IMG/VR virus record: IMGVR_UViG_3300022752_000016
Reading direction: 5' to 3' (one strand)
Length of the DNA stretch: 64,000 nucleotides
Source of the DNA: a virus
Lineage: Duplodnaviria > Caudoviricetes
The position numbers and the translations under genes were made by a program. Below are positions 1 to 64,000 of the stretch, piece after piece. The notes beneath the pieces are model-generated. The model saw only the letters and a list, made by a program, of their open reading frames with translations, was not told the DNA's origin and searched no databases. Position 1 is the first letter of the stretch; each line of letters begins with the position of its first letter.

Positions 1-1
1 T

Positions 2-274
2 AGAACAATATTAGTGAATGGAGAAATTATACAGTTTTCAGGTATTGATTTTGCAAACAATGCACTTCTTGGATTGTCCAGAGCATCATTTGGCACAGGA
101 GAAAGAGTTATAATTCCTAAATATAGTGTAGTTTATGGTTTATTATCCCAGGACAAACTTTCTGATAATCAATATAATTTAACTTGGAACTCATATACAT
201 TTAATACTGTGGAAGGAGATCCATTACAAATTAGTACAACTGATCCAGCTTTATTCCTTGAAAGTACTTCTTAA
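2..274 (+). CDS. C-terminal fragment of a large virion/baseplate-region protein (5' truncated by window)
   Basis: Frame is open from base 2 to TAA at 272-274; lies upstream of baseplate/tail genes. Confidence 0.55.
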   Translation, partial: RTILVNGEIIQFSGIDFANNALLGLSRASFGTGERVIIPKYSVVYGLLSQDKLSDNQYNLTWNSYTFNTVEGDPLQISTTDPALFLESTS

Positions 275-292
275 AGTAGGAAAATAATAAAT

Positions 293-300
293 GATAAATA
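293..300 (+). promoter_or_regulatory. T4-type late promoter (GATAAATA)
   Basis: Matches the TATAAATA late box; ATG follows 5 nt later with no SD. Confidence 0.55.
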
Positions 301-305
301 AAAAT

Positions 306-455
306 ATGAATAATTATAACCAAAACAAAAAGGTAAAATCTATTAAAAAAAATGTTAGACCAAATGAAGTAAGTGGATTTTACTTTTCCTCGACGTTAAA
401 AATTTTTGATCCTAATACCAAAGAGGTTTTAGTTCAAAAAAGAGGTGATATTTAA
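306..455 (+). CDS. 49-aa small protein (MNNYNQ...LKIFDPNTKEVLVQKRGDI), not in ORF track
   Basis: Translated by hand; TAATG stop/start overlap with next gene; similar to N-terminus of next gene. Confidence 0.65.
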   Translation: MNNYNQNKKVKSIKKNVRPNEVSGFYFSSTLKIFDPNTKEVLVQKRGDI

Positions 456-1075
456 TGTCAAGTCTAAATTTATCTTTAAAAATTGATGGATTTGTAAAAA
501 TACATGATCCTAATACTAAACAAATATTTGTTGATAAAAAAAATGCTATTAATTATGAAAATATAAGTGTAGCAATGGCTGATACATTAAGTGGAAGAAA
601 TTACGGTGAGATATTTGAAATGGCTTTTGGAAACGGTGGAGCCAGTGTTTCCGAAACAGGAATAATAACATATCTTCCTCCAAATGTAACTGGTCAAAAC
701 GCTGCGTTATATAATCAAACCTATCAAAAAATTGTAGATGACCAAAGTGTTTTAAATACTGATCCTACTAGAAATAAAATGACAGTATTACATACTGTTG
801 GAAAATATTATACGGATATATTAGTACAATGTTTATTAGATTACGGTGAGCCTCCAGGACAGGCTGCTTTTGATAACAGTACTCAAACAGATTCTAATTT
901 TGTATTTGACGAATTAGGTTTATTGGCAAATTATGGTACGGATAGTAATGGGGAAATAATTACAAGACTCTTAACTCATGTAATATTTCACCCCGTACAA
1001 AAATCATTAAATCGTCAAATTCAAATTGATTACACTTTAAGAATACAAAGTTTAACTAATTTGGTAACTATTTAA
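455..1075 (+). CDS. Virion structural protein, probably baseplate-associated
   Basis: 206 aa; position in structural module; composition typical of baseplate wedge proteins. Confidence 0.55.
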   Translation: MSSLNLSLKIDGFVKIHDPNTKQIFVDKKNAINYENISVAMADTLSGRNYGEIFEMAFGNGGASVSETGIITYLPPNVTGQNAALYNQTYQKIVDDQSVLNTDPTRNKMTVLHTVGKYYTDILVQCLLDYGEPPGQAAFDNSTQTDSNFVFDELGLLANYGTDSNGEIITRLLTHVIFHPVQKSLNRQIQIDYTLRIQSLTNLVTI

Positions 1076-1083
1076 GATAAATA
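1076..1083 (+). promoter_or_regulatory. Late promoter (GATAAATA)
   Basis: Intergenic late box followed by SD GGAG and ATG 1106. Confidence 0.55.
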
Positions 1084-1105
1084 AAATAACGGAGAGTAAT
1101 AAGAA

Positions 1106-2320
1106 ATGGCTTATACAATAGTTAAAAGTAACGGTACTGTATTAACGACAATTGCAGATGGCACTATAAATACAACAAGTACATCGTTAGGACTTCCAGG
1201 TAGAAATTATGCAGGGTATGGACAAACTCTAGACACAAACTTTGTTCATATATTAGAAAATTTTGCAGATACATCTCCTCCTAGTAATCCTCTTGAAGGG
1301 CAATTATGGTACAATACTAATACAGGAATTTTATATGTTTGTCCAAACGATGGGGAAACAAATGCTGCAAATTGGCTAGCTTTAACAGCTACGGCAACTG
1401 GTGGAACAACTACCTTTGGCCAAATAGATGTAACTGGAAATGTTACAGCAAATAATCTTTCTATTGTTAATTGGGCAAACGCTGCCAATGCAGCTTTTGA
1501 TAATTTAACTGTTACAAATAATGCCAATATAGCAAATGCTAATTTACAAGGTGTAACTACTGTTGCAAGTCTTAATACAACTTTAATTACAACGGGAAGT
1601 ACTACCACACCAGGCACTATGATTGGTACATGGACTGTAAATGGTGCAGTTTCAGGAAATGCGTTGGTATTAAATGGAAACCTATATATCGCAAACGCAG
1701 GTTCTGGGTATTACGGAATTAAAACAGACAATTACATGTATGCTAATGGTACACCTATTTCATTTGCAGGAACATATAATGACGCTAATGTAGAGGCATT
1801 GTTGCAAACTTATAATGGTCCAATATTGGCAAACACTATAACTGTAACAAATATAACAACAGGAGCTAACACTACTCCAGGTAATATAACAGGTAATTGG
1901 ATATTAACAAGTGGATCAAGATTACAAGCAACATATGCTGACTTAGCTGAACGGTTTGAATCGGATACTTCTTACGATCCTGGTACAGTTGTAGAATTAG
2001 GAGGTTCAAAAGAAATAACAGCAGTTAAATTTGATTTAAGCGAAGATATATTTGGTGTAATTAGTAGTACTGCTGCATATTTATTAAATGCAAGTGCTGG
2101 AAACGATAATACTCACCCTGCTGTAGCAGTAAGTGGTAGAGTGCCTGTAAAGGTCACTGGAAAAATTAAAAAGGGTGATAGATTGGTAAGTGCAGGTAAC
2201 GGTATAGCCAGAGCAGCAAAAGACAATGAAGCTACAGCATTTAATACAATAGGACGATCATTAAGTTCTAAGGAAACTTTGGATATGGGTTTTATTGAGG
2301 CAATAGTAAGTATAAGGTAA
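1106..2320 (+). CDS. Tail fibre/baseplate-associated protein with C-terminal chaperone-like domain
   Basis: T/N/G-rich beta-repeat body, N-terminal GQLWYNT motif, C-terminal YADLAERF...GRVPVKVTGKIKKGDRLV domain typical of phage fibre intramolecular chaperones. Confidence 0.7.
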   Translation: MAYTIVKSNGTVLTTIADGTINTTSTSLGLPGRNYAGYGQTLDTNFVHILENFADTSPPSNPLEGQLWYNTNTGILYVCPNDGETNAANWLALTATATGGTTTFGQIDVTGNVTANNLSIVNWANAANAAFDNLTVTNNANIANANLQGVTTVASLNTTLITTGSTTTPGTMIGTWTVNGAVSGNALVLNGNLYIANAGSGYYGIKTDNYMYANGTPISFAGTYNDANVEALLQTYNGPILANTITVTNITTGANTTPGNITGNWILTSGSRLQATYADLAERFESDTSYDPGTVVELGGSKEITAVKFDLSEDIFGVISSTAAYLLNASAGNDNTHPAVAVSGRVPVKVTGKIKKGDRLVSAGNGIARAAKDNEATAFNTIGRSLSSKETLDMGFIEAIVSIR

Positions 2321-2325
2321 AAAAT

Positions 2326-3276
2326 ATGTCATATGCACAATTTAATTTAATTGAAGCTTCAGATTTTAATGGTTTAGTAGGAAATTCTGTAACTACAACA
2401 TCAGGAGAACTTAATACTGTTTGGTCTACAGGAGGATCAGCCGCTGGATATGGTCAAACAGCAGTACCTAAGGTAGGACAGGGTAATAGTGTTGTTTTTA
2501 ATGATTGGGCAAATTTAGTAAATAGCACCTCAAATTCTGCTTTACATCAAGGAACAACAATAACTAGTGTTACGGTGCCTACACAGGGAGTAACTGTAAC
2601 ATATGTTAGTGCAATACAAACAAATTTAACGACAATTTATAATGGCAGACGAAATGCAGCAGCACAAGGATCAACTACTTCAAATACAGTAACCAGGGGT
2701 ACTTCATGGCAGAATGAAATAACCTTTACTAATATAGTAAGTTTTGCGAACGGGGATGCAGCACGTTATTTTTTTAATGCAGGTGGACAGATTGCTATGA
2801 CTGTAAGTCACCCAGGATCAACAGGAATTGACTTATTATTTAATAATTTAGCAAGTAACGTCGGAACAATTGTATTAAGTAGTATTTCAACAGGTACTGT
2901 TAGTATAGCATCCACCAACTATGCTGGTGTTACAAAAATTGGTGGTGGAGGAGCTACACCAACTATTGATGCTACTAAAGGTTATTATGGACTTACTACC
3001 AGTAACAGCAATATATTTACACAATTAGCTACCACAGGTTCTAGTAGTTACTTAAATTCATATATAAGGATGATTGCTAAAACGAATGGTACACAGGGTG
3101 GGAATGCTGACAATGGAAATGTAATCACAATTTATACACTTTGGGATGAGGTTCCTAATGGATTAACAGTTTCTTCTGGATCAATTACAACTTTGACAAT
3201 TCGTCCTCCTAGTACTGCACGTATTGCAAATACATGGGGAGTAATTACTTTAGCAGGGTCAGTTACTGGATCATAA
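2326..3276 (+). CDS. Virion structural (tail-associated) protein
   Basis: 316 aa, T/G/S/N-rich, adjacent to fibre gene. Confidence 0.55.
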   Translation: MSYAQFNLIEASDFNGLVGNSVTTTSGELNTVWSTGGSAAGYGQTAVPKVGQGNSVVFNDWANLVNSTSNSALHQGTTITSVTVPTQGVTVTYVSAIQTNLTTIYNGRRNAAAQGSTTSNTVTRGTSWQNEITFTNIVSFANGDAARYFFNAGGQIAMTVSHPGSTGIDLLFNNLASNVGTIVLSSISTGTVSIASTNYAGVTKIGGGGATPTIDATKGYYGLTTSNSNIFTQLATTGSSSYLNSYIRMIAKTNGTQGGNADNGNVITIYTLWDEVPNGLTVSSGSITTLTIRPPSTARIANTWGVITLAGSVTGS

Positions 3277-3298
3277 AAAAAATCTCATTAATATTTTA

Positions 3299-3306
3299 TA
3301 TAAATA
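3299..3306 (+). promoter_or_regulatory. Late promoter TATAAATA heading the glycosylation island
   Basis: Perfect T4 late consensus, followed by SD AGGAG and ATG 3325. Confidence 0.65.
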
Positions 3307-3324
3307 TTAGCAGGAGATTAATAT

Positions 3325-3633
3325 ATGAACACAGAGCAATTATTAAAAGATTCTAAAGCAAGATTTAGTCATAATTCTGCAAAATTTGCACTTAGTGAAA
3401 AATATGCAAATAAATTAATTATAGTTGAACAACATGGATTATGGAAGATTACTCCTGAAATTATTGCATATCTTAATTCTTTAGGTAATACAGAAGAAAC
3501 AATTATATTGGACGAATATAAAGATCCTAAAAAGGTTAAAGTTACTAATTTAAGAAAAAAATTTACAGAAGTTTATAATGAAGTTATGCAAGAATGGTAT
3601 AATGAATGGTCTATGTTAGAAGGTAAAAAATGA
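3325..3633 (+). CDS. Hypothetical protein
   Basis: 102-aa ORF with SD; coupled to next gene. Confidence 0.6.
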   Translation: MNTEQLLKDSKARFSHNSAKFALSEKYANKLIIVEQHGLWKITPEIIAYLNSLGNTEETIILDEYKDPKKVKVTNLRKKFTEVYNEVMQEWYNEWSMLEGKK

Positions 3634-4433
3634 AAGGAGTCGTGATTTTTTGCCATAATAACGGTAGTTTTGATTATTTAGCAATGGCAAAGTTTTGTGC
3701 TAAACGTGTAAATAAATTTTTAAGTTTACCTGTAACATTAATTACAGATAAAGAAACATTTAAAAAAAGCAAAACATATTTGTTTGATAAAGTTTTATTT
3801 GTTGAACCAAATAAAAATAACTTTAAAGAAAATACAATTTGGATAAACAAGGATAGATTTAAAGTTTTTGAATTAACTCCATATGATGAAACAATATTAT
3901 TGGATAGTGATTACATCGTAAATTCAACAAAATTATTAAAAACTTTTGATATTTGTAAAGACATTTGTGTGCATAATAGTGCCTCATATATAATGCAACC
4001 TAAATTGGAACAAGAATTAGTAAGTCCATATATGGATGTAACAGCTTGGGCCACTGTAATTACTTTTCAAAAAACTAAAAAGGCTAAACAGGTATTTGAA
4101 GTAATGGAAATGATTCAAAAAAATTATAATCATTACGCTAATTTACATAATTTTATAGCAGGAACATTTAGGAATGATTATGCATTAACATTGGCACTAA
4201 GAATAGTTGATGGACATTTACCTAATATAGCAAATTACATTCCTTGGAACTTACTACACGTAGGTAGAAACACAGTAGTTTATAACTTAAATGATGATAT
4301 TAACAATAATGAGTTTTTGTTTATGTTTGACAACTGGCGTAATAATAAAATAAAAAAAGAATATATTACACTTAAGAATTTAGATTTTCATTTAATGAAT
4401 AAAAACAATTTAAGTGAGCTTATAAATGAATAA
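3630..4433 (+). CDS. GT-A fold nucleotide-diphospho-sugar transferase-like protein
   Basis: YDETILLDSDY DxD motif, GVVIF N-terminal strand, late HxxK motif. Confidence 0.65.
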   Translation: MKGVVIFCHNNGSFDYLAMAKFCAKRVNKFLSLPVTLITDKETFKKSKTYLFDKVLFVEPNKNNFKENTIWINKDRFKVFELTPYDETILLDSDYIVNSTKLLKTFDICKDICVHNSASYIMQPKLEQELVSPYMDVTAWATVITFQKTKKAKQVFEVMEMIQKNYNHYANLHNFIAGTFRNDYALTLALRIVDGHLPNIANYIPWNLLHVGRNTVVYNLNDDINNNEFLFMFDNWRNNKIKKEYITLKNLDFHLMNKNNLSELINE

Positions 4434-5226
4434 TGGGTTTATAGTTTTAGCACAAAATACCGATAAAGTAGATTATGTAACTTGCGCCGAAGCATTGGCA
4501 ATATCTATTAAACGAGTTATGCCAGATGCTAAAATAAGTCTTATATCAAATAATAATACCAATTATAAACATTGGGACAAAGTAATACCATTACCATATG
4601 GCGATTTGGTACCAAATAGCAAGTGGAAATTACAAAATGATTGGCAAGTGTATGAAGCAAGTCCATATGATTACACTATCAAACTTGAAGCGGACATGTT
4701 TGTGCCAAGATCGCTAGAACACTGGTGGGATATTTTGAAAAATCACGACTTAGTAATTTCTACAACTATAAGAAATTTTAAGCAGGAAATTTCTAATGTA
4801 AAAGTATATAGAAAATTTATAACAGATAACAATTTGCCTGACACATATAATGGATTAACTTATTTTAAAAAATCTACGTTAGCAAATGAATTTTTTAAAA
4901 CTGTAGAAAACATATTCAAAGAATGGGAAAAATACAAAAAAATTTTAAAATGTAATATAAATGAAGAACCAACCACTGATTTTGTATATAGTATTGCGTC
5001 ACATATATTAGGCAAAGAAAAAACTACTTTACCTTCATTTAATGATTTTAGTATGGTTCACATGAAACCGTTTATAAATGAATTTGGGATACAAAATTGG
5101 ACAAAAATATTTACTTATGAACTTTTACCTCATGTTTTTAGAATAACCACGTATCCACAACTTTATCCCTTCCATTATATAGAAAAATCTTTTGCAAAGG
5201 AAATAATTGATGCCTACGGAAAATAA
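4426..5226 (+). CDS. GT-A fold glycosyltransferase-like protein (paralogue of 3630..4433)
   Basis: SPYDYTIKLEADM (ExD variant), GFIVLA N-terminus, VHMK motif. Confidence 0.6.
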   Translation: MNNGFIVLAQNTDKVDYVTCAEALAISIKRVMPDAKISLISNNNTNYKHWDKVIPLPYGDLVPNSKWKLQNDWQVYEASPYDYTIKLEADMFVPRSLEHWWDILKNHDLVISTTIRNFKQEISNVKVYRKFITDNNLPDTYNGLTYFKKSTLANEFFKTVENIFKEWEKYKKILKCNINEEPTTDFVYSIASHILGKEKTTLPSFNDFSMVHMKPFINEFGIQNWTKIFTYELLPHVFRITTYPQLYPFHYIEKSFAKEIIDAYGK

Positions 5227-5545
5227 AGATTTTATTGTTATATATGAAGCACCTGTTATTGAAAAACCTGAATTTAGATTATATTATGATGAAAAAGGTA
5301 ATGTCTTATCATACACTACTGATAAACTTGAAGGTAATTATATTGTCATAGATGCTGCAACTTTTGCTGAAGGGCGACCTGATGTAATTGTATTAGACAA
5401 TAAAATAACTAAAAAAAGTTTGACAACAATTTCTTCTAAGTATGTTCCTAGTGATAATCCTGAAGTTATTTGCCATAAGGATGATATATCAATAATAACT
5501 AATAAAAAAGGAAAAGGTTGGGTAATAAAGTTTTATGAATTATGA
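5207..5545 (+). CDS. Hypothetical protein
   Basis: 112-aa ORF overlapping both neighbours in operon. Confidence 0.55.
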   Translation: MMPTENKDFIVIYEAPVIEKPEFRLYYDEKGNVLSYTTDKLEGNYIVIDAATFAEGRPDVIVLDNKITKKSLTTISSKYVPSDNPEVICHKDDISIITNKKGKGWVIKFYEL

Positions 5546-6497
5546 TAACATTATTGATGTTGCTGATTTAGACTGTATATATCTTAGTTACGACGAACCG
5601 CAAAAAGAAGAATTTTGGCTCAAAATAAAAAATATAGTACCATGGGCTAAAAGGGTGGATGGCGTAAAAGGAAGTGACGCTGCACACAAAGCAGCAGGCG
5701 AAAAAAGTGATACAGAAAGATTTATATTAGTCGATGGTGATAATATGCCAGATGAATCTTTTTTTAATATTCAACTTGATTTTACAGATAAAGATTTAAT
5801 TTACCATAAAGCACAATTTCGTTGGAAGGCAATTAACAGTATAAATGGTTTATGTTATGGTAATGGCGGAATGAGTTCATGGACTAAAAGTTATGTAAAA
5901 AATATGAAAACACATGAAAATCAAACTGAGGGTGACTTAACACGAGTAGTTGATTTTTGTATGGACAGTAGTGATAACATATATTGGGCAATGTGGGATT
6001 GTTATTCTGTTACATATCCAAATTATACACCTTTTCAAGCATGGCGTGCAGGTTTTCGTGAAGGCGTTAAAATGAGTCTTTACAGAGGCGAAAAACCTAA
6101 TGTACAAGATTTTAAAAACAATGTATCATCACGTAATCTTAATAATCTTACTGTTTGGCATAATGTTGGTGCAGATGTTGAAAATGGTTATTGGGCTATA
6201 TATGGTGCACGATTAGGTACTTATATGACTTTATTATCCAATTGGGACCCTAAAAATGTACAGTGGTTCGATAATTACATAGATATGTGGGAAGAATACA
6301 AGAATCTAGATGCAAATGAGTTAAATAATTCAATTGAGAATATAGGTAACATATTGTATGACAAGTTAGATTTGCCTATGTGTATTCTATCACCTTCACA
6401 AAGTAAATTCTTTAAAAGACATTTAAATTCTAATAGGTATAATCGTGGACCTTTAATAAGAGAAATGGATGTTATTCGCCAAATTGAAGGCTGGTAA
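5535..6497 (+). CDS. Glycosyltransferase-like protein (GT-A, DGD motif)
   Basis: RVDGVKG...FILVDGDN...NGLCYGNGG...AWRAGFREGVKM; homologous to C-terminal domain of the 1942-aa protein. Confidence 0.65.
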   Translation: MNYDNIIDVADLDCIYLSYDEPQKEEFWLKIKNIVPWAKRVDGVKGSDAAHKAAGEKSDTERFILVDGDNMPDESFFNIQLDFTDKDLIYHKAQFRWKAINSINGLCYGNGGMSSWTKSYVKNMKTHENQTEGDLTRVVDFCMDSSDNIYWAMWDCYSVTYPNYTPFQAWRAGFREGVKMSLYRGEKPNVQDFKNNVSSRNLNNLTVWHNVGADVENGYWAIYGARLGTYMTLLSNWDPKNVQWFDNYIDMWEEYKNLDANELNNSIENIGNILYDKLDLPMCILSPSQSKFFKRHLNSNRYNRGPLIREMDVIRQIEGW

Positions 6498-7882
6498 TGA
6501 TTAATGAAGTAAGTACAATAAAAACCATAATACCTATTACAAACGAAATAAGTCAAACATTTTGTTACGCTAAATGGTATCATACAACAATTTACTTACA
6601 TATGGGAGAAACCCATAGTTGTTATCATCCTGCTCCCCATAAAGTTCCTTTGCAAGAATTAGAAAATAATCCAAGTGCGTTACACAATACAATTCATAAA
6701 AAAAAAGAACGTGCATTAATGCTTGTCGGTGAAAAACCTTCAGGTTGTCAATATTGTTGGAATGTCGAGTCTTTAGGTTCTGATTATGTTAGTGATAGGC
6801 ATATTAGAAATGCAAGTTTACATAGAAATAACTTTTACAACGAAATTACGAGCCAACCTTGGGATCAAAATATTACCCCAGATTATATAGAAGTGAGTTT
6901 TAGTAATGAATGTAATTTTAAATGTGGTTATTGCCATCCTAAACATTCAAGTAGTTATTACAATGAAATAAAATCATATGGGCCTTACTTAGATGTTTCT
7001 AATCATGCAAATAATATCAATTTATTTAAAATTCATAAGGAAGAGGATAACCCATATATTGAGGCATGGTGGAAATGGTGGCCTGAACTTAGCAAAAAAC
7101 TTAATATTTTACGAATTACAGGTGGTGAACCTCTTTTACATAAAAGCACATGGAGATTATTTGAACATTTAAATAAAGAGCCTAAACCAAATTTAGAATT
7201 AAATTTAAATAGTAACTTTGGAGCTAAAAATCAATTTATTTTAAAATTATCGGAAAACGTTAATAATCTTTTAAATAATAACAAAATAAAATCATTTAAA
7301 ATTTTTTCTAGTATGGAAACTTGGGGCGATAGGGCTGAATATATACGTACTGGTTTAGATATTAATTTATGGGAAAAGAATTTAGATTCTTACCTACAAA
7401 TTACAAAAAATCCAATTACTTTTATGTGTACTTTTAATATTCTTACAGTAACTTCTTTTATATTATTTTTAGAAAAAATATTAGAATGGAGATATAAGTA
7501 TAAACACTTGTTTAATAACTATGAGGATAAAAAACAAAAAATTAAATTTGACACTCCATACCTAAAAGAACCATTACAATTTGATATGCTTATATTACCA
7601 AAAAAAGAATTTTTGCCTTATTTTGATAAAATATTAAAATTTATATCTGATCATAAAGATGATAGTGATTTTACAAAATTTAGTGAATTAGAATATGAAA
7701 GGTTTCGTAGGATTCGTGATTACTTTGCCACAAAAGAATACTCAATTGAAAAAATTGTAGAAGGAAGAAATGATTTTTACAATTGGTTTAATCAATATGA
7801 CGAACGAAGGAATTTGAATTTTAAAAAAACTTTTCCTGAAATGGTTAATTTTTTTGAAGAGTCTGGAAATCTTACTAAGTAA
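6497..7882 (+). CDS. Radical SAM protein with extra N-terminal Cys cluster
   Basis: CNFKCGYC (CxxxCxxC), ITGGEP motif, N-terminal FCYAKW/SCYH/GCQYCW. Confidence 0.85.
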   Translation: MINEVSTIKTIIPITNEISQTFCYAKWYHTTIYLHMGETHSCYHPAPHKVPLQELENNPSALHNTIHKKKERALMLVGEKPSGCQYCWNVESLGSDYVSDRHIRNASLHRNNFYNEITSQPWDQNITPDYIEVSFSNECNFKCGYCHPKHSSSYYNEIKSYGPYLDVSNHANNINLFKIHKEEDNPYIEAWWKWWPELSKKLNILRITGGEPLLHKSTWRLFEHLNKEPKPNLELNLNSNFGAKNQFILKLSENVNNLLNNNKIKSFKIFSSMETWGDRAEYIRTGLDINLWEKNLDSYLQITKNPITFMCTFNILTVTSFILFLEKILEWRYKYKHLFNNYEDKKQKIKFDTPYLKEPLQFDMLILPKKEFLPYFDKILKFISDHKDDSDFTKFSELEYERFRRIRDYFATKEYSIEKIVEGRNDFYNWFNQYDERRNLNFKKTFPEMVNFFEESGNLTK

Positions 7883-7886
7883 TAAA

Positions 7887-8624
7887 ATGAATAATTTAAC
7901 AGAAATATTTTCACAAAATGTGTTAATCGATGAAAATACAAAAATTCTAGATGATCCTGTACGACATTGTATAAAAAAGAATTTTTTACCATATGATGTA
8001 GCGATTGGGATGTATAATGAAATTAAACAAATTGATAATACTTTATTAAAACATTTCACCAGAAATGGTAGTAATATGTATGAACTTATAGGAAATTATA
8101 ATGTGATTCCAATCGCATTTAACCTAATAGGTTATCTAAATAGCGGAAGTTTTCTCAAATCACTAGAAGATGTTACAGGTATTAAAGGATTGATATCCGA
8201 TCCATATATTTTAGGTGCTGGATATAGTAAGATTTATAATGGAGATAGAATAAAAGTTCATACTGATTTTAATTGGAATGATAACTTAAAATTACATAGA
8301 GCATGTTCTTTAATTATTTACCTAAGCCCTGATTGGAAAGAAGAGTATGGTGGAGCGTTAGATTTTTACGACAAATTTGGTGAAAATATTGTATCAACTG
8401 TGCCATGTTTATTTAATACCTGTTTAATTTGGAACTATAATAAATTTGGATTTCATGGCTGTACACAACCAGTACAATGTCCAAGTGATAAATTTAGAGC
8501 AGCATTTAGATTATTTTACTATACCAGTAATAGCACTTTTAAAGAAGATGATCCTCCTCACAGAAGCCAATATTGGAAAGATAACAAAACAAATTTACCC
8601 TATGACATAAAAGGATATAAATGA
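7887..8624 (+). CDS. 2OG-Fe(II) oxygenase (prolyl-hydroxylase-like)
   Basis: KVHTDFN (HxD) ... FHG ... R facial-triad pattern, YLSPDWKEEYGGALDF; start moved to ATG 7887. Confidence 0.75.
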   Translation: MNNLTEIFSQNVLIDENTKILDDPVRHCIKKNFLPYDVAIGMYNEIKQIDNTLLKHFTRNGSNMYELIGNYNVIPIAFNLIGYLNSGSFLKSLEDVTGIKGLISDPYILGAGYSKIYNGDRIKVHTDFNWNDNLKLHRACSLIIYLSPDWKEEYGGALDFYDKFGENIVSTVPCLFNTCLIWNYNKFGFHGCTQPVQCPSDKFRAAFRLFYYTSNSTFKEDDPPHRSQYWKDNKTNLPYDIKGYK

Positions 8625-9826
8625 AAATTTATACAAAAACAAACGCACACCATGGTTTTTTTGATAGGAAACATTTTTTTGATTTAAAAACATGTAAACA
8701 AGAAAATAATTGTATATATTGGTACGATCAACATGATTCTTCGGTTAGAGGAACACCTTTTCGTGATTTTTTAAATCATGAAAATTGGATTCATTGTTCT
8801 AAAGATCCTACAGCAAAAATTTTAATTTTTTATCCAGATGAGTATTATAATAGGCTTGATGTAGATGATTGGGCAAATACAATTAAAAAATATAATATAA
8901 ATCCAAATCAAATTTATATAGTTGCAATAGATGAAAATTTTAAGAATTGGACAATAAAAACTCTTGAATCATACCAAATAACTGGGGTTAACATTACATC
9001 TTATAATTATTTGCTTCAACGTGTTCAATACTCAGTAGATGCCTATAATATCAATTTAAATATTAATTTTACTAAAAAATTTAGTGCACTTAGTAGAAAT
9101 TACGGAATGTTATCAAAACCATATAGATTATTTTTATTTACAGAACTTTTTTGTAATAACTTACTGGATGATTTTTATTTTACATTCAATATTATAAATC
9201 CATATGGAGAAATTATAACCTATTCAAAAGATAAAATTAAAAATGATTTGGTAGTTGATTTTAATTATACTTTGACTCCCGCTTTACATAATTGGGTGGA
9301 CAATATGCCTTACCAACTTGAAATTGAAAATGTTTTAGATAAAATGTCTAATACCATTTATAAATATATTAATGAATCAGCAATTCATATTACCGTAGAG
9401 TCACACTTTGATCCTTTTTGGATGTTCAGAGGACATGCACACGAAAATATACAAGCATTTAGTCCTGCCTTTCCAACAGAAAAAACCTATAAACCAATTG
9501 CATTAAAAAAACCATTTATTATTTTTTCAACTCCTTATTTTTTACAAGAATTTAAAACTTTGGGATTTAAAACCTTTAGCCCTTATATTGACGAAGATTA
9601 TGATTTAATAGTAAATAACATTGATAGGACTAAGGCTATTGTTAAAGAAGTGCAAAGATTAAATTCTTTATCACAAAATGATTTTATTGCTTTATTAAGA
9701 AATTGTCAAGAAATTTGTGAACACAATTTTAACGTTTTTAAACAAATTTGTAGTAATAATATTTTTATAAATAATTTTGATTTTATAAATCATCTTAAAG
9801 ATAATGGTCAACAAATTCATTTTTAA
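8621..9826 (+). CDS. Putative glycosyltransferase-like protein, EKT(Y/F)KPI family paralogue 1
   Basis: C-terminal TEKTYKPIA..KPFII...LGFKTF..YIDEDYD block shared with 9804 and 12280 ORFs. Confidence 0.45.
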   Translation: MKIYTKTNAHHGFFDRKHFFDLKTCKQENNCIYWYDQHDSSVRGTPFRDFLNHENWIHCSKDPTAKILIFYPDEYYNRLDVDDWANTIKKYNINPNQIYIVAIDENFKNWTIKTLESYQITGVNITSYNYLLQRVQYSVDAYNINLNINFTKKFSALSRNYGMLSKPYRLFLFTELFCNNLLDDFYFTFNIINPYGEIITYSKDKIKNDLVVDFNYTLTPALHNWVDNMPYQLEIENVLDKMSNTIYKYINESAIHITVESHFDPFWMFRGHAHENIQAFSPAFPTEKTYKPIALKKPFIIFSTPYFLQEFKTLGFKTFSPYIDEDYDLIVNNIDRTKAIVKEVQRLNSLSQNDFIALLRNCQEICEHNFNVFKQICSNNIFINNFDFINHLKDNGQQIHF

Positions 9827-11243
9827 TTATAAATTATTAAAAAAAAATCCTTATATATATAAAGCACCTTGTATTACATTGTTAGAAAATGAACTTGGTA
9901 AAAATTTTAATACAAATCACTTAATAAGTATTGGGGTCGGTACTAGACCCCAATTATGGTGTAACTTTAATAAAAATTTGTTTAAAAATTTAAGTACTAA
10001 ACAACTTAAAACATTACAGCAAAAAAAATCAATTTTTTTAATAGATCAATCTTTAGAAGGATACTCAACTAGTTGGTTATGGGATTGGTTTCATAAAACT
10101 TGCATTGATTTTAAAGTTAATCCTAATTGTGTAATTTATATTACAGGAGACTTAAATGCAGAACAAAACTATAAAAAATTTGTTTTTAATAATAATATAA
10201 AAGAGGAAATTAAAGTTATATCGTTTTCCTACTTTGAACCATCTTTATATCGAAACTCGCAAAACTTTTTTTTAAATAAACCATTTTGGGATAAAGAACA
10301 TTTCAAAAATTTTAAACCGGTTTATAAACATTTAATAAAAGATAATGTGAATCATTGGTTTATTAAAATTTCATCGTTTGAAAGAAAACTAAGGAATAAT
10401 AAAATTTTAAAATTGTTATATTCTCTTTTAGGTCAATTTGATTTTAGTGAAAGTTTTAGTTACCCACAATTTTTTAAAATTGAACCCATTACAGTAAATA
10501 AAAAACTTCTTAACTACACTACAAATTTACAATTTAAAATTAAAAATAAACCAAGAATTAAAATGTTTGATATTTTGCAGAAACGTCCAAGAAGTCATAG
10601 AATTATTTTTTTTTATAAACTTTGGAAAAATAATTTATTAGAAAATAATATTTGTTCAATGAATACATTTGTTTATAATCCTGTTGATAATAAAAATGAT
10701 TTTGATTTTATTTCTAAAAATGATGTTGAAAATATGAACAAATTATTACCGTTACTTCCTCCTGATCATCCAAATGGGTACGGGGCAGGTAATTTTATGT
10801 CGGAAAACGGCGCTGCTTATATAAATGATATGAACATTAATATTAAGTTGCAATCTTTTTGTTCGGTAATAAGTGAAGTTTTTTATTTTGAAAAAGATGA
10901 TTTTTTTATAAGCGAAAAAACTTTTAAATCAATTGCAAACTCTCAACCATTTATAATTTTGAGCACAAAAAATTTTTTAAAAGAATTACAAAGATTAGGT
11001 TATAAAACTTTTCATCCATTTATAGATGAAACTTATGATGACCTAAATGATAAGGATAGAATGAATGCTATAATAAGTGAAATAATTCGACTGAACAAAA
11101 TGTCTATTGAAGAAAGAATAAATTGGTTTAAGACTTTACAACCAATATTAGAACATAATTATAATCATTTTCAATTTAGATATAATTATACTCTAAATAA
11201 TCTCCATGAGAATATTAAAAAGGCAACAAAAAAATTTTTATAG
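9804..11243 (+). CDS. Putative glycosyltransferase-like protein, EKTFK family paralogue 2
   Basis: SEKTFKSIANSQPFII...LGYKTFHPFIDETYD; DQSLEGY motif shared with 12280 ORF. Confidence 0.45.
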   Translation: MVNKFIFNYKLLKKNPYIYKAPCITLLENELGKNFNTNHLISIGVGTRPQLWCNFNKNLFKNLSTKQLKTLQQKKSIFLIDQSLEGYSTSWLWDWFHKTCIDFKVNPNCVIYITGDLNAEQNYKKFVFNNNIKEEIKVISFSYFEPSLYRNSQNFFLNKPFWDKEHFKNFKPVYKHLIKDNVNHWFIKISSFERKLRNNKILKLLYSLLGQFDFSESFSYPQFFKIEPITVNKKLLNYTTNLQFKIKNKPRIKMFDILQKRPRSHRIIFFYKLWKNNLLENNICSMNTFVYNPVDNKNDFDFISKNDVENMNKLLPLLPPDHPNGYGAGNFMSENGAAYINDMNINIKLQSFCSVISEVFYFEKDDFFISEKTFKSIANSQPFIILSTKNFLKELQRLGYKTFHPFIDETYDDLNDKDRMNAIISEIIRLNKMSIEERINWFKTLQPILEHNYNHFQFRYNYTLNNLHENIKKATKKFL

Positions 11244-11253
11244 AATTCTTTCC

Positions 11254-11261
11254 TATAAATA
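11254..11261 (+). promoter_or_regulatory. Late promoter TATAAATA
   Basis: Perfect consensus in intergenic gap, SD AAGGAG then TTG start. Confidence 0.6.
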
Positions 11262-11278
11262 AATTTAAAGGAGAAAAA

Positions 11279-12280
11279 TTGAAAATATTTATTACAGGTG
11301 TAGCAGGTTTTTTAGGTAGTCATGTAGCTGATAAGTTACTTGATTTGGGTCATACAGTACACGGCTGTGATAATTTGACAGGTGGCTATTTAGATAATGT
11401 AAGTAAAAATGTAAAGTTTTATAAAGGAGATTGTTGTAATCTAGATTTTATGGTAGCAGTAACAAAAGATATTGATATAATAGTACATACTGCTGCTACT
11501 CCGCATGAAGGATTAAGTATTTTTAGTCCATATTTTATTACTACAAATGTTTTTCAAGCAAGCGTAAGTACGATAAGCGCAGCCATTCAGAATAAAGTTA
11601 AAAAGTTTATATATTGTTCAAGCATGGCAAGATATGGATCACAAGAATATCCTTTTGTTGAAACTCAAACTCCGTCGCCCATAGATCCATACGGTATTGC
11701 CAAAGTAGCAGGTGAAGAAGTACTAAAAACGTTGGCTAGTTTAAATAAAATGGATTATATTATTGCTGTTCCACATAACATAGTTGGTCCAAGACAAAGA
11801 TATGATGATCCTTTCCGTAATGTCATGAGTATAATGATTAACAGATGTTTGCAAGGTAAACCTCCAATCATATATGGTGATGGTAGTCAAAAACGTTGTT
11901 TTAGTTATATAGGGGACAGTGTATTTTGTCTAGAGAAACTTATACTTGATAAAACGATTAAAAATGATATTTTTAATATTGGTCCAGATGAAGAATTTGT
12001 TTCAATTAAAGAACTTGCAGAGTTAGTTATTAAAGAATTAAAATTTGTAGGAGATCCTATTTATTTTCCAGATAGACCTAGAGAGGTCAAATATGCTACC
12101 TGTAGTGCAGAAAAAGCAAGAAAAGAATTGGGATATCGTACAAAAACATCACTTGTTGAATGTATACATGAAACTGCGGAATATATTAAAAAGCGTGGGG
12201 CTAAACCATTTGATTATACATATCCATTGGAATATATTAATGACAAAACTCCAAAAACATGGTCAGAAAGGTTAATGTAA
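11279..12280 (+). CDS. NAD-dependent nucleotide-sugar epimerase/dehydratase (extended SDR)
   Basis: GVAGFLG Rossmann motif, SS catalytic Ser, YGIAK (YxxxK); TTG start with SD. Confidence 0.9.
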   Translation: MKIFITGVAGFLGSHVADKLLDLGHTVHGCDNLTGGYLDNVSKNVKFYKGDCCNLDFMVAVTKDIDIIVHTAATPHEGLSIFSPYFITTNVFQASVSTISAAIQNKVKKFIYCSSMARYGSQEYPFVETQTPSPIDPYGIAKVAGEEVLKTLASLNKMDYIIAVPHNIVGPRQRYDDPFRNVMSIMINRCLQGKPPIIYGDGSQKRCFSYIGDSVFCLEKLILDKTIKNDIFNIGPDEEFVSIKELAELVIKELKFVGDPIYFPDRPREVKYATCSAEKARKELGYRTKTSLVECIHETAEYIKKRGAKPFDYTYPLEYINDKTPKTWSERLM

Positions 12281-13674
12281 TGTTATTTGTTTTTGAAAAT
12301 ATAATAAAAGTAGAAGGTCAGGTAGATATAAATTTAAACCTAATAGGTTGTACTGATAAAAATAAATCAGGACATCCTAGATTCAATCCGTCACCTGTTG
12401 TATTTTCTTTACTTCATAAACAGAAAACAGGTCAACTTAAAAAAGTTCATAGAGAACCAATGATTGCATTGCAAACACCTCCTATAGGTCTTCCATATAT
12501 TATTCCAGTTGGTGTTGCACATAATCCTGATGATTGGTGTGGCCCGGATAAGTTTAAAAATGGTTTAAATGCAAATTATCCTGATAGGAAAAATCTTTTT
12601 GAATGGCTAAATGAAGACTACCTAAAAGATTTACAAAATGGTATGGCATATTTATTAATTGATCAAACTCATGAAGGATATCATCCTGATTGGCTATTTC
12701 AATGGTTTCATAACTCATGTGATTCATTCGGAATTCCTGTAAATAGAATTATATATCTTACAGGGGATATGAATGCTGTAAAAAATTATAAATATTGGGC
12801 AGATACTTTTGGATTAGATTCAAGATTAAATATTATTTCTTGGCCACATTTTGAAACAGTTATTTTTGATATTTGTTCAGGTTACCATGGATTTGATGAA
12901 AATATTAAATTTGCAAATGATCATGTATTACCGCCTGGCTTAAAAATTCGTAAAAAGTTTCCGCATTTAATTGATCAATTAAATTATAAAAAAGCAAATT
13001 ACGAAAAAATTAAAACATTTGATATTTTACAAAAAAGAACAAGAAAACATAGGGTACAATTTTATAAGGGTTTGTATGATGCTGATCTTATTAAAGACAA
13101 TATAGTTTCAATGAATACTTTTGACTATGATTCCGATATTTTTCTAAATAAGAATTCGTATTTAGAAATAATTAAAAATCTACCATTATTACCTTTTGAC
13201 AACCCTAAAAATTATGAAAAAGATGATTTTGAATCAAGTGATGGAGCAAACTATATATTATATTTAAATGATGAAACTATGTATAATTCATTTTGTACAG
13301 TAGTAAGTGAAGTATTTTATAATGATGAAGATCCATGCTTTATAAGCGAAAAAACATTTAAACCAATTGCATGTTCTCAGCCTTTTATAATTCTAGGTAA
13401 TTATTTATTTTTAGAAACTTTAAAAGAATTAGGTTATAAAACTTTTCATCCTATCATCAATGAAAAATATGATACTTATGATGACCCTATTAGATTAAGA
13501 GTTATAATATTAGAAATGAAAAGAATTCAAAAGTTAAGTCAAAAAGAAAAATTAGAATGGTATTTAAGTATGCAAGATATTTTACAACATAATTTTGAAA
13601 TTTTTAACAAAAGACAACGATGTGATAACGTGACACATCTAATTAATATGTTACTAAGTTGTACGGAATTTTAA
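12280..13674 (+). CDS. Putative glycosyltransferase-like protein, EKTFKPI family paralogue 3
   Basis: SEKTFKPIACSQPFII...LGYKTFHPIINEKYD; start moved to coupled ATG 12280. Confidence 0.45.
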   Translation: MLFVFENIIKVEGQVDINLNLIGCTDKNKSGHPRFNPSPVVFSLLHKQKTGQLKKVHREPMIALQTPPIGLPYIIPVGVAHNPDDWCGPDKFKNGLNANYPDRKNLFEWLNEDYLKDLQNGMAYLLIDQTHEGYHPDWLFQWFHNSCDSFGIPVNRIIYLTGDMNAVKNYKYWADTFGLDSRLNIISWPHFETVIFDICSGYHGFDENIKFANDHVLPPGLKIRKKFPHLIDQLNYKKANYEKIKTFDILQKRTRKHRVQFYKGLYDADLIKDNIVSMNTFDYDSDIFLNKNSYLEIIKNLPLLPFDNPKNYEKDDFESSDGANYILYLNDETMYNSFCTVVSEVFYNDEDPCFISEKTFKPIACSQPFIILGNYLFLETLKELGYKTFHPIINEKYDTYDDPIRLRVIILEMKRIQKLSQKEKLEWYLSMQDILQHNFEIFNKRQRCDNVTHLINMLLSCTEF

Positions 13675-13675
13675 T

Positions 13676-14713
13676 ATGCGTGACATTCAAATACACAGAA
13701 TTAATAAAAAATTAGAAAATACCGATAAAGTAATCATAGCTTTGGGATGTAGTTTTGCTGAAGGACAAGGGGCAATATATGACTCGTTATATGATAACTA
13801 TAAGTGGCATTATCAAGGTATGGGTAAAGGTATGCTTGTTACTGTATCAGACAGCGAAAAAAAAGAAATTATGTATCAATATCCTGACAAAGTAACTGTA
13901 GATAAAGCCTCAGGAAAACTTGATTTTTCAATTATGGAAATAGAAAATAGTTTTTCACACGTATTAGCTGAAAAATACTTTGATAATGAATACGTGGCAA
14001 TAAACATGGGAATAAGAGGTACAGGAAATCGTGGACAAATAAAAGAATTATATTTTCGACCTGAAATCAATTGGCATAGAGTAAAAAAAATTATTGTTGT
14101 TTATTGTGTAAGTGGAATTGAACGATTTGATTTTGTAAATGATTTATGGGACACGCATTACCATTGGAAAGCAATGTGGCCAAAAAAGGAAATTGATGAA
14201 AATGACAGAAAACCTTTATGGGAAGGTTATGGGCAAACTGTATATAGTGAAAAGCAAGCTATAATTGAACAAATTGCTAACGTACAAGAACTTTTAACTT
14301 GGTGTAAACTGCACAATGCAAGTTTAATAATTACTCCAGGTTTTGAACAACGATATACAAAAGAGTATTTTAATGAAAATTTAAATACAATAGTTAATAG
14401 GAATTCTAGACAAGAAATAATTGAAAACTCATTTTTAAAAAATATTTTAGATGTTAAAAAAGTATCACATGATTACCTTTCACTATTATGGCCTTGGAAT
14501 AATATGTTTTATCCAGATGATAATGATACATTTATACGTTTATGTATGTCTCAAGAAAATGACGAGATAAAAAATAGTACAGATTGGTTTTGGCAATTTT
14601 TAGGTAATAGATCCCCTAAAGGATATATTACGGGATGCGCTCATCCAGGCGAAAAAGGTCATGATTTATTTGCAAAACATTTGTATTTTCATATTTTAAA
14701 AAATAACCTATAA
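13676..14713 (+). CDS. SGNH/GDSL-like hydrolase or acyltransferase
   Basis: ALGCSFAEG nucleophile block, NMGIRGTGN, C-terminal AHP...GH. Confidence 0.55.
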   Translation: MRDIQIHRINKKLENTDKVIIALGCSFAEGQGAIYDSLYDNYKWHYQGMGKGMLVTVSDSEKKEIMYQYPDKVTVDKASGKLDFSIMEIENSFSHVLAEKYFDNEYVAINMGIRGTGNRGQIKELYFRPEINWHRVKKIIVVYCVSGIERFDFVNDLWDTHYHWKAMWPKKEIDENDRKPLWEGYGQTVYSEKQAIIEQIANVQELLTWCKLHNASLIITPGFEQRYTKEYFNENLNTIVNRNSRQEIIENSFLKNILDVKKVSHDYLSLLWPWNNMFYPDDNDTFIRLCMSQENDEIKNSTDWFWQFLGNRSPKGYITGCAHPGEKGHDLFAKHLYFHILKNNL

Positions 14714-14714
14714 A

Positions 14715-15734
14715 ATGCACTATTCAAAAAAAATTTTAGATATTAATGAAAATTTGAAAAAAACTAAGAAATTATTTATTTCTTCAGGGTGTTCATATGT
14801 TGCAGGCAAGGCTGCATGGCCAAAATCTTTTATGGAAGAGTTTAGACCAAATTTTGACAATTATTATTATACTTGGGATCATTTAAGCAATAAACAAAAA
14901 GAATTAGCAATTAAAAAATTTCCAATTATAACAAATAATAATAATGTTTTTGAAACCATTAATTTAGAAGTTGATAATTCATTTACATCAATATTGCACA
15001 AAAATTACATTCCTAATTATACAATAGCTAATCTTGGAGAACAAGCAAAAGGATTATTTTCAAGTGTAATGAATTTATATGTTACACCAATTCAATTTGC
15101 ATTGGCAGATGAAATTATTTTATTTTTTTGTCCCACTGATTTACAACGATTTGATATCTTAAGCGATGAATATGCTTTTACAGACTCAAACGTTGCGGCA
15201 TGCAGATTATTTAACACATTTTGGCCTTTTGATAATGAAAAAAAAGATCCTATAGGACTTTTACAACTTGGGTATTCTCAGGCTGTACATAGTCTTAGAT
15301 TTGAAATCGTACATGCTATTATGTGTTTTAAATTGCTAATTAATTGGATAGAACAGTATAAGGCAAAATTAATTATATTTCCTGCTTTTAACAAGATTTA
15401 TAACAAAAATTATTTTTATGAAAATTTGGATATAACAATACTGCGTGATAAAACATTAAAACAAAAAGAAATAAAACATTTTACATTTAGAGATAGTTCA
15501 AATTTTTATATAGATAATTTTGTTCCATGGGATAATTTTACAACATTTGATGGTTTTAATACTTTTTTTGATTTAGCGTTTGGTCAAGAAAAAAACTATG
15601 ATCCAAATATTGAAATGCAAAGTTTGGTTGGACCAAATGGCGGAACATTAAATCAATTTATTATGAAATGTGGTCATCCAGGCGTTGAGGCACATGAATT
15701 ATTGGCAAAAAAAATTTATGAAAAATATTTTTAA
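14715..15734 (+). CDS. SGNH/GDSL-like protein (paralogue)
   Basis: SGCSYVAG, NLG, C-terminal GHPGVEAH. Confidence 0.5.
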   Translation: MHYSKKILDINENLKKTKKLFISSGCSYVAGKAAWPKSFMEEFRPNFDNYYYTWDHLSNKQKELAIKKFPIITNNNNVFETINLEVDNSFTSILHKNYIPNYTIANLGEQAKGLFSSVMNLYVTPIQFALADEIILFFCPTDLQRFDILSDEYAFTDSNVAACRLFNTFWPFDNEKKDPIGLLQLGYSQAVHSLRFEIVHAIMCFKLLINWIEQYKAKLIIFPAFNKIYNKNYFYENLDITILRDKTLKQKEIKHFTFRDSSNFYIDNFVPWDNFTTFDGFNTFFDLAFGQEKNYDPNIEMQSLVGPNGGTLNQFIMKCGHPGVEAHELLAKKIYEKYF

Positions 15735-16635
15735 TTATTTAAAAGAAAAATATACAATAAAAATTGATACTATTACTAAAAAAGAATCTTTTCATTTTAA
15801 AACATTTGATTCTTTGCCAATCAATTCAAATTTTTATGATTTTATAAATCATCCATTTTATAATTATCTTGATGACAATGTTCAATTAAAAAATTATTGT
15901 GGTAGTGATAATTATGAATTATTAAAAAAAAATATTATCCACCAACCATTGGAATGGAAATATGGTTTAAAAAAAATTACATATAGACTTAATAAAAGTG
16001 GATTCCGTACATATGAATTTAAAGACATTGATTGGAGAAATTGTATTGTTTTATTGGGTTGTAGTAATACGTTCGGAATAGGTGTTGATGAAGACGAAAC
16101 ATTATCGTATTTTTTAGAAAAATTAACAAATAAACAAGTAGTTAATTTAGGGATGGGGGGAATTTCAAATGATGTTATTATTGAAAAGTTAAACATTATT
16201 ATTAATAAATTTGAGATTCCTACTAACATTATTATTAATTGGACTTCACCTGACAGGTTTAGGTATTATTTAAAAAACAAATTCATAGATTGTGGTAATT
16301 GGATCACTGAGGAGAGTGAAAGAGAGTTGCAAAAAAATCAACTTTTTGGAAAAGAATTAGAAACAGTAAATTTAAATACACTTTATTATAATTTAAATGC
16401 CATAGAAACAAATATATATTTTAAAATGCGTAATTTAAGTAATATTTCTAAAGCACTTTCTAAAAATAATTTTAATTTAATTACATTTAGTTGCTTCCCT
16501 GACGCAGCATATTATAGTGAATCAGATTACTTTTTTCCAGATGACTCTAAGGTAAATAAGGCAAGAGATTTAATACACCCAGGCTCGGATTATAACCAAA
16601 TAGTAGCTGAGACAATTGTAGGTAAATTAAAATGA
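15718..16635 (+). CDS. SGNH/GDSL-like protein
   Basis: LGCSNTFGIG, NLGMGGISND, C-terminal DLIHPG (DxxH); start moved to ATG 15718. Confidence 0.6.
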   Translation: MKNIFNYLKEKYTIKIDTITKKESFHFKTFDSLPINSNFYDFINHPFYNYLDDNVQLKNYCGSDNYELLKKNIIHQPLEWKYGLKKITYRLNKSGFRTYEFKDIDWRNCIVLLGCSNTFGIGVDEDETLSYFLEKLTNKQVVNLGMGGISNDVIIEKLNIIINKFEIPTNIIINWTSPDRFRYYLKNKFIDCGNWITEESERELQKNQLFGKELETVNLNTLYYNLNAIETNIYFKMRNLSNISKALSKNNFNLITFSCFPDAAYYSESDYFFPDDSKVNKARDLIHPGSDYNQIVAETIVGKLK

Positions 16636-18146
16636 GTTTTTACAATCAAAATGCAGACCTTGCCGAAAAACAACTTAAATTTATTAGTAAAACTATGTGT
16701 TATGCTAAATGGGCGCAAGTTAGCATTCATTTAACAAATGGTATGACACAAAGTTGTTACCATCCACCTTTACATAAAATTGACACAAAAGAAATAAAAA
16801 ATAATCCAAGTGCACTTCATAATACAAAACAAAAGAAACAAGAAAGAAAATTAATGCTTCAAGGAGAAAGACCTGAAGGGTGTAATTATTGTTGGAAAAT
16901 AGAAGATAGCGGTGCAAGAAGCGATAGAATTTATAGATCAGGTGAATATTGGGCTCAAAATGCACGTATCGATATCATTGAAAATTTAGATACAGGTGAC
17001 ATAGATCCAAGATATGTAGAAGTAAATTTTAATCAGGCTTGTAATTTTAAGTGTATGTATTGTAGTCCTCATTTGAGCACAGCATGGGAAGATGAAATTA
17101 AAAAATATGGACCCTATTTATTAACTCATAATGAAAATACTAAAAAACATAATGATTTACATTCTTTAAAAAAACTTGGTCTTATGCCGTTAAAAATCAA
17201 ACAGAACGAAAATCCTTATGTAGATGCTTTTTGGCAATGGTGGCCTAAACTTTACAACAGTTTGGAAGTTTTTAGGCTGACAGGAGGCGAACCATTAATG
17301 GATATTAATACATATAAAATTTTAGATTATATTTATAATCATCCAAATGCTTGGTTAGAGTTAAGCGTTACTAGTAATTTTTGTCCGCCTAAACAGGAAT
17401 TAATGGAAAAATTTATTGAAAAAGTAAAAAAATTAGAAGAAATACAAATTTGGAATGATCCTAATAGGTTTAATTCGGGCTCGGGTAATAATTGGTATGT
17501 TAATATGGCTTTAAAACATTTTAGTTTATTTATAAGCCTTGACAGTGTAGGAAAACAGGCAGAGTATATTCGTTATGGCTTAGATTTTAATCTAATGACC
17601 GAAAACATATATCAATTTTTAAACAATACTAAAAACACAAATTTAACCTTTATTAATACATTTAATGCTTTAAGTGTTATAAAAATTAAAGAATTTCTAG
17701 AATATATTCTAGACTTACGTTCAATTTATAGTAAAGACAATCAAGGAGTTCAGTATATACCAATAAGCGATCCATATACAAAACATCCTGATTACGTTAT
17801 AAACCCAAGGCAAAGAATATGGTTCGATTTACCTATTTTACGAAATCCAATTTGGCAAAGTTTTCTTATTTTACCGAAAAAATATGATACATACATTGTT
17901 GATGCGATTAATTTTATGGAAAAGCATAAGGATACTGATAATTTTGTTGGTTTTTATGATTTTGAAATAGATAAACTAAAAAGAAATTTAACTATTTTAA
18001 AAGAAAATCGTTTTGTTGATAATGATGCTAAAAATCATAGAAAAAACTTTATTGAATTTTTTAAACAGTATGATGCAAAAAAAAATATTTCTTTTAGTAA
18101 AGCTTTTCCTGAATTTGAAAACTTTAAGGAAGAATTATGTTTATAA
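16632..18146 (+). CDS. Radical SAM protein (paralogue of 6497..7882)
   Basis: CNFKCMYC, LTGGEP, N-terminal MCYAKW/SCYH/GCNYCW. Confidence 0.85.
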   Translation: MSFYNQNADLAEKQLKFISKTMCYAKWAQVSIHLTNGMTQSCYHPPLHKIDTKEIKNNPSALHNTKQKKQERKLMLQGERPEGCNYCWKIEDSGARSDRIYRSGEYWAQNARIDIIENLDTGDIDPRYVEVNFNQACNFKCMYCSPHLSTAWEDEIKKYGPYLLTHNENTKKHNDLHSLKKLGLMPLKIKQNENPYVDAFWQWWPKLYNSLEVFRLTGGEPLMDINTYKILDYIYNHPNAWLELSVTSNFCPPKQELMEKFIEKVKKLEEIQIWNDPNRFNSGSGNNWYVNMALKHFSLFISLDSVGKQAEYIRYGLDFNLMTENIYQFLNNTKNTNLTFINTFNALSVIKIKEFLEYILDLRSIYSKDNQGVQYIPISDPYTKHPDYVINPRQRIWFDLPILRNPIWQSFLILPKKYDTYIVDAINFMEKHKDTDNFVGFYDFEIDKLKRNLTILKENRFVDNDAKNHRKNFIEFFKQYDAKKNISFSKAFPEFENFKEELCL

Positions 18147-18235
18147 TTAAATTTATTAAAAAGATTATAAAAGAATACAAATATAGAAAAAGAATTAAAG
18201 AATTACGAAAACGTGATCCTTTTATATATAAATAA
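18137..18235 (+). CDS. 32-aa highly basic peptide (MFIIKFIKKIIKEYKYRKRIKELRKRDPFIYK), not in ORF track
   Basis: Translated by hand; fills the gap between radical SAM and carbamoyltransferase; AAGGA upstream. Confidence 0.55.
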   Translation: MFIIKFIKKIIKEYKYRKRIKELRKRDPFIYK

Positions 18236-18237
18236 TT

Positions 18238-19719
18238 ATGCAATATATAGGAATTTCAAGTCATTTTCATGACGCTGCAATAACTCTTTTGTCCAATAAT
18301 GGGGATATATTATTTGCAGGACATAGTGAAAGATATAGTAAAACTAAACATGATTCACTATTAAATATTGATTTAATTAATGATCTGTTATACTATGACA
18401 ACAAATATGATAAGTTTTCAATTCATTATTATGAAAGACCTTTTATAACACAATTAAGACAAATTAGAGCAGGTCAAAAACTTGATTTTGTTACAACTAA
18501 AAGTCGTATAGGCAAACCAATTTTACAAATGTTAGGCAATCCTGATATAAAAAATTATAATCACCATTTAAGTCATGCAGCCGCGGGTTTTCAAACCAGT
18601 CTATTTGATAATGCTACAGTTGTTATAATAGATGCAATTGGAGAATTCGATACAATATCAATTTATGATGCTTATTATAATGATAAAGGATATGCAAAGT
18701 ATAAAAAACTATATAGTCAAAAATATCCTAATAGCATTGGATTATTTTATAGTGCAATGACTAAAAGAGTTGGATTGAAACCTTTAGATGAGGAATATAT
18801 TTTAATGGGCATGTCAGCTTATGGGATAGATAAACATAGTGGGGAAATGTTAAAATTCTTTAATGATATAAAAAATATTGAAATGAATACTAATTTGCAT
18901 ATAGGGGTAGATGATAATTTTTTATTTGGTGCTGATTTAATGGATATTGCATGTAGTACTCAAGTGGTTGTTGAGCAGTTGATTGAAATAGTTATGAGTA
19001 AAGCAAAATTACTAGGACGAAGTAATAATCTAGTTTATGGAGGAGGCGTGGCTTTAAATTGTTTAGCAAACAGGAAATTAGGAAATTTTTTTGATAAAAT
19101 TTGGATAATGCCGAATCCTGGTGATGCAGGGAGTAGTCTAGGTGCTGCTGCATTAGGATATGGAAAAAGATTAAAATGGGAAAATGCATTTTTAGGATAT
19201 GATATTAAAGGTGTGTATCCAATAGATAATATTCTTAAAGAACTAAACAGTAATAAAATAGTAGGTGTTGCCAATGGGCGTGCAGAATTTGGACCAAGAG
19301 CCTTAGGTAATCGAAGTTTATTAGCTGATCCACGCGGTAATTTAATTAAGGATAAAGTTAACGAGATTAAGCGTAGACAAAAATTTAGACCATTTGCTCC
19401 TGTGATACTTGAGGAATATGTAGATGAGTATTTTGTAATGCCAAAAGGATTTAGTATCAGTCCATATATGCAAGTAGTTGCAAAATGTAAACAACCTGAA
19501 TTATTACCAGCTATTATACATCATGATGGTACGAGTAGGGTACAAACAGTAGGTAAGGACAATACGGGAATAAGAAAACTTTTAGAAAAATGGTATGATT
19601 TAACAAAATGTCCTTTGTTATTAAATACATCACTAAACATACGCGGTGAACCTATGGTTAATGATAAAAAGGATGCAGTTAGATTTGAAAATCTGTACGG
19701 AGTTAAAGTTTTTTCATAA
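18238..19719 (+). CDS. Carbamoyltransferase (CmcH/NodU family)
   Basis: HDAA..., HHLSHAA metal site, GGVALNC, GDAGSSLG, RAEFGPRALGNRS, LLNTSLN. Confidence 0.92.
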   Translation: MQYIGISSHFHDAAITLLSNNGDILFAGHSERYSKTKHDSLLNIDLINDLLYYDNKYDKFSIHYYERPFITQLRQIRAGQKLDFVTTKSRIGKPILQMLGNPDIKNYNHHLSHAAAGFQTSLFDNATVVIIDAIGEFDTISIYDAYYNDKGYAKYKKLYSQKYPNSIGLFYSAMTKRVGLKPLDEEYILMGMSAYGIDKHSGEMLKFFNDIKNIEMNTNLHIGVDDNFLFGADLMDIACSTQVVVEQLIEIVMSKAKLLGRSNNLVYGGGVALNCLANRKLGNFFDKIWIMPNPGDAGSSLGAAALGYGKRLKWENAFLGYDIKGVYPIDNILKELNSNKIVGVANGRAEFGPRALGNRSLLADPRGNLIKDKVNEIKRRQKFRPFAPVILEEYVDEYFVMPKGFSISPYMQVVAKCKQPELLPAIIHHDGTSRVQTVGKDNTGIRKLLEKWYDLTKCPLLLNTSLNIRGEPMVNDKKDAVRFENLYGVKVFS

Positions 19720-19727
19720 GTAGACTT

Positions 19728-22700
19728 ATGATTAGAGATGTTTTTTATTATGGCAAGAAGCCTAACATTCATCCAAGAGAAAGATTTGCTAAAAACCTTG
19801 AAGAAGCAAGAGAGTTATCAAATACAGAGCATTTTTGGATAATAAATGAATTTTGTGATTATAAAAATTTTGATTGGGATTTCGATTACGAATTTTTACC
19901 AGACGAGGATGTATGGGCGCAGGATCATATAAATATATGGCCAAGTTTATATCAAAAAGATAGTGGAACATGGTTAGTTCCAAATAATAATAGTTTAGTG
20001 AGAATTTACAGAAATGATGTACAACCTGTAGATAGAAAAATAATTAAAGATAATTGGATTATTTATTCACAAATAGACAGTAAAAAATTTGATTTAAAAT
20101 GGCATCCTGATCCACTTGATCCGCCCTTTATTTATGTATGGGGGAATAAATTTATACCAGCAGAACTGCAACCTACAATAGAATATTATACACCTAGTGC
20201 TGTTGAACGAAAATACATGGGTGAAGTTGAGGTATTACCACAAATGGAACGTTGGGTAATGGTTCAAGATATAACTGAGGATTTTGATTTAACTTGGAGA
20301 CCTGATCCAAGAGAACCTCCGTACATTTACGTTTGGGGAAACAAATATATACCTGGAGAGTTACAATCTACAATTGAATATCATACTCCTAATGCAATCA
20401 ATAAAAAATATATGGGTAATGCACCTGTTTTACCTGATAAAAATTGGAAAATTATACAGGAAATTGATAAAACTAAATTTGATTTATCTTGGAGACCTGA
20501 TCCACGTGAACCTCCATACATTTATACTTGGGGAAATAAGTTTATTCCTGCTGAAATAATGCCTACAATTCAATACTTATGTCCAAACGCTACTGAACAT
20601 AAGTACATGCAAGAACCATTAGAGGTATTACCTGAATATGAAAAATGGGTAGAAGTACAGGCTATCGATAAAACTAAATTTGATTTATCTTGGAGACCTG
20701 ATCCACGTGAACCTCCATATATTTACGTTTGGGGAAACAAATATATACCTGGTGAATTATTACCTACATTGCAATATAATTGTATAGGAGCAAAAGAATA
20801 CAAATATATGGGTGATGTTGAGGTTATTCCAGAACACGAAAAATGGGTAGAAGTACAGGCTATCGACAAAACAAAATTTGATTTATCTTGGAGACCTGAT
20901 CCACGTGAACCTCCATACATTTATACTTGGGGAAATAAATATATACCTGGTGAATTAATGCCAACTTTAGAATATAGATGTATTGGAGCAACAGAACGCA
21001 AATATATGGGTGATGTTGAGGTTATTCCAGAACACGAAAAATGGGTCGAAATTCAACTAATTGATAAGACAACATTTGACATGACATGGAGACCTGATCC
21101 AAGAGAACCTCCATATATTTACGTTTGGGGGAATAAGTTTATTCCTGCAGAATTAATGTCAACTTTAGAATATAGATGTATTGGAGCAAAAGAATACAAA
21201 TATATGGGTGATGTTGAGGTTATTCCAGAACACGATAAATGGGTCGAAGTGCAGTTAATTGATAAGACAAAATTTGACATGACATGGAGACCTGATCCAA
21301 GAGAACCTCCATATATTTACGTTTGGGGGAATAAGTTTATTCCTGCAGAATTAATGCCAACTTTAGAATATAGATGTATTGGAGCCACTGAGCGAAAATA
21401 TATGGGAAATATTGATGTATTGCCTGAGTTTAATAGATGGGTCGAAGTTCAAACTATTGATAAGACTAAATTTGATATGACATGGAGACCTGATCCAAGA
21501 GAACCACCTTATATCTATGTATGGGGAAACAAATATATACCAGGCGAATTAAAATCAACAATTGAATACCATACCCCTAATAGTACTGAACGTAAGTATA
21601 TGGGAGATGTTGATGTTTTACCAGAAACAGAACGTTGGAATATTGTTCAAAAACCTAAGGATTTTGATTTAACATGGAGACCTGACCCAAAAGAACCACC
21701 ATACATTTATGTATGGGGCAATAAATATATACCTGGGGAGATACAATCTACAATAGAATATCATACACCTGACGCTCAAGAAATAAAATATATGGGTGAC
21801 ATAGAAGTTGTACCATATTATGAACATTGGAATATTGTGCAAGAAGTCGGTGATGATTTTGATCTTTGTTGGAGACCTGATCCAAGAGAACCACCATACA
21901 TTTATGTATGGGGGAACAACTATATACCTGGCGAGGTTAAAGCTACAATTGAATATCATACACCTAATAGTATTGAACGCAAGTATATGGGTATTGCCAG
22001 TGTTAAACCTGACAAAAATTGGAAAATTACACAGGATATTGATATTGAAAAATTTGATTTATGTTGGAGACCTGATCCTAGGGAGCCTGCATACATTTAT
22101 ACTTGGGGTAATAAGTATGTAAGTGCTGAACTAGTACCAACCATTGAATATTATACTCCTAACGCCACTGAACGTAAGTATATGGGTGAAGTAGACGTTA
22201 TTCCTGAATTTGATCGTTGGGTAGAAGTACAACCAATTGACAAATCAACATTTGATATGACATGGAGACCTGATCCAAGAGAACCACCATACATTTATGT
22301 ATGGGGTAATAAACATATTCCCGCCGAACTAAAACCCACGCTAGAATATTATACTCCAAACGCAACAGATAGAAAATATATGGGTAATGTTGAAGTTTTA
22401 CCAATAAACGAAAATTGGAAAATTACCCAAGAAGCTATAAACTTTGATTACACATGGAGACCGGACCCAAGAGAACCTGATTATATCTATGTATGGGGTA
22501 ACAAGTATATACCTGGCGAGTTAAAACCTACAATTGAATACATTTGTCCTAACGCTATTGAAAAAAAGTATATGGGGAATGTTGAAGTAGCCTCTGAATG
22601 GGACAAATATAGAATACTGATCCCTGTTGATAAGAATAGTTTTGATTTTAGTTGGAGACCTGATCCAAGAGAGCCTCCCTATATTTACGTTTGGGGCAAT

Positions 22701-25556
22701 CAAACTAATAGTGCCACTATAGAACCTACGATAGAATATCATTGCACAGGTGCTGTTGAACGCAAATACATGGTTGACAGAGTAGCTACAACGTTACCAG
22801 ATATTGAAAAATTTAAAATTTTAATTTCAGTAAAAGATTTTGATTTTAGTTGGAGACCAGATCCTCATAGTCCTCCTTATATCTACGTGTTTGGTAACCA
22901 ATGGCATGATGCAATGACTGAACCTACAGTAGAATATCATGTACCTGGTGCGAAAGAAAAAAAATATATAACAGATATTATAGCGAAGGTAAGTCCTACA
23001 CAGGAAAATTGGAAAACACTTATCCCTGTTGTAGATTTTGATTATAGCTGGAGGCCTAACCCACACAGTACTCCATACATTTATGTATTTGGAAATCAAT
23101 GGAATCCTATTGAATTAGAGCATACAGTTGAATACCATACACCTGGGGCAAAAGACTACAAATATATAACAGATATTGTAGCAAATCTTAAACCAACTAA
23201 CACTGAAAAACATTGGAAAAGGTTGTTACCTGTTGAAAGTTTTGATTATAGTTGGAAACCTGATCCAAGAGAACCTGCATTAATATATGTATTTGGAAAT
23301 AAATGGAATGATTCTAAGACTGAGCCTACTATTGAATATCATTGTGAAGGTGCTACAGAACGAAAATACTTAGATTTTCCTGTAGCTAAACCCACAGTTG
23401 AATTTAAATATTGGTCCATATCAAATAATTACGATCTAGAATCATTTGATTTTAGTTGGAGACCTAATCCGCATAGTCCACCACAAATTTATCAATGGGA
23501 AAATAATGGTCCAAGATATAATGTACCAGGTGCTACAGACGTTGTATTAATGAAAAGAATTGATACTGACTATGCACCGAAAATTAATAAATATTTTATT
23601 AAAACTAACCTTACCGATTTGATTAGTGAACATCCAAATGAAGTATTTTGGGCTTTAAATCCTGATCTAAATTATGATAAGTTTGACTTTACATGGAAGC
23701 CTAATAAAGAAAATTTTACACACATAAATGTTTTTGGTAATGAATATAGTAAAAATACCCACACATATTATATAAACGGGCCAATGTATAACTTGGGATA
23801 TAGGCAATATAATTATATAAATAATCAAAAATTTAGTGGGGATACAAACCTTTCAATGTTTTTTATTGATAGGGGTAATGATTATAGTCAAAAAAGATTC
23901 GATGCACTTAAAACAAAGTACCCACAATTACAAAAAACAAGATTTCTAAATTCTTGGGTAGATACTATTAATCGTTGCACTCAAAAATCTTATACAAAGT
24001 TCCTTTGGGTTTTAAGTAGCGAATTAGATTATAGTGAATTTGAGTTTGACTTTTATCCTAGTCCATGGCAAGAAAAAATGGTACATGTGTTTGGTACACA
24101 ATGGAGTCATTGGGGTAATACATACCTAATAAACAAGGAAACATTTGCAAATGATACTAAGTATATAAAAATTATTGAACATTTGTCATGTTTAAATTTT
24201 GTCAAAACTAAACGTGCAAAAGCTGTGGACATTATTTATGATATTGTCTATATTGACCACAAAAATACAAAAGTGGATAGTAATAAATTTAAATATGTGA
24301 TTGAGTATGAGGATAATTATTATAAAACTTTTAAAAAATTAATTGATGTTTTACCTAAAAAGAAAGAGCATTATATTTGGATAATAAGTTCAATCTGTGA
24401 TTATACAAACTTTAATTTTACTTACATTTGTGACCCATTTGCTAAAGAACAATTACACGTTTTTCCAAGCGATAAACAAAAATATGGTGACACATTTTTT
24501 GTAGACGTTAATAATTTACGTGAACAAATTGAAAATATTGAAAAACTTAAAAATTTTACAAAAATAAATTTTAATAATCATCAAACAGTAAAAAGATTAG
24601 ATTGTCCTAAATTTGTAATAGAGGATGATACTTTTGTAAATTCAATTAATGTTGAATTTAATTTTCCCTATGCAAATTTTGTAACGGTAGATAATTGTAC
24701 ATTAAATGTTGTGGACGATGATCCAATCAATTTGTGGGAAGAAGAAACAAAAAATATTATAGTGCAAAGTACAGGTAATACAAATATTATTATACCCAAA
24801 GAAGTAAAGAAATATGTAAAAAAAGAATTGTATGATTATCCTTATATCACTAAACGTGATAAATTACAATCAAGTTTTCCATTAGATATTGTTTTTTTAA
24901 GTAATGGTGAAAAAAATGCTGATGCAAACTATGAACATCTATTATCTGTAATAAAAAATAAACCAAATAGAGTAATAAGAGTTGATGGTATTAATGGTAG
25001 AAAAAATGCAAATTACGCAGTTGCAGATATTAGTAATACTCCTTGGATGTTTGTAGTATTTGCAAAGTTAAAAGTAAAAGAAAACTTTGATTGGGATTGG
25101 CAACCTGATAGAATGCAATTACCAAAACATTATATTTTTTATGCTAGGAATCCTGTTAATGGTTTGTTTTACGGACACCAAGCAATGATAGCATGGAATA
25201 AAAATATAGTTTTACAAACACAAGGAGTAGACTTAGATTTTACAATGGAAGGTAACCATGAAGTTGTTAAGATAGATAGCGGAACACCTTATTATAATAC
25301 AGATGAATATAGCACATGGAGGACTGCTTTTAGAGAGGTTATAAAATTGAAGTATTACAACAATAAAGAAAGTCAGCATCGTTTAAAAGTATGGTCAAGT
25401 ATAGCAGAAGGTGATTTTGCCCAATTTAGTTTACAAGGAGCAAAACATGCTATAGATTACTTTAATGCGGTTGATGGTAATATTGATAAATTAAAATTAA
25501 GTTACGAATGGGCTTGGTGTAAAGAATATTTTCTTAAAAAGTATGATAGAATTTAA
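19728..25556 (+). CDS. 1942-aa tandem-repeat protein with C-terminal glycosyltransferase-like domain
   Basis: 18 clear ~60-aa repeats (FDxxWRPDPREPPYIYVWGN...) plus degenerate copies; C-terminal DIVFLSNGE...RVDGING...WRTAFREVIKL domain. Confidence 0.8.
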   Translation: MIRDVFYYGKKPNIHPRERFAKNLEEARELSNTEHFWIINEFCDYKNFDWDFDYEFLPDEDVWAQDHINIWPSLYQKDSGTWLVPNNNSLVRIYRNDVQPVDRKIIKDNWIIYSQIDSKKFDLKWHPDPLDPPFIYVWGNKFIPAELQPTIEYYTPSAVERKYMGEVEVLPQMERWVMVQDITEDFDLTWRPDPREPPYIYVWGNKYIPGELQSTIEYHTPNAINKKYMGNAPVLPDKNWKIIQEIDKTKFDLSWRPDPREPPYIYTWGNKFIPAEIMPTIQYLCPNATEHKYMQEPLEVLPEYEKWVEVQAIDKTKFDLSWRPDPREPPYIYVWGNKYIPGELLPTLQYNCIGAKEYKYMGDVEVIPEHEKWVEVQAIDKTKFDLSWRPDPREPPYIYTWGNKYIPGELMPTLEYRCIGATERKYMGDVEVIPEHEKWVEIQLIDKTTFDMTWRPDPREPPYIYVWGNKFIPAELMSTLEYRCIGAKEYKYMGDVEVIPEHDKWVEVQLIDKTKFDMTWRPDPREPPYIYVWGNKFIPAELMPTLEYRCIGATERKYMGNIDVLPEFNRWVEVQTIDKTKFDMTWRPDPREPPYIYVWGNKYIPGELKSTIEYHTPNSTERKYMGDVDVLPETERWNIVQKPKDFDLTWRPDPKEPPYIYVWGNKYIPGEIQSTIEYHTPDAQEIKYMGDIEVVPYYEHWNIVQEVGDDFDLCWRPDPREPPYIYVWGNNYIPGEVKATIEYHTPNSIERKYMGIASVKPDKNWKITQDIDIEKFDLCWRPDPREPAYIYTWGNKYVSAELVPTIEYYTPNATERKYMGEVDVIPEFDRWVEVQPIDKSTFDMTWRPDPREPPYIYVWGNKHIPAELKPTLEYYTPNATDRKYMGNVEVLPINENWKITQEAINFDYTWRPDPREPDYIYVWGNKYIPGELKPTIEYICPNAIEKKYMGNVEVASEWDKYRILIPVDKNSFDFSWRPDPREPPYIYVWGNQTNSATIEPTIEYHCTGAVERKYMVDRVATTLPDIEKFKILISVKDFDFSWRPDPHSPPYIYVFGNQWHDAMTEPTVEYHVPGAKEKKYITDIIAKVSPTQENWKTLIPVVDFDYSWRPNPHSTPYIYVFGNQWNPIELEHTVEYHTPGAKDYKYITDIVANLKPTNTEKHWKRLLPVESFDYSWKPDPREPALIYVFGNKWNDSKTEPTIEYHCEGATERKYLDFPVAKPTVEFKYWSISNNYDLESFDFSWRPNPHSPPQIYQWENNGPRYNVPGATDVVLMKRIDTDYAPKINKYFIKTNLTDLISEHPNEVFWALNPDLNYDKFDFTWKPNKENFTHINVFGNEYSKNTHTYYINGPMYNLGYRQYNYINNQKFSGDTNLSMFFIDRGNDYSQKRFDALKTKYPQLQKTRFLNSWVDTINRCTQKSYTKFLWVLSSELDYSEFEFDFYPSPWQEKMVHVFGTQWSHWGNTYLINKETFANDTKYIKIIEHLSCLNFVKTKRAKAVDIIYDIVYIDHKNTKVDSNKFKYVIEYEDNYYKTFKKLIDVLPKKKEHYIWIISSICDYTNFNFTYICDPFAKEQLHVFPSDKQKYGDTFFVDVNNLREQIENIEKLKNFTKINFNNHQTVKRLDCPKFVIEDDTFVNSINVEFNFPYANFVTVDNCTLNVVDDDPINLWEEETKNIIVQSTGNTNIIIPKEVKKYVKKELYDYPYITKRDKLQSSFPLDIVFLSNGEKNADANYEHLLSVIKNKPNRVIRVDGINGRKNANYAVADISNTPWMFVVFAKLKVKENFDWDWQPDRMQLPKHYIFYARNPVNGLFYGHQAMIAWNKNIVLQTQGVDLDFTMEGNHEVVKIDSGTPYYNTDEYSTWRTAFREVIKLKYYNNKESQHRLKVWSSIAEGDFAQFSLQGAKHAIDYFNAVDGNIDKLKLSYEWAWCKEYFLKKYDRI
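20080..23520 (+). repeat. Intragenic tandem array of ~180-nt units (tggagacctgatcca core)
   Basis: Near-identical DNA units, most similar between ~20480 and 21550. Confidence 0.9.
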
Positions 25557-25561
25557 AAAAT

Positions 25562-25696
25562 ATGTTATTACTTTTTTCATCTCATTTAAATCATTCTATT
25601 TTACAAAATTTATCACAGGAAGAAAGATTTGTAGTTGCTTTTAATTTTTTTATGAAGGGAAATATAGGTACTAATGAATGGATGTTAAAACTATAA
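25562..25696 (+). pseudogene. C-terminal remnant of a 2OG-Fe(II) oxygenase-like gene
   Basis: MLLLFSSHLNHSILQNLSQEERFVVAFNFFMKG resembles the distal H...R..hFN strand region; in-frame stops at 25544-25549 remove the N-terminal part. Confidence 0.55.
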
Positions 25697-25699
25697 ATA
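25692..25699 (+). promoter_or_regulatory. Late promoter TATAAATA in front of tmRNA acceptor piece
   Basis: Perfect consensus just upstream of the acceptor piece. Confidence 0.65.
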
Positions 25700-25704
25700 A
25701 AGAA

Positions 25705-25774
25705 TAAAGAATTGTTGTATGAAGTTGAAGGAAAAGTGCTGCGGACGCGGGTTCGACTCCCGCCTGGTCCACCA
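25705..25774 (+). ncRNA. ssrA: tmRNA acceptor piece of a circularly permuted (two-piece) ssrA
   Basis: GGAC-GCGGG-TTCGACT-CCCGC T-arm, CTGGTCC-A-CCA end pairing with GGGCCAG at 26001 including G3-U70; TGTTGT (25713) pairs with ACAACA (26042); 5' end approximate. Confidence 0.9.
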
Positions 25775-25813
25775 TAAGGAAATATCCATAAGGAAATATC
25801 CATAAGGAAATAT
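25772..25813 (+). repeat. Three perfect copies of CCATAAGGAAATAT (14 nt)
   Basis: 25772-85, 25786-99, 25800-13; first copy begins at the tmRNA CCA, last ends at ATG 25814. Confidence 0.95.
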
Positions 25814-25999
25814 ATGAGAGTTACAAACACAGAATCAATTCAACTTACACCTAAAGATGGTAAATGGTATGCTATGCCAAATGACCAATACATTAGATGG
25901 AATTTTGATGAGAGAATTTGGGATTATATGATCACAAAAGAAGGGGACACAAAGCCTAGATTTTGGGATCAATTACCGGATGGTACGGTTTCCTTATGA
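25814..25999 (+). CDS. 61-aa Trp-rich protein inside the tmRNA intervening segment
   Basis: SD AAGGA 5 nt upstream; fills the intervening segment; TGA ends 1 nt before the tmRNA 5' G. Confidence 0.65.
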   Translation: MRVTNTESIQLTPKDGKWYAMPNDQYIRWNFDERIWDYMITKEGDTKPRFWDQLPDGTVSL

Positions 26000-26000
26000 T

Positions 26001-26170
26001 GGGCCAGACATGGTTTCGACGGGGTAAAGAGTACGGATATGGACAACACGGTAGGCGAAGACCGCAAATCTAGCAAAGCAAATAGACGCAAATGACGACT
26101 ATTTTTATCAGGATCTCAAGCTAGCCGCTTGAGCCTGACGGGGTAGGAAAGACCTTGTAACCAAACAAAC
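26001..26170 (+). ncRNA. ssrA: tmRNA coding piece; tag ANDDYFYQDLKLAA* (26088-26132)
   Basis: GGGCCAGACATGGTTTCGACGGGG 5' end, AAATAGAC-GCA resume context, LAA-stop tag, stop codon in CTCAAGC/GCTTGAG hairpin; 3' end approximate. Confidence 0.9.
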
Positions 26171-26171
26171 C

Positions 26172-26193
26172 TAGGCTCTACGGAGCCTATTTT
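26172..26193 (+). terminator. Rho-independent terminator after tmRNA
   Basis: TAGGCTC-TACG-GAGCCTA-TTTT. Confidence 0.75.
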
Positions 26194-26328
26194 ACCCAAT
26201 ATCTATAGACATTGCGTAAAAAAGTGTTATAGTTTGCACTAATACTTTAATTAATTAGGTTAGATTATATGCACTAAATATTAATCTACACCTGATTTTT
26301 ATCAGGTATTATTTTATAAGGAACTAGA

Positions 26329-27342
26329 ATGAAAAAACTTTTATTAGCGTCACTTATTGCAGGTGCTACATCAGTTGCAGTTGCACAAACAACTGTATAT
26401 GGTTTGGCTGATGCATATTATGGACATCAAACAAATGCAAAAAATAGCAATCAAGTAAATGCTGGTGGTATGACAACTAGTTACATTGGTATCAGTGCAT
26501 CTGAAAAAATTGGCGATCTACAAGCTAGAGCAGTATTAGAGACATTTTTGCGTCCTGATACCGCACAACAAGGTCGTTTTAATAATGATACTTTTTATGC
26601 AAGAAACGCATATGTTGCACTATCATCTAAAGCAGGTGAAGTACAACTTGGTCGTGTAACTACACCATACTTTATCTCAACAATTGCATTTAATGCATTA
26701 GGTGATAGCTTTGTATTCAGTCCAACAGTAACATCAAGGGTTGGAGTTAATAACTTTAATCTTGGTGGTGGTGGAAGTGATACAGGATGGAATAACTCAG
26801 TTTTAGTAAAAACTAGTATGGCTGGTTTAGCACTTACAGGTGTCTATAGTGCAGGAGTTACTGATGATAGCAACGCAAAATTATCAGGTAAAAGCGTTGG
26901 CGCCATGTACTTTCAAGGTCCAATTGGTTTAACTGCAACTTGGCAAGACGTAGAGCAAGGCGCAGGTAAAGCAAGTATGTCATCAACAATCGTTGGTGCA
27001 AGTTATGATCTTAAAGTAGCAAAGGTGTTTGCTCAACATGAGACTGTTAAAAACAGCGATAATGTAACAAAAGAAGATAGAGGTTATACAGTAGGCGCAA
27101 CAATGCCAATGGGTAAAAATACTCTAATGGCAAGCTATGCAAAGAAAGACCATGATTTCACAAATGGTAGAACTGCTGAAACAGCAAGCTGGGCAGTAGG
27201 TGTAAGCCATGCACTAAGCAAGCGTACTGATTTATATGCTGCTGTACGTGATACAAATTATACTAATGACGGTTTAAATAGAACAAATGCAAACTTCGTC
27301 GATACCCGTGTAACAGGTGTAGGCGTACGTCATCGTTTTTAA
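26329..27342 (+). CDS. Gram-negative general porin (Betaproteobacteria-like)
   Basis: Signal peptide, TTVYGLADA N-terminus, YALSKRT-like HALSKRTDLYAA, C-terminal GVRHRF with terminal Phe. Confidence 0.88.
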   Translation: MKKLLLASLIAGATSVAVAQTTVYGLADAYYGHQTNAKNSNQVNAGGMTTSYIGISASEKIGDLQARAVLETFLRPDTAQQGRFNNDTFYARNAYVALSSKAGEVQLGRVTTPYFISTIAFNALGDSFVFSPTVTSRVGVNNFNLGGGGSDTGWNNSVLVKTSMAGLALTGVYSAGVTDDSNAKLSGKSVGAMYFQGPIGLTATWQDVEQGAGKASMSSTIVGASYDLKVAKVFAQHETVKNSDNVTKEDRGYTVGATMPMGKNTLMASYAKKDHDFTNGRTAETASWAVGVSHALSKRTDLYAAVRDTNYTNDGLNRTNANFVDTRVTGVGVRHRF

Positions 27343-27364
27343 TATATACTTTAGTTGTATAAAC

Positions 27365-27388
27365 AAAGGCACATATTGTGCCTTTTTT
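27365..27388 (+). terminator. Terminator after porin
   Basis: AAAGGCAC-ATATT-GTGCCTTT-TTT. Confidence 0.75.
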
Positions 27389-27439
27389 ATTTTGTGCTAA
27401 ATAAAACTATGAATAAAACTCTTATAGCATTAATGTTTT

Positions 27440-27461
27440 TGCCCGAAAGGGCATTTTTTTT
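27440..27461 (+). terminator. GNRA-capped hairpin with T8 run (terminator/attenuator-like)
   Basis: TGCCC-GAAA-GGGCA-TTTTTTTT, downstream of late-like box GCTAAATA (27396). Confidence 0.6.
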
Positions 27462-27472
27462 GGAGAAATATT

Positions 27473-27577
27473 ATGTCATGGTTTAGACACTTTAGACCCA
27501 AGCACCCACCTTTCCCACCGTATAAGCAACCTGTTCCTATACCAAAAAATAAGGAGCCAGTGAAACCTAAATCATAA
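27473..27577 (+). CDS. 34-aa proline-rich basic peptide (MSWFRHFRPKHPPFPPYKQPVPIPKNKEPVKPKS), not in ORF track
   Basis: SD GGAG at 27462; translated by hand; 10 Pro, 8 Lys/Arg. Confidence 0.5.
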   Translation: MSWFRHFRPKHPPFPPYKQPVPIPKNKEPVKPKS

Positions 27578-27584
27578 ATACTTA

Positions 27585-29681
27585 ATGGACATTAAAGAAC
27601 TACACTCATTTAGATTAAGTGACGCAGTAAAATTTCAGGATAAACTTAACCCAAAATTATTCTTGGGAAACCGTTTAGATCCTGCTGTAAAAAATCAATT
27701 AATTACAATTGCTAAAGATTTTCTTACAGAATTAGGGATAGGTGATGTAAAAGTTAAAGATATAACAATATCAGGTAGCAATGCAGCATTTACTTATACA
27801 CCACATAGCGATTTAGACTTACACATAGTTGTTGATTATAATCAATTTTCCAATGATAGCGTTTACAAAGAATTGTTTAACGCTAAGAAAAATTTATACA
27901 ACGATAGTCATAACATTACAATACGTGGTATTCCAGTAGAAGTATATATGGAAGATAGCAATGAACCAGTCATTAGTGTTGGTGAATACAGTATACTAAA
28001 GGATAAATGGAATCAAATTCCAACTAAACGTAGAGCAAACTTTGATCAAACTGCCACTAAGGCGAAGTATGGTAAACTAAATGATTTTATACTAAGAGCA
28101 TTAAAAGAAAAAAGTAGCAAAAAGATAGCCAAAGCATTAAAAATAATTAAGCGTTACAGACAAGCAGGGTTAGATAAAGGTGGTGAGTTTAGTCCTGAAA
28201 ATTTAGCATACAAAGCTTTACGTAGTCAAAAAGCAATTGAAAAACTATATAAGTTGCGTGATGAATTACATAGTAAAGAATTAAGTATTGAAAACATGTA
28301 TCAGGAACAAAAGCTAAATCGATTCGATGAAGACATTCCAGTTCAAAAAGGACCAGCGCGGTTAAAAAGACAAAGTGAATTAGAAAAGACACAAGACGAA
28401 TTAGGATCAGGTTTTTTTGGTACAGTTTATGATGAACCAAAAAGTAAAACTGGTGTAGGCACTGCTAGAAAAGTTTCTACATTTGATAGAGATGAGATGA
28501 CTGCTGACGGGTATTATGCTTATATCAATAAGATTATTGATCTTAAAAATGAAACTAATAATCCATACTTACCACAAGTATATGATGCTAAAGTTGTAAA
28601 ACCAAAGTCAGTAGGAAGTGAGCCATACTTTGAATTAGAACTTGAAAAATTAAGTAAATGGGAAGATTTAAGTGGTAATCAATTACGAGCAATACTAGAA
28701 AAAATGCTTGATGAAAGTTTTGAAAATGAAAAGAAACTACAAGATGTTTTGAAATTTTTAGGGCATTCAGGTGCGTCAGATACGAGTGACGAATGGTTAA
28801 TGTATGTAATTTTATATTTTATTAGGCTTACAATTAAAAATCCAAACTTTAGTTTAATGGGTATGAAAATTCGTGACCCACAACTTCTTGAAGTCACTGA
28901 TATGTTAAGATATCTGTCTAAGTCAGGGTATGGTATGGACTTACATGATCAAAATATCATGGTAAGAAATAGTAAATATGGCCCACAATTAGTTATTACA
29001 GATCCTTTAAGCTTTGGTGAAACTAGTCAGATACGAAAATTTAAACAAGGCAATATGAAAATGGATGTAAGGGGTGTAACTATACCACCTAATTACATAA
29101 TTTATGACATACATGATAAAGATAGACCAGTATTGCGTGGCTATGGCAGTTACGAAGAAATCTACCAACAATTCATAGAATTAAAGAATAAAAAACCATA
29201 TAATGATTATGAAATAGCTCCAATGAATCAAAAAGCTTCGGATGAAATGGATGCGAAGCAAGCAAGTGTAAAAGCAAAGTATAAAGAAAAACCACCTGCA
29301 AATCCTAAATATCAGCTTAAACCAAAATATACTTATGCTGTTTATGATAAAGATAAAACAAGCAATATGCTAATTGGTTATGTTAATGCTAACCATGATT
29401 CTGAAGCATTGGGATTGGCAAGAAAAAAATTCCCCGATGTAAAAAATATTAATGTGTTGCCTGATTTACTTGGTGATCCAAATGATAAATTTGCTGGTAT
29501 GTTAGAAGAAGCATTGGGTGAAAGTGCCTCGGGATATATCCCAAGCAAAAAACAAGCTAATGACCCAAGATTTAAGACTGCCTTGACAGTAGACATAAAA
29601 CCCGATAGCATCCAAAAGAATGCCAAAGCTTTTGGGTTTAAAGTAAAAAGGTCTGGAATCCCACCCCTGCTAAGACCCTAA
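27585..29681 (+). CDS. Pol-beta-family nucleotidyltransferase fused to a protein-kinase-like domain
   Basis: ISGSNAAFTYTPHSDLDLH (GS..DxD); LGSGFFGTVY, RKV, DLHDQNIMV, VITDP kinase motifs. Confidence 0.75.
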   Translation: MDIKELHSFRLSDAVKFQDKLNPKLFLGNRLDPAVKNQLITIAKDFLTELGIGDVKVKDITISGSNAAFTYTPHSDLDLHIVVDYNQFSNDSVYKELFNAKKNLYNDSHNITIRGIPVEVYMEDSNEPVISVGEYSILKDKWNQIPTKRRANFDQTATKAKYGKLNDFILRALKEKSSKKIAKALKIIKRYRQAGLDKGGEFSPENLAYKALRSQKAIEKLYKLRDELHSKELSIENMYQEQKLNRFDEDIPVQKGPARLKRQSELEKTQDELGSGFFGTVYDEPKSKTGVGTARKVSTFDRDEMTADGYYAYINKIIDLKNETNNPYLPQVYDAKVVKPKSVGSEPYFELELEKLSKWEDLSGNQLRAILEKMLDESFENEKKLQDVLKFLGHSGASDTSDEWLMYVILYFIRLTIKNPNFSLMGMKIRDPQLLEVTDMLRYLSKSGYGMDLHDQNIMVRNSKYGPQLVITDPLSFGETSQIRKFKQGNMKMDVRGVTIPPNYIIYDIHDKDRPVLRGYGSYEEIYQQFIELKNKKPYNDYEIAPMNQKASDEMDAKQASVKAKYKEKPPANPKYQLKPKYTYAVYDKDKTSNMLIGYVNANHDSEALGLARKKFPDVKNINVLPDLLGDPNDKFAGMLEEALGESASGYIPSKKQANDPRFKTALTVDIKPDSIQKNAKAFGFKVKRSGIPPLLRP

Positions 29682-29689
29682 CCCAAAAC

Positions 29690-29718
29690 TTGACAATAAT
29701 TACCCGAAATGCTATACT
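29690..29718 (+). promoter_or_regulatory. Sigma70-type early promoter
   Basis: TTGACA-17-TATACT. Confidence 0.8.
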
Positions 29719-29746
29719 ATGGGTATAGTAAATCAACGGGGTAAGT

Positions 29747-29830
29747 ATGCAAGATTTGAAAGACTTATTGTTAGGGATCGCAAGTTCTACTACTTTAGTA
29801 CTATTGGTAAGTGCTTTGAAAGCATTGTGA
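29747..29830 (+). CDS. 27-aa hydrophobic peptide (MQDLKDLLLGIASSTTLVLLVSALKAL)
   Basis: First ATG after promoter, GGGG SD-like; stop directly before next promoter. Confidence 0.45.
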   Translation: MQDLKDLLLGIASSTTLVLLVSALKAL

Positions 29831-29833
29831 GAC

Positions 29834-29862
29834 TTGACAATAAATCAAATCGGCTTTATAAT
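29834..29862 (+). promoter_or_regulatory. Sigma70-type early promoter
   Basis: TTGACA-17-TATAAT (perfect consensus). Confidence 0.85.
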
Positions 29863-29893
29863 ACTCACATACACTCAAAAAACAGGAGTTTTT

Positions 29894-30148
29894 ATGCGTA
29901 GGTCTCAAGTCATCAAGGGTCTTAATAATAGTCAAAAAGTACGTGTTATTGTCAATGGTGTAGGTTTCTATACTACGGTGCAGAGTGCGTTAGATATGTG
30001 TTTCACCCGACAGCGTAGTGCCGTAGAAATGGCTTTGACTACGATTGGTCTTAGTAAGATTGCAAAAAAGCCAATTACAGGCTTTGCAAGCAACTATGAC
30101 TTTGCAGGTACCTCACAACCTGTTGAAGTTCAAGTTGACCTAATCTAA
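29894..30148 (+). CDS. Early hypothetical protein
   Basis: SD AGGAG then ATG 29894 (track start lies in the promoter). Confidence 0.7.
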   Translation: MRRSQVIKGLNNSQKVRVIVNGVGFYTTVQSALDMCFTRQRSAVEMALTTIGLSKIAKKPITGFASNYDFAGTSQPVEVQVDLI

Positions 30149-30158
30149 GGAGTTGTAT

Positions 30159-30377
30159 ATGGGATATAAGGTACTTGCCGATAAGTCTCAAATGGATGAA
30201 ATGCGACAAAAGTATGGACCACGCAAAGGTTTAGAAGGTCCATTTAACTTTTCGGGTAGAGTGTTGTATTATGACAACAAAGAAGGGTTGTACTACGATC
30301 CTAAAACGGACTTTTATGTTGAGCAATCAGAAATGGATCTAATCCATAATGGTTTAGTCCAAAAACTAATCAAATAA
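30159..30377 (+). CDS. Early hypothetical protein (YYDNKEGLYYDPKTDFY motif)
   Basis: SD AGGAG; internal YYD repeat. Confidence 0.7.
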   Translation: MGYKVLADKSQMDEMRQKYGPRKGLEGPFNFSGRVLYYDNKEGLYYDPKTDFYVEQSEMDLIHNGLVQKLIK

Positions 30378-30385
30378 GGAAACTT

Positions 30386-30655
30386 ATGGCATTTATTGTA
30401 CGTGACAATGAAATAGTCCCAATCGCTATTCCCTTGGGAAAACGTATAAAGATTGGGTCCAATTACACTGCGCCTTATGAAAATTATGTAGCCAATGACC
30501 AACTTTGGATACAGGACGTATTTACATTTAAGAATATTCCATGGTATGCCATACGTAATCGCTTTGAAAAATATTTGGTTGTTGGGGTTATCTATTGTGC
30601 AATCGTATTGATCCTATCAATGATAGGACGGTATTATTTGGGTGCTCCAAGTTGA
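30386..30655 (+). CDS. Early hypothetical membrane protein
   Basis: SD AAGGA; C-terminal TM helix. Confidence 0.65.
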   Translation: MAFIVRDNEIVPIAIPLGKRIKIGSNYTAPYENYVANDQLWIQDVFTFKNIPWYAIRNRFEKYLVVGVIYCAIVLILSMIGRYYLGAPS

Positions 30656-30680
30656 CAATAAATGGACTTGGTAGTATACT
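30652..30680 (+). promoter_or_regulatory. Sigma70-type early promoter
   Basis: TTGACA-17-TATACT. Confidence 0.8.
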
Positions 30681-30710
30681 ATATGTATGTTGAATAACAA
30701 GGAGTTGCAA

Positions 30711-30971
30711 ATGGAATACGTAGTTTATCACAAAGCAAGTACAAAGATTCTTAAAGTGTTCAATGCAAAGGCTTCAGCCAAGCGTAGTGCTACTTGTATG
30801 AATCGTAAAGCAGGTGATGTATACTACACTTTTGCTGATCGTGAAACCTACGAACGCCGTGTTGTAACCCGTAAAACTGTAAAAAATTTGTTGACTGGGC
30901 AGGATGTTGAAATTGATAGTAACACTCCACATTGTTGTGATCCTTCCAGCGAAACCTATTGGTCAATGTAG
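30711..30971 (+). CDS. Early hypothetical protein (C-terminal TPHCCDPSSETYWSM)
   Basis: SD AAGGAG then ATG 30711. Confidence 0.7.
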   Translation: MEYVVYHKASTKILKVFNAKASAKRSATCMNRKAGDVYYTFADRETYERRVVTRKTVKNLLTGQDVEIDSNTPHCCDPSSETYWSM

Positions 30972-30974
30972 TGT

Positions 30975-31003
30975 TTGACAATAAATCACATATTTTGTAC
31001 AAT
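30975..31003 (+). promoter_or_regulatory. Sigma70-type early promoter
   Basis: TTGACA-17-TACAAT. Confidence 0.8.
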
Positions 31004-31035
31004 AGAATTTCTTAAATAATTCGATAGGAGTTTAT

Positions 31036-32133
31036 ATGACTAAAGTTTCTGATAACCACACTGTAACTAGTGTTCAAGCACGTAAGGCTTTGCTTAAGGC
31101 TTTTGATGCTAAACGCCCCATTTTCTTGTGGGGTCCTCCCGGTATCGGTAAATCTGAGGTAGTTGCAGAGGTTACTGAGGAACTTGGCGGTTTTATGATT
31201 GATTTGCGTATGGCGCAAATGGAGCCTACTGACATTCGAGGCATTCCGTTCTTCAATCGTGACCTTAACAAAATGGATTGGGCTCCACCGATTGATCTTC
31301 CCGATGAGGAGCTTGCAAGTCAATATCCACTGATTGTGTTGTTCCTTGATGAAATGAACAGTGCACCGCCCGCAGTACAGGCTGCAGGTTATCAACTTGT
31401 TTTAAATCGCCGTGTGGGCAAGTATGTGTTACCTGACAATGTTGTGATTGTTGCGGCAGGTAATCGTGATAGCGACAAGGGTGTTACTTATCGTATGCCA
31501 ATGCCCCTTGCTAATCGTTTCATTCACCTTGAAATGCGAGCCGACTTTGCAAGTTGGCAGAACTGGGCAGTAAACAAAGGCATTCATAAAGATGTGGTTG
31601 GTTACTTGTCATTCAGTAAACAGGACTTGTACGAGTTTGATAACAAAAGTTCTAGCCGTGCATTTGCTACTCCGCGTAGTTGGGTCTTTGTTTCAGATTT
31701 ACTCAATGATGAGGAAAGCGATTACGATACCCTGTACAACTTGGTAGCAGGTAGTGTCGGTGACGGATTGGCTGTAAAGTTTATGGCACACCGTAAGGTT
31801 GCAGGTAGCATGCCTGAACCAAGTGACATTCTTAGCGGTAAAGTTAAGGATCTCAAAGTTAAAGAAATTAGTGCTATGTATTCGCTAACCATCTCAATGT
31901 GTTACGAATTGCGTGATGCATTGGATAACAAGAAAGTGGATAACAAGAAATTCCACGATATGGCAAACAATTTCTTTACTTACATTATGGCTAACTTTGA
32001 GACTGAGTTGGTTGTAATGGGTGCAAAGATTGCTTTAAAAACTTACAAGCTTCCAATTGAACCCAGTCAATTGAAGAACTTTGATGAGTTTCACAAGCGT
32101 TATGGTAAATACATTGTAGAGGCAGGTAACTAA
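31036..32133 (+). CDS. MoxR-like AAA+ ATPase
   Basis: GPPGIGKS Walker A, LFLDEMN Walker B, AAGNR, LANRF. Confidence 0.88.
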   Translation: MTKVSDNHTVTSVQARKALLKAFDAKRPIFLWGPPGIGKSEVVAEVTEELGGFMIDLRMAQMEPTDIRGIPFFNRDLNKMDWAPPIDLPDEELASQYPLIVLFLDEMNSAPPAVQAAGYQLVLNRRVGKYVLPDNVVIVAAGNRDSDKGVTYRMPMPLANRFIHLEMRADFASWQNWAVNKGIHKDVVGYLSFSKQDLYEFDNKSSSRAFATPRSWVFVSDLLNDEESDYDTLYNLVAGSVGDGLAVKFMAHRKVAGSMPEPSDILSGKVKDLKVKEISAMYSLTISMCYELRDALDNKKVDNKKFHDMANNFFTYIMANFETELVVMGAKIALKTYKLPIEPSQLKNFDEFHKRYGKYIVEAGN

Positions 32134-32134
32134 A

Positions 32135-32302
32135 ATGAAGAAACAACTAGGGGGTAAAAAGTATTTTTATGCCCTTGGTCAGTGGGCCCGTAGTAAAGGG
32201 CTCACCAAGGATCAAGGTATGAGTGTTTTAGGTCTTAAAGAAGGGACCTATGCTAGTATTGCGTATGACAAAGGTTATCGTGGACTATCAACTAAAGGTT
32301 GA
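32135..32302 (+). CDS. 55-aa basic hypothetical protein (MKKQLGGKKYFYALGQW...), not in ORF track
   Basis: ATG 1 nt after the MoxR stop; fills the gap up to the next promoter. Confidence 0.55.
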   Translation: MKKQLGGKKYFYALGQWARSKGLTKDQGMSVLGLKEGTYASIAYDKGYRGLSTKG

Positions 32303-32327
32303 CAGTAATTCTTTGTATTGCTATACT
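32299..32327 (+). promoter_or_regulatory. Sigma70-type early promoter
   Basis: TTGACA-17-TATACT. Confidence 0.8.
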
Positions 32328-32348
32328 AGTAAAAATTAAGGAGCTTAT

Positions 32349-33614
32349 ATGTCTGATGTAATTGGTCGCAAGAGTAAAAAACGTAGTAGCAAGTTTGATA
32401 ACTTGATTGGTGTCACTGATCCTAAAATTGATAATTTGGCACGTGAGAAGTTAGTAACTGCTAGAATTGGTTTGTTACTGCGCCATAGTTTTTTCGGTAA
32501 TCTTGCTACCCGTCTCAGACTAATTAACGCGGATGAGTGGTGTAGCACTGCGGCCACTGACGGATTAAAATTCTATTACAATTCACGTTTCATTAATATG
32601 CTCAAGCCTAAGGAAGTAGAATTCCTAGTAGGGCATGAAGTGTTACACGTGGTCTATGATCACATGGGCCGTCGCAATAATCGTGATCCGCAGATTTGGA
32701 ACATTGCTGATGACTATGCAGTTAACGCAGACCTAAAACGTCATCGTGTTGGCGAGTTTATCAAAACTGTTCCGTGCTTATACGAGGCAAAATATGACGG
32801 CAAGGCAGCTGAGGAAATCTATGATGACCTGATGAAAAATGTTCAAAAGATTAATATTGAGGACCTCATCGACCAAATGATTGATGATCATATGGACGGA
32901 GAAGGTGATGGAGAAAGTGACGGAGAAGGTAATAGTAATCGTCCTAAGATGAGTGCCGAGGAGCGTGAACGTGTCCGTCAAGAAGTAAGGCAAGCAATTC
33001 TTAATGCCGCACAGGGTGCTGAAGCAGGAACTATTCCCAAAGGTGTTGAACGTCTTATTAAACAGCATACGAATCCAGTTATGCCGTGGCGTGAGTTAAT
33101 TCAAACTAACCTGACTAGTGCTATTCGCACTGATTTTAGTTGGATACGTCCTAGTCGGCGTGGTTGGCATAGTGACGCAATCATGCCTGGTATGACCCCA
33201 GGTGAAGAAATTGATGTAACTGTTGCTATTGACATGAGTGGATCAATCAGTGACAAACAGGCTCAAGCATTTTTGGGTGAAATTGCAGGCATGATGGCAA
33301 GTTTTGATGGGTACAAAGTACATGTATTTTGCTTTGATACTGATGTATACAATCCTGCTGATTTTAATTCAGAGAATATGGATACGATTGAATCGTATGA
33401 GCCAGCAGGTGGAGGTGGTACTGACTTTGATGTAATCTTTAGCTATCTTAAGGAACATGCAATTGATCCCAAACGATTGATTGTTTTTACTGATGGATAT
33501 CCCTGTGGTAGTTGGGGTGATCCTGATTATTGCGATACTACTTGGATCATTCACGGTGACAAGGATCCGAATCCTCCTTTCGGTACTTTCGCACTCTATG
33601 ATGAAAAGTCATAA
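32349..33614 (+). CDS. Metallopeptidase-like/VWA domain protein (MoxR partner)
   Basis: HEVLH (HExxH), DMSGS MIDAS motif, GGGGTDF, VFTDGY. Confidence 0.85.
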   Translation: MSDVIGRKSKKRSSKFDNLIGVTDPKIDNLAREKLVTARIGLLLRHSFFGNLATRLRLINADEWCSTAATDGLKFYYNSRFINMLKPKEVEFLVGHEVLHVVYDHMGRRNNRDPQIWNIADDYAVNADLKRHRVGEFIKTVPCLYEAKYDGKAAEEIYDDLMKNVQKINIEDLIDQMIDDHMDGEGDGESDGEGNSNRPKMSAEERERVRQEVRQAILNAAQGAEAGTIPKGVERLIKQHTNPVMPWRELIQTNLTSAIRTDFSWIRPSRRGWHSDAIMPGMTPGEEIDVTVAIDMSGSISDKQAQAFLGEIAGMMASFDGYKVHVFCFDTDVYNPADFNSENMDTIESYEPAGGGGTDFDVIFSYLKEHAIDPKRLIVFTDGYPCGSWGDPDYCDTTWIIHGDKDPNPPFGTFALYDEKS

Positions 33615-33852
33615 TAATGATGTAGTTTACGAAAGTCCAGATGGAGGTAAGACGGTGTACGCACGTAAGATTGGCGACACCGTCCGTACTTTACATCAAG
33701 TTGATCCAAATTGGTTTAAAGAAACACAAATTTATGAACGTTGGGAAAGACTAAAACCAGCAGTCTATATGGCTGAGAACGATAAAAGTTTAGATGATGC
33801 CATTAAAACAGTAGAGATTTTATATGCCCTCAAGAAAAAAGAAAACACATAA
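33598..33852 (+). CDS. Hypothetical protein (VYESPDGGKTVYAR)
   Basis: Coupled ATG near end of VWA gene. Confidence 0.6.
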   Translation: MMKSHNNDVVYESPDGGKTVYARKIGDTVRTLHQVDPNWFKETQIYERWERLKPAVYMAENDKSLDDAIKTVEILYALKKKENT

Positions 33853-34195
33853 TTTTTTAGTTGTTTGGGATGTACTTGGTTTAGAAAGTATATTTGATGT
33901 TGATGATGCCATGTGTATCATTGAGGATTATGAAAAAGAAAAAACATGGAAGTTACTAAAAGGGGAACCAGTATCCAAACGACCAAATCCTATACCATTA
34001 CAAACGATATTGATGAGGGCTAGAGTAAACACACAACGTAGTTATGAAATATTTACGTTTAATAGTGAATTTACAATGAACGAGGTCAGAAAATTATTTG
34101 CTGATGATCCACAACCGATTGTGGATTGGATCCGTGAAAACGGTAATAAAATATACAGCGATTATTCTAAGACTAAAAAGAATTTGATTACATGA
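33824..34195 (+). CDS. Hypothetical protein
   Basis: 123-aa ORF in operon. Confidence 0.6.
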   Translation: MPSRKKKTHNFLVVWDVLGLESIFDVDDAMCIIEDYEKEKTWKLLKGEPVSKRPNPIPLQTILMRARVNTQRSYEIFTFNSEFTMNEVRKLFADDPQPIVDWIRENGNKIYSDYSKTKKNLIT

Positions 34196-34286
34196 TGTAT
34201 ATATCAACAAAGTGTCCGAGGTGAAGCTATTATAATTATTACCTGAACAGCATGAGATAAGTACAAAGTATTAATAATATTAATTC

Positions 34287-34535
34287 ATGAATGAAATTAA
34301 CCTACATACTTGGTATCAACAAAGAGAGGTACCATATTGCCCACAACATTTTGTAAAAACACGCACTGTTATTAGTAAAGAATCTTTACAATGGATTAAA
34401 CAAAAGTTAGTTGGTCGCTATGCTTTTGTACCTGCAATAGACGGAGAATATGCTTCAGTGCATGGTCAACTGGATAACGCACCTGCCTTTGAGGATCCTA
34501 CAGAAGCAATTTTATACGAATTAAAATGGTCGTAG
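34287..34535 (+). CDS. Hypothetical protein (FEDPTEAILYELKWS)
   Basis: 82-aa ORF. Confidence 0.6.
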   Translation: MNEINLHTWYQQREVPYCPQHFVKTRTVISKESLQWIKQKLVGRYAFVPAIDGEYASVHGQLDNAPAFEDPTEAILYELKWS

Positions 34536-34592
34536 TAAAAATTAAATTCATACAATTTACACATTAAATAGACAATAGACAGGAGAAAATAA

Positions 34593-35264
34593 ATGGCTTT
34601 TTTAAGACATGTTGGAAAGCATGGTGACAGGAAAGTTGCTGTAGTTTTTAGAGAAATTCCAGGTGAAGAACATATGTGTTTAGTCACTTATACTGAATTG
34701 TTAAATCAAAACATTCATGATCCAATGATTAAATGTATTGAAAGTGATATTGGACAACATAGTGAAAACTTAGCGGATGCACTTAATCGTACACATACAA
34801 AAGATGGAAGAATTATCCTACAAGTATTGCATGGAGAAGCACAATTAAAGAAAGTTAATACAGAACAAGTTGTAATGACTCCTCAACCTAATGTTAAAAT
34901 TAAATTAAGTGAACTAAACAAAATTTTAGATGAAATGAAACAAGGTGAGGCTGCTGTTAAGAAGTTAGCAGAGATGGATGCAAGTATGGGTATGCAAAAT
35001 CCTGTTGATGTTGCTAAACGTTTACGTGGAAATCAAAATCAACCAGTTGTATCTAGTGGTGACACATTGAGTGATGGGCATTTAGCAAATCAATTACGTG
35101 ACCAAGCTAATCGTATGAGCATGGAAGCAAAAGGATTAATGGCAGAAGCAGAACGGTTATTAAAAGAAGCCTCAAACTTAGACCCAATTGCTAAAGAATT
35201 AGTAACAGAGGGTATACCTGCAACAGTTAGTAAACGAGGTAGAAAGCCAAAAATTAAAGTGTAA
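34593..35264 (+). CDS. Hypothetical protein with C-terminal AT-hook-like KRGRKPK
   Basis: Late box TTAAATA and SD AGGAG upstream. Confidence 0.7.
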   Translation: MAFLRHVGKHGDRKVAVVFREIPGEEHMCLVTYTELLNQNIHDPMIKCIESDIGQHSENLADALNRTHTKDGRIILQVLHGEAQLKKVNTEQVVMTPQPNVKIKLSELNKILDEMKQGEAAVKKLAEMDASMGMQNPVDVAKRLRGNQNQPVVSSGDTLSDGHLANQLRDQANRMSMEAKGLMAEAERLLKEASNLDPIAKELVTEGIPATVSKRGRKPKIKV

Positions 35265-35268
35265 AACT

Positions 35269-35565
35269 ATGTCACCTGATTTCATTAAAAAATGGGAACA
35301 CATTCTCGAGGATGTGGAAAAACAAAAGATTCCAATTCAATTCATTAAAAAATTGGTAATTAAATTGGATAGTAAACGTCAACAAACAATTAATATACAA
35401 CGGTTACTTAATCAAGGATTAGATCCTGAACAAGTTGAGGTGGCAGTAAGTAAAAAATTGCATGAATTGGATGATGAAATAGCAAGTGTAGAATTTATAT
35501 TAAATGTAGAAGGAATAGCACAAATTGTTCAGCCTGAAACTGACAAATTACTTAATAAGTTATGA
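35269..35565 (+). CDS. Hypothetical protein
   Basis: 98-aa ORF in operon. Confidence 0.6.
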   Translation: MSPDFIKKWEHILEDVEKQKIPIQFIKKLVIKLDSKRQQTINIQRLLNQGLDPEQVEVAVSKKLHELDDEIASVEFILNVEGIAQIVQPETDKLLNKL

Positions 35566-36029
35566 AGTTAATTGTTGCTTGTGATGTAAATGGCGGTATA
35601 GGATATAAAAATAGTTTACCATGGAATAAAATAAAAGATGATTTGCCTAGATTTAGAAATTTGACAGAAGGAGGAGTGGTTATAATGGGACGTAATACTT
35701 GGGAAAGTCTTCCTATAAAACCTCTCCCAAATCGTATCAATTTTATAGTCACAAGCAAAACTGGTTTTTTTCCTAGAAGTTGTTTTACTATCCCAAATTT
35801 AAATTACCTAAGTAATTTTAAAAATGGTTGGATAATAGGCGGAGCTAAACTAATTAATACAAGTTGGGATTTAATTGATGAAGTGCACCTTACCAAAACA
35901 ATAATTAACTATGATTGTGATTCTTATATCAACTTATTCCAGTTAAAACAAAATTACAAGATTAAAACTATACAAAATAATGAAGATCATACCTATGAGG
36001 TTTATGTAAAAAATGCAACAATATCATGA
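35562..36029 (+). CDS. folA: Dihydrofolate reductase
   Basis: IVACD.NGGIG..LPW, VIMGRNTWESL, LPNR, IIGGA. Confidence 0.92.
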   Translation: MKLIVACDVNGGIGYKNSLPWNKIKDDLPRFRNLTEGGVVIMGRNTWESLPIKPLPNRINFIVTSKTGFFPRSCFTIPNLNYLSNFKNGWIIGGAKLINTSWDLIDEVHLTKTIINYDCDSYINLFQLKQNYKIKTIQNNEDHTYEVYVKNATIS

Positions 36030-36861
36030 TTTATTAAAAGACATTTTAGAAAACGGAGAAGATAAAGATGATAGAACTGGTGTGGGTACCATTAGTGTTT
36101 TTGGTCGTAATCTTCGCTTTGATTTGCGTAGAGGATTCCCTGCCATTACCACTAAGAAACTTGCTTGGAAAGCTATCGTTGGCGAGTTACTTTGGTTTAT
36201 TGAAGGTTCAAAAGATGAAAGACGATTGGCAGAAATAATCTATGGAACCAGAGAAGGAGTAGTTACTATTTGGACTCCTAATTCTTTAGCAGGGTATTGG
36301 AAAAATAAAGCTAAATTTGATGGTGATGTTGGACGTATTTACGGCGTACAGTGGCGACGTTGGCGTAAACCCTTTAATGAAGGATATGTAGACCAATTAC
36401 AAAATTTAATTGATGGATTAATACAAGATCCTAATGGGCGTAGACATATTATATCTGCTTGGAACCCAGGTGAATTACATGAAATGGTATTACCACCCTG
36501 TCATATATTGGCACAATTTTATGTTAATAAAAATAAAGAATTAAGTTGTCAAATGTATCAACGTAGTGTGGATGTTTTTCTTGGATTGCCATTTAATATT
36601 GCAAGTTATGCATTATTTACACATATGATTGCACAAGTTACAGATTTAAAAGTAGGTGAATTAATTATTAATATGGGTGACACCCATATATACAAAACTC
36701 ATATTGAACAAACTAAGCAACAACTTACAAGAGATGTATTATCAAGTCCTTTACTAGTTTTAAATCCTGAAATAAAGGATATAACAAAATTTACATTCAA
36801 AGATATTAGTTTATTAAATTATACACATCATGGCATAATAAAAGCTGAAATGGCAGTATGA
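36013..36861 (+). CDS. thyA: Thymidylate synthase (canonical, dUMP-specific)
   Basis: DRTGVGT, LPPCH, YQRSVDVFLGLPFNIASY, GDTHIY. Confidence 0.96.
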   Translation: MQQYHDLLKDILENGEDKDDRTGVGTISVFGRNLRFDLRRGFPAITTKKLAWKAIVGELLWFIEGSKDERRLAEIIYGTREGVVTIWTPNSLAGYWKNKAKFDGDVGRIYGVQWRRWRKPFNEGYVDQLQNLIDGLIQDPNGRRHIISAWNPGELHEMVLPPCHILAQFYVNKNKELSCQMYQRSVDVFLGLPFNIASYALFTHMIAQVTDLKVGELIINMGDTHIYKTHIEQTKQQLTRDVLSSPLLVLNPEIKDITKFTFKDISLLNYTHHGIIKAEMAV

Positions 36862-37103
36862 ATACATTTAATACAGTTGTTTTTAAATTCAGCATGGGTG
36901 ACGTTGATGATCCTGATATATATGCAGCTCAATCTATAATGCAATGGCAAAGTACTGAAAGTGGTAAATGGATAATGGACCATGCTCTTTACTTACCAAA
37001 GTGGGAACGTTACGCAGATCCTTACCAACATGGTTGGACTTTCACAGTAAGAGCAACTCTAAGTCCTGAAAATTACACATTTTGGAAATTGAAGTATGCA
37101 TGA
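36858..37103 (+). CDS. Hypothetical protein (GDVDDPDIYAA)
   Basis: 81-aa ORF coupled to thyA. Confidence 0.6.
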   Translation: MNTFNTVVFKFSMGDVDDPDIYAAQSIMQWQSTESGKWIMDHALYLPKWERYADPYQHGWTFTVRATLSPENYTFWKLKYA

Positions 37104-37122
37104 TAAATATGATAAATAAGCG

Positions 37123-37587
37123 ATGTGGATATTTACTGTTTTATCTGAATTATATATACATATAATATTTTTTGCAGGTTTTATATTAACACTTGCAGGG
37201 TTTGTGCTAGGCTTTATACCTTTTATAAAAACTTATAAAATACCTATACAGGTTCTAGGTGTACTAACCTTAATATTAGGCACATATTTGGAAGGTGGTT
37301 TAGCAGATAATAAAGAATGGCAATTAAAAGTTAAAGAATTAGAAATACAAGCCGCTAAAGTTGAAACAAAATCAGCCGAAAAAAACATAGAAATACAAGA
37401 AAAAATTGTCACAAAAACAAAAGTAATTAAAGAAAAGGGTGACGATGTAATAAAATACATTGACCGTGAGATTATTAAAAAAGAAGAAGTAATTAAATAT
37501 ATTGAGAATTGTCCGGTTCCTAAGGATATTATTGATGCACACAATGCTGCTGCTAAACTAAATGATACGGCAAAGGATAGAAAATGA
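37123..37587 (+). CDS. Inner-membrane spanin (Rz-like)
   Basis: N-terminal TM helices, periplasmic coiled coil, stop overlaps lipoprotein start. Confidence 0.7.
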   Translation: MWIFTVLSELYIHIIFFAGFILTLAGFVLGFIPFIKTYKIPIQVLGVLTLILGTYLEGGLADNKEWQLKVKELEIQAAKVETKSAEKNIEIQEKIVTKTKVIKEKGDDVIKYIDREIIKKEEVIKYIENCPVPKDIIDAHNAAAKLNDTAKDRK

Positions 37588-37862
37588 GACTGTTATCAAT
37601 ATTTTTTTTTACAATATTTGTGACAGGGTGTTCATTGTTTAAGCAGCCTGTTACAGTTGTGCCAAAGTTTCCTAACGCCACTCCCGAATTAATGAAAAAA
37701 TGTGAGAATCTTAAGCAAATAGAAGGTGACAAAGTGTCTATAGCGGATATGTTAAAAGTGGTAGTAAATAATTACACATTGTACTATGAATGTTCTACTA
37801 AAGTTGATGGTTGGCAAGACTGGTATTATGAACAAAAGAAAATATATGAAACTAAAAAATAG
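37584..37862 (+). CDS. Outer-membrane spanin lipoprotein (Rz1-like)
   Basis: Lipobox VTGC, P..PELMKKC...C..WQDWY pattern. Confidence 0.75.
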   Translation: MRLLSIFFFTIFVTGCSLFKQPVTVVPKFPNATPELMKKCENLKQIEGDKVSIADMLKVVVNNYTLYYECSTKVDGWQDWYYEQKKIYETKK

Positions 37863-37870
37863 GAGTTACC

Positions 37871-38752
37871 ATGAAAAAAAAATTACTTGTAACGATTTTA
37901 GCTAGTTTAAGTTTAATTGGGTGTGCATCCACACAAACTGCATATCAATTATATGCAGAAACACAAGCAAAAATAGCTCAGGCCAATGCGGTTGCTGAAA
38001 CAGCAAGATATAATGCACTTGCAGAAATTGCTAAAACTGGGGATAGTGCTGCCAAAGTTGCTGCTGTTTTAAGCATTCAAATAAATAATGGTACTTCACA
38101 ACGAAATCATTTACAAATGGTTCCACCAGAATCTTTTGAAGATAAAGCATTAAAATGGACAAGTGTGTTATTGCCTAACTTTGTACAGTTTTATACAATT
38201 AATAGAAATACAAGCGTGGCAATGAGACAAAGTGATAATCAGGCAGCTATAGCTATTAGTACAAATAAAGCATTTACTGATATATCTAATGCAGGTCATG
38301 CTGCAAATAGTAGTATTGCAAATAACGGATTTAGTGCTATGAATACATCTACTATTGCAGGTCATGCTGCAAATAGTAGTATTGCAAATAACGGATTTAG
38401 TGCTATGAATACATCTACTATTGCAGGATTTAACGCTTTGGGTACACAAAGCACAGCAGCGTTTAACACTTTACAAAACATAGGTGTGGCTGGGTTTAAT
38501 TCTCTTAAGGATGTTGCACCAACCGTTACGGTACAAGGAAACTATAATATAGGCGAAAACAGCGGTAACAGTGGTAAGTTAGCTGGTTATGGATTAAATG
38601 ACAATACTTCTACCCCAACAGTTGTTACACAGCCTGCTCCAACTATTGTTAATCCTACTGTTGTTACACAGCCTACGCCTACTATTGTTAATCCTACTGT
38701 TGTTACACAACCTGCTCCTACTATTGTAAATCCAGTCATAGTTAGACCTTAA
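37871..38752 (+). CDS. Predicted lipoprotein with internal repeats
   Basis: Lipobox LIGC, SD AGGAG, 22-aa duplication and Pro/Thr-rich tail. Confidence 0.7.
   Translation: MKKKLLVTILASLSLIGCASTQTAYQLYAETQAKIAQANAVAETARYNALAEIAKTGDSAAKVAAVLSIQINNGTSQRNHLQMVPPESFEDKALKWTSVLLPNFVQFYTINRNTSVAMRQSDNQAAIAISTNKAFTDISNAGHAANSSIANNGFSAMNTSTIAGHAANSSIANNGFSAMNTSTIAGFNALGTQSTAAFNTLQNIGVAGFNSLKDVAPTVTVQGNYNIGENSGNSGKLAGYGLNDNTSTPTVVTQPAPTIVNPTVVTQPTPTIVNPTVVTQPAPTIVNPVIVRP
38290..38427 (+). repeat. Perfect 66-nt tandem duplication (GHAANSSIANNGFSAMNTSTIA x2)
   Basis: GCAGG at 38291, 38357 and 38423 with identical intervening sequence. Confidence 0.95.
38615..38731 (+). repeat. Three 39-nt units encoding PTVVTQP(A/T)PTIVN
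   Basis: Direct reading. Confidence 0.9.
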
Positions 38753-38780
38753 TAGTGATAAATACACTATAGGATAAATT

Positions 38781-39689
38781 ATGTCTGAGCAACAAGTTAT
38801 TAATTTGGGTACTTTATCAATTGAGGAAACTTTAAGCACTTCAAATGCTAATATTGTTTTGGCAAATATTAATGTTGGAACTTTACCTAATGATGGTTTA
38901 GGTGATCCATTAAGAATTGCATTTAGTAAAATCAACAATAATTTTAGTAATTTAATAAGTACGCTTGGTGGTAACCTAAGTAGTACAATAGAACTGACAC
39001 AAGTAGAGGATTTTAGAGAAACTACTAGTATAGAAAACAATTTATATATTAACCAACTCAGTATTTTTAATAATAACGTAAGCACTGTAACAAGCACTCC
39101 TTTACCCATAGTAAGTACTCCTATTAATTCTGCAAATCTTGCTACCCAAATAGGTCCGTTTGGAAATCAGTTGTATATTAATATTGGTAATACCCCAAAT
39201 GATGGACAGGGAGATCCCTTACGTGTTGCCTTTGGCAAAATCAATAATAATTTTAGTAATTTATTTTTTACTACAACTAATACCACATTAAGTTATACTG
39301 TTGGAGTATTGGATCAAATTATTTTTGAAGCAGATGCTAATAAATTTACACAGGCAGAATTTAAAATTCAAACTTCCGATAGTGAAGGACCCAATAGTCA
39401 AAATATAACTATATCTGCTCAAATGAAAAATAGTGGAACAAATGTTAGATGGACGGGATATGCTACAATATTTGATGGATCTCCGCTTACAAATTACAAT
39501 TTAGAAGTAATTGGAGGAAATGTAGTAATTATTGCTAAACCTATTGCAAATACTACAATGACACATTTTATTGCTAGCTCTATTACATGGCAAGGTGATC
39601 CTTTACCTGGATTAGACATTGAACTTGATGGATACATGAACTCAGTAATGTCTACACAAAATAATTTAAATATCACTACAGAAAATTAA
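38781..39689 (+). CDS. Virion structural protein with two T4 gp9/gp10-like motifs
   Basis: IN(V/I)G..PNDG.GDPLR.AF.KINNNFSNL occurs twice; late box GATAAATA at 38757. Confidence 0.7.
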   Translation: MSEQQVINLGTLSIEETLSTSNANIVLANINVGTLPNDGLGDPLRIAFSKINNNFSNLISTLGGNLSSTIELTQVEDFRETTSIENNLYINQLSIFNNNVSTVTSTPLPIVSTPINSANLATQIGPFGNQLYINIGNTPNDGQGDPLRVAFGKINNNFSNLFFTTTNTTLSYTVGVLDQIIFEADANKFTQAEFKIQTSDSEGPNSQNITISAQMKNSGTNVRWTGYATIFDGSPLTNYNLEVIGGNVVIIAKPIANTTMTHFIASSITWQGDPLPGLDIELDGYMNSVMSTQNNLNITTEN

Positions 39690-40090
39690 TGAGAGCAAAA
39701 GAATTTATTAAAGAACAAAAATTAAGTGATGTCCATGATGGATTGGATGTAGCTGCTAAAGCATTACCCAATACATTTGTTATTCCTGAATTAAAAAATC
39801 AAGACTTTTATGATTTGTACAGATTTGGTGTGGCGATAGCTGATGTTCGTGGTAATTCAGGTGATGTAAAAAATATTGACCCTTATAAACCAAAATTTCG
39901 TCCTGAAACAAGATGGGGTGAAAATCAAATTATAAGTAGTTTTGATCCTAATATAGGAAAAATTATTGACCAAGCACTTAAGAAAGTTAAAAAAACAGGA
40001 AAACGTGCAGTAAGTAGTCCAGGTAGTGATGAATTTGATGATACCTTAAAAAATAGTCCTATTAAACCTTTTAAAGGGTATAAACGATGA
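39689..40090 (+). CDS. Putative internal head protein (MRAKEFIKE leader)
   Basis: N-terminus resembles T4 capsid targeting sequence MKTYQEFIAE; C-terminus PIKPFKGYK. Confidence 0.55.
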   Translation: MRAKEFIKEQKLSDVHDGLDVAAKALPNTFVIPELKNQDFYDLYRFGVAIADVRGNSGDVKNIDPYKPKFRPETRWGENQIISSFDPNIGKIIDQALKKVKKTGKRAVSSPGSDEFDDTLKNSPIKPFKGYKR

Positions 40091-40464
40091 GAGCAAATGA
40101 GTTTATATCTGAGGCTAAAAAGAACGGAAAAATTAGAAAAAGTCATAGGTTTGCAACAAGAGGGTTACATAAGTTTAGAGATGAAACTTTAGCAGATAGA
40201 ATATATGAATTAAATAGAATTATGATGGCAGCTGCATCAACTGATGGCACATTTATGCCAGATATGAATCATGAAAGTTGGGCAGGAAGATATGATATCG
40301 CTGCCCCCTACACTAAACAAGAGCATGATATGTTAAAAATGGCTTATGCTGTAAACGGTACAGAATATAAAGATTTAAATAATGGCGATTTGCGTAGTCA
40401 AGAATTACCTGGGACAAATACAACAAGTATAGTAAAGCCATTTAAAGGCTACAAGAAAAAATAA
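40087..40464 (+). CDS. Putative internal head protein (MRANEFISE leader), paralogue
   Basis: Same leader type; C-terminus IVKPFKGYK. Confidence 0.55.
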   Translation: MRANEFISEAKKNGKIRKSHRFATRGLHKFRDETLADRIYELNRIMMAAASTDGTFMPDMNHESWAGRYDIAAPYTKQEHDMLKMAYAVNGTEYKDLNNGDLRSQELPGTNTTSIVKPFKGYKKK

Positions 40465-40509
40465 CATATTCATAAATTTAAATAAGTAATATTTAAATAG
40501 AGGGTAATT

Positions 40510-41205
40510 ATGGAAGTTATAGATATTAATAAAACATTAGACTTAGTAAAAATAAAGTTTTATAATGAATGGTTATATACTGCACACATATACGACGAGG
40601 GTGATAGTCAATTTCATAAAGAATTAACAAAGCAAGTTGTTACAAAATATGTTGATCCATTAAATTTGTCAAAAGATGCTAAAATTTTAGATTTAGGTTG
40701 TGGTCCTGGATATTTTTTAGATGAAATGAAGGCACGTGATTATACTGATATTATTGGAGTTACATTAAGTCCTGGAGATATAAAAATTTGTGAAAATAAA
40801 GGTCATAAAATTAAAAAATATGATCTAAGTTTCTTGCCACAACAAGAAGGATATTACGATGAATCAGTAGATTTTTTATTTATCCGTCATGCTTTAGAAC
40901 ATAGTCCTTATCCAATTTTTAGTCTTATTGAATATAATCGTGTATTAAAACAAAATGCTAAAATGTATATAGAAGTACCTGCCCCAGATTGTGAGCGTCA
41001 GCATGAATTTAATGCTAATCACTATAGTATACTTGGGTCAATGCAATTAGGGGCATTGCTTGTAAGAACAGGTTTTAAAATTGATATTTTTAATAATTTA
41101 GAATTTGACCTAAACGCTCCTGATAATAACGGCGAATTAAGAACTTATAAAGAAAAATATTATTGTATAATTGCAACAAAGGTTCAACCACTTGATATAA
41201 AATAA
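40510..41205 (+). CDS. Class I SAM-dependent methyltransferase
   Basis: ILDLGCGPG motif I, RHALEH, EYNRVLK. Confidence 0.85.
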   Translation: MEVIDINKTLDLVKIKFYNEWLYTAHIYDEGDSQFHKELTKQVVTKYVDPLNLSKDAKILDLGCGPGYFLDEMKARDYTDIIGVTLSPGDIKICENKGHKIKKYDLSFLPQQEGYYDESVDFLFIRHALEHSPYPIFSLIEYNRVLKQNAKMYIEVPAPDCERQHEFNANHYSILGSMQLGALLVRTGFKIDIFNNLEFDLNAPDNNGELRTYKEKYYCIIATKVQPLDIK

Positions 41206-41239
41206 TTATAAATACTTTTAACAATGTTAAAGGTATTAT

Positions 41240-41881
41240 ATGCTCAAAGACCATTTAAAAAGAAGATATACAGCTAAATGGTGGGATGACAAGGAAGTTG
41301 AACAAGAAAAACTAAACAATGTTTTAGAAACCACATATCTTGCACCAAGTAAACAAGGTATTTACCCCTATACTGTGATTGTTGCTACAAATAGTATAGA
41401 GGGTAAAACTTTTAAAAATTGGTTATTCTATGATCACACATGGTGTGTCGATGGAATCCGTGGAAAAAAATCCGATAATCTTAAAGTTTATAATGGACAA
41501 GTATTAGCTCCTATACTACTAGTTTATCTTTGTCATTCTCAAAATATTTCTAATCAACAATTGATTTTAGAATATACTATGGATACTATAGTAAGTGCAA
41601 CAATAGCAATGTGTGCAGCAGAAGAGCAAGGATTACAAACAGGTTTTTGTGCCTGTCTTCATGGATTGACGATAGCAGAAAAATTAAAAGTTTCTGATGC
41701 AACCTGTACAGTTTTATTAGGTATAGGATATGCAACTCATGATTTGAGAATTAGACGTGGATTATATGATAGTAATGATAAATTGTATGGAATGGATAGA
41801 TCAAATACAGATCCTAGATTAAAAATAAGTAGTAATAGACTACAAAAAAAAGAATATGAAAACTTTTATAAAGTATTATGA
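41240..41881 (+). CDS. Nitroreductase-family protein
   Basis: LKRRYT, LAPSKQ, AMCAAEEQGLQTGFC, LLGIGY. Confidence 0.75.
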   Translation: MLKDHLKRRYTAKWWDDKEVEQEKLNNVLETTYLAPSKQGIYPYTVIVATNSIEGKTFKNWLFYDHTWCVDGIRGKKSDNLKVYNGQVLAPILLVYLCHSQNISNQQLILEYTMDTIVSATIAMCAAEEQGLQTGFCACLHGLTIAEKLKVSDATCTVLLGIGYATHDLRIRRGLYDSNDKLYGMDRSNTDPRLKISSNRLQKKEYENFYKVL

Positions 41882-42198
41882 TTAAAGAAATTAGTTTAAG
41901 ATTATTACATAATAAGAATACAGTAAACTTTGAAGATGAACTTGATAAAGTTTTTGTAAATGAAAAAGCTATTATTTTAGCTGATTGGGAAAAATTAATT
42001 TGGGATATGGAACTTAGGGGAGTTTTCCTACATAGGAAATTAAATTCTTTAAATAATGGTTTTGAATGCATATTTGTTACGGATAAATCTGATAACTTTT
42101 TAAGCTATTTTAATAACTCACTTTTTCAAAAATTATTTACCATATTAAAAAATAATAATTGGACAATAGAACACAGAGTAGAGGATTGGTCCATTTAA
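41878..42198 (+). CDS. Hypothetical protein
   Basis: 106-aa coupled ORF. Confidence 0.5.
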   Translation: MIKEISLRLLHNKNTVNFEDELDKVFVNEKAIILADWEKLIWDMELRGVFLHRKLNSLNNGFECIFVTDKSDNFLSYFNNSLFQKLFTILKNNNWTIEHRVEDWSI

Positions 42199-42240
42199 TA
42201 AAGATTGTTTAAATATTACAAGAGATTTATAAATAATTTT

Positions 42241-43794
42241 ATGAATAAGTCAGGATCAGTAACATTAATTAAAGATCCATATGTAAAAACTGTTTTTAAA
42301 ACACAACAAGAACTTGATGACTTTATCAAATGTTGTGATCCAAAAACTGGTTATTTGCATTTTATGGATAATTTCTTTTATATACAACATCCTACCAAAG
42401 GTAGCATGGTGTATCACCCATATCCATATCAAAAACGTTTAATTGAAACCTATCATAACTATCGTTTTAGTATATCATTGATGCCAAGACAAAGTGGTAA
42501 ATCTACCAGTGCAGCAGGGTATTTATTATGGTATGCAATGTTTGTACCAGATAGTACGATATTGATTGCTGCACACAAATACACAGGTGCTCAAGAAATT
42601 ATGCAACGTATTCGTTATGCTTATGAAAATTGTCCTATGCATATAAAAGCTGGTGTTACAACATATAATAAAGGTAGTCTAGATTTTGAGAATGGTAGTA
42701 GAATTGTAAGTGCAACTACAACAGAAAATACAGGTCGTGGTATGTCTATATCGTTACTGTACTTAGACGAATTTGCATTCGTTAGACCAACCATTGCTGA
42801 ATTGTTTTGGACATCAATAACACCAACATTAGCGACTGGTGGTAAAGCTATTATTACCAGCACACCAAATAGTGATGAAGATCAATTTGCATTAATTTGG
42901 AAACAGGCTACCAAAACAGAGGATGAATATGGAAATCAAACAGAATTAGGTAAGAATGGTTTCAGAGCTTATCGTGCTAATTGGTGGGAACAACCAGGAC
43001 GTGATGAAGCTTGGGCAAAAGAAATCAGAGCACAACTAGGTGAAGATCGTTTTAGGCGTGAGATTGGTTGTGAATTTATTATTGCAGAAGAAACTTTGAT
43101 CGCACCTACTACATTGGTAGATATGGAAGGCATTGAACCTGTACAACGTATGGGACAAGTTCGTTGGTATAAGAAACCAGAGAAAGGTAATATATATGTT
43201 GTTGGATTAGATCCTAGTTTAGGTACAGGAAGTGATCCTGCAGCTATACAAATATACGAAGCTAACACTACCATACAAATAGGTGAGTGGAAACATAATC
43301 AAACAGATATCCCAAATCAAGTTAAATTATTAGCACAAATAAACAAATATATTGAAGAATGCACTAATGAACCAAATAATATATATTACAGTATTGAAAA
43401 TAATACGATAGGAGAAGCCGCATTAATTTCATTAGCAGAATACAGTGAAAGTAATATACCTGGTATATTTTTAAGTGAGCATGGGAAGAAAAGAAAAGGA
43501 TTTAATACAACTCATAAGGTAAAATTAGCAGCGTGTGCTAAATTTAAAACCTTAATTGAAAGTAGAAAAATGAAAGTAAATAGCCGTAGTTTGGTAAGTG
43601 AATTAAAAACTTTTGTAGCAACAGATGGAAGTTATAGAGCGAAAATAGGCGAAACAGATGATTTGGTTATGGCAAGTTTATTAGTAATTAGAATGTTACA
43701 ACATTTAAGTGATTATCATGTAGATTTAGAGACACAAATTCGTGACCATGACGAATACATTCCACCATTGCCATTCTTTGCAGTACTGAACTAG
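42241..43794 (+). CDS. terL: Terminase large subunit (T4 gp17-like)
   Basis: LMPRQSGKST Walker A, LYLDEFAF Walker B, VGLDPS and DDLVMA nuclease acids; start moved to ATG after TATAAATA (42228). Confidence 0.93.
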   Translation: MNKSGSVTLIKDPYVKTVFKTQQELDDFIKCCDPKTGYLHFMDNFFYIQHPTKGSMVYHPYPYQKRLIETYHNYRFSISLMPRQSGKSTSAAGYLLWYAMFVPDSTILIAAHKYTGAQEIMQRIRYAYENCPMHIKAGVTTYNKGSLDFENGSRIVSATTTENTGRGMSISLLYLDEFAFVRPTIAELFWTSITPTLATGGKAIITSTPNSDEDQFALIWKQATKTEDEYGNQTELGKNGFRAYRANWWEQPGRDEAWAKEIRAQLGEDRFRREIGCEFIIAEETLIAPTTLVDMEGIEPVQRMGQVRWYKKPEKGNIYVVGLDPSLGTGSDPAAIQIYEANTTIQIGEWKHNQTDIPNQVKLLAQINKYIEECTNEPNNIYYSIENNTIGEAALISLAEYSESNIPGIFLSEHGKKRKGFNTTHKVKLAACAKFKTLIESRKMKVNSRSLVSELKTFVATDGSYRAKIGETDDLVMASLLVIRMLQHLSDYHVDLETQIRDHDEYIPPLPFFAVLN

Positions 43795-43812
43795 GTTTGG
43801 ACTAAATAATAA

Positions 43813-46629
43813 ATGCCACTAGACAAAAATTCTTACAATCTTAAATTATATAACCTGTTAAAGACACGAGGTTATCGTCCTATTCCATTAGATAGTAAAG
43901 GCGAACGTTCAGAAGCACCACAGGAAGCAGATGTTTTCAAGTTTACTTTTTCAAAAGCTGATGAAAAAGTAGGCACAATGTATGCAACTGTAGAAGAAGG
44001 TGACATAGTCCTTTATTATGATGAAGATGAAGTTAGTAAATCAAGCGATGCTAATACATCAGGAACAGAGTTTACTGATAGTTTTACAGGATTGATAAGA
44101 CATTTAAAGCATTGGGCAATGACAAGACAATTAGGTTTTAGAACTGAACCTGATGACAAATTAGGTAGTGATATGGCGCAAAGGGAATATATGAAAAAGA
44201 AAGAAAACATTAGCGAGGGATATTATCCCATGGGTAAATCAGCAAGTTACAATGATGCTGTACCTACAGTAAAAATTATTTTACAACATACTCGCCAAAT
44301 ACAAGAGGGTGAACAACGTTTTCGCCATGTAAGTAAGATATTTTTAGAAAACACTTTAGGTGAAAGAATTCTTGCACCAACTATTCGTCCTGGCATTGCC
44401 CAAGTATATGCCAGACATATTGCTGAAGGTGGAGTTCCTAATGATGAGCGTTGGAATCATATTAAAAGCCTTTGTGAAGATTATAGTAAAATGGCAGGTT
44501 TTGTTCGTGCTGTAAAAAATAATCAATTTAATGAATCAGCACAACAATTAGTTAATGAAGGTGTTAATCATTATCAAAGTTTGCGTGAAACCTTAGGAAG
44601 AATGCGTGGTCATCGTGGGTATAACGCTTATTTTGAAAGTTGGACGCCAACATTAATGGAAGAGGAAAATTCTGATAATACATTAAATGAATTATTTGTC
44701 CAAGAAACATTAGATCCTAGAATTGAAAGTGTTCTTCCAATATTAAGTAAATTAAGAAAAACAGTTGGTGAAATGAAAGAAGTTAATGAATTAGCGGAAT
44801 GGGCTGAAGAATTAACTGAAGCGCCTGGTGCCGAAACATTAGCACATAATGAAAAAACAGAAAAGTCACGTTTGGATGCATTTGACCTAGAGGAAAGTGA
44901 TGATGCAGTAAAAGCAGGTCAAGTAGCCCGTGATAAAATTAAGAAGCCTGCGTTTATGCGTAAAGCAGCAGGCGAGAGGCCAGCCACATTAGGTGATGTT
45001 GAAAGATCACAGCAGCATCGTAGTAGCCAAGCAATGGTTGGTCAAAAAGGTGAAGAAGTTGAAGAAAGTGGATTACAAGCATATCTTGGTAATAAGAAGT
45101 ATGGCAAAGATGGTATGGATGCTTTACGCAAAGCAGGGCGTGATGGTGCAAGCAAAGAAAAAATGGCTAAGATTCGTGCCAAGTATGACAAATTAGATGA
45201 AGAAGGTGTGGCGGAAGCAGCCAAATGGCGTGATCCAAAGTATAAAGATAAACTCTATACACAAGAACCCGGTGATAGTGATGACTATGACAATATTGGC
45301 TATGGATACGATTTTCCAGAACGGCCAGAAAATGACCCAGGTCAGAAACGTAGAATGGGTGGTGTAGGCAGTGAATTTGATCGCAATGACCCTTTGGTCA
45401 AGGGGCAGGGCATTGGTCGTAGCGGCATCAAGCACAGCCTCAATCTTGCTGGCAAGAGAAAAGGTCTGCCGTCAAGAGATCAAATCACCAGCCTTAAAGG
45501 CAGTATCAAAGATGCACATGGAAAACATCGCAAGCCCAATTTGCCAGAGCAAGGTGTGGCGGAAGGCTGGAATGACCATTTAGATGATCCTGATGATTAT
45601 GAAGGACATTTGGAAAGATTGCGTGATTTAGCAGACCTAAAGCGTATGCAGGATAGAGAAAAAGAATCTACGGATAAAGAAGATAATAGTAAAAAAAAAG
45701 TAGATGAGGTTAATCCACATTATTACGATAGTGATTTAGATTATTATGATGCTGTTAGGCGTAGTAAATTACCTAAAATGCCTCGTCCTGGAGATGAGGA
45801 CTTTGAAAAATACGATACCTTTGATAAACCATATGATGACTATGACGACGATGATAAAGATTTAAAGGAAGGTGTAACAAAAAGGTCATTATCAGAAATG
45901 GATTCTCAAGGTTATAAAGGATACAGGGACAATGAAGATAAAGGTAAAGGTCCAGAGAAAGTAGTCAAGCCAGCTAAGGCAAAAGATGTTGCTAAAGATG
46001 CTGAAAAAGAATTGACCAAGGTAATGGATAAAGCACACAAGAAAGATGTGGCAGAAGGCAGTGGCTCAAAATACAAAGTTAAATCTATTGGTAAAGATAG
46101 TAAAGGTGATTATTATATAAGTCCAGTCACTGGTAAAAAAGTATATAAGTCAGGAGTTAATAAAGGTGATCACGAAAATCCTAAAACAGGAGAAATTAAA
46201 AAAGGTGTGGCGGAAGGCTCGCTGCGTGAATTCGCACCCGATGATGGGGGTGACGGTGGCGATGATGGGTTCAGTGAAGAAACACTAAAGCGATTTGCGG
46301 CACAATGGTACAACGGTGATGAAGATCCCAGGATCGAACGTGCCCTAGCAGCAGCTGGTTGGGAGATCGGACAGGATGAGGGCTACGACGATGAGCCCGG
46401 TGTGTTCGTGGTACAGGTTGGTGATGTCAACGGCAATAGCTATCTAAGTTGGCCAGCACACGAATTGAAGCAAGGTGTCTCGGAAGACCTAGATGCTAAT
46501 CAAAAGCGTGTAGGTCAATTGGGCCCAACTGAAAAAGTCAAAAATAATAATATTGGTAAATTGGTTGGAGCAAGTGAATCAATACAACATGATCCATTAA
46601 AAGATATTTTAAGATTATCGGGTAAATAA
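43813..46629 (+). CDS. 938-aa putative head/core protein: conserved-looking N-terminal half plus modular C-terminal polyprotein
   Basis: Follows terL behind late box ACTAAATA; C-terminal half is segmented by (G/D)V(A/S)E and other [LIV]xE sites. Confidence 0.65.
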   Translation: MPLDKNSYNLKLYNLLKTRGYRPIPLDSKGERSEAPQEADVFKFTFSKADEKVGTMYATVEEGDIVLYYDEDEVSKSSDANTSGTEFTDSFTGLIRHLKHWAMTRQLGFRTEPDDKLGSDMAQREYMKKKENISEGYYPMGKSASYNDAVPTVKIILQHTRQIQEGEQRFRHVSKIFLENTLGERILAPTIRPGIAQVYARHIAEGGVPNDERWNHIKSLCEDYSKMAGFVRAVKNNQFNESAQQLVNEGVNHYQSLRETLGRMRGHRGYNAYFESWTPTLMEEENSDNTLNELFVQETLDPRIESVLPILSKLRKTVGEMKEVNELAEWAEELTEAPGAETLAHNEKTEKSRLDAFDLEESDDAVKAGQVARDKIKKPAFMRKAAGERPATLGDVERSQQHRSSQAMVGQKGEEVEESGLQAYLGNKKYGKDGMDALRKAGRDGASKEKMAKIRAKYDKLDEEGVAEAAKWRDPKYKDKLYTQEPGDSDDYDNIGYGYDFPERPENDPGQKRRMGGVGSEFDRNDPLVKGQGIGRSGIKHSLNLAGKRKGLPSRDQITSLKGSIKDAHGKHRKPNLPEQGVAEGWNDHLDDPDDYEGHLERLRDLADLKRMQDREKESTDKEDNSKKKVDEVNPHYYDSDLDYYDAVRRSKLPKMPRPGDEDFEKYDTFDKPYDDYDDDDKDLKEGVTKRSLSEMDSQGYKGYRDNEDKGKGPEKVVKPAKAKDVAKDAEKELTKVMDKAHKKDVAEGSGSKYKVKSIGKDSKGDYYISPVTGKKVYKSGVNKGDHENPKTGEIKKGVAEGSLREFAPDDGGDGGDDGFSEETLKRFAAQWYNGDEDPRIERALAAAGWEIGQDEGYDDEPGVFVVQVGDVNGNSYLSWPAHELKQGVSEDLDANQKRVGQLGPTEKVKNNNIGKLVGASESIQHDPLKDILRLSGK
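45203..46486 (+). repeat. Dispersed motif AAGGTGTGGCGGAAG (encodes GVAE), 3 perfect and 2 variant copies
   Basis: Perfect at 45203, 45551, 46202; variants GATGTGGCAGAAG (46045) and GGTGTCTCGGAAG (46474). Confidence 0.9.
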
Positions 46630-46638
46630 ACTTACAAA

Positions 46639-46662
46639 AAACCGCACAAAAAAGTGCGGTTT
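46639..46662 (+). terminator. Hairpin terminator
   Basis: AAACCGCAC-AAAAAA-GTGCGGTTT. Confidence 0.65.
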
Positions 46663-46673
46663 ACCATATTTGG

Positions 46674-46714
46674 GATAAATATATATTGACACAGCGTATT
46701 ATGTAGTTTATAAT
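46674..46714 (+). promoter_or_regulatory. Tandem late (GATAAATA) and early (TTGACA-17-TATAAT) promoters for gp32
   Basis: 46674-81; 46686-91 and 46709-14. Confidence 0.75.
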
Positions 46715-46782
46715 CATTCTGTGTTTAGGCAAATTTTTAGGCACAAAACAAAGACCATCTTAATGAAATAAGGAGAAACATT

Positions 46783-47799
46783 ATGGCAAGTTTAGCAGAT
46801 ATCCGCGCAAGAATCGCAGCGCAAGAAAACAAAACACAAAAAGGTCAAATCACGACCGACAACGCAGTATATCCTCACTGGAATATGGAAGAAGGTACAG
46901 TTGCTACTATTCGTTTCCTACCAGATGCAGATTCAAACAATACGTTCTTTTGGGTAGAACGTCAAATCATCAAGCTTCCCTTCAATGGGCTTAAGGGTGA
47001 TCCTAATGTAAAACAAATTACTGTACAAGTACCTTGTGCTGAGATGTATGGCGATACTTGCCCAGTACTAACTGAAGTTCGTCCTTGGTATAAAGATGAA
47101 ACACTAAAAGAAATGGCAAATAAATATTGGAAAAAGCGTAGTTATCTATTCCAAGCTTTTGTTCGTCAAAATCCAATTGGTGATGATAAGACACCAGCTA
47201 ATCCAATTCGTAGACTTGTGATAAGTCCACAGATTTTCACAATTATCAAATCAAGTTTGATGGATCCTGAAATGGAAGAATTACCCACTGATTATGTACG
47301 TGGGTTGGATTTTAATATTAAGAAAACTAGTAAAGGTGGTTATGCTGATTATTCAACAAGTAACTGGGCACGTAAAGAAAGTCCATTGACTGAAGCAGAG
47401 CAAGCAGCAATTGAAGCACATGGATTATTTAATCTAGCAGATTTCTTACCAAAGCGTCCTAATGAAGCAGAATTGAATATTATTAAAGAAATGTTTGAAG
47501 CTTCGGTAGATGGGCAACCTTATGACAATGATCGTTGGGGTTCGTATTATCGTCCCTTTGGAGTTGATGCTCCGCAACATCAGGTAGATAGTGATAGCGA
47601 AACTGTTACAGAAAAGAAAGTATCAGTTTCAGTTTCAAAGCCTGCTGTTTCGAAGCCTGATGTTAAAGAAGAAACTGCTCCATGGGAAGATGAACCAGCT
47701 GAGGCAAGTCAACCTGTTAATATTCCAAAGTCAACATCAAGTGATAAGGCACAAGATATTTTAGCAATGATTCGTGCCCGTCAAAACAAGACAGCCTAA
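46783..47799 (+). CDS. ssb: Single-stranded DNA-binding protein (T4 gp32 family)
   Basis: IRFLPD, VPC.E..G..CPV, YWKKRSY, LDFNIKK..KGGYADYSTS.W. Confidence 0.9.
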   Translation: MASLADIRARIAAQENKTQKGQITTDNAVYPHWNMEEGTVATIRFLPDADSNNTFFWVERQIIKLPFNGLKGDPNVKQITVQVPCAEMYGDTCPVLTEVRPWYKDETLKEMANKYWKKRSYLFQAFVRQNPIGDDKTPANPIRRLVISPQIFTIIKSSLMDPEMEELPTDYVRGLDFNIKKTSKGGYADYSTSNWARKESPLTEAEQAAIEAHGLFNLADFLPKRPNEAELNIIKEMFEASVDGQPYDNDRWGSYYRPFGVDAPQHQVDSDSETVTEKKVSVSVSKPAVSKPDVKEETAPWEDEPAEASQPVNIPKSTSSDKAQDILAMIRARQNKTA

Positions 47800-47807
47800 G
47801 GTAACAC

Positions 47808-47826
47808 GGGAGGATTAATTCCTCCC
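47808..47826 (+). terminator. Hairpin after gp32
   Basis: GGGAGGA-TTAAT-TCCTCCC; weak U tail. Confidence 0.45.
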
Positions 47827-47846
47827 TATTCAATTAGGAGAATACA

Positions 47847-48083
47847 ATGACGTTACCAGACGAAAGATACAGAGCCTTAAAACAGGGCAAAAAGTTATTA
47901 GAGGAATTGTGCGACCCAGGTCGCACACCACGTGTTCCTAGTTTAATCAGAGATAGGGCAAGGGCAGCATTACGACATTACCCGAGTGATTATGAATTGG
48001 ATCGTATTGCTGATAGTTGTCCAGATATGCTTGATAAGATAAGTTTTTCTGATAAACTATACATGAAAATAGCAAACAAATAA
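47847..48083 (+). CDS. Hypothetical protein (MTLPDERYRA...)
   Basis: SD AGGAG; 78 aa. Confidence 0.7.
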   Translation: MTLPDERYRALKQGKKLLEELCDPGRTPRVPSLIRDRARAALRHYPSDYELDRIADSCPDMLDKISFSDKLYMKIANK

Positions 48084-48093
48084 GGAGAGACCC

Positions 48094-49161
48094 TTGGGGA
48101 AACCGTTCGATGTTAGTAAATTTAGAAAAGATATTACCAAGTCCATTGAGGGACTTAGTATCGGGTTTAACGATCCAACAGATTGGATTAGTACAGGAAA
48201 TCACGCACTTAATTATCTCATTAGTGGTGATTTTAATAAAGGCGTACCTCTTGGTAAAGTTACTGTCTTTGCCGGAGAGTCAGGATCAGGAAAAAGTTAT
48301 ATCTGTGCAGGAAATCTCGTCCGTCACGCACAACAACAAGGGATCTTTGTCGTATTGGTCGATACTGAAAATGCGCTTGATGAAGATTGGTTACATAACT
48401 TGGGAGTTGATACGTCAGAAGAAAAACTATTAAAACTTAATATGGCAATGATTGATGATGTTGCCAAAACTATTAGCGAGTTTATGAAAGGATATCGCAC
48501 TATTCCTAGTGAAGATCGTCCTAAAGTACTTTTTATTATTGATAGCTTAGGAATGTTACTTACTCCTACTGATGTTAATCAATTTGAAGGCGGTGATTTA
48601 AAAGGTGATATGGGTCGTAAACCAAAAGCACTAACCGCACTAGTACGTAATTGTGTAAATATGTTTGGTAGTCACAATGTTGGATTGGTAGCTACAAATC
48701 ATACCTACGCAAGTCAGGATATGTTTGATCCTGACGATAAAATCTCAGGTGGGCAAGGCTTTATCTATGCAAGTTCAATTGTTGTAGCAATGAAAAAATT
48801 GAAACTTAAAGAAGATGAAGATGGTAATAAAACAAGTGAAGTCCTTGGTATTCGTAGTGCTTGTAAAGTAATGAAAACACGTTATGCTAAACCTTTTGAA
48901 AGTGTACAAGTAAAGATTCCATATAGTACAGGAATGAATCCATATAGTGGGTTGTTAGATTTATTTGAAAAATCAGGGCTGCTTGTAAAAGAAGGCAATC
49001 GTTTAAGCTACACTACGTTAGATGGTGAAGTTATCAAACATTTCCGTAAAGGTTGGGAAACTAATACTGATAATTGTTTAGATACGGTTATGAGTGAGTA
49101 TAGTAAAAGAAACGAAAATAAACTAAGTAATGTAACAACTGAGGAGGAAGTTACAGAATGA
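48094..49161 (+). CDS. uvsX: RecA/UvsX recombinase
   Basis: GESGSGKS Walker A, DTENA, IIDSLGML, TNHTY, SGGQG; TTG start with SD AAGGAG. Confidence 0.92.
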   Translation: MGKPFDVSKFRKDITKSIEGLSIGFNDPTDWISTGNHALNYLISGDFNKGVPLGKVTVFAGESGSGKSYICAGNLVRHAQQQGIFVVLVDTENALDEDWLHNLGVDTSEEKLLKLNMAMIDDVAKTISEFMKGYRTIPSEDRPKVLFIIDSLGMLLTPTDVNQFEGGDLKGDMGRKPKALTALVRNCVNMFGSHNVGLVATNHTYASQDMFDPDDKISGGQGFIYASSIVVAMKKLKLKEDEDGNKTSEVLGIRSACKVMKTRYAKPFESVQVKIPYSTGMNPYSGLLDLFEKSGLLVKEGNRLSYTTLDGEVIKHFRKGWETNTDNCLDTVMSEYSKRNENKLSNVTTEEEVTE

Positions 49162-49403
49162 GTTTAACATTGATTAGTGAAGCATGGGATGCATTACGCC
49201 AACATATCCAAATGGCAGATAAAAGTGACGCTGCCGATACTTTGGTTAATTTGTTAATTGATAACGGGTATGATGTAGATGAGATTAAAGAAAATTTTCG
49301 TGGGGATAAAGACATTGCTAATGCTCTAGTTTATTTTAGTGAACAGGACGATTATATAGAAGATTATGAGGATGACAATTTAACCGACGATGATGAATGG
49401 TGA
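49158..49403 (+). CDS. Acidic hypothetical protein
   Basis: 81 aa with D/E-rich tail, between uvsX and uvsY. Confidence 0.65.
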   Translation: MSLTLISEAWDALRQHIQMADKSDAADTLVNLLIDNGYDVDEIKENFRGDKDIANALVYFSEQDDYIEDYEDDNLTDDDEW

Positions 49404-49407
49404 TTAA

Positions 49408-49866
49408 GTGAGTTGGTATTCACAGATAACAGGTGACTTATCTGTTATCCCTGATTTTATTACGCACTATGAGTCTGAGTTAAACTCAGCCAAAAAAGAT
49501 GTAAAAATATTTGGTAATGTTGAAAAGAACATTTCAGCATTACCTGGTATTACTGAACATCGTTTTAATCAACTACAAGAAATTGAAGCAGTATTAAATT
49601 TCTTAAATGTACAGCTAAGAAAAATTCGCCGAAAACATTTTCAAAAATATCTTGAGGCGTATAATAGAGTTTTAACAAGTCGTGATGCTGAAAAATATGT
49701 TGATGGGGAGGGTGAAGTTATTGACTTTGAGACAATCATCAATGATGTAGCATTGTTAAGAAACAAGTGGTTGGGCGTAATGAAAGGTCTAGATAGTAAA
49801 AACTTTATGCTAGGTCATATTGTAAGATTACGTTCAGCTGGTATGGAAGATATAACCGTAAGTTAA
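49408..49866 (+). CDS. uvsY: UvsY recombination mediator
   Basis: YLEAYNRVLTSRDAEKYVDGE, KGLDSK; synteny with uvsX and gp32. Confidence 0.8.
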   Translation: MSWYSQITGDLSVIPDFITHYESELNSAKKDVKIFGNVEKNISALPGITEHRFNQLQEIEAVLNFLNVQLRKIRRKHFQKYLEAYNRVLTSRDAEKYVDGEGEVIDFETIINDVALLRNKWLGVMKGLDSKNFMLGHIVRLRSAGMEDITVS

Positions 49867-49874
49867 GGAATAGT

Positions 49875-50585
49875 ATGGCTAAGATTCAAAATCTTTTTAA
49901 TGATATATTAAATGATACAATATCTGAGGGGACGAATAATATATATATTACAGATTATCCATTATTAGTATTAAGTGCATGTAATTACAGGTTAAAACAA
50001 GAAGATCCTGAATTTAATTCTAATTCTTTACTAGGCAATATTATTATAAATCATGTAACAGATATTGATATAGAGTTTGCAAATAAAATTGGTGACTACT
50101 ATAGTAAAAAATTAATGTTACTTAAATTAAAAGGTAAAGAGTTGACAAAGTTTCGCAAAGAATTAATTACTTTTTTACATGACAATTTTAACCATCAAGA
50201 TGGTAGGTACCATACCCCTGAGAAATTTGCAGGTATGGCTTATAAATTACCTTATTTTTACACATATGACACAACATTAGATATGTTATTTGATTTGAAA
50301 AGTATTCCATATAAGCCTTTTAAAGGTGTTAAGCAATTAAAGTTTGTTACAAAACTTTTTACATCAAGAAAACATTGGGGAAATATTATAGAATATTGGT
50401 TTGTAGATATTGACAATAATAAATATCTTTTAGACTTTAACAAAGAAAATATGTTATGTAGTTTATTAGAAAAGGTAATTGAAAAAAATCAAATTATAGT
50501 ATCAGGTGTATTTGGTGTAAATAGGAAAGACTATGAGTTTTTTGTACCAAGCAAATATACAATGGACTTCAAAAATATTATTTAA
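49875..50585 (+). CDS. Hypothetical protein
   Basis: 236-aa ORF with SD AAGGA. Confidence 0.6.
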   Translation: MAKIQNLFNDILNDTISEGTNNIYITDYPLLVLSACNYRLKQEDPEFNSNSLLGNIIINHVTDIDIEFANKIGDYYSKKLMLLKLKGKELTKFRKELITFLHDNFNHQDGRYHTPEKFAGMAYKLPYFYTYDTTLDMLFDLKSIPYKPFKGVKQLKFVTKLFTSRKHWGNIIEYWFVDIDNNKYLLDFNKENMLCSLLEKVIEKNQIIVSGVFGVNRKDYEFFVPSKYTMDFKNII

Positions 50586-51336
50586 ATTTTTTGTTATCTT
50601 TATCAACTGCTTTAAATAAAGAAATATTAAGCCCCAATTGTTTAGTAAGTTTATTAAAACTTTTCACATCTTTAGGAAGACAGGTTCCACCGTATCCACG
50701 TAAATTTTTATTCACTTCTAAATAATCAGAAGTGGGTGTTCCTCTCAAAATATATGTGTCTTTTATTTTGCTATAATTTGAATTTAATTTTTTACAAATT
50801 TCATACATGCTATTAGCAAAAACTATTTTGGTAGCATTGTATACATTGGAATAATATTTTAGTATTTCTGCCTCAGTTGGTGTAAGACTTACTATGTTTT
50901 TTGGTAAGAACCCATGGCTGGCAACAATTTTTTTAAAAATTTCTTTTCTATGACACCCAATGGCAAGTAAATTGTGATTTATTATAAAATCTTTTTCAGC
51001 ATGAACTTCACGTAAAAATTCAGGAACAAAACAAATATTTAAATTGGTTTCTTTTATTAATTTTTCTGTAGTACCAGGTACTAAGGTAGACTTAATAGCT
51101 ATTATTCCATCAAAGGATATTTTTTGTAAATCTTTTAAAACATTTTTAATTATTTTGTCTGTATACTTATTACCTTTATGTGTAGGAACACAAATATAAA
51201 TAATTTCTGTTTTTTTTAAGGATTTAATATCAGTTTTGTATTTAATATCATGTACAATAACTTTATGACCTAGTAATGTGAAACCTTGTTTACATGCATT
51301 ACCTACAACACCAGCACCTATTATACCAATTTTCAT
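50578..51336 (-). CDS. ugd: UDP-glucose 6-dehydrogenase, short form lacking C-terminal domain
   Basis: GAGVVG Rossmann, KST..PGTT, PEFLRE, K..SN, GYGGTCLPKD catalytic Cys. Confidence 0.82.
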   Translation of the reverse strand: MKIGIIGAGVVGNACKQGFTLLGHKVIVHDIKYKTDIKSLKKTEIIYICVPTHKGNKYTDKIIKNVLKDLQKISFDGIIAIKSTLVPGTTEKLIKETNLNICFVPEFLREVHAEKDFIINHNLLAIGCHRKEIFKKIVASHGFLPKNIVSLTPTEAEILKYYSNVYNATKIVFANSMYEICKKLNSNYSKIKDTYILRGTPTSDYLEVNKNLRGYGGTCLPKDVKSFNKLTKQLGLNISLFKAVDKDNKKFK

Positions 51337-52211
51337 AATGAGTCCAAAGTTAACTTTATCCCTTGTTCTAATGAAATTTTAGGTTTAAAATTAATTATTT
51401 TTTTTAGTTTGTTAGTATCACACAACCGTCTTGATACACTTCCAATAGGAGCATTATTAAGAATAAGATTTTTATTTATTTTTGCATATCTACAAATTAG
51501 TTCTGCAACTTCTTTAATTGTTCTTTCGTCACTGACCCCTATATTTATAATTTCATTATTACAATTTTGAGTTTCTAGAATATTTACAGTGGCATCAACA
51601 GCATCACTTACATACATAAAACTTCTTGTATTAGAGTGTCCGTACAAATTTAAATCTCCTTTTTTAATTCTGCCATAAAACTCTGGTATAAAGTGATTAA
51701 TTTGTCTTGGTCCATAAACATTATGATACCTCAATATAATAAAGTTTTGTTTTGTTTGATGATATGCAGCATTTACTTGTACCTCATTAGCAATTTTGCT
51801 AGCAGCATAGCTCCAGCGTGGATTAGTTACATCACTTATTGATAAAGGAACTTGTTCGTCTGTAGGAATTTTATAATTAAATGTATCAATTGTGCCTGCA
51901 TAGGTTTCACAGCTACTTGAAAATATAAATTTTTCTATCTTACCTGCATATCTATCAAGTAAATATTGAGTTGGCAATAAATTATTTCTAATTACATCAA
52001 AAGGACGCTGGTAAAAAAATTTGGTACCATTTAATGCTGCTAAATGCACAACAATTTCAACATCGGGTAAATTCTTAACATTTTCCCAATTAGATAAATC
52101 AAGACCTGTTTTAATATCTGCCTTGTGTAAATTATATCCTAAATTTTCTAATTTGTCACACAGATGACTTCCAATGAATCCACAACTGCCTGTAACTAAA
52201 ATTGATTTCAT
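51333..52211 (-). CDS. NAD-dependent nucleotide-sugar epimerase/decarboxylase
   Basis: TGSCGFIG, FSSS, YAASK (YxxxK), RYHNVYGP. Confidence 0.88.
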   Translation of the reverse strand: MKSILVTGSCGFIGSHLCDKLENLGYNLHKADIKTGLDLSNWENVKNLPDVEIVVHLAALNGTKFFYQRPFDVIRNNLLPTQYLLDRYAGKIEKFIFSSSCETYAGTIDTFNYKIPTDEQVPLSISDVTNPRWSYAASKIANEVQVNAAYHQTKQNFIILRYHNVYGPRQINHFIPEFYGRIKKGDLNLYGHSNTRSFMYVSDAVDATVNILETQNCNNEIINIGVSDERTIKEVAELICRYAKINKNLILNNAPIGSVSRRLCDTNKLKKIINFKPKISLEQGIKLTLDSL

Positions 52212-52219
52212 ATATAAAT

Positions 52220-52231
52220 TATTTATAAATA
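52220..52231. promoter_or_regulatory. Palindromic bidirectional late promoter TATTTATAAATA
   Basis: Contains TATAAATA on both strands between divergent genes. Confidence 0.6.
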
Positions 52232-52256
52232 TAAATCGACGCTTTAAATAAGTGTA

Positions 52257-52892
52257 ATGAAACCTAAGATAAAAATATTTTTAAATCATCCTGAGTGTAG
52301 TATAGAGTGTGGTGCAGGAATGTACCATGCTCTTAATAAAGATTTTCGTATAGACTTTTTTACAAAAGACGATATTAAACCCAAATTATTTAGAAACTTA
52401 GAAATTATTGCCTTCCCTGGCGGTATTGGTGATAGTGATAAATTTGATAAAATTCTTAAACACAACCAAGATTACATTATTGAATTTGTAAAAAATAATG
52501 GAAGATACTTAGGTATTTGTATGGGTGCTTATTGGGCGGGTAGTCATTATTTTAATATACTTAAAAATGTAGAACCTGTACAATATATTAAAAGACCTAG
52601 GGCAAATATTAAAAGAAGTTACGGTACCACAACAAAAATAAATTGGCTAGGTAACGAACATAAAATGTATTTTTATGATGGCTGTGCATTGATTGGCAAT
52701 GAAAGTAAATTTAAAGTAATAGCAAGATATAGTAATAAAGATCCAATGGCTATCATTCAGAAAAACATTGGGTTAATAGGTTGTCATCCTGAAAGTATGC
52801 CAACTTGGTATAATAAAAAATATCTTTCAGATAAATGGCACAATTACCATCATCATTATTTGTTATTAGACTTCACAAAACGATTATTGTAA
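52257..52892 (+). CDS. Class I glutamine amidotransferase-like protein (BPL_N-like)
   Basis: FPGG, YLGICMGAY nucleophile elbow, GCHPE. Confidence 0.75.
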   Translation: MKPKIKIFLNHPECSIECGAGMYHALNKDFRIDFFTKDDIKPKLFRNLEIIAFPGGIGDSDKFDKILKHNQDYIIEFVKNNGRYLGICMGAYWAGSHYFNILKNVEPVQYIKRPRANIKRSYGTTTKINWLGNEHKMYFYDGCALIGNESKFKVIARYSNKDPMAIIQKNIGLIGCHPESMPTWYNKKYLSDKWHNYHHHYLLLDFTKRLL

Positions 52893-52920
52893 TACTTTTG
52901 TAATAATAATATGATAGTAT
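52887..52920 (+). promoter_or_regulatory. Putative Pho box with -10 element
   Basis: TTGTAAT-ACTT-TTGTAAT (11-bp period), then 10 nt, then TAGTAT, as in PhoB promoters. Confidence 0.6.
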
Positions 52921-52951
52921 ATATGTAAATACGACAACATATAAAAGGAGA

Positions 52952-55168
52952 ATGCGTATGTTACAACAAGTAGTACAAGAAGAAAACACTTCTAACAATG
53001 AGCATATTAATGACATTGTAAATCAAATATTACAAGATCCCAAACGCCGAACTTTTTTAAAAACAGGTTCGGCGTTTTTAACTGCTGCCACAGGCGCAAC
53101 TTTAGCAGGTTGTGCTAGTGGAGATGACACCTTAACTGTGTCACATCTCAATTTTCCTGCTGTAGCTAAAAATATAGCAGATAAAATTACATTACCACCA
53201 GGTTATCAATATTCAATAGTACATGCTACCGGAGATAGACTGACTAGTAGTGTAGGTGCTTATACCAATAAAGGAACTGAAACTGATGATTGGTCTAACA
53301 GAGTAGGTGACCATCATGATGGTGTAGAATTATTTCACCTAGATAGTGCAGGTAAACGTACAAATCAAATGACTGATCGTGCTTTATTAGTTATGAATCA
53401 TGAAAGTTCAGCAGACGCACACTTCTTTCACCCAAATGGACAAACCAGTAATGGAACTACCGGCAAAAAGTACGACCAATTTGGAAGTTGGGATTTAGGG
53501 GTTCGTCCTGGACTTGAAGCATTAAAAGAAATAAATCATCACGGCGTTAGTGTTGTTGAAATTAATAAGAGTAGCAATGGTTGGTCTTATAAATTAGATA
53601 GCGGGTTTAATAGACGTATTACTCCTCAAACAGTAATGAAAATTGCTGGACCTGTTAATGAACTTAGTAACATTAAAGCATTATTAGCAACCAAATATGA
53701 TCCAACAGGTGCTACAAGTCGTGGTACATTAAACAATTGTGGTACAGGCATTACACCATGGGGTACTTTCTTAACATGCGAAGAAAATTGGGCTACCTAT
53801 TTCGCTATGCCTAAAGGTAGCGTTGCTCCAGATGCACGTATGGCGCAGAGCCGTGCTAGATATGGTGTTCGTAACGCAGCTATTGCCGATACTGCCACAA
53901 CAAGTAATACACAAGGATGGCACACTGTAACCGACATGCCCGATACCGCACAAAGATTTAGTCGTTGGGATGTAAGTGTAAAGGGAGCTACAGACAAAGA
54001 TGATTTTCGTAATGAACCACATACGTTTGGTTACATCGTAGAAATTGATCCAACTAACCCAACAAGTCAACCAGTAAAGCGTATTGCTTTAGGTCGTACA
54101 GCACATGAAGCAGCAGTATATGGAAAATTAGTTGCAGGTCAACCAGTAACTTTTTACATGGGATGTGACAGTCGAAATGAGTATATCTATAAGTGGGTAA
54201 GTAATCAACCATGGAATCCAGCCGATGCTAACGGTGGTTTGGCAGCAGGTGACAAATATTTAAATGATGGCAAACTGTACGCAGCTAAATTTAATAATGA
54301 TGGAACTGGTGTATGGTTAGAATTAAGCATTACAAATCCTCTTATTGCAGGATATTCAACTTTTGTATTTAAAAACCAAGCTGAAGTTTATGTTTTTACT
54401 AGACTTGCTGCTGACGCAGTTGGTGCCACCAAAATGGATCGCCCAGAATGGGGTGCTGTAAATCCTGCTAATGGTGAAGTGTATTTTGCTTTAACAAATA
54501 ATAGTTCTGCAAATCGTACGCCTTCTACAGTTAATGCAGCTAACCCACGTAGTTATGCTGATCCAGATGGCAAAAAAGGTTCAGGCAATCCTAATGGGCA
54601 CATTATTCGTTGGCGTGAAGAAACTAGTGGATTTAAGTGGGATATTTTCTTATTTGGTTCAGAAGAGGATAATTCTCAAAGTAATGTCAGCAAACTGACT
54701 GCCAATAATAGTTTTAGTAGCCCAGATGGATTATGGTTTAGTCGTGCTACTGGCTTATGCTGGATTCAAACTGACGATGGTGCATATACTGATGAAGTTC
54801 ATAATCAATTACTTGTTGCTATCCCTGGTAAAGTTGGCGATGGTCAGGCAATTACAGTCAATAACAGTCTAAGTGGTGCTACTGGCACACAAGCAACATT
54901 TGTTGGTGCTGAATTAGGGGAAACTAAATTACGTAGATTCATGACTGGTCCTGCTGGTTGCGAAATTACTGGTATTACTGAATCAGCAGATGGTCGTGCT
55001 ATCTTTGTAAATGTTCAGCATCCTGGCGAAGATACTTCGGCAGCATTTTGGACAGGAGGAGCGCCACAAAGTCAATGGCCAGGTAATGCTAATTATGGGA
55101 TAACTGGTCGTCCTCGCTCAGCCACAATTTGTATTACAAGGGTTGACGGAGGCCTAATAGGCGTATAA
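52952..55168 (+). CDS. phoX: PhoX alkaline phosphatase (Tat lipoprotein)
   Basis: KRRTFLK Tat motif, LAGC lipobox, GDHHDG, TPWGTFLTCEEN, KMDRPEW, SPDGL, GCEITG, NVQHPGE. Confidence 0.93.
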   Translation: MRMLQQVVQEENTSNNEHINDIVNQILQDPKRRTFLKTGSAFLTAATGATLAGCASGDDTLTVSHLNFPAVAKNIADKITLPPGYQYSIVHATGDRLTSSVGAYTNKGTETDDWSNRVGDHHDGVELFHLDSAGKRTNQMTDRALLVMNHESSADAHFFHPNGQTSNGTTGKKYDQFGSWDLGVRPGLEALKEINHHGVSVVEINKSSNGWSYKLDSGFNRRITPQTVMKIAGPVNELSNIKALLATKYDPTGATSRGTLNNCGTGITPWGTFLTCEENWATYFAMPKGSVAPDARMAQSRARYGVRNAAIADTATTSNTQGWHTVTDMPDTAQRFSRWDVSVKGATDKDDFRNEPHTFGYIVEIDPTNPTSQPVKRIALGRTAHEAAVYGKLVAGQPVTFYMGCDSRNEYIYKWVSNQPWNPADANGGLAAGDKYLNDGKLYAAKFNNDGTGVWLELSITNPLIAGYSTFVFKNQAEVYVFTRLAADAVGATKMDRPEWGAVNPANGEVYFALTNNSSANRTPSTVNAANPRSYADPDGKKGSGNPNGHIIRWREETSGFKWDIFLFGSEEDNSQSNVSKLTANNSFSSPDGLWFSRATGLCWIQTDDGAYTDEVHNQLLVAIPGKVGDGQAITVNNSLSGATGTQATFVGAELGETKLRRFMTGPAGCEITGITESADGRAIFVNVQHPGEDTSAAFWTGGAPQSQWPGNANYGITGRPRSATICITRVDGGLIGV

Positions 55169-55196
55169 AATATCAATCACACACAAAGGAAAAACA

Positions 55197-56201
55197 ATGA
55201 AAAAATTTATATTGGCTCTTGCGACCATATTTTTCGCAATTTCAGCACAGGCACAAATTACAGGTGCAGGTGCTACATTCCCTTATCCGATCTATGCTAA
55301 ATGGGCAGAAGCCTATCAAAAGCAAACAAGCGTCGGTCTTAATTATCAAAGCATTGGTAGTTCGGGGGGAATCCGTCAAATTAATGCCAAGACTGTAACA
55401 TTTGGAGCAACAGATGCGCCAGTTAAAGGTGAAGACCTTGATAAGAACGGTCAAGTTCAATTTCCTGTTATCATTGGCGGTACTGTGCCCGTTATTAATC
55501 TTGACGGTTTTAAGCCAAGTGAACTTCGCATTACAGGTGCTGTCTTGGCAGAAGTTTTTATGGGAAACATTGTTAAATGGAATGATCCGAAATTATCACA
55601 ATTAAACCCAGGTAAAAATTTACCTGATCTTAATATAACGGTAGTGCATCGTGCTGATGGTTCTGGTACAACATTTAATTTTACTGATTATCTAACTGAA
55701 GTAAGTCCTGCTTGGAAGGACAAGGTTGGTAAAGGTGCAGCAGTTAAATGGCCTGCTAATAGTTCTGTTGGTGGAAAAGGTAACGAAGGTGTTGCAGCTA
55801 ATGTTAATAGAGTTAAAGGTGCAATTGGATATGTTGAATATGCTTATGTTAAAAAGAATAACATGAATTATATGAAACTACAAAACAAAGCAGGTAACTT
55901 TGTTGACCCTGATGATACAACATTTGCTGCCGCAGCAGCAGGTGCAGATTGGTTCTCAGTTCCAGGAATGGGATTGAGTATTGTAAATCAAGGCGGCAAA
56001 GATACTTGGCCCATAACAACAGCTAGCTTTATTATAATGCATAAAGATCCTGCTGATAAAAAGGCTAGCCAAGAAGTCATCAAGTTCTTTGACTGGGCAT
56101 TTAGGAATGGTGCCAAAATGAGTGCGGATCTTGATTATGTTCATTTACCAGAGAAATTACAGAATGAAATACGTACAAAAGTATGGACTCAAATTAAGTA
56201 A
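55197..56201 (+). CDS. pstS: Phosphate ABC transporter substrate-binding protein
   Basis: GAGATFPYP, YQSIGSSGG, HRADGSGTT, GKGNEGV, IGYVEY. Confidence 0.95.
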   Translation: MKKFILALATIFFAISAQAQITGAGATFPYPIYAKWAEAYQKQTSVGLNYQSIGSSGGIRQINAKTVTFGATDAPVKGEDLDKNGQVQFPVIIGGTVPVINLDGFKPSELRITGAVLAEVFMGNIVKWNDPKLSQLNPGKNLPDLNITVVHRADGSGTTFNFTDYLTEVSPAWKDKVGKGAAVKWPANSSVGGKGNEGVAANVNRVKGAIGYVEYAYVKKNNMNYMKLQNKAGNFVDPDDTTFAAAAAGADWFSVPGMGLSIVNQGGKDTWPITTASFIIMHKDPADKKASQEVIKFFDWAFRNGAKMSADLDYVHLPEKLQNEIRTKVWTQIK

Positions 56202-56294
56202 TGTAATAATACTGTAAACTAATCAAAAGTTAAATTTTGTAAATAGTTATAGAGAATCACAAATTCTCTATAACCCACATCAAGGAGTCACAAA

Positions 56295-56519
56295 ATGAAA
56301 CTAGAAATGAGAGCTTGGGATTTAGACGTAAAATTAGAATTACAGGATGATGATGCAGTAGACCAATTACAAGTTTTGGAAGTTGTTAAAAATTTATTAG
56401 ACACACTTTCACAATTTGAAAAAGTCAATGTAGTAATTAAACAAATTGAAGAAACAACAGAAGAATTAGATAATAATTCTGATAACGTTGAAGCAATTAC
56501 TCATACAACAGGTTACTAA
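56295..56519 (+). CDS. Acidic hypothetical protein
   Basis: SD AAGGAG; 74 aa. Confidence 0.65.
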   Translation: MKLEMRAWDLDVKLELQDDDAVDQLQVLEVVKNLLDTLSQFEKVNVVIKQIEETTEELDNNSDNVEAITHTTGY

Positions 56520-56535
56520 AAGGTCCCCCAATGAA

Positions 56536-57306
56536 ATGGTTTATAATGCTATCTTTATATCAGATGTACACTTGGGCACAAAAGGATGTAAAGCCGAAGA
56601 ATTAATTAATTTTTTGAAAAACAACACCGCTTCAAAGTTATATCTTATAGGTGATATATTAGACGGCTGGAAAATACAACAAAATAAATGGGTCTGGAAA
56701 CAGACCCATTCCAATGTAATCCGTAGAATTTTAGGTCATGCTAAAAATGGTACAGAAGTTTTCTATGCTATAGGAAATCATGATGAATTTATACGTCCTT
56801 TACTTCCATATAAGATAAGTTTTGGCAAAATTAAACTTGCTAATCAGTTTACACATAATGGTATAGATGGGAAGAAATATTTAGTTGTTCACGGAGATTT
56901 ATTTGATGGAATAACAAGGCTCGCTCCTTGGATTAGTTTTTTGGGGGATAGAGCCTATGACATGCTTCTTTCACTTAATACCACATTTAATCGTATTCGC
57001 CATCGTTTTGGGTTCGGCTATTGGAGTCTTAGCAAATATCTTAAGCACAGAGTCAAACGGGCTATGGATTTTATGTTTAGATTTGAGAATAATATGGCTG
57101 ATTATTGTATTAAGCGTGGGTATGATGGAGTTATATGTGGTCATATACATTATGCCGAAATTAAAACAATAAAGGGTATAACATATATGAATGATGGTGA
57201 TTGGGTAGAAAGTTGTAGCGCACTAGTAGAAAATGTCAATGGAAGTTGGGAAATTATATATTGGACAAAAAAGCAAGATGTGGATATTGTTCCTAGTGGT
57301 AGTTAA
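56536..57306 (+). CDS. plcP: LpxH-like metallophosphoesterase, PlcP-type phospholipase C
   Basis: FISDVHLG, IGDILDGW, GNHDE, HGD, CGHIH, YMNDGDWVESCSAL; context with a GT4 gene after pstS; start moved to ATG 56536. Confidence 0.75.
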   Translation: MVYNAIFISDVHLGTKGCKAEELINFLKNNTASKLYLIGDILDGWKIQQNKWVWKQTHSNVIRRILGHAKNGTEVFYAIGNHDEFIRPLLPYKISFGKIKLANQFTHNGIDGKKYLVVHGDLFDGITRLAPWISFLGDRAYDMLLSLNTTFNRIRHRFGFGYWSLSKYLKHRVKRAMDFMFRFENNMADYCIKRGYDGVICGHIHYAEIKTIKGITYMNDGDWVESCSALVENVNGSWEIIYWTKKQDVDIVPSGS

Positions 57307-57463
57307 TACATTTGATACGAATGATGTACCTGGTAGAATCCAATTACAGTTTAAGGATCAACAAAGTTGTGAATTCGCACTGGCTAATATGACAAGTTAT
57401 GTTAAATTTCCTTGGTTTAAAGTAGAGGGTAAATGTGAAAAAAATATTAATAATAACAGATAA
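57278..57463 (+). CDS. Small exported/membrane hypothetical protein
   Basis: MWILFLVVV start, two Cys; between plcP and GT4. Confidence 0.55.
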   Translation: MWILFLVVVNTFDTNDVPGRIQLQFKDQQSCEFALANMTSYVKFPWFKVEGKCEKNINNNR

Positions 57464-58430
57464 TTTACAGGATCAAATAAATGGTGTGGTTACCACTTAC
57501 AAAAATCTTGAAGCGTGTGCGGTTCGTGACAACTATAACATTGTTTATATTACTCCCGATGAGTTCCGCCACTTTGATTGCCCTATCTATAACGAAGTCA
57601 AGATTGCCTTTCCGAGGAAAATGGGCGAGAAGATTGAGGAGATATCTCCACATCATATCCACATCGCCACAGAAGGTCCTGTGGGTCTGTGGGCTAGAGC
57701 ATATCTTACAAAACATAATTATAATTACAATACTGCTTATCATACTAAATTTCCTGAAGGATTACATACCTTGGTTGGACTTCCTGAGTCTATTACTTGG
57801 CGCTATATAAAATGGTTTCATAAACATACAGGAAAAGTTCTTACAACCACTAATTCTATGGTTGAACAATTACAACAAAAAGGATTAAAAAATCTTGTAC
57901 CATGGACTAGAGGTGTTGATAGAGAAATATTTTCTTCTAAATTACGAACAAAAACAGCGGAAAAACTTAATCTTGTCTGTGTAAGTCGAATTAGTAAAGA
58001 AAAAAACTTAGACGATTTTTGTAGTATCGATTATTTTCATGCACATAAAATAATGGTAGGTGATGGTCCTTATCGTAGGGAATTAGAAAAGAAATATCCT
58101 AACGTAGAATTTGTAGGATTTAAAACAGGAGTAGAATTGGCTACATATTTTGCAAACGCCGATGTATTTGTTTTTCCAAGTCGTTGGGAAACATTTGGTA
58201 TCGTTATGATTGAGGCTATGGCGTGTGGTACACCTGTTGCGGCATATCCCTGTCAAGGACCACTGGATGTTGTAGATCATGGGATAACAGGGTTCTTACG
58301 AGATAATCTTAAACAGGCTATTACAGAATGTTTAACATTAGATAGGTATACAGTTGAAAAGCATAGTTTAAAATACAGCTGGGATAAAGCTTGGGAAATT
58401 TTTAAAAATAATTTAATACCATTAAAGTAA
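57435..58430 (+). CDS. agt: GT4 glycosyltransferase, Agt-like diacylglycerol glycosyltransferase
   Basis: IITD...QINGVVTT, HIATEGPVG, TAYHTKFPE, VSRISKEKN, ETFGIVMIEAMACG. Confidence 0.75.
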   Translation: MKKILIITDNLQDQINGVVTTYKNLEACAVRDNYNIVYITPDEFRHFDCPIYNEVKIAFPRKMGEKIEEISPHHIHIATEGPVGLWARAYLTKHNYNYNTAYHTKFPEGLHTLVGLPESITWRYIKWFHKHTGKVLTTTNSMVEQLQQKGLKNLVPWTRGVDREIFSSKLRTKTAEKLNLVCVSRISKEKNLDDFCSIDYFHAHKIMVGDGPYRRELEKKYPNVEFVGFKTGVELATYFANADVFVFPSRWETFGIVMIEAMACGTPVAAYPCQGPLDVVDHGITGFLRDNLKQAITECLTLDRYTVEKHSLKYSWDKAWEIFKNNLIPLK

Positions 58431-58467
58431 TTAAAAATTAACAATAAAACAATAATTTTTAAATATA

Positions 58468-58496
58468 TTGACTTTCTAATATAAATATTGTACAAT
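58468..58496 (+). promoter_or_regulatory. Nested sigma70 (TTGACT-17-TACAAT) and late (TATAAATA, 58480) promoters for ahpC
   Basis: Direct motif match. Confidence 0.6.
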
Positions 58497-58517
58497 TACA
58501 CACACAAGGAGAAAACT

Positions 58518-59111
58518 ATGAAAACAGTTGGAGATGTACTTAAGCCTTTCGCAATGACAGGCGTAAAACCAGGAGCGTTAACCTTAGATAATGCTTTTGA
58601 AACAATCACAGAAAAATCTTTTGAAGGTAAGTGGAAAGTAATCGTTTACTATCCTAAAGATTTTACTTTTGTATGCCCCACAGAAATTGTAGCATATGAT
58701 AAACTTAACAGTGACTTTGCTGACCGTGATGCTGTATTATTAATTGGTAGCACAGATAATGAGTTTTGTAAATTAGCATGGCGTAATGCACATGAAGATT
58801 TGAAAAAAACTAATAGCTGGATGTTTGCTGATACAGCAAGAGAAGCAGATGAGAGTTATAACGTTGAAAGTGATAAATGGGAGCATAAGCTTCCAGAAGG
58901 TTTAGCTCAACAACTTGGTATTTTTTACAAACCTGCAGGAGCAGCATTAAGAGCTACATTTATTGTTGATCCTAATAATGTTATTCAACATGTTACTGTA
59001 AACAATTTAGATGTTGGTCGTAACCCAGATGAAACACTACGCATTTTAGATGCACTACAAACTGGTGAACTTTGCCCATGTAGTCGTCCAATAGGCGGTG
59101 AAACACTTTAA
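58518..59111 (+). CDS. ahpC: Peroxiredoxin AhpC
   Basis: YPKDFTFVCPTEI, GELCPC; SD AAGGAG before ATG 58518. Confidence 0.93.
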   Translation: MKTVGDVLKPFAMTGVKPGALTLDNAFETITEKSFEGKWKVIVYYPKDFTFVCPTEIVAYDKLNSDFADRDAVLLIGSTDNEFCKLAWRNAHEDLKKTNSWMFADTAREADESYNVESDKWEHKLPEGLAQQLGIFYKPAGAALRATFIVDPNNVIQHVTVNNLDVGRNPDETLRILDALQTGELCPCSRPIGGETL

Positions 59112-59278
59112 TGTTTAAGTATGAAACTCTTTGGGATTTTTACAAAGTAAAATTTTTATTTCTTTTAATTTCTTTTGTAGTAGCAATAATTTTATCAAAC
59201 TATTTGTATAACCATGATAAAGATAAAAAGATGATTGAGTTTCATAAAACATTTATTAAAAAATATTATGGAGAATGA
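59111..59278 (+). CDS. 55-aa single-TM protein between ahpC and ahpD, not in ORF track
   Basis: TAATG overlap with ahpC; KFLFLLISFVVAIILS helix; stop 1 nt before ahpD TTG. Confidence 0.55.
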   Translation: MFKYETLWDFYKVKFLFLLISFVVAIILSNYLYNHDKDKKMIEFHKTFIKKYYGE

Positions 59279-59279
59279 G

Positions 59280-59795
59280 TTGAACTGGATAGATCAAATT
59301 AAAGCAAGCATTCCTGAACATTGTAAGGATAATAAACTTAACCTTGATAGTGTAATGAACCGTAGTGGTTTGGATGAGATAGATGCTCATGGGTGTGCGT
59401 TAGCCGCAGCGATATCTGCAGGCAATGGAGAATTAGCTTATGACATTCAATTAAATGGTCCTTTAAAAGGCACTAAAGAATCTGAGGCAGCAAAAACGGC
59501 AGCAGCGTTAATGGGTATTAATAATGTATTTTATCCATTTATTGAAATGTGTAATGATCCTGATTTAAAAGGATTGCCACCTGGATTGCGTATGAATGCT
59601 TATGCTAACCATGGCGGAGTCAGTAAAAAGCAATTTGAAATGTATGCGTTAGCAGCAAGTATTGTTGGTAAATGTCATTTTTGTGTAAAAAATCATTATG
59701 ACACATTAAAGAAAGAAGGTCTTACCGTTCAGCAATTACAAGCAATCGGTAAGATTGCTAGTGTAATTGCTAGTATTAATAAGATAGCAGTATAA
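59280..59795 (+). CDS. ahpD: Alkyl hydroperoxidase AhpD
   Basis: DNKLNL, GLRMNAY, SIVGKCHFCVKNH (CxxC...H); probable TTG start after GGAG. Confidence 0.85.
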   Translation: MNWIDQIKASIPEHCKDNKLNLDSVMNRSGLDEIDAHGCALAAAISAGNGELAYDIQLNGPLKGTKESEAAKTAAALMGINNVFYPFIEMCNDPDLKGLPPGLRMNAYANHGGVSKKQFEMYALAASIVGKCHFCVKNHYDTLKKEGLTVQQLQAIGKIASVIASINKIAV

Positions 59796-59918
59796 TTAAA
59801 TTATCCACCACTTACTGGCACGATAAACACAGTTTACACCGTCTAATACATTTATAAAATCACCTACTTCAACAACACCATATTCGGTAGTTGATGCTGG
59901 TACTGATAAATAACTCAT
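59796..59918 (-). pseudogene. 40-aa minigene MSYLSVPASTTEYGVVEVGDFINVLDGVNCVYRASKWWII, probably internally deleted
   Basis: Strong SD AAGGAG; C-terminus mirrors the collagen gene end ([11 protein letters not shown]). Confidence 0.45.
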
Positions 59919-59933
59919 TTATTATTCTCCTTA

Positions 59934-60611
59934 TCAAATTATATACCAATTACTTGAACCGCTATAAATCAAATGAACTGCTTGCCATGGAACTTCTATA
60001 ATATATTGTGTTTCACCATCAATAAATGATCCATCACTAGTGGTTATTGTAATTTTTCGATTACCTAAAGGTGGACCCATTTCAGCTTTTATAATAATTT
60101 CATCACAACCTGAAGGATTTGGGGGAAGTGTAACAGTAACCGGTCCATCACTATTAACGCCAATATAATAATCATCCATCGTAGCAGTGTAGTCTTGGTA
60201 AACCAAAACAGCTTGGCATTTGCAATCACACTGCCCAGGCGGTCCAATAGGTCCTGGAGGCCCTTGTTCACCAGGAGGGCCTGGCTCTCCAGCAGGTCCA
60301 GTCGAGCCTTGTGGGCCCTCAGGTCCAGGTGGTCCTGGTGGACCTTGTTCTCCAATTGGTCCAGGCGGACCTTCAGGACCTTGGGGTCCTGCTGGGCCTG
60401 GTGGTCCAGGGGGGCATTCATCGCATGGATCTCCTTTATCATTATTATTAATTACAATAGTATCATTACCTGGGCCAGTATTAATTGGAATTCTTCCGCC
60501 TGCTAATTGTAATTGAGCATGTTGTAACAGTTTTGGGTCTACTGGTTTACCCATACTCATAGTTAATAATGCCTGTTGCAATTCTACTAATCTTCTATCA
60601 TGTCCGTCCAT
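59934..60611 (-). CDS. Collagen-like protein
   Basis: About 20 uninterrupted Gly-X-Y triplets flanked by CDEC and CDCKC; globular C-terminal domain. Confidence 0.88.
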
Positions 60612-60630
60612 ATCATGATCCTCATTTGAA

Positions 60631-60663
60631 ATAAGGTAATTTCCTTGTGAGAAATTACCTTAT
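60631..60663. other. 13-bp perfect inverted repeat, 7-nt loop
   Basis: ATAAGGTAATTTC-CTTGTGA-GAAATTACCTTAT. Confidence 0.7.
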
Positions 60664-60696
60664 AGTTTATACAACTATTGTGAGTTTTATCTCACA

Positions 60697-61287
60697 TTAT
60701 TGTACATTATTGCTTGTTGCTCTTTGACCAACACCTAATTGTGTACCAAAATTGACCATGCTTGCTTGTGCTTGGCCTAATTGGCTACCAAATGCTTGGA
60801 TTTGTGACTGAAGTGATGCCCACTGAGCTTGGTCAGCGTGGTGTCTCCAGTGACGACCTTCTACAACTTCAGCATTACGCTCAATTAGCATACGATTTAA
60901 ATCTTGTGTTTTCAAATCGTTAATTAATGCACGAGTTTTTTCACCATCAGCATCAATCTTATCGCTAATATAAGTTGATTGTCTAGCAATTTCAGCTTGT
61001 GTTTTAAGAGCAGTAATTTCTGTATCTTTGCTCACACCTGAAAATCCTGCTGCCATTTGCTGCTGTTGTGCAACTACTTGAGCACGTAGGTCAGCGGAAT
61101 CACGACCCACTGTAAAAAAACGGTCGTCAACATTTACTTCAAATGCATTAATACGACTGTTAATATCAAAACGTGCGTCTTTAATTGCACCTAATGTAGC
61201 GTAGCTTTCTTTTAAACCTTCTTTAATTATTTCTGTGTGACCATTTTCTAACATCATTACATCATTTTTGTCTGCTGGATCAGCCAT
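60697..61287 (-). CDS. 196-aa Gln/Ala-rich helical protein (KIDADGEKTRALI motif)
   Basis: SD AGGAG before ATG 61287; the track start lies upstream in low-information sequence. Confidence 0.7.
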   Translation of the reverse strand: MADPADKNDVMMLENGHTEIIKEGLKESYATLGAIKDARFDINSRINAFEVNVDDRFFTVGRDSADLRAQVVAQQQQMAAGFSGVSKDTEITALKTQAEIARQSTYISDKIDADGEKTRALINDLKTQDLNRMLIERNAEVVEGRHWRHHADQAQWASLQSQIQAFGSQLGQAQASMVNFGTQLGVGQRATSNNVQ

Positions 61288-61399
61288 TGTTTTTTTCTCC
61301 TGAAAATTATAGAGGGGCAATTCATCATCACCCTTCATATAATACTTAAAAGAAAAACCTTTACTTTTACCTATGTTTTGGTATAGTATATACTTCAGC

Positions 61400-62110
61400 T
61401 TATGTTTCCAAAGAATTTGCAAACACTGCGAGTTGTGTTCTATTTCTTAACCCATATTTGCGTAATATTGCACCCATGTGTAGTTTTACAGTGCTTTCAG
61501 CAATTTTTAATGTCTTTGCTATAACTTTATTAGTAGCACCACGTTTTGCTACCATTGTAAACACTTGTTTTTGCCTTGGCGTTAACTCTACTTCTGTACT
61601 TTTTTCTTTTTTTGATTTGCGTTTTAACATGTTTTGTATTGGTTTAGGTGTGCTTAAATCACCCGAAACTAATTTTATTTGATCCTCTACTAACATATCC
61701 ATTGTAAACTTATCACACATACTCATTTGTAAACCATCAACTAATTTGCTAATTTCTTTAATATCACTTATTTTTGACTCACTATTGGCACAGGCTAAAA
61801 TCTTAGTAGTTCGCTTTTTGGTTTTATCTTCATCAATAAACAATGTAGATATTGCTAAAATTTTCAATGTATTAATTAAAGCAATTGGGTCCCCGTGTTC
61901 AAAATTACTCAATTCATCAACATCAATAAGAATATAATCAACATCAAATTTTGGATCACTTAATTTTGGAAAAAGTGACTCAATATTTGGATAACTGCAA
62001 TAAGACGCATTGGGAATTTTTTCCTTTGCTAAAGGTATCCAAACATCGTAAAACATTCTGTCAGGATATTTGCCATTATTTACATAAACAATTTTTGTAG
62101 TATGGGGCAT
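61400..62110 (-). CDS. LuxR/NarL-type HTH transcriptional regulator
   Basis: LTPRQKQVF...GATNKVIAKTLKIAESTVKLHMGAILRKYGLRNRTQL; N-terminal receiver-like YILIDVD. Confidence 0.88.
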   Translation of the reverse strand: MPHTTKIVYVNNGKYPDRMFYDVWIPLAKEKIPNASYCSYPNIESLFPKLSDPKFDVDYILIDVDELSNFEHGDPIALINTLKILAISTLFIDEDKTKKRTTKILACANSESKISDIKEISKLVDGLQMSMCDKFTMDMLVEDQIKLVSGDLSTPKPIQNMLKRKSKKEKSTEVELTPRQKQVFTMVAKRGATNKVIAKTLKIAESTVKLHMGAILRKYGLRNRTQLAVFANSLET

Positions 62111-62323
62111 AGAACTTCCTTTATTTGTAGTACTTAATTTTTTTAATACAAGGGGTTTAGATAGGTAAGTTGTGGGTGTACTAGGGTATATGTTTTGTCT
62201 ATTTTTAAATATAAGCTATTGTACAAATGATTTGAATTATTGTCTTGCGTATAGGACACAACATTCCATTTATTTTTTGCCCAATGAAGTTTACAATAAT
62301 TAAGAGTAAGCATAGATTATTTT

Positions 62324-62578
62324 ATGGAACCTTGTACAGCACTACAATATAGGCAAAAAGTTGAGACTATTAGAGCAAACCTTCGCACAATAAGGTTCAA
62401 CATGGACTTACATACTATGTTACGCAACATTGATAAAATGGTTACAGAATATGGTAAACTTGAAGTACAATGTAGACACCATACCAAACGTTATCAATTA
62501 GAAGAACCTAGCAAAAAGATAGCAAACAGCATAGACCACTTGGAAAAATTGATGCTCATGGCTAAATTGATGGATTGA
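62324..62578 (+). CDS. Hypothetical protein
   Basis: 84-aa helical ORF. Confidence 0.6.
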   Translation: MEPCTALQYRQKVETIRANLRTIRFNMDLHTMLRNIDKMVTEYGKLEVQCRHHTKRYQLEEPSKKIANSIDHLEKLMLMAKLMD

Positions 62579-62603
62579 CAATAATTAGAAAATCAACTAT
62601 ACT
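62575..62603 (+). promoter_or_regulatory. Sigma70-type early promoter
   Basis: TTGACA-17-TATACT; shares flanks with the 29690 promoter. Confidence 0.8.
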
Positions 62604-62632
62604 ATGGGTATTGTAAATAAAAGGAATGTGAA

Positions 62633-62779
62633 ATGTTCCAATTTGAGTTTAGATTTATTGATGGCGAGTCTTTACCCCATGCTATGACCGTGTTTAATGC
62701 TGATAGTTTGGAACAGGCTATTGCTAAATTCCGTCGTTTTTATACAACAAATCGAATTATTCAGGTGATTGCACACTAG
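62633..62779 (+). CDS. 48-aa early protein (MFQFEFRFIDGESLPH...), not in ORF track
   Basis: SD AAGGA; exactly fills the space between two promoters. Confidence 0.6.
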   Translation: MFQFEFRFIDGESLPHAMTVFNADSLEQAIAKFRRFYTTNRIIQVIAH

Positions 62780-62780
62780 G

Positions 62781-62809
62781 TTGACAATAAATCAGCTTGG
62801 GTGTATAAT
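62781..62809 (+). promoter_or_regulatory. Sigma70-type early promoter
   Basis: TTGACA-17-TATAAT. Confidence 0.85.
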
Positions 62810-62843
62810 ACGTAGTATTGAAACTGATTAACAGGGATAGCAA

Positions 62844-63875
62844 ATGAGCACTGTACGAGTGATTTCAGGAACTTATCGTAATCTTCCCGTCATAAATACA
62901 ACTTTCAAGTTAGTCAAGGGCTTTACAAAAGGCGCTAAAGGCAACTATATTACTGTTAAAAACGACGGACAGTTTGCCATTAACATTGACAGTGTTAAAG
63001 TAAAAGTAGATAATATTAGTGATTTTGAATTCGTAGATGGAGAACCAATGTTAGAAAATACTGTGAAATTTACTAAACCTGTTGTAACCGAATCCGATGA
63101 AGATGCAATGAATCGGATTGCAACTCGGTTCGCAATTTTGGACGAGATGAGCAAGGCATGTATTGCAGGCGATATCCGTGCTATGATCGTATCTGGTCCT
63201 CCAGGTGTCGGTAAATCGTTTGGCGTTGAAACGCAACTTGAAAAGGCAGCAATGTTTGACAAGATTGCAGGTAAACGTGTTCGCTTTGAAATTGTAAAAG
63301 GTGCAATGACCCCTATCGGGTTGTATTGTACGCTTTACAAATACAGCGACCCAAAAAATGTGTTGGTGTTTGATGATTGCGATTCAGTGTTTCAAGATGA
63401 CCTAGCACTTAACATCCTTAAGGCAGCACTTGACTCAGGCAAGCGTCGGCGTATCTGCTGGAACAGCGATAGTGCTATGTTACGCCGTGAAGGAGTTCCC
63501 GATACTTTTGAGTTTAAAGGTTCGGCAATCTTCATCACTAACTTGAAGTTTGAAAACCTCAAGTCTAAAAAGTTGCAGGATCACTTAGAAGCATTGCAAA
63601 GCCGTTGTCACTTTCTTGACCTTACTATTGATAGTGAGCGTGATAAGATTTTACGCATCAAACAAGTACACCGTGATACCGATGGTGGGTTGTTTAAAGA
63701 TTACACCTTTGACGATGCTAATACTGCCGAATATATTTTGGACTTCATGCAGACCAATAAAAACAAATTGCGTGAGTTGTCGCTACGTATGGCACTAAAA
63801 ATTGCCGACTTAGTAAAAGTGTCTCCCAGTAACTGGAGAATTCTTGCTGAGTCTACGGTAATGAAACGTAGCTAG
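62844..63875 (+). CDS. P-loop AAA-type ATPase
   Basis: GPPGVGKS Walker A, LVFDDCD Walker B, LQSR arginine finger. Confidence 0.8.
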   Translation: MSTVRVISGTYRNLPVINTTFKLVKGFTKGAKGNYITVKNDGQFAINIDSVKVKVDNISDFEFVDGEPMLENTVKFTKPVVTESDEDAMNRIATRFAILDEMSKACIAGDIRAMIVSGPPGVGKSFGVETQLEKAAMFDKIAGKRVRFEIVKGAMTPIGLYCTLYKYSDPKNVLVFDDCDSVFQDDLALNILKAALDSGKRRRICWNSDSAMLRREGVPDTFEFKGSAIFITNLKFENLKSKKLQDHLEALQSRCHFLDLTIDSERDKILRIKQVHRDTDGGLFKDYTFDDANTAEYILDFMQTNKNKLRELSLRMALKIADLVKVSPSNWRILAESTVMKRS

Positions 63876-63890
63876 GTTGTAGTACTTTTA

Positions 63891-63915
63891 AAGGGAGCAT
63901 ATGCTCCCTTTTTTT
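63891..63915 (+). terminator. Rho-independent terminator
   Basis: AAGGGAGC-ATAT-GCTCCCTT-TTTTT. Confidence 0.85.
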
Positions 63916-64000
63916 GCCTTATAACTTGCATAAGTAACTGTATATTATACAATACTACAATGAAATCCTACAAGAATAAAGAGGAAATACTTGTCCAATT

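What the first reader, a model, noticed from the sequence alone, without database searches (positions are those of the whole stretch)
3299..25556. 22-kb late-expressed glycosylation and tailoring island next to tail genes
Seen: about 20 co-oriented, mostly stop/start-overlapping genes behind TATAAATA boxes. They include 3 GT-A-like proteins, 3 EKTFKPI paralogues, 3 SGNH-like proteins, 2 radical SAM enzymes, a 2OG oxygenase, an epimerase, a carbamoyltransferase and a giant GT-repeat protein. Known: virion glycosylation occurs in giant viruses and some mycobacteriophages. Inference: the phage builds a heavily decorated (acylated, carbamoylated, oxidised) glycan on its virion or the host surface. 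No primary DNA-modifying enzyme is present in the window.
Basis: partly seen in the sequence, partly recalled or inferred. Interest (0 to 1): 0.7.

Follow-up and report, generated by a model that had tools for sequence, protein, structure and literature searches.

The report
Phage sugar-building operon behind tail fibres
An uncultured freshwater giant phage carries, directly behind its short tail-fibre genes, a conserved 22-kb operon of about seven sugar-transferring enzymes and nine sugar-editing enzymes. It almost certainly builds a heavily decorated sugar chain, most likely on a phage protein, but nobody has shown what it makes.

Summary
Window 3299-25556 has 17 co-oriented, tightly packed genes. 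The family calls check out: two GT8-like GT-A enzymes, one new DxD GT-A, two N-twitch radical SAM enzymes, a P4H-type 2OG oxygenase, a UDP-hexose-epimerase-type SDR, three SGNH-like proteins and a NodU/TobZ-type carbamoyltransferase. New here: the three "EKTFKPI" paralogues are GT-B glycosyltransferases closest in fold to GT10 fucosyltransferases. The 1942-aa protein is not a string of GT domains. It has about 19 tandem 65-aa repeats and a C-terminal GT-A-like domain whose DxD is replaced by V-F-A-K.

No island protein has a membrane segment. The order g455-fibA-fibB-small protein-GT8-GT8-x-GT-A-rSAM recurs in dozens of divergent phage contigs. Among cultured phages I found it only in Ralstonia jumbo phage RsoM2USA. 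The GT-A plus rSAM pair also sits in glycan clusters of Bdellovibrio-like bacteria.

A glycan-building role is well supported (about 0.8). The acceptor is open: virion fibre protein about 0.45, host envelope about 0.25, DNA under 0.1. Similar GT and radical-SAM cassettes beside tail fibres are noted in pelagimyophage surveys. This scan has flagged the same cassette class in at least eight other genomes. I rate it a new variant of a known kind, with uncharacterised chemistry.

The parts
1106..2320 (+). fibA: short tail-fibre protein with a C-terminal intramolecular-chaperone autoproteolysis domain. It is a conserved upstream neighbour of the cassette.
   Evidence: Pfam Peptidase_G2 IMC domain at 8.8e-8. 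PHROG tail-fibre and virion protein hits. Homologues sit upstream of the cassette in L007-L011, L056, L058, L062 and RsoM2USA.
2326..3276 (+). fibB: fibre-like protein of 316 aa, 58% Ser/Thr/Gly/Asn/Ala. A member of this family lies close upstream of the cassette's first gene in the loci I mapped with upstream sequence, directly so in most. It is the candidate acceptor.
   Evidence: Composition and all-vs-all BLAST of the upstream ORFs. Gene maps. No Pfam or PHROG family.
3299..3306 (+). TATAAATA box 26 nt upstream of the first cassette gene. Further boxes lie at 9766, 11254 and 18227.
   Evidence: Placement is enriched (8 of 22 boxes in 3% of positions). Function as a T4-type late promoter is inferred, not tested.
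3325..3633 (+). Small conserved protein of 102 aa, the first gene of the cassette. Function unknown; it could be a fibre chaperone or an adaptor.
   Evidence: It aligns end to end with its positional equivalents. phmmer gives hits in 19 loci, including RsoM2USA.
3630..4433 (+). GT8-like retaining-type GT-A glycosyltransferase (GT8a), DxD = D-S-D.
   Evidence: The profile of 20 relatives hits glycogenin-1 at 3.5e-6 with the DxD aligned.
4426..5226 (+). GT8-like GT-A paralogue (GT8b). The first Asp of the DxD is Glu here (E-A-D).
   Evidence: PHROG 1903.
5207..5545 (+). Protein of 112 aa, unknown function, in a variable slot of the cassette.
   Evidence: Relatives only in L024, L057 and L058. 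No Pfam family.
5535..6497 (+). New DxD GT-A glycosyltransferase. It has an N-terminal GT-A domain (residues ~4-167, V-D-G-D) and a helical C-terminal domain.
   Evidence: AF2 model pLDDT 82.6. Foldseek and VIA give Z 10.4-8.3 to B4GalT, B4GALNT1, WrtF, STIV A197 and PBCV-1 A64R. D67 and D69 are invariant. At least 8000 unnamed relatives exist.
6497..7882 (+). Radical SAM enzyme 1, with an N-terminal twitch domain.
   Evidence: NF033640 at 8e-86, 288.6 bits against cut-off 170. C139/C143/C146, four N-terminal Cys and GGEP are invariant.
7854..8624 (+). 2OG-Fe(II) oxygenase of the prolyl-hydroxylase type.
   Evidence: Pfam 2OG-FeII_Oxy_3 at 5e-12. Best solved relatives are OGFOD1 (3e-4) and a prolyl 4-hydroxylase (0.045). 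H-T-D and a distal His are seen in the sequence.
8621..9826 (+). GT-B glycosyltransferase-fold protein 1 (EKTYKPI).
   Evidence: Paralogue of 12259-13674. The family fold comes from the model of 12259-13674.
9804..11243 (+). GT-B glycosyltransferase-fold protein 2 (EKTFKSI), basic with pI 9.5.
11279..12280 (+). NAD-dependent extended SDR of the UDP-hexose or UDP-hexuronate 4-epimerase type.
   Evidence: Pfam Epimerase at 4e-45. Best solved relative is UDP-glucose 4-epimerase 4zrm at 8e-42.
12259..13674 (+). GT-B glycosyltransferase-fold protein 3 (EKTFKPI). This is the one modelled.
   Evidence: AF2 pLDDT 85.7. All 50 top Foldseek PDB hits are GT-B. VIA gives H. pylori alpha1,3-FucT Z 12.7, T4 BGT 12.3 and FUT9 11.2.
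13676..14713 (+). SGNH-like protein 1.
   Evidence: Ser26, Gly112, Asn118 and His323 are invariant in 20 relatives. Lipase_GDSL hits are weak, in 3 of 20 relatives.
14715..15734 (+). SGNH-like protein 2, a paralogue of protein 1.
   Evidence: 27% identity over 358 aa, E 7e-34.
15670..16635 (+). SGNH-like protein 3. It is a distinct subfamily that keeps D-x-x-H. The true start is probably downstream of the GTG at 15670.
   Evidence: Alignment. Weak NCBIfam GDSL_LA_2486 hit at 0.005.
16632..18146 (+). Radical SAM enzyme 2, with an N-terminal twitch domain.
   Evidence: NF033640 at 1e-90, 304.6 bits. 38% identical to enzyme 1.
18238..19719 (+). O-carbamoyltransferase of the NodU/CmcH/TobZ family.
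   Evidence: Pfam Carbam_trans_C at 2e-50 and Carbam_trans_N at 6e-31. Solved relatives are NovN 7e-49, GdmN and TobZ.
19728..25556 (+). Soluble acidic protein of 1942 aa. It has about 19 tandem 65-66-aa repeats, then three degenerate modules, then a C-terminal GT-A-like domain (about residues 1712-1939) with V-F-A-K in place of V-D-x-D.
   Evidence: Homologues follow the carbamoyltransferase in L024, L012, L025 and L027. L025 shares the V-F-A-K change.

Best explanation
This is a self-contained cytoplasmic glycan-assembly and tailoring operon of a jumbo myophage.

Proposed mechanism. Host UDP-sugars are remodelled by the SDR epimerase and, I infer, by the two N-twitch radical SAM enzymes. Six soluble glycosyltransferases then add sugars stepwise to an acceptor in the cytoplasm: two glycogenin-like GT8, one new DxD GT-A and three GT10-like GT-B. 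The SGNH-like proteins and the carbamoyltransferase add or trim O-acyl and O-carbamoyl groups. The P4H-type oxygenase hydroxylates either the acceptor protein or a sugar.

Likely acceptor. The most likely acceptor is a phage structural protein, above all the Ser/Thr/Gly-rich fibre protein fibB encoded directly upstream. The 1942-aa repeat protein is a second candidate. The product would then be a sugar-coated fibre.

Shown versus inferred. Shown: the folds and families, intact catalytic motifs, solubility, and conserved synteny with the fibre genes. Inferred: every reaction, the order of steps, the timing and the acceptor.

My odds. The island builds or edits a glycan: about 0.8. The acceptor is a virion protein: about 0.45. 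The confidence given for this explanation is for the whole statement, acceptor included.
For: Sugar-handling families. The GT8-like profile hits glycogenin, a protein-priming GT, at 3.5e-6 with the DxD aligned. The 5535 model has a GT-A fold at Z about 10; capsid-glycosylating PBCV-1 A64R is among the matches at Z 8.9. The EKTFKPI model has a GT-B fold with a GT10 enzyme on top. The epimerase matches UDP-hexose 4-epimerase at 8e-42. The carbamoyltransferase matches the sugar and antibiotic O-carbamoyltransferases NovN and TobZ.

Fusions. Relatives of the GT-B family are fused to an epimerase, a methyltransferase or a UDP-glucose dehydrogenase in other phages.

Bacterial context. The GT-A plus N-twitch rSAM pair sits among four GT2 genes and a DegT sugar aminotransferase in a Bacteriovoracaceae genome.

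Solubility. No island protein has a hydrophobic segment typical of a membrane span. There is no flippase, polymerase or initiating phosphotransferase.

Synteny. The order g455-fibA-fibB-small-GT8a-GT8b-x-GT-A-rSAM is kept in phage contigs only 25-60% identical, of 33-44% GC, and in RsoM2USA.

Other points. The 2OG enzyme belongs to the protein prolyl-hydroxylase type. TATAAATA boxes sit just upstream of cassette genes, and of genes in the tail-gene region and just upstream of the terminase gene.
Against: No glycan, glycoprotein or transcript data exist for any phage with this cassette. The RsoM2USA paper leaves all these genes as hypothetical, and its virion proteomics covered only the major bands.

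Bacterial O-antigen glycosyltransferases are also soluble, so the lack of membrane proteins does not exclude the host envelope. Linkage to fibre genes could instead reflect matching of receptor and receptor-masking specificities, or a general hypervariable 'host recognition cluster' (PMC7029224).

The 2OG oxygenase, the SGNH genes and the carbamoyltransferase are absent from several cassette versions, so they cannot be central to acceptor choice.

The box at 18227 ends only 3 nt before its ATG, which is too close for a T4-type late promoter with a leader.
Confidence: 0.45

Rival explanations
1. Host-envelope remodelling. The soluble transferases act at the inner face of the membrane on the host's own undecaprenyl-linked O-antigen or capsule units, or on core LPS. 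The host export machinery then displays an altered surface. This blocks superinfection, or stops progeny from sticking to debris. The tie to fibre genes would reflect matching of receptor and mask.
For: This is the reading given for GT8 and radical SAM cassettes in the tail-fibre 'host recognition cluster' of pelagimyophages (PMC7029224). The GT-A plus rSAM pair lies in a surface-glycan-type cluster in Bacteriovoracaceae, with GT2 x4, DegT and a weak PMT_2 hit. GT8 enzymes are common in LPS synthesis (established knowledge). The phage also carries other envelope genes: a porin at 26329-27342 and a lipid-remodelling pair noted by an earlier agent (not checked here).
Against: The boxes in front of the cassette are of the late type, which suits exclusion poorly. 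No membrane-bound partner is present (Gtr-like flippase, Oac-type acyltransferase, ligase). A 17-gene pathway with six transferases is far more than known serotype-converting phages use. The prolyl-hydroxylase-type enzyme and the 1942-aa repeat protein have no role in this scheme.
Confidence: 0.25
2. DNA hypermodification. The GT-B and GT-A enzymes glycosylate a hydroxylated or otherwise functionalised base in phage DNA, and the other enzymes tailor that sugar, as with T4 glucosyl-hmC and the more complex glycans of other phages.
For: T4 beta-glucosyltransferase (Z 12.3) and alpha-glucosyltransferase (Z 10.4) match the GT-B model about as well as fucosyltransferases do. One paralogue is strongly basic, pI 9.5 and net +23. 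An earlier agent reports a deazaguanine island with its own sugar transferase elsewhere in this genome, so this phage does modify its DNA.
Against: The window's only thymidylate-synthase homologue scores 1.5e-103 against the ThyA profile and keeps the PCH and DxxLGxPFN motifs of dUMP-methylating enzymes. No Tet/JBP or TGT family hit appears in the 137-kb record, although that record is only about 40% of the genome. The position behind fibre genes and late-type boxes is unlike known DNA-modification genes. The reported deazaguanine island has its own transferase. GT-B similarity is at fold level only.
Confidence: 0.07
3. A diffusible or peptide-bound natural product. The operon makes a carbamoylated, radical-SAM-edited glycoside, or a glycosylated small phage peptide, that acts on the host or on competitors rather than decorating the virion.
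For: The nearest solved carbamoyltransferases (NovN, GdmN, TobZ) are all antibiotic-tailoring enzymes. Twitch radical SAM enzymes known from the literature act on aminoglycoside and nucleoside sugars (my knowledge, and an earlier agent's note). An earlier agent proposed a conserved short peptide as acceptor in a related cassette (not checked here).
Against: The window has no scaffold-forming enzyme (cyclitol synthase, NRPS/PKS, nucleoside-forming enzyme) and no exporter. I found no room for a hidden conserved peptide gene in the short intergenic gaps. The strict linkage to fibB is left unexplained.
Confidence: 0.1

Closest known systems
Tail-fibre 'host recognition cluster' of pelagimyophages and cyanomyophages, with GT8 glycosyltransferases and radical SAM cassettes (Zaragoza-Solas et al. 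2020, PMC7029224)
   Same: Both are aquatic T4-like or jumbo myophages. In both, GT genes (GT8 the commonest) and radical SAM gene cassettes are interleaved with or follow the tail-fibre genes. Neither has been characterised.
   Different: That paper treats the region as hypervariable and assigns it to host O-chain change. Here the cassette has a fixed gene order kept across very divergent phages. It includes two GT families with no Pfam model. None of the five cassette proteins I searched (a GT-B, rSAM 2, the DxD GT-A, GT8b and, at near-identity only, the island DNA) matched any of 50,697 GenBank phage records other than RsoM2USA.
Ralstonia jumbo phage RsoM2USA, ORF346-358 (MG752970)
   Same: It keeps the same core in the same order: fibre-like ORF355, a small protein, two GT8-like genes, one more gene, the DxD GT-A, an N-twitch rSAM and a second DxD GT-A, with an SDR nearby. 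Identities are 24-39%.
   Different: It lacks the GT-B paralogues, 2OG oxygenase, SGNH genes, carbamoyltransferase and repeat protein. All its genes are annotated hypothetical and are not discussed in the paper.
Chlorovirus PBCV-1 capsid glycosylation (A64R and partners) and mycobacteriophage virion glycosylation (Freeman et al. 2023, cited in PMC12619734)
   Same: In both, virus-encoded soluble glycosyltransferases decorate virion proteins in the cytoplasm without host membrane machinery. A64R is among the structural matches of the 5535 model at Z 8.9.
   Different: Those systems have two to about six transferases and no radical SAM enzymes. Here glycosylated virions have not been shown, and the sequence families are unrelated beyond fold.
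NCBIfam NF033640, N_Twi_rSAM (twitch domain-containing radical SAM protein)
   Same: Both rSAM proteins score well above the family cut-off and keep all seven cluster cysteines.
   Different: The family has a name but, to my knowledge, no known reaction. Membership says nothing about function.
GT10 alpha1,3-fucosyltransferases (H. pylori FucT, human FUT9)
   Same: They are the top structural matches, at Z 12.7 and 11.2. The invariant Arg, Glu and Glu-Lys of the phage family lie in the C-terminal nucleotide-sugar half, where GT10 has its R and (Y/V)TEK motif (my recollection of the motif).
   Different: No HMM-level similarity to any solved GT10 chain or to Pfam Glyco_transf_10. T4 BGT scores within 0.5 Z. 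The donor sugar is unknown.
T4 alpha- and beta-glucosyltransferases (DNA glucosylation)
   Same: Phage-encoded GT-B enzymes, with Z 12.3 and 10.4 to the EKTFKPI model.
   Different: No hydroxymethyl-pyrimidine pathway is seen in the window. The genomic position and box type are late and structural.
Skp1 hydroxyproline glycosylation of Dictyostelium and Toxoplasma (prolyl hydroxylase, then GT-A enzymes including a glycogenin-like GT8)
   Same: Both combine a P4H-type oxygenase with glycogenin-like GT8 enzymes acting in the cytoplasm. The Skp1 galactosyltransferase 6mw5 appears at E 1.9 below the glycogenins.
   Different: This is an analogy only. The oxygenase is missing from several cassette versions. 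No hydroxyproline acceptor has been identified.

Membership tests
GT8 (glycogenin/LgtC-type retaining GT-A) for 3630-4433 and 4426-5226 | GT-A Rossmann-like N-terminal half with a DxD metal site that aligns to GT8 | tested here: met
   The profile of 20 relatives hits glycogenin-1 at 3.5e-6, and 'ivlDtDmlvl' aligns to 'vfmDaDtLVL'. The second Asp of the motif is invariant and the first nearly so: the window's 4426-5226 has Glu there (E-A-D).
GT8 (glycogenin/LgtC-type retaining GT-A) for 3630-4433 and 4426-5226 | Recognised by the curated family model over the whole domain | tested here: not met
   Neither window protein has a Pfam or NCBIfam hit. The PDB profile match covers only profile positions 13-106. 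I therefore call them GT8-like, not filed members.
GT-A fold glycosyltransferase for 5535-6497 | GT-A fold with a conserved DxD | tested here: met
   AF2 pLDDT 82.6. VIA gives Z 10.4, rmsd 3.7 A over 143 residues to a beta-1,4-galactosyltransferase, and many GT-A enzymes score at Z above 8. V-D-G-D has both Asp invariant. Nucleotidyltransferases of the same fold also match at Z about 9, so the transferase type rests on the DxD.
GT10 fucosyltransferase for the three EKTFKPI proteins | GT-B fold | tested here: met
   AF2 pLDDT 85.7. All 50 top Foldseek PDB hits are GT-B enzymes. VIA ranks H. pylori FucT first at Z 12.7 over 290 residues, rmsd 5.6 A.
GT10 fucosyltransferase for the three EKTFKPI proteins | Sequence membership (Pfam Glyco_transf_10, or an HMM match to solved GT10 chains) | tested here: not met
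   No Pfam hit in 27 relatives at E up to 1. No PDB hit with the full-length or the C-domain profile at E up to 10.
GT10 fucosyltransferase for the three EKTFKPI proteins | Conserved Arg plus (Y/V)TEK-type donor-binding motif | tested here: inconclusive
   R265, E351, E364 and K365 are invariant in 27 relatives. The correspondence to the GT10 motif rests on my memory of that motif, not on a residue-level structural alignment.
NF033640 N_Twi_rSAM | Score above the curated cut-off, a CX3CX2C cluster, and an N-terminal four-Cys twitch domain | tested here: met
   288.6 and 304.6 bits against a cut-off of 170. C139/C143/C146 and C23/C42/C84/C87 are invariant in 15 relatives.
SGNH/GDSL hydrolase-acyltransferase for 13676, 14715 and 15670 | Block I Ser, block II Gly, block III Asn, block V His | tested here: met
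   S26, G112, N118 and H323 are invariant or nearly so in 20 relatives.
SGNH/GDSL hydrolase-acyltransferase for 13676, 14715 and 15670 | Recognised by curated family models; Asp of the block V DxxH | tested here: inconclusive
   Only 3 of 20 relatives reach Lipase_GDSL or Lipase_GDSL_2, best E 6e-4. 15670 has a weak NCBIfam GDSL hit at 0.005. No PDB hit. D-x-x-H is kept in the 15670 subfamily only. No structure was predicted.
NodU/CmcH/TobZ O-carbamoyltransferase | Both the Kae1-like and the YrdC-like domains | tested here: met
   Carbam_trans_N at 108.6 bits (cut-off 24) and Carbam_trans_C at 171.1 bits (cut-off 27). NovN at 7e-49. About 35-70 N-terminal residues are missing relative to the profile.
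Extended SDR nucleotide-sugar epimerase/dehydratase | Pfam Epimerase, a GxxGxxG NAD site and a YxxxK catalytic pair | tested here: met
   154.5 bits. GVAGFLG and Y-G-I-A-K are seen in the sequence. The best solved relative is a UDP-hexose 4-epimerase. Epimerase versus decarboxylase or dehydratase was not resolved.
Prolyl-hydroxylase-type 2OG-Fe(II) oxygenase | Pfam 2OG-FeII_Oxy_3 above cut-off and an HxD...H iron triad | tested here: met
   47 bits against a cut-off of 27. H-T-D and a later F-H-G are in the sequence. OGFOD1 at 3e-4. The substrate, protein or other, was not tested.
Virion protein glycosylation system | Glycan covalently bound to a virion protein and dependent on the phage transferases | not testable with these tools
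   This needs glycoproteomics of virions. No such data were found for RsoM2USA.
Phage DNA glycosylation system (T4 type) | A pathway that makes a hydroxylated or otherwise acceptor base | tested here: not met
   The thymidylate synthase homologue has ThyA motifs. No Tet_JBP or TGT hit was found in the 137-kb record. The Tet_JBP control rang nowhere, and the record is about 40% of the genome, so absence is provisional.

The most novel reading that the evidence does not exclude
The cassette is a complete, membrane-independent protein-glycosylation system. On this reading a jumbo phage of a Gram-negative host coats its own short fibres, or the 1942-aa repeat protein, with an oligosaccharide. The sugars of that oligosaccharide are rewritten by N-twitch radical SAM enzymes, a family with no known reaction, and capped with carbamoyl and acyl groups. 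Glycogenin-like GT8 enzymes would prime the chain on the protein. In some versions a prolyl-hydroxylase-type enzyme would create the attachment site. This would be the first fibre glycosylation described in such phages, and it would give entry to new radical sugar chemistry.
Probability: 0.35. Interest if true: 0.8.

Novelty: new variant of a known kind. Interest (0 to 1): 0.58.

Why it matters
Virus-encoded glycosylation is known for chloroviruses, mimiviruses, a few mycobacteriophages and T-even DNA. Here is a much larger toolkit with a fixed gene order that is very common in aquatic phage metagenomes: one of its GT families alone has at least 8000 sequence clusters, all unnamed. Several of its parts have no assigned reaction, namely two GT families without a Pfam model and the N-twitch radical SAM family.

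If the product sits on the fibres, it would bear on host recognition, on protection of virions from proteases and grazers, and on how fibre specificity evolves. The work also singles out one cultured phage, RsoM2USA, in which the question can be tested directly.

Tried and rejected
- Near-identity DNA search of the island against GenBank phages: no match.
- Single-sequence back-translated search for the EKTFKPI family in viral contigs: nothing. It worked only with the paralogue alignment.
- Sequence-level searches of the EKTFKPI family: single protein, 27-member profile and C-domain profile against PDB, and members against Pfam, gave only chance hits. The GT-B assignment therefore rests on the predicted fold.
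- Profiles of the 5535 family and the SGNH-like family against PDB: only chance hits.
- Atlas look-up of the repeat region of the 1942-aa protein: no usable hit and no stored model.
- Complex prediction of the DxD GT-A with the adjacent radical SAM enzyme, chosen because the pair is adjacent in both phages and Bdellovibrio-like bacteria: no verdict, score 0.00, controls not run. This is evidence neither for nor against binding.
- Sigma-70-type promoter and terminator scans inside the island: at chance level.
- Host guess from the phage porin by pattern scan of genome contigs: no relative found.
- Net charge as a clue to DNA binding: mixed, with one basic and two acidic GT-B paralogues. Not informative.
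- Rejected idea: that the giant protein is a chain of active GT domains. Only the last domain resembles the DxD GT-A family, and it has lost the DxD.

Full report
**Setting.** The window is bases 32001-96000 of a 137-kb IMG/VR virus record that CheckV rates about 40% complete. Its large terminase is 48.6% identical to that of the Pseudomonas PA5oct group and of Sinorhizobium phage Phosso, so this is an uncultured jumbo myophage. GC is 26-29% across most of the island and about 32-40% in most of the rest of the window. Upstream of the island lie a 7256-aa ORF that ends at window 274 and three further genes. These are g455, fibA (1106-2320, with a Peptidase_G2 intramolecular-chaperone domain) and fibB (2326-3276, 58% Ser/Thr/Gly/Asn/Ala).

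**Checking the observation.** From 3325 to 25556 there are 17 ORFs of 102-1942 aa, all on the + strand. Eleven of the 16 junctions overlap, and the other gaps are 1, 1, 8, 35 and 91 nt. Sigma-70-like promoters and terminators inside the island are at chance level, which fits one or a few long transcripts.

TATAAATA is not over-represented in the window: 19 found against 18.4 expected. It is, however, strongly mis-distributed. In the 137-kb record, 8 of 22 + strand copies lie 8-45 nt upstream of a + strand start codon, a zone that holds 3% of positions. By my binomial arithmetic that is about 2e-7, ignoring the AT-richness of spacers. Four of the eight are in the island (3299, 9766, 11254, 18227). 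Others precede genes beside the baseplate and terminase genes. That these are T4-type late promoters is an inference from T4 biology. The box at 18227 is too close to its ATG to fit that model.

**Gene identities confirmed by curated models.**
- Two radical SAM enzymes belong to NCBIfam NF033640 at 288.6 and 304.6 bits against a cut-off of 170. The CX3CX2C cysteines, four N-terminal twitch cysteines and GGEP are invariant in 15 relatives.
- The 2OG-Fe(II) oxygenase is of the prolyl-hydroxylase type: Pfam 2OG-FeII_Oxy_3 at 5e-12, with OGFOD1 (3e-4) the best solved relative.
- The extended SDR is closest to UDP-hexose and UDP-hexuronate 4-epimerases (Pfam 4e-45; 4zrm 8e-42).
- The carbamoyltransferase has both domains of the NodU/TobZ family. 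Its nearest solved relatives are NovN, GdmN and TobZ.

**Gene identities that needed profiles or models.**
- 3630-4433 and 4426-5226 are paralogues. A profile of 20 relatives hits glycogenin at 3.5e-6 with the DxD aligned, so they are GT8-like GT-A enzymes.
- 5535-6497 has no Pfam hit. An AlphaFold model from 15 relatives (pLDDT 82.6) shows an N-terminal GT-A domain and a helical C-terminal domain. VIA gives Z 10.4 to 8.3 against many GT-A transferases, including PBCV-1 A64R, STIV A197 and mimivirus R699. Both aspartates of V-D-G-D are invariant.
- The three 'EKTFKPI' proteins share no sequence-level similarity with anything named. Their model (pLDDT 85.7) is nonetheless a GT-B glycosyltransferase. 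All 50 best Foldseek PDB hits are GT-B enzymes. VIA ranks H. pylori alpha1,3-fucosyltransferase first (Z 12.7), then T4 beta-glucosyltransferase (12.3) and human FUT9 (11.2). In other phages the same domain is fused to an epimerase, a methyltransferase or a UDP-glucose dehydrogenase, which ties it to nucleotide-sugar metabolism.
- The three SGNH-like proteins keep the Ser, Gly, Asn and His block residues. Only 3 of 20 relatives reach the GDSL Pfam models weakly, so I call this assignment probable.

**The 1942-aa protein.** It is soluble and acidic. It contains about 19 tandem 65-66-aa repeats with the core FDxxWRPDPREPPYIYVWGN. The DNA period is 195-198 with about 70% matches, so the array is old. 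Three degenerate modules follow, and then a C-terminal domain 28% identical to 5535-6497.

In that last domain the metal-binding V-D-x-D is V-F-A-K. The homologue in locus L025 has the same change. Shorter homologues in other cassettes (224-1057 aa) keep V-D-G/A-D. It is therefore not a chain of active transferases. It may be a scaffold, a sugar-nucleotide binder or an acceptor.

**Conservation.** A pattern search with the GT-B alignment brought 53 viral loci. About 25 of them share much of the cassette in the same order.

A search of species-representative genomes with the GT-A alignment brought 44 loci. Four of these are clearly phage contigs binned into MAGs: L056, L058, L062 and L065. They repeat the synteny from the fibre genes (fibA/fibB; g455 too in L056 and L058) through the small protein, GT8a, GT8b, a variable gene, the GT-A and rSAM genes, at 33-44% GC. 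In the loci I mapped with upstream sequence, a fibB-family member lies close upstream of the small first gene, directly so in most. The small protein itself is conserved in at least 19 loci.

Among 50,697 GenBank phage records, only Ralstonia jumbo phage RsoM2USA matched the cassette proteins I searched. It matched the rSAM, GT-A and GT8b queries, and the GT-B query found nothing. It carries the core in the same order after a fibre-like gene. Its paper leaves these genes unannotated. The GT-A family alone has at least 8000 clusters in metagenomes, all unnamed, on contigs up to 351 kb.

**Bacterial context.** Lower-identity hits (27-39%) lie on megabase contigs of Bdellovibrionia and Bacteriovoracaceae, where the GT-A again neighbours N-twitch-like radical SAM genes. 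In one such locus the pair sits among four GT2 genes, a DegT sugar aminotransferase and a weak PMT_2-like membrane transferase. This independently places the GT-A plus rSAM pair in glycan synthesis. Related phage cassettes add more radical SAM genes and a sugar-nucleotidyltransferase/cupin gene.

**What it most likely does.** I put about 0.8 on a glycan-building and tailoring pathway that runs in the cytoplasm. It has six intact transferases, a nucleotide-sugar epimerase, tailoring enzymes of sugar type and no membrane protein.

The acceptor is not determined. I favour a phage structural protein at about 0.45, for four reasons:
- the fixed linkage to fibB across deep divergence;
- the late-type boxes;
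- the glycogenin-like, protein-priming type of the GT8 pair;
- the protein-hydroxylase type of the oxygenase.

Each of these is weak alone.

The main rival, at about 0.25, is the published reading for similar regions of pelagimyophages: alteration of the host O-chain (PMC7029224). O-antigen transferases are also soluble, and a receptor mask would co-evolve with fibres. DNA modification is unlikely at about 0.07. The thymidylate synthase is canonical, and no Tet/JBP or TGT gene is in the record. An earlier agent places a separate deazaguanine island with its own transferase elsewhere in the genome (not verifiable in the 137-kb record). The T4 BGT fold match keeps DNA from being excluded. A diffusible glycoside or glycopeptide gets about 0.1.

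**Novelty.** GT and radical SAM cassettes beside tail fibres have been remarked on in metagenomic surveys. This scan has already reported the same cassette class in at least eight other genomes, with similar conclusions. What this window adds:
- a version with few radical SAM enzymes but three GT-B paralogues, three SGNH-like genes and a carbamoyltransferase coupled to a giant repeat protein with a DxD-less GT-A domain;
- the fold assignments of the two unnamed GT families;
- the conserved placement of a fibB-family gene just upstream of the cassette;
- RsoM2USA as the one cultured entry point.

I rate it a new variant of a known kind, of moderate to high interest because the chemistry and the target are both untested.

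Noticed in passing
window 26329-27342 (+): Phage-encoded outer-membrane porin: Pfam Porin_4 at 1.3e-40, a signal-peptide-like N-terminus and a C-terminal Phe. This points to a Gram-negative host, perhaps a betaproteobacterium. A pattern scan of genome contigs found no close relative.
   Followed up: partly
G000:C1:10504-32274 (ends at window 274): A single 7256-aa ORF lies directly upstream of g455, fibA and fibB, and is preceded by ORFs of 1121, 1019 and 735 aa. It is presumably a giant fibre or adhesin. Weak relatives head the same synteny block in L055, L056 and L058.
   Followed up: no
L056, L058, L062, L065 (genome contigs): Contigs filed under Haliscomenobacter, Legionellales, Neomarinimicrobiota (335 kb) and Bdellovibrionales MAGs carry the fibre genes followed by the cassette in phage order (g455 too in L056 and L058). 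They are almost certainly jumbo-phage contigs mis-binned into bacterial MAGs.
   Followed up: partly
L067, L070, L072, L074, L076, L081-L083, L090 (Bdellovibrionia/Bacteriovoracaceae contigs, several of 0.5-3 Mb): True bacterial homologues of the DxD GT-A, in most of these loci next to N-twitch-like radical SAM genes. In L076 the pair lies within a GT2/DegT glycan cluster. This suggests where the phage core came from, or went to.
   Followed up: partly
window 24860-25556 (giant protein residues ~1712-1942) and L025:7285-9594: A conserved subfamily of the GT-A domain has V-F-A-K in place of the metal-binding V-D-x-D. The change is shared by two divergent phages, so it is probably a selected non-catalytic or metal-independent form rather than decay.
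   Followed up: partly
window 36013-36861 (+): Canonical thymidylate synthase (Pfam 1.5e-103, with PCH and DVFLGLPFN motifs). It argues against a hydroxymethyl-pyrimidine DNA in this phage.
   Followed up: partly
window 27585-29681 (+): Protein of 698 aa with PHROG matches to an unknown family (residues 15-234) and to phage protein kinases (residues 273-561), plus a weak nucleotidyltransferase hit.
   Followed up: no
L015:185-811 and L015:836-4336: In this relative the fibB-family gene is duplicated, and one copy has grown to 1166 aa with a glycine-rich domain. The fibB slot is therefore itself variable in length.
   Followed up: no
window 15670-15734: The 65-nt overlap between SGNH-like genes 2 and 3 comes from the longest-ORF GTG start. 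The real start of gene 3 is probably further downstream.
   Followed up: no

Follow-up and report, generated by a model that had tools for sequence, protein, structure and literature searches.

A length-variable repeat protein of phages as a candidate platform subunit of a glycan-tailoring operon

Phage decoration and fibre proteins of the T4 Hoc type carry variable numbers of repeated domains. Some chains and complexes combine several GT-A-like sugar-transferase domains, of which some are non-catalytic or accessory, as in E. coli K4 chondroitin polymerase (2z86), in human LH3 and the LH3/ColGalT1 complex (6fxr/8zgc) and in CHSY3-CHPF (9q8z), and the Mimivirus collagen glucosyltransferase R699 (9dyt; PMC12279948) is another enzyme with multiple GT-A domains. 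ABC-transporter-dependent O-antigen synthesis uses rulers, described for WbdD of E. coli O9a (PMC3482155) and for the coiled-coil spacers of the WbbB type (PMC11231755, PMC5082667). Finally, phages encode a family of stand-alone GT-A-like proteins, annotated as hypothetical, to which gp350 and gp348 of Ralstonia phage RsoM2USA and the protein P0358 of the DNA analysed here belong; no Pfam, PHROG or NCBIfam model matched this family. The protein that we describe touches on each of these systems, and by sequence it is homologous to the last.

The window, a stretch of 64,000 nucleotides from an uncultured jumbo phage of the Caudoviricetes (IMG/VR record IMGVR_UViG_3300022752_000016), contains one open reading frame for a giant protein of 1,942 aa (P0001; 19728..25556, plus strand, as are all features below). 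We tentatively read this protein, at slightly less than an even chance, as a large platform subunit, stalk-like and variable in length, that belongs to a glycan-tailoring operon of the phage. It begins with a head (aa 1-118; 19728..20081), a degenerate mini-module akin to mini-module 2 of the C-terminal tail (aa 34-88 against aa 1547-1596, 36% identity, BLASTP E 4e-6), and such a head stands at the start of 196 of 196 complete relatives. An array of 17 well-formed units of 64-68 aa follows (aa 119-1237; 20082..23438), each a strong match to the unit profile (i-E 1e-28 to 1e-38). It passes into the degenerate units 18 and 19 and a junction (aa 1238-1379; 23439..23864). The profile finds these two copies at aa 1238-1343 (i-E 1.3e-7 and 5.8e-5) together with two marginal traces, and both units have positional orthologues in every relative compared. 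Apart from the giant gene, no ORF of the 137-kb record matched the unit profile. A preliminary description from the sequence alone had spoken of a single 1942-aa frame with 18 or more Trp/Pro/Tyr-rich repeats of about 60 aa. The frame and the units are real, with 18 occurrences of the relaxed motif W.P[DN]P....IY.[WF][GE]N and eight of the exact WRPDPREPPYIYVWGN, and the array is indeed rich in these residues (W 4.5%, P 11%, Y 8%; net charge -49); only the unit size had been put too low.

The last 563 aa (aa 1380-1942) are conserved and consist of two degenerate mini-modules and one GT-A-like domain, which we call domain 3. Mini-module 1 (aa 1380-1501; 23865..24230), an alpha/beta half-domain with an FxFxxxPxP hairpin modelled at a pLDDT of about 90, aligns with mini-module 2 (aa 1502-1631; 24231..24620) at an hhalign probability of 98.2% (E 3.6e-14). 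Mini-module 1 has no significant hhalign match to the stand-alone family (E 0.28), which leaves structure and a chain of weak links as the basis for a GT-A origin of the mini-modules. A linker that is beta-rich in the secondary structure of the model (aa 1632-1705; 24621..24842) leads to domain 3 and a helical end (aa 1706-1942; 24843..25553). The top Foldseek matches of the tail model (pLDDT 90.8) are multi-GT-A enzymes, namely R699, K4 chondroitin polymerase and LH3, at a probability of 0.9-1.0, and the multi-GT-A assemblies named at the outset are its closest neighbours both by Foldseek and by the structural comparison program VIA. Like these assemblies, the tail combines several GT-A-like domains, and it is predicted to pair with an active transferase. 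Whole-chain TM-scores are 0.12-0.22 with 6-13% sequence identity, and none of these assemblies contains a tandem array of GT-A fragments.

Domain 3 has a Rossmann-like GT-A fold. Over model residues 339-477, VIA aligns it with B4GALNT1, WrtF, SpsA and STIV A197 at Z 10-11.6 (rmsd about 3 A, 130-143 residues); nucleotidyltransferases sharing the fold reach Z 9-10, so that the reaction cannot be read from the fold alone. The homology to the stand-alone family amounts to 28-30% identity by BLASTP (30% to gp348; E 5e-11 for P0358) and to an hhalign probability of 98.3% (E 2e-14, 190 columns), in which DGDN is aligned to FAKL. Both share the motifs RVDG, N.xNGL.YG, DFT and WR..FRE, and the genes of both belong to one operon, next to a twitch radical SAM gene. 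Domain 3 differs in being fused behind two mini-modules, a rod of 17-19 units and a head, and in two fixed, coordinated changes. At the DxD position it reads F-A-K (aa 1778-1780; 25059..25067), aligned to the DGD of P0358 and gp348, and GNGG has become GHQA. D67, G68 and D69, as well as N110, G111 and G112, are invariant in 33 stand-alone members, where the giant family reads FAK and HQA.

The structure prediction proposed in the preliminary description, run here on four units, gave a confident all-beta array folded as a monomer (pLDDT 97.1, pTM 0.83). This model had no Foldseek match in the PDB at E <=1e-3, no convincing PDB neighbour among 48,161 chains searched with VIA (best Z 2.3) and matches in Atlas and BFVD to the same family only, although an absent fold match does not prove a new fold. 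Against PDB sequences, the repeat profile reached E 0.14 or worse and the tail profile gave nothing usable; among 1.84 billion sequences, the repeat profile recovered only 118 representatives, all of the same family or fragments of it. That no named repeat family could be recognised agrees with our searches, in which the 66-aa unit had no curated Pfam or PHROG match. The Pfam candidates DUF4160, YdaS_toxin and RE_EcoO109I fell below the cut-off or had no stretch passing alone and were rejected as artefacts of composition or repetition; PHROG 36895 likewise had no stretch passing alone.

Several links point from the repeat to the GT-A fold. Six PDB chains reach Z >=2 to the four-unit model; four of them are GT-A enzymes, each aligned over about one unit. 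In domain 3, it is the segment directly following the lost DxD strand to which repeat columns 1-20 align (hhalign E 4.8e-4), the repeat aligns to mini-module 1 (E 1e-3), and BLAST links join units, mini-modules and head. The hhalign probabilities for a GT-A origin of repeat and mini-modules, at 21-32%, are weak as sequence support, and we suggest only that the unit may derive from the GT-A piece following the DxD strand. Nearly all of the giant protein would then go back to one ancestral GT-A sugar-transferase domain and, if so, the protein would clearly exemplify the birth of a new repeat fold from an amplified enzyme sub-domain.

The giant gene closes an operon headed by P0358, the stand-alone paralogue and predicted partner (320 aa, intact DGD; 5535..6497). 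Next in a conserved frame comes a twitch-domain radical SAM protein (6497..7882; NF033640 at 288.6 bits, cut-off 170) that is 35% identical to RsoM2USA gp349, and a second twitch-domain paralogue lies at 16632..18146. A NodU/CmcH-type carbamoyltransferase (18238..19719) directly precedes the giant gene and ends 8 nt before it, a spacing found also in locus L008. The order of a 112-aa protein, the DGD transferase, the twitch radical SAM protein, variable enzymes, the carbamoyltransferase and the giant protein is common to a 333-kb jumbo-phage contig, and RsoM2USA has a minimal triad, gp350-gp349-gp348. The association with glycan machinery suggested in the preliminary description is thus strengthened by the enzyme operon, the adjacent carbamoyltransferase, the conserved frame and the GT-A-like tail. 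If our reading is right, the operon of transferase, radical SAM protein, carbamoyltransferase and giant protein would be a core trait of an aquatic jumbo-phage clade. A candidate T4-type late promoter, TATAAATA at 18227, lies upstream of the carbamoyltransferase gene; its motif is found 19 times against 18.4 expected and is not conserved in L008, and we therefore draw no conclusion from it on timing.

Complex prediction places the stand-alone transferase on mini-module 1 with an ipSAE of 0.61 in three runs (best control 0.00), a score of model confidence that was obtained from shallow alignments (rows 53-84% identical) and that likeness to solved transferase pairs may raise, both chains being GT-A-like. 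This mark was attained by 58 of 80 solved complexes and by 2 of 110 mismatched pairs. The runs had at least 88% of contacts in common, with a partner pLDDT of at least 82. No other stretch of mini-module 1 is as conserved as the predicted docking surface (aa 1403-1420, KTRFLNSWVDTINRCTQK; 23934..23987), taken from the interface residues of the complex model; some distant relatives lack this surface or have it deleted. To the extent that this model is correct, the earlier idea of a scaffold gains support. In the platform that we propose, 17-19 copies of the unit would form an acidic, rigid and all-beta rod between the small head and the conserved 563-aa tail, with the stand-alone transferase predicted to dock on mini-module 1. 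As a spacer, the rod may determine how far the head stands from the tail that bears the transferase, and its length would be the evolvable parameter. The pocket of domain 3 would be remodelled and still under selection, either binding a nucleotide-sugar or glycan or catalysing without a metal.

Family-wide comparison shows how freely the rod varies. At 90% clustering, long forms of the family number more than 800 and shorter ones more than 4,000, on contigs of up to 370 kb; all members are labelled hypothetical, our literature searches returned no publication on the giant-protein family, and none of the cultured phages found carries the giant gene. The 196 complete relatives have between 0 and 38 units each and always both end modules, and their length fits 712 + 67.7 x units (r = 0.996), so that the end modules can do without the rod, which acts like a variable-length insert. 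Two variants within one 90%-identity cluster differ by three units. The copy-number variability anticipated in the preliminary description is thereby borne out across relatives. Comparison with P0005, the closest relative, marks aa 579-1238 (units 8-17; 21462..23441) as a recombination mosaic, with 95-100% protein identity in the tract and 47-85% in the flanks. Rod length changes by gain and loss of units and by recombination.

One may speculate, and we think it unlikely, that a post-DxD GT-A segment was amplified into a new rigid all-beta fold that serves as an evolvable ruler. Gain and loss of 66-aa units would then let jumbo phages tune the distance between the head and the docked pair of transferases, and hence the length or placement of glycans on the virion or the host envelope. 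Such a rod would resemble the WbdD and WbbB rulers in working, not in ancestry, as a rigid spacer between glycan-assembly modules that could set a product dimension. It differs from them in being an all-beta repeat and not a coiled coil, and in its range of 0-38 units against rulers of conserved length; a terminating activity was not identified. Known enzyme rulers show a far narrower spread, and one of this size is seen more typically in phage fibres or decoration proteins, which weakens the platform reading. If the platform reading holds, the family offers a natural series of rods of 0-38 units with which to ask whether spacer length controls the glycan product.

The giant protein might itself be an active transferase with altered chemistry, an explanation that we consider improbable. 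Domain 3 would work metal-free, with Lys replacing the cation held by DxD, and the rod would bind or hold a long polymeric acceptor. The Lys at the position of the second Asp is invariant in 58 homologues and is kept in distant relatives down to about 35% identity as [F/N][A/G/S]K, P0353 being the sole exception. The change to GHQA is also fixed, and domain 3 retains almost all other family motifs (SNGE, DG.NGR, NPVNGL.YGHQA, LDFT, WRTAFRE), which pseudo-enzymes in decay usually shed. Some GT-A enzymes, such as C2GnT-L of GT14, need no metal and use basic side chains instead. However, a canonical DxD is absent from all four GT-like modules (head, mini-modules 1 and 2, domain 3), and the giant protein's operon always encodes the intact DGD paralogue, as would be expected if catalysis were delegated. 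Judged by sequence, the retained motifs and the invariant Lys would fit an active, remodelled enzyme as well as they fit a binding module, and the label 'non-catalytic' is not established for domain 3.

About equally doubtful is a role as a virion fibre or decoration protein like T4 Hoc or the head and tail fibres, whose rod would project from the particle, with the GT-like modules as its anchor or as a lectin-like, glycan-binding tip. Length variation and mosaicism would then reflect adaptation to host or environment. The unit range, the N-proximal concentration of unit turnover and the 2-kb recombination tract all resemble fibre and decoration genes; the giant protein has neither a signal peptide nor a TM segment, and a gene with a Peptidase_G2 intramolecular-chaperone domain of the tail-fibre/tailspike type lies upstream on the same strand (1106-2320). 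As in Hoc-type proteins, small beta domains stand in tandem, their number varies among related phages and a terminal module is conserved. The gene is nevertheless placed inside an enzyme operon, translationally close to it, and not among head or baseplate genes. Phage fibres are as a rule trimers of intertwined chains, but for the rod a confident model was obtained as a monomer. Nor was an Ig-like, fibre or capsid-binding fold found among the PDB and Atlas neighbours of the repeat, although a missing match is not an exclusion.

We give still less credence to a third possibility, that the array is an acceptor whose conserved Thr, Lys, Asn or Tyr residues are glycosylated by the operon enzymes in each unit. 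The product would be a heavily decorated fibre similar to Mimivirus fibrils, and the tail would recruit the transferase in cis. T32, K44, N22, Y35 and Y45 of the repeat are invariant across every unit, the structural neighbours of the tail include the collagen-glycosylating R699 and LH3, a 2OG-Fe(II) oxygenase is encoded in the window's operon, and the transferase is predicted to dock beside the array. Yet the oxygenase lies outside the conserved frame, the residues may be invariant simply because they make up the core of a small beta unit, and relatives with 0-1 units retain the whole operon frame, so that the enzymes must have another substrate.

The most similar copies in this gene are units 4-7 (20673..21464), a lineage-specific amplification without 1:1 counterparts in P0005. 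They are 73-89% identical in DNA (87-89% between adjacent units), and the remaining pairs among the 17 well-formed units are 47-80% identical; to call the central copies almost identical at the DNA level, as had been done, was an overstatement. With a pairwise dS of 0.35-2.4 and a dN/dS of 0.07-0.34, the duplications behind units 4-7 are not recent, and the copies have been under purifying selection since. The recent or ongoing expansion proposed from the sequence thus fails for this copy, with its dS of at least 0.35, and holds for the family as a whole, near-identical unit pairs (>=95%) being present in 22 of 125 family proteins. Short-read metagenomes easily mis-assemble tandem repeats, and the preliminary description had asked for a check on this point, but an assembly artefact or chance open frame is extremely improbable given the many long homologues, the low dN/dS between units, a longest exact DNA repeat of 85 nt in the array and the assemblies ERZ27247970 and ERZ28576632, which match the window base for base over the entire gene and its flanks.

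The architecture of the giant protein, the variation in unit number across its family, the replacement of DGD by FAK in its last domain and the frame of its operon are firm results. Our reading of its function is more tentative: as the most likely possibility, the giant protein would be a stalked platform serving the operon's transferase, and its rod of repeats an evolvable spacer. The open reading frame (19728-25556, + strand) is real, and its 1,942-aa product, which has neither a signal peptide nor a membrane segment, carries 19 copies of a W[RHK]P[DN]x motif spaced 64-68 aa apart. A profile built from its repeat units finds 17 copies with strong scores (aa 119-1237), another two that are degenerate and, in the C-terminal part, two marginal traces; it has no match in the 137-kb record outside this protein. 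Thirteen unit columns are invariant (F3, D4, W7, P9, P11, I17, Y18, G21, N22, T32, Y35, K44 and Y45), and TRF reports periods of 192-198 and 396 nt.

Whole-protein searches returned at least 823 proteins of 1,068-3,399 aa, and with the last 563 aa as query the count exceeded 4,000, for proteins 309-986 aa long at 52-64% identity (both at 90% clustering); none of these matches has an informative name, and our literature search found no publication on the family. Ralstonia phage RsoM2USA is the sole match among cultured phages, through small stand-alone proteins only. By sequence comparison the repeat is lineage-restricted, since its profile, run with HMMER against 1.84 billion representatives, gave only 118 matches, all to the giant-protein family or its fragments. 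The 196 complete relatives, meaning those among the collected sequences that have the N-terminal head as well as the C-terminal module, contain 0-38 units each, and their length follows 712 + 67.7 x units (r = 0.996).

Folded with 58 homologues, the 563-aa tail gave a model (pLDDT 90.8, pTM 0.81) whose top Foldseek matches are GT-A glycosyltransferases, the list being headed by the multi-GT-A proteins Mimivirus R699, a collagen glucosyltransferase (PMC12279948), K4 chondroitin polymerase and LH3. Model residues 339-477 (aa 1718-1856), within the last domain (domain 3), reach Z 10-11.6 against GT-A enzymes. Ahead of them lie two paralogous mini-modules (aa 1380-1501 and 1502-1631; hhalign 98.2%, E 3.6e-14), the second of which resembles the N-terminal head (E 4e-6). 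The operon also encodes a stand-alone paralogue of domain 3, P0358 (320 aa; ORF at 5535), at 28% identity (E 5e-11; 98.3% and E 2e-14 for its family at profile level). The V-D-G-D-N of P0358 and of RsoM2USA gp348 is V-F-A-K-L in the giant protein. The lysine of F-A-K is invariant in the 58 homologues and is kept, as [F/N][A/G/S]K, in relatives with as little as about 35% identity; a second change in the giant family turns G-N-G-G into G-H-Q-A, and the remaining family motifs are kept. The pocket thus looks remodelled and still selected rather than decayed, and we therefore do not call domain 3 a dead enzyme. That the giant protein is itself an active, metal-independent transferase is unlikely in our judgement. 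A distant multi-module metagenomic relative from outside the window (P0353; 1,123 aa), with D-A-D still at the DxD place of its C-terminal GT-like domain, may be an intermediate between an active stand-alone transferase and the FAK-type giant proteins.

The platform reading would place P0358 on the tail. Complex prediction of the two chains scored 0.60-0.61 (ipSAE) in three runs, and none of three controls rose above 0.00. The mark that this pair attained was also attained by 58 of 80 solved complexes and by 2 of 110 mismatched pairs. At least 88% of contacts were common to the runs, with a partner pLDDT of at least 82. The predicted interface joins aa 1383, 1403-1408, 1412-1420 and 1544-1546 of the giant protein, where aa 1403-1420 form the best-conserved part of mini-module 1, to the N-terminus and residues 74-82 of P0358, its own post-DxD segment. 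The inputs were shallow alignments of our own building, both chains are GT-like, and some distant relatives are missing the docking stretch; we take the prediction as support for docking, not as binding.

Four consecutive units (aa 316-579), modelled with an alignment of 113 four-unit blocks, are predicted to be all-beta with four strands in each (pLDDT 97.1, pTM 0.83); a pTM this high over the whole block indicates that the units pack against each other in a fixed way and form a rod. Foldseek against the PDB gave no match at E <= 1e-3, all matches in Atlas and BFVD were uncharacterised phage proteins from the family itself, and exhaustive alignment to 48,161 chains left six at Z >= 2 (top Z 2.3), four of them GT-A enzymes, each aligned to about one unit. 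The repeat also aligns weakly to domain 3, in the segment that directly follows its DxD-position strand (E 4.8e-4), and to the corresponding segment of mini-module 1 (E 1e-3); the unit probably arose when a post-DxD piece of a GT-A domain was amplified. That the giant protein is a virion fibre or decoration protein is in our view as improbable as the metal-independent enzyme. The giant gene lies 8 nt downstream of a NodU-type carbamoyltransferase gene.

The frame of the window's operon recurs in a 333-kb contig, L008. It runs from a 112-aa protein through the DGD transferase (70% identity) and a twitch radical SAM protein to a variable interior, which is followed by the carbamoyltransferase (65% identity), the giant-family protein (983 aa in L008) and then AAA and DUF2201 genes. 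The interior holds DUF6071, APH-like and HAD-like genes in L008; in the window it includes genes for a 2OG-Fe(II) oxygenase, an epimerase and another radical SAM protein, together with unnamed paralogue sets. RsoM2USA has a minimal triad of gp350 (GT), gp349 (twitch radical SAM) and gp348 (GT). The window's two twitch-domain radical SAM proteins (6497-7882 and 16632-18146; NF033640, 289 and 305 bits) are 38% identical paralogues that flank the variable interior on both sides; RsoM2USA gp349 is an orthologue (35% identity). Two unnamed paralogue sets (8621-9826, 9804-11243 and 12259-13674, of 401, 479 and 471 aa, 36-49% identical; 13676-14713 and 14715-15734, of 345 and 339 aa, 27% identical) have no Pfam, PHROG or NCBIfam match.

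Directly 3' of the giant gene, 25692-26193 contains a TATAAATA box, a small ORF and a tRNA-like 3' end, behind which stand three exact copies of a 14-nt repeat (25772-25813). The giant gene is separated from an NTase gene by a Gram-negative porin gene (26329-27342; Porin_4, E 1.3e-40), which is not present at the syntenic place in L008 and is therefore an inserted host-like gene. The 698-aa NTase-containing protein (27585-29681) matches its positional counterpart in L008 (13784-17068), a 1,094-aa ParB_N/ART-PolyVal protein, at 61% identity over only 236 aa, a common scaffold with different inserted modules.

The array is no assembly artefact, a concern of the preliminary description: the longest exact DNA repeat in the gene is 85 nt, and gene and flanks are base-for-base identical in two more assemblies from other ENA analyses. 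The central copies, described there as almost identical, are not: units 4-7 share 73-89% DNA identity (87-89% between neighbours), and other pairs of the 17 well-formed units 47-80%. The proposed recent or ongoing expansion holds for the family, but the copies in this genome are old and constrained (units 4-7 pairwise, dS 0.35-2.4, dN/dS 0.07-0.34). Amplification is ongoing in the family: P0026 (18 units) and P0359 (21 units), of one 90% cluster and 88% identical, differ by three N-proximal units, and 22 of 125 multi-unit proteins have some unit pair with at least 95% identity. The two most alike units of a protein often lie 1, 2 or 4 units apart. Units 14-19 have positional orthologues in all relatives compared, which is not so for units 1-12. 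A tract of about 2 kb (21462-23441; aa 579-1238) is 95-100% identical in protein to the closest relative, P0005, whereas both flanks are 47-85% identical, which indicates a recombination mosaic between diverged phages inside the array. That the array is itself a glycosylated substrate is very unlikely.

The window is bases 32001-96000 of the 137-kb IMG/VR record, which CheckV rates at 40% completeness, which would put the full genome at roughly 340 kb. The phage has the look of a jumbo myovirus with a distant relationship to T4: its large terminase is T4-type (48.6% identity to the terminases of the Pseudomonas PA5oct group and of Sinorhizobium phage Phosso), and it encodes gp32-like, UvsX/RecA-like and gp9/10-like proteins. 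Its PhoX, PstS and porin genes are host-derived, G+C is about 26-40%, and nearly every gene is on the + strand. The 20 kb 5' of the window (G000:C1:12001-32000, L012) is probably a masked (N) stretch, since it reads as a single unbroken frame of 6,666 codons.

Follow-up and report, generated by a model that had tools for sequence, protein, structure and literature searches.

A 64,000-nt stretch of phage DNA, in the following called the window, was found to carry a two-piece (circularly permuted) tmRNA gene, and the spacer between the two pieces contains an open reading frame for a 61-aa protein, ORF61. The best explanation, to which we assign a probability of roughly two in three, is a functional two-piece tmRNA gene with a spacer that forms a stem-closed cassette and carries a genuine small protein gene as cargo. 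The window is part of a 137-kb virus record. The features of the locus are as follows:

25692..25699, + strand: TATAAATA motif resembling T4 late promoters, putative promoter, 13 nt upstream of where the RF04321 match starts
25713..25774, + strand: acceptor piece of the two-piece tmRNA, from the RF04321 alignment and the ARAGORN 3' tRNA domain; its 5' end is the start of the RF04321 model rather than a mapped end
25747-25763, + strand: T-arm, GCGGG/UUCGACU/CCCGC
25764-25770, + strand: 3' strand of the acceptor stem, CUGGUCC, pairing with GGGCCAG at 26001-26007
25771-25774, + strand: discriminator A (25771) and CCA (25772-25774)
25772..25813, + strand: three tandem 14-nt units CCAUAAGGAAAUAU (25772-85, 25786-99, 25800-13), seen in the sequence
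25775..26000, + strand: spacer (intervening segment) of 226 nt, from the ARAGORN domain borders, predicted to be absent from the mature tmRNA
25775..25783, + strand: 5' strand of the closing helix, UAAGGAAAU, directly 3' of the CCA, pairing with 25988-25996 in the MFE and centroid folds
25814..25999, + strand: ORF61, 61 aa, small beta-rich protein (ATG 25814, TGA 25997-25999), from homologs, dN/dS and predicted fold
25988..25996, + strand: 3' strand of the closing helix, GUUUCCUUA, which doubles as codons for the C-terminal V-S-L
25997..26000, + strand: UGAU tail, i.e., stop codon and U(-1), before the predicted RNase P site
26001..26195, + strand: coding piece with G1 at 26001, from ARAGORN and Rfam; its 3' end is deduced from the hairpin rather than mapped
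26088-26132, + strand: tag ORF ANDDYFYQDLKLAA*, beginning at the Ala resume codon and ending with an ...LAA-type degron and a stop codon
26172-26189, + strand: hairpin, followed by UUUU, at the 3' end of the coding piece

The tmRNA gene

ARAGORN called a permuted tmRNA ("tmRNA*") at 25682-26223 with the tag ANDDYFYQDLKLAA*, and the Rfam model RF04321 matched positions 25713-26132 over the full model (1-213) with 114.9 bits and an E value of 1e-21, the gathering score being 47 bits. Both analyses had been proposed together with the original prediction of a permuted phage tmRNA, which they upheld, and the predicted positions of the acceptor piece, the CCA end at 25774, G1 at 26001, the 226-nt spacer, the ORF and the tag were exact to the base. 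An Rfam E-value scan of 25600-26300 returned tmRNA models only, i.e., no other Rfam family was detected in the spacer. The RF04321 match has a length of 420 nt here and of 181-343 nt in 146 genomes.

The gene order is permuted, i.e., the CCA is located upstream of G1 and of the tag template. Alanine identity is satisfied by an acceptor stem of 7 bp, the G3.U70 pair (G26003 opposite U25768), and the discriminator A25771. The pairing of the acceptor stem is kept in the tmRNA gene L007 by a compensatory change (GGGCCCG/CGGGUCC), and the tag variants ANDDYFTQEFKLAA and ANDEVFALAA were found among relatives. The locus is a functional-looking two-piece tmRNA gene of a large freshwater phage.

A late promoter and an own terminator had also been predicted. 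The TATAAATA motif is indeed present upstream of the acceptor piece, and ATAAATA-type motifs were also found upstream of the tmRNA genes in L007, L012, L111 and the phage Melnitz. The motif is not enriched across the whole window (19 copies versus 18.4 expected), but its positions are: eight of the 15 copies on the + strand are intergenic, while the intergenic share of the window is 12%, and these eight are located 1-30 nt ahead of ORF starts. The late timing, for which the motif had been the sole ground, was not supported. The predicted terminator corresponds to the hairpin at 26172-26189, which is present together with its UUUU; it is absent from the list of a terminator scan of the + strand because only four U follow it.

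The protein gene in the spacer

The stop codon of ORF61 is separated from G1 (26001) by a single U (26000). A diverged version of the gene, allele B, is 58% identical to ORF61; further phage tmRNA genes contain it in this slot, with identical junctions. The comparison of both alleles revealed a dN of 0.32 and a maximum likelihood dS of 2.9, which is saturated, with a dN/dS of about 0.1, and 18 codons had a synonymous difference only. An exhaustive HMMER search of 1.84 billion representatives detected homologs with E values from 2.5e-17 to 5e-4, and at least seven further homologs are ordinary free-standing small genes in small-gene arrays of other phage contigs. The members of the family have 61-68 aa and share the motif TPKDGKWY...Y[IL]xW[ND]...W..M...DG[TI]. 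Ten residues are invariant in seven family sequences (P13, K14, D15, W18, Y19, W29, W36, M39, D56 and G57), and the homologs that carry them are 25-58% identical. L297 and L298 are additional members. AlphaFold (AF2) predicted a confident small beta fold for ORF61, with a pLDDT of 88.

On this comparative evidence, ORF61 is a genuine protein gene that is under purifying selection and conserved in the same slot, as had been proposed. The original prediction had named an untranslated and unconserved ORF among the points at which it could fail; as to conservation, what was found were the 58% identical allele and the homologs elsewhere. A tree of nine family members was compatible with the two embedded alleles forming a clade as well as with their not doing so, i.e., with a single and with a double capture.

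ORF61 had no significant match in Pfam, PHROG, PDB, BFVD, AFDB or the ESM Atlas. Pfam contained no match at E <= 0.01 for ORF61 and none common to the seven homologs at E <= 10, and a first protein-pattern scan gave zero matches. A nuclease domain or motif was not detected in Pfam, PHROG and structure searches, and neither was a similarity to SmpB or any translation factor in Pfam and structure searches. Two groups of candidates were rejected. Tad2-like and DUF551 entries of the ESM Atlas stemmed from an Atlas model of poor quality and were not recovered with the model of ORF61 predicted here, and long repeat proteins (TPR, choline-binding, PQQ, Ig) with HMMER E values around 1e-4 were compositional false positives.

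The ORF had also been suggested to be a remnant of the duplication from which the permutation arose. This idea was abandoned because a blastn comparison (word size 7) of the spacer with both tmRNA pieces yielded only chance matches of 7-11 nt, and because ORF61 belongs to an independent family of small phage proteins.

Structure of the spacer and its proposed expression

The closing helix was present in both the MFE and the centroid structure of the spacer (z = -3.27), and it covaries among phages. In a set of 83 phage spacers, each of the positions 1-11 was paired in 73-83 cases, with up to six pair types at one position. This helix of 11 bp contains the Shine-Dalgarno sequence as well as the last codons, and the constraint that it imposes is the reason that several unrelated ORFs in such spacers end with ...SL*. 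The CCA end is part of copy 1 of the 14-nt units, which also forms the closing helix, while copy 3 contains a Shine-Dalgarno sequence, AAGGA (25804-25808), that is unpaired in the predicted fold. The unit is present in three copies in all window-type contigs and in one copy in L007/L004.

The spacer ends with TGAT in 58, TAAT in 21, and TGAC in four of the 83 phage spacers. A UGA or UAA triplet at positions -4..-2 was found in 86 of 93 related phage spacers, irrespective of the presence or absence of an ORF, in contrast to 3 of 29 cellular spacers. Thus, the position of the stop codon 1 nt from the RNase P site had been predicted exactly, but it is not peculiar to ORF61. The near-universal stop triplet 1 nt before G1 hints at a tie of translation to maturation that is closer than pure cargo would need. 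A Shine-Dalgarno sequence and a stop codon in or next to a covarying helix fit both the release of a mini-mRNA and a competition of translation with acceptor-stem folding, and these two predicted processes are plausible.

The following model of expression is proposed. A single precursor would extend from the ATAAATA-type promoter to the 3' hairpin. On the nascent precursor, the Shine-Dalgarno sequence just past the CCA would still be free, and ribosomes could translate ORF61. The closing helix and the acceptor stem would form once the last codons and the GGGCCAG strand have been transcribed and are free of ribosomes. RNase P would then cleave between U26000 and G26001, and the 3' end would be trimmed back to the CCA at 25774, yielding the two tmRNA pieces and an excised spacer RNA with paired ends. 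The triplication of the 14-nt CCA/SD unit would leave one Shine-Dalgarno sequence outside the helix, and thus the excised spacer could probably go on serving as mRNA. The ORF61 protein would be cargo, stemming from a family of small phage proteins that mostly resides outside tmRNA genes. We infer the timing of translation versus folding, the nucleases involved, and also the absence of a direct role of ORF61 in trans-translation.

Metatranscriptome contigs cover ORF61 at a depth of 2-6 only and span both spacer junctions; they could represent precursor RNA or carried-over DNA. Other metatranscriptome contigs end at 25772-25774 and continue with the Illumina adapter. These have 1-5 mismatches or share only 30 conserved nt with the locus, and they may thus derive from relatives.

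The same elements allow a further-reaching explanation, i.e., that the slot is a dedicated exchangeable cassette, arranged so that translation and RNA maturation take turns. The closing helix would consist of the Shine-Dalgarno sequence and the last codons, the stop triplet at a distance of 1 nt from the RNase P site would be a selected one, and the nascent precursor would be the main template for the protein. Once excised, the message would end one base past its stop codon and would be a natural near-non-stop mRNA, the product of which could be tagged by the very tmRNA released from the same precursor. Taken jointly with all of its parts, this explanation is possible, but rather unlikely.

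Survey of phage and cellular spacers

The original prediction had suggested a survey of spacers in phage ssrA genes, and the arrangement turned out to be common. Spacer-filling ORFs, defined as ORFs in the terminal frame that cover at least 80% of the spacer and end at the same stop, were present in 26 of 89 unique phage spacers. In 500 dinucleotide shuffles the expectation was 3.65 +/- 1.87, with a maximum of 11. Because the spacers had been collected with a single acceptor-arm pattern, they represent one related lineage, not all phage tmRNAs. The layout was shown to be general in this phage lineage, in which, by the ORF statistics, about three in ten spacers would be a protein gene. A scan of genome contigs with the acceptor-arm pattern revealed mostly tRNA-Ala genes of archaea and other bacteria and only three permuted tmRNAs, one of them on a phage-like contig within a MAG. 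The cellular control comprised 29 alphaproteobacterial spacers, which have 5-62 nt and contain no ORF.

The ORFs in the phage spacers are mutually unrelated. They encode membrane peptides of 22-27 aa, a 37-aa peptide, and proteins of 39-75 aa. In the group of membrane peptides, the numbers of variable columns at the three codon positions were 20/11/22, i.e., the second position was least variable.

These results bear on a functional coupling, in which ORF61 and the other spacer proteins would act together with the phage tmRNA, e.g., by an effect on SmpB, on the charging of the tmRNA, on the rescue of ribosomes or on what becomes of tagged proteins, and the location in the spacer would fix the proportion of protein to tmRNA. 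The obligatory co-transcription of protein and tmRNA would agree with this, and so would the long life of the layout (two alleles with saturated dS) and the stop triplet at its fixed distance from the RNase P site. Work on trans-translation predicts that release factor and tmRNA-SmpB compete on a message that ends just past its stop codon, and a message ending 1 nt past the stop after RNase P cleavage would invite such a competition. However, the proteins encoded in the slot are unrelated to each other, many related tmRNA genes do without an ORF (e.g., L054), ORF61 has no similarity to SmpB or translation factors, and its homologs are mostly free-standing genes far from any tmRNA. The specific coupling of a protein to ribosome rescue, as originally predicted, is thus unsupported, because the ORFs in the slot are unrelated and ORF61 homologs exist outside tmRNA genes, and a functional coupling in the wider sense is improbable.

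Exchange of spacers between tmRNA genes

The spacer is identical at 198 of 198 positions to the spacer of L007/L004, while the tmRNA parts of those genes are only 74-82% identical to those of the window. The pattern of identical spacers in diverged backbones, with a difference of about 20% in the RNA parts, was observed for both ORF61 alleles, and the breakpoints of the exchange coincide with the acceptor stem. L054, a close relative, has the same backbone, but a 70-nt spacer without ORF, and metatranscriptome contigs of relatives contain an insert of 62 nt where 214 nt stand otherwise. On these alignments, the spacer was shown to behave as an exchangeable cassette. Some of the flank combinations may be assembly chimeras that formed via the common spacer. 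The acceptor stem of L004 contains an A6.G mismatch. When the locus was compared with 50,697 phage records by blastn, no match was obtained, and an exact-pattern scan of viral contigs for the window-specific acceptor/SD junction also found nothing. With a related tmRNA gene, blastn matched only the conserved T-arm of the tmRNAs of Stenotrophomonas, Xanthomonas and Bacillus phage G.

In the preferred explanation, the spacer would be a slot into which different phages place different small genes, and tmRNA genes would exchange whole spacers when they recombine at the invariant sequences of the acceptor stem. Alternatively, spacer and ORF could be a parasitic mobile cassette that uses the invariant acceptor stem as universal landing site without any gain to the host phage, in parallel to a proposal for the 23S rRNA intervening sequence of Coxiella. 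The identity of spacer DNA in diverged backbones for both alleles, the occurrence of occupied and empty slots on one backbone, and breakpoints that match the acceptor stem would all be expected of such an element. However, a 61-aa protein that has a simple beta fold and lacks a nuclease motif offers no means of active mobility, and neither a ribozyme nor a transposase was found nearby. Passive phage recombination suffices for the pattern, a UvsX-like gene being present in the window, and purifying selection as well as the free-standing homologs argue that the ORF61 protein is useful to phages. A selfish cassette is therefore very doubtful.

Translation could also be a folding or processing device only, in which the passage of ribosomes delays the acceptor stem or protects the precursor and the peptide is irrelevant. 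Shine-Dalgarno sequence and stop codon are embedded in the closing helix, and many spacers are taken up by very short ORFs, of 22-27 codons, for hydrophobic peptides, both of which would be in line with such a device. It is highly improbable in view of the conservation of ORF61 at the protein level, i.e., ten invariant residues, low dN/dS and confident fold, and of the sequence pattern that the membrane peptides keep at the second codon position. That ORF61 is a chance open frame in a long non-coding intervening sequence is hardly credible: a database family is lacking and identical copies carry no substitution information, but a diverged allele with many synonymous differences, at least seven homologs with conserved residues, and a number of spacer-filling ORFs far above that in shuffles speak against it.

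Comparison with known systems

Two-piece tmRNAs of phages are already known. Aquatic T4-like myophages, i.e., the Methylophilales phage Melnitz and pelagimyophages such as Mosig, possess them (PMC9004378). The gene described here resembles theirs: in both cases a large aquatic phage carries a permuted ssrA gene with a tag of the alpha type (ANDx...LAA), a TATAAATA-type motif is located upstream of the gene, and a phage SmpB was not found (PMC9004378). The Melnitz paper describes a glutamine riboswitch in the 3' domain of the tmRNA and does not mention a gene in the intervening segment (PMC9004378). The 142-nt spacer of Melnitz has the same closing helix and UGAU tail. The GenBank record has no CDS annotated within the tmRNA; the spacer contains an unannotated open frame of 41 codons with a Shine-Dalgarno sequence, which is in a different frame and extends past G1. 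In contrast, the spacer described here is a demonstrable protein gene.

Permuted tmRNA genes of cellular origin occur in Caulobacter and other Alphaproteobacteria, in some Betaproteobacteria and in cyanobacteria (Rfam RF04321/RF01849-51; PMC11915505). The phage gene shares with them the leading acceptor piece, the tRNA-like domain, G3.U70, the tag frame, and an intervening sequence that is predicted to be removed by tRNA-processing enzymes. It differs from the 29 alphaproteobacterial genes, whose spacers are short, free of ORFs, and have a stop triplet at -4..-2 in three cases. The unusual spacer contents that are listed in the largest tmRNA catalogue are a tRNA-Ala gene and a repetitive element, and a protein gene is not mentioned (PMC11915505). 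In the searchable literature no description of a gene in a tmRNA spacer was found.

The nearest parallel in layout are the 23S rRNA intervening sequences with an S23p ORF in Coxiella burnetii and Leptospira, which have been described as possibly selfish elements that move horizontally; S23p is reported to be apparently not synthesised in vivo (PMC4990558). The S23p ORF, too, is located in a segment that is closed by a stem and cut out of a stable-RNA precursor, but there the RNA is an rRNA, excision is by RNase III, and one conserved protein family is involved. Here, many unrelated ORFs occur in one slot, which is bordered by processing sites of the tRNA type. ORF61 is not a member of the S23p family (PF05635; Pfam, E <= 0.01), and the likeness is one of layout only.

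Related layouts are tRNA punctuation and tRNA-linked messages, as in mitochondrial transcripts and in bacterial tRNA-mRNA co-transcripts that are separated by RNase P. As there, the message's 3' end would be set by RNase P at a tRNA-like 5' end directly past the stop codon. In contrast to tRNA punctuation, the tRNA-like structure is built from both flanks of the message, and the acceptor stem encloses the mRNA as its loop. Group I introns with ORFs for homing endonucleases occur in tmRNA and tRNA genes (intron-form tmRNA; PMC11915505). They likewise place an ORF in a segment that is removed from a tmRNA precursor and that is mobile between genes. However, no ribozyme (Rfam) and no endonuclease were found here, the segment is located between CCA and G1 instead of in the T-loop, and the two halves would stay separate.

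The intervening segments of permuted tmRNAs are usually treated as disposable linkers, and here the linker is, as judged by its conservation, a selected protein gene. It points to a class of small phage genes that is hidden from gene callers and tmRNA annotators alike. One transcript would be stable-RNA precursor and mRNA at the same time, its ribosome-binding site and stop codon being part of a helix for RNA processing, and could be a natural system for the competition between translation and tRNA-type processing within one molecule. In addition, phages would trade small genes by recombination via a universally conserved RNA gene.

Phage context and host

The phage genes in the window include TerL (2e-104), a UvsX-like recombinase, SSB and ThyA. 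No PF01668 (SmpB) match was found across the 137-kb record, which is about 40% complete. This has no bearing on the identity of the RNA, and the tmRNA presumably uses the SmpB of the host, as is assumed for other phage tmRNAs. An adjoining Porin_4 gene points to a Gram-negative host, nothing narrower. The beta_tmRNA model scored 36.8 bits here, which is under the cut-off, and 87.8 bits in L011, and the alpha_tmRNA model scored 69.8 bits in L007.

The permuted tmRNA gene and its surroundings

The original prediction of a circularly permuted, two-piece tmRNA gene with a protein gene in its intervening segment was re-checked against the sequence, and all of its coordinates were correct. ARAGORN and the Rfam permuted-tmRNA model both called a permuted tmRNA at the locus. 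The ARAGORN gene (25682-26223, tag ANDDYFYQDLKLAA followed by the stop) was the only one in the 64-kb window. The match to RF04321 (tmRNA_permuted) was full-length (25713-26132, 114.9 bits versus a gathering score of 47), and the long insertion in the alignment was directly flanked by the CCA end on one side and by the 5' acceptor strand on the other. The T-arm is canonical. A permissive Rfam scan of the tmRNA region gave no other match, indicating that the locus contains neither an intron nor a riboswitch. The features are as follows:

13 nt upstream of the tmRNA (+): motif TATAAATA
25764-25770 with 26001-26007 (+): acceptor stem, CUGGUCC with GGGCCAG, G3.U70 included
25775-26000 (+): spacer ("slot"), 226 nt, between the CCA of the acceptor piece and G1 (26001), the first base of the coding piece
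25775-83 with 25988-96 (+): closing helix, UAAGGAAAU with GUUUCCUUA, predicted in the MFE and centroid folds of the precursor
25814-25999 (+): ORF61, 61 codons, from ATG (25814) to TGA (25997-25999), one U left before G1
26172-26189 (+): 3' hairpin, then four U only

The window, with a G+C content of about 30%, comes from an IMG/VR virus record of 137 kb that is estimated to be about 40% complete. Genes in the window code for a large terminase (phrog_36964, 2e-104), a UvsX-like recombinase, a T4-type SSB, a thymidylate synthase and a CobS-like ATPase; because of this gene content and the size of the record the source of the window is a large phage. SmpB was looked for in the 137-kb record and was not found. 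Contigs with the same ORF came from freshwater, lake and river metagenomes.

The motif TATAAATA was not over-represented in the window overall. On the plus strand 8 of its 15 copies are intergenic, though intergenic sequence makes up only 12% of the window, and these copies lie 1-30 nt ahead of ORF starts. Similarly, 16 of 30 plus-strand copies of ATAAATA are intergenic versus 3.6 expected. Examples of the two motifs in plus-strand intergenic gaps are at 3299, 11254, 18227, 41207, 52224 and 58480, and relatives and the phage Melnitz also have ATAAATA-type motifs upstream of their tmRNA genes. Thus, TATAAATA/ATAAATA is a candidate promoter motif of the window phage, and its intergenic concentration together with its presence in relatives and Melnitz makes a T4-late-type promoter at the tmRNA gene plausible.

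Directly 5' of the tmRNA gene a 1942-aa protein is encoded (19728-25556, +), which contains about 18 tandem repeats of ~60 aa that are rich in Trp, Pro and Tyr (FD.SWRPDPREPPYIYVWGNKYIP...) and gave only weak, non-significant matches in Pfam. The first gene 3' of the tmRNA (26329-27342, +) encodes a porin of Gram-negative type carried by the phage (Pfam Porin_4, E 1.3e-40), whose N-terminus resembles a signal peptide; in L004, one of the loci compared with the window, a periplasmic solute-binding protein occupies this position. A 698-aa protein (27585-29681, +) matched phrog_36119 with its N-terminal part (a weak nucleotidyltransferase-like match) and a T7-type protein kinase PHROG with its middle part (phrog_15752, 5e-9).

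ORF61 and its homologs

A word-indexed search with the ORF61 protein retrieved only the protein itself; when 1.84 billion representatives were searched exhaustively with HMMER, six small homologs were found (63-68 aa, E 2.5e-17 to 5e-4). Further homologs were obtained from scans of metagenome and viral contigs. The closest one, P0002 (58% identity, on three contigs), is likewise located inside a permuted-tmRNA spacer (Rfam 117-120 bits; tags ANDEVFALAA and ANDDYFTQDFKLAA), with the same junctions as in the window (...GGUCCACCA-UAAGGAAA... and ...UUAUGAU-GGGCCAG), and is called allele B below. The two embedded alleles share 17 identical codons, while 18 differ only synonymously and 26 non-synonymously (dN 0.32; dS saturated, ML 2.9). 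Ten invariant residues, three Trp among them, are common to seven sequences of the family. AlphaFold2, run with a shallow alignment, gave a confident four-strand beta model (pLDDT 88, pTM 0.70), and fold and family searches with ORF61 gave no significant match. The diverged allele in the same slot, the dN value at saturated dS and the conserved residues bore out the claim that the spacer ORF is a protein gene, and these comparisons demonstrate that ORF61 is real and under selection.

The remaining homologs are ordinary small genes; they lie in phage small-gene arrays that lack a tmRNA. They have ELFGVE-like tails after a conserved DGT, and both embedded alleles terminate in DGTVSL. Because the last codons form the 3' strand of the RNA closing helix, the C-terminus of the embedded alleles is, judged from these tails, remodelled to fit the slot. 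A nine-member tree of the family did not settle whether the two embedded alleles are sisters.

Free-standing family members in arrays of 60-70-aa small genes were seen in L297 (880-1140), L299 (440-670) and L015 (1841-3194). In L299 and L300 the ORF just before the family member also ends in FGVEE, a shared motif suggesting that the neighbours are tandem paralogs. In L016 (2331-3781; also in L017 and L018) two amber-suppressor tRNA genes (anticodon CUA) lie in tandem, and the homolog P0005 begins 17 nt downstream of them. The 358-aa ORF that follows is in the same reading frame as the TAG stop of P0005, suggesting that this phage reads TAG as sense and makes a longer fused protein.

Survey of other tmRNA spacers

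An exact acceptor-arm pattern scan of IMG/VR yielded 120 loci of one lineage, defined by the shared acceptor arm, in which ARAGORN found 101 permuted tmRNAs (96 unique). The spacers had a median length of 82 nt and a maximum of 239 nt. Among the unique spacers, 89 were at least 50 nt long, and 26 of these contain an SD-led terminal-frame ORF that starts 6-15 nt after the CCA, fills at least 80% of the spacer and has its stop 1 nt before G1, versus 3.65 +/- 1.87 (maximum 11) in 500 dinucleotide-preserving shuffles, and by this count the layout is general in the surveyed phage lineage. The cargoes are mutually unrelated: one family of membrane peptides with a single helix and 22-27 aa (20, 11 and 22 variable columns at codon positions 1, 2 and 3), a 37-aa peptide in two diverged versions, and proteins of 39-75 aa.

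The RF04321 match spanned 181-343 nt in 146 of 151 alphaproteobacterial genomes, a tally including one unpublished genome (G042) that was used for no other result, versus 420 nt in the window. In 29 alphaproteobacterial genes from this set the spacer was 5-62 nt long, too short for an ORF. In the cultured Methylophilales phage Melnitz (tmRNA at MZ577097 45984-46436, equal to L296 5985-6437) the spacer is 142 nt long and has a closing helix and a UGAU tail as in the window phage. Unlike ORF61, its SD (GGAGAA)-led open frame of 41 codons is not in the terminal stop frame and continues past G1, about 17 codons into the coding piece; the GenBank record has no CDS annotated in the tmRNA spacer.

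L259 (3637-4064), on a 7.6-kb contig (C126, 39% G+C) binned in a 2.8-Mb MAG (G001), contains a permuted tmRNA of the phage type, and the 87-nt spacer of this tmRNA codes for the membrane peptide MDDLSSLGIGVIVVLVVFALVLL. This MAG has another, weak tmRNA match elsewhere, and thus C126 probably represents either a phage or a misbinned fragment. Stenotrophomonas phages of ~160 kb (Marzo, Bhz51, Yut2, Yut3 and relatives) carry a tmRNA that is annotated in some records only and matched the query only in the T-arm region.

The closing helix and the stop triplet

The spacer positions 1-11, counted from the CCA, pair with those at -5 to -15 upstream of G1: depending on the position, 73-83 of 83 spacers have a pair, up to six pair types occur at one position, and pairing is far poorer in slid registers. 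In the window the predicted helix stacks on the acceptor stem in both folds. From the conserved pairing and the folds, a processing helix is built from the SD motif as its 5' strand and from the last codons as its 3' strand, which also accounts for the SL ending shared by several unrelated cargoes. Immediately 5' of G1 the four-base sequence was UGAU in 58, UAAU in 21 and UGAC in 4 of the 83 phage spacers. A stop triplet at -4 to -2 was found in 86 of 93 phage spacers, whether an ORF was present or absent, versus only 3 of 29 cellular spacers, in which UUAU was common. On these alignments, then, the single nucleotide that separates the stop from G1 is a property of the slot and not of ORF61. 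The unit CCAUAAGGAAAUAU occurs in three copies in the window (25772-25813), of which copy 1 forms the closing helix and copy 3 supplies an SD and is unpaired in the predicted fold; L007, L004 and allele B have a single copy.

Exchange of spacers between tmRNA genes

Contigs retrieved via the exact protein have the same amino-acid sequence by the way they were chosen, and their DNA was free to differ.

Table. Identity of the spacer and the two tmRNA pieces between loci.
Comparison; spacer; acceptor piece; coding piece
Window versus L007; 198/198; 80%; 82%
Window versus L004; 198/198; 74%; 80%
Allele B, L012 versus L013; 205/205; 98%; 74%

L007 and L004 differ from the window in T-arm (GGCAGUG loop), tags and neighbouring genes. 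At the same time L054, which has the acceptor arm and tag of the window and a nearly identical coding piece, has an ORF-less spacer of 70 nt with its own closing helix, and in metatranscriptome contigs of close relatives 62 other letters replace 214 nt of the window spacer. Taken together with the identical spacers, this means, at the level of sequence, that one backbone has occupied and empty slots and that one cargo is found on several backbones. The breakpoints coincide with the invariant acceptor-stem sequences. The metagenomic contigs are short and chimeras are possible: the tmRNA of L004 (1-400) combines an acceptor piece of L007 type, the window spacer and a coding piece that starts as in L012, and this mosaic arose either by natural recombination or by chimeric assembly via the shared spacer. 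Because its acceptor stem has an A6.G mismatch, some left-right flank combinations may be assembly chimeras. Each spacer junction was seen independently in several data sets, and the comparisons demonstrate that whole spacers have been exchanged between tmRNA genes.

The second acceptor-piece type (L007 1132-1190; L004 1-60) has the non-canonical T-loop GGCAGUG in a CCGG stem, resembling the Melnitz T-loop GGCAGUA. Genes of this type were missed by ARAGORN and scored 79-115 bits with Rfam.

Phage two-piece tmRNAs themselves are not new: one survey counted 53 among 133 unique phage tmRNAs, and they were also published for Melnitz and pelagimyophages (PMC9004378). A literature search found no paper on a protein gene within a tmRNA intervening segment. 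The unusual spacer contents in a 2025 tmRNA database paper are a tRNA-Ala gene and a repetitive element (PMC11915505), and the nearest analogue in layout is the ORF-bearing 23S rRNA intervening sequence of Coxiella (PMC4990558). The window adds a slot cargo with two diverged alleles and with free-standing homologs, the occurrence of one identical cargo in backbones that have diverged, a backbone that occurs with an occupied and with an empty slot, and a triplicated CCA/SD unit.

RNA data and proposed maturation

The ORF-bearing spacer was present without mismatches in Logan contigs from three riverine metatranscriptome runs of three studies (depth 2-6), and the conserved acceptor arm had a depth of several hundred, summed over relatives. 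Contigs spanned the CCA-spacer and the spacer-G1 junctions; others ended at 25772-25774 followed by Illumina adapter, ends that are not assignable to the window phage. The contigs are compatible with a transcribed and processed locus, with DNA carry-over possible, and are mute on ends, strand and translation.

The alignments and folds establish a permuted tmRNA gene in which the SD and the C-terminal codons of the cargo are locked in a covarying helix. A single precursor would be transcribed, and as long as the 3' strand of the helix has yet to be made, ribosomes would bind the nascent SD and then translate as far as the UGA. Once they have left the region, the closing helix and the acceptor stem could zip up. 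RNase P prefers U at -1, and it would cleave before G26001, which has a U at this position; the 3' end would be trimmed to the CCA, and the spacer would be released as an RNA with paired ends.

The original prediction had proposed a coupling of a protein to ribosome rescue. The protein gene does sit in the tmRNA spacer, but the slot holds unrelated genes, empty slots work and most ORF61 homologs are located elsewhere, and a direct coupling is thus rather unlikely. For the same reasons we read the ORF61 protein as a cargo that uses a strongly transcribed, recombination-friendly site, and not as a partner in trans-translation. That the spacer, exchanged whole between tmRNA genes, is a purely selfish cassette is improbable, and that its ORF, for all the selection on its codons, is a peptide-independent folding device is very improbable. 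For the cargo of the window phage, the extra SD copy could keep the released spacer translated.
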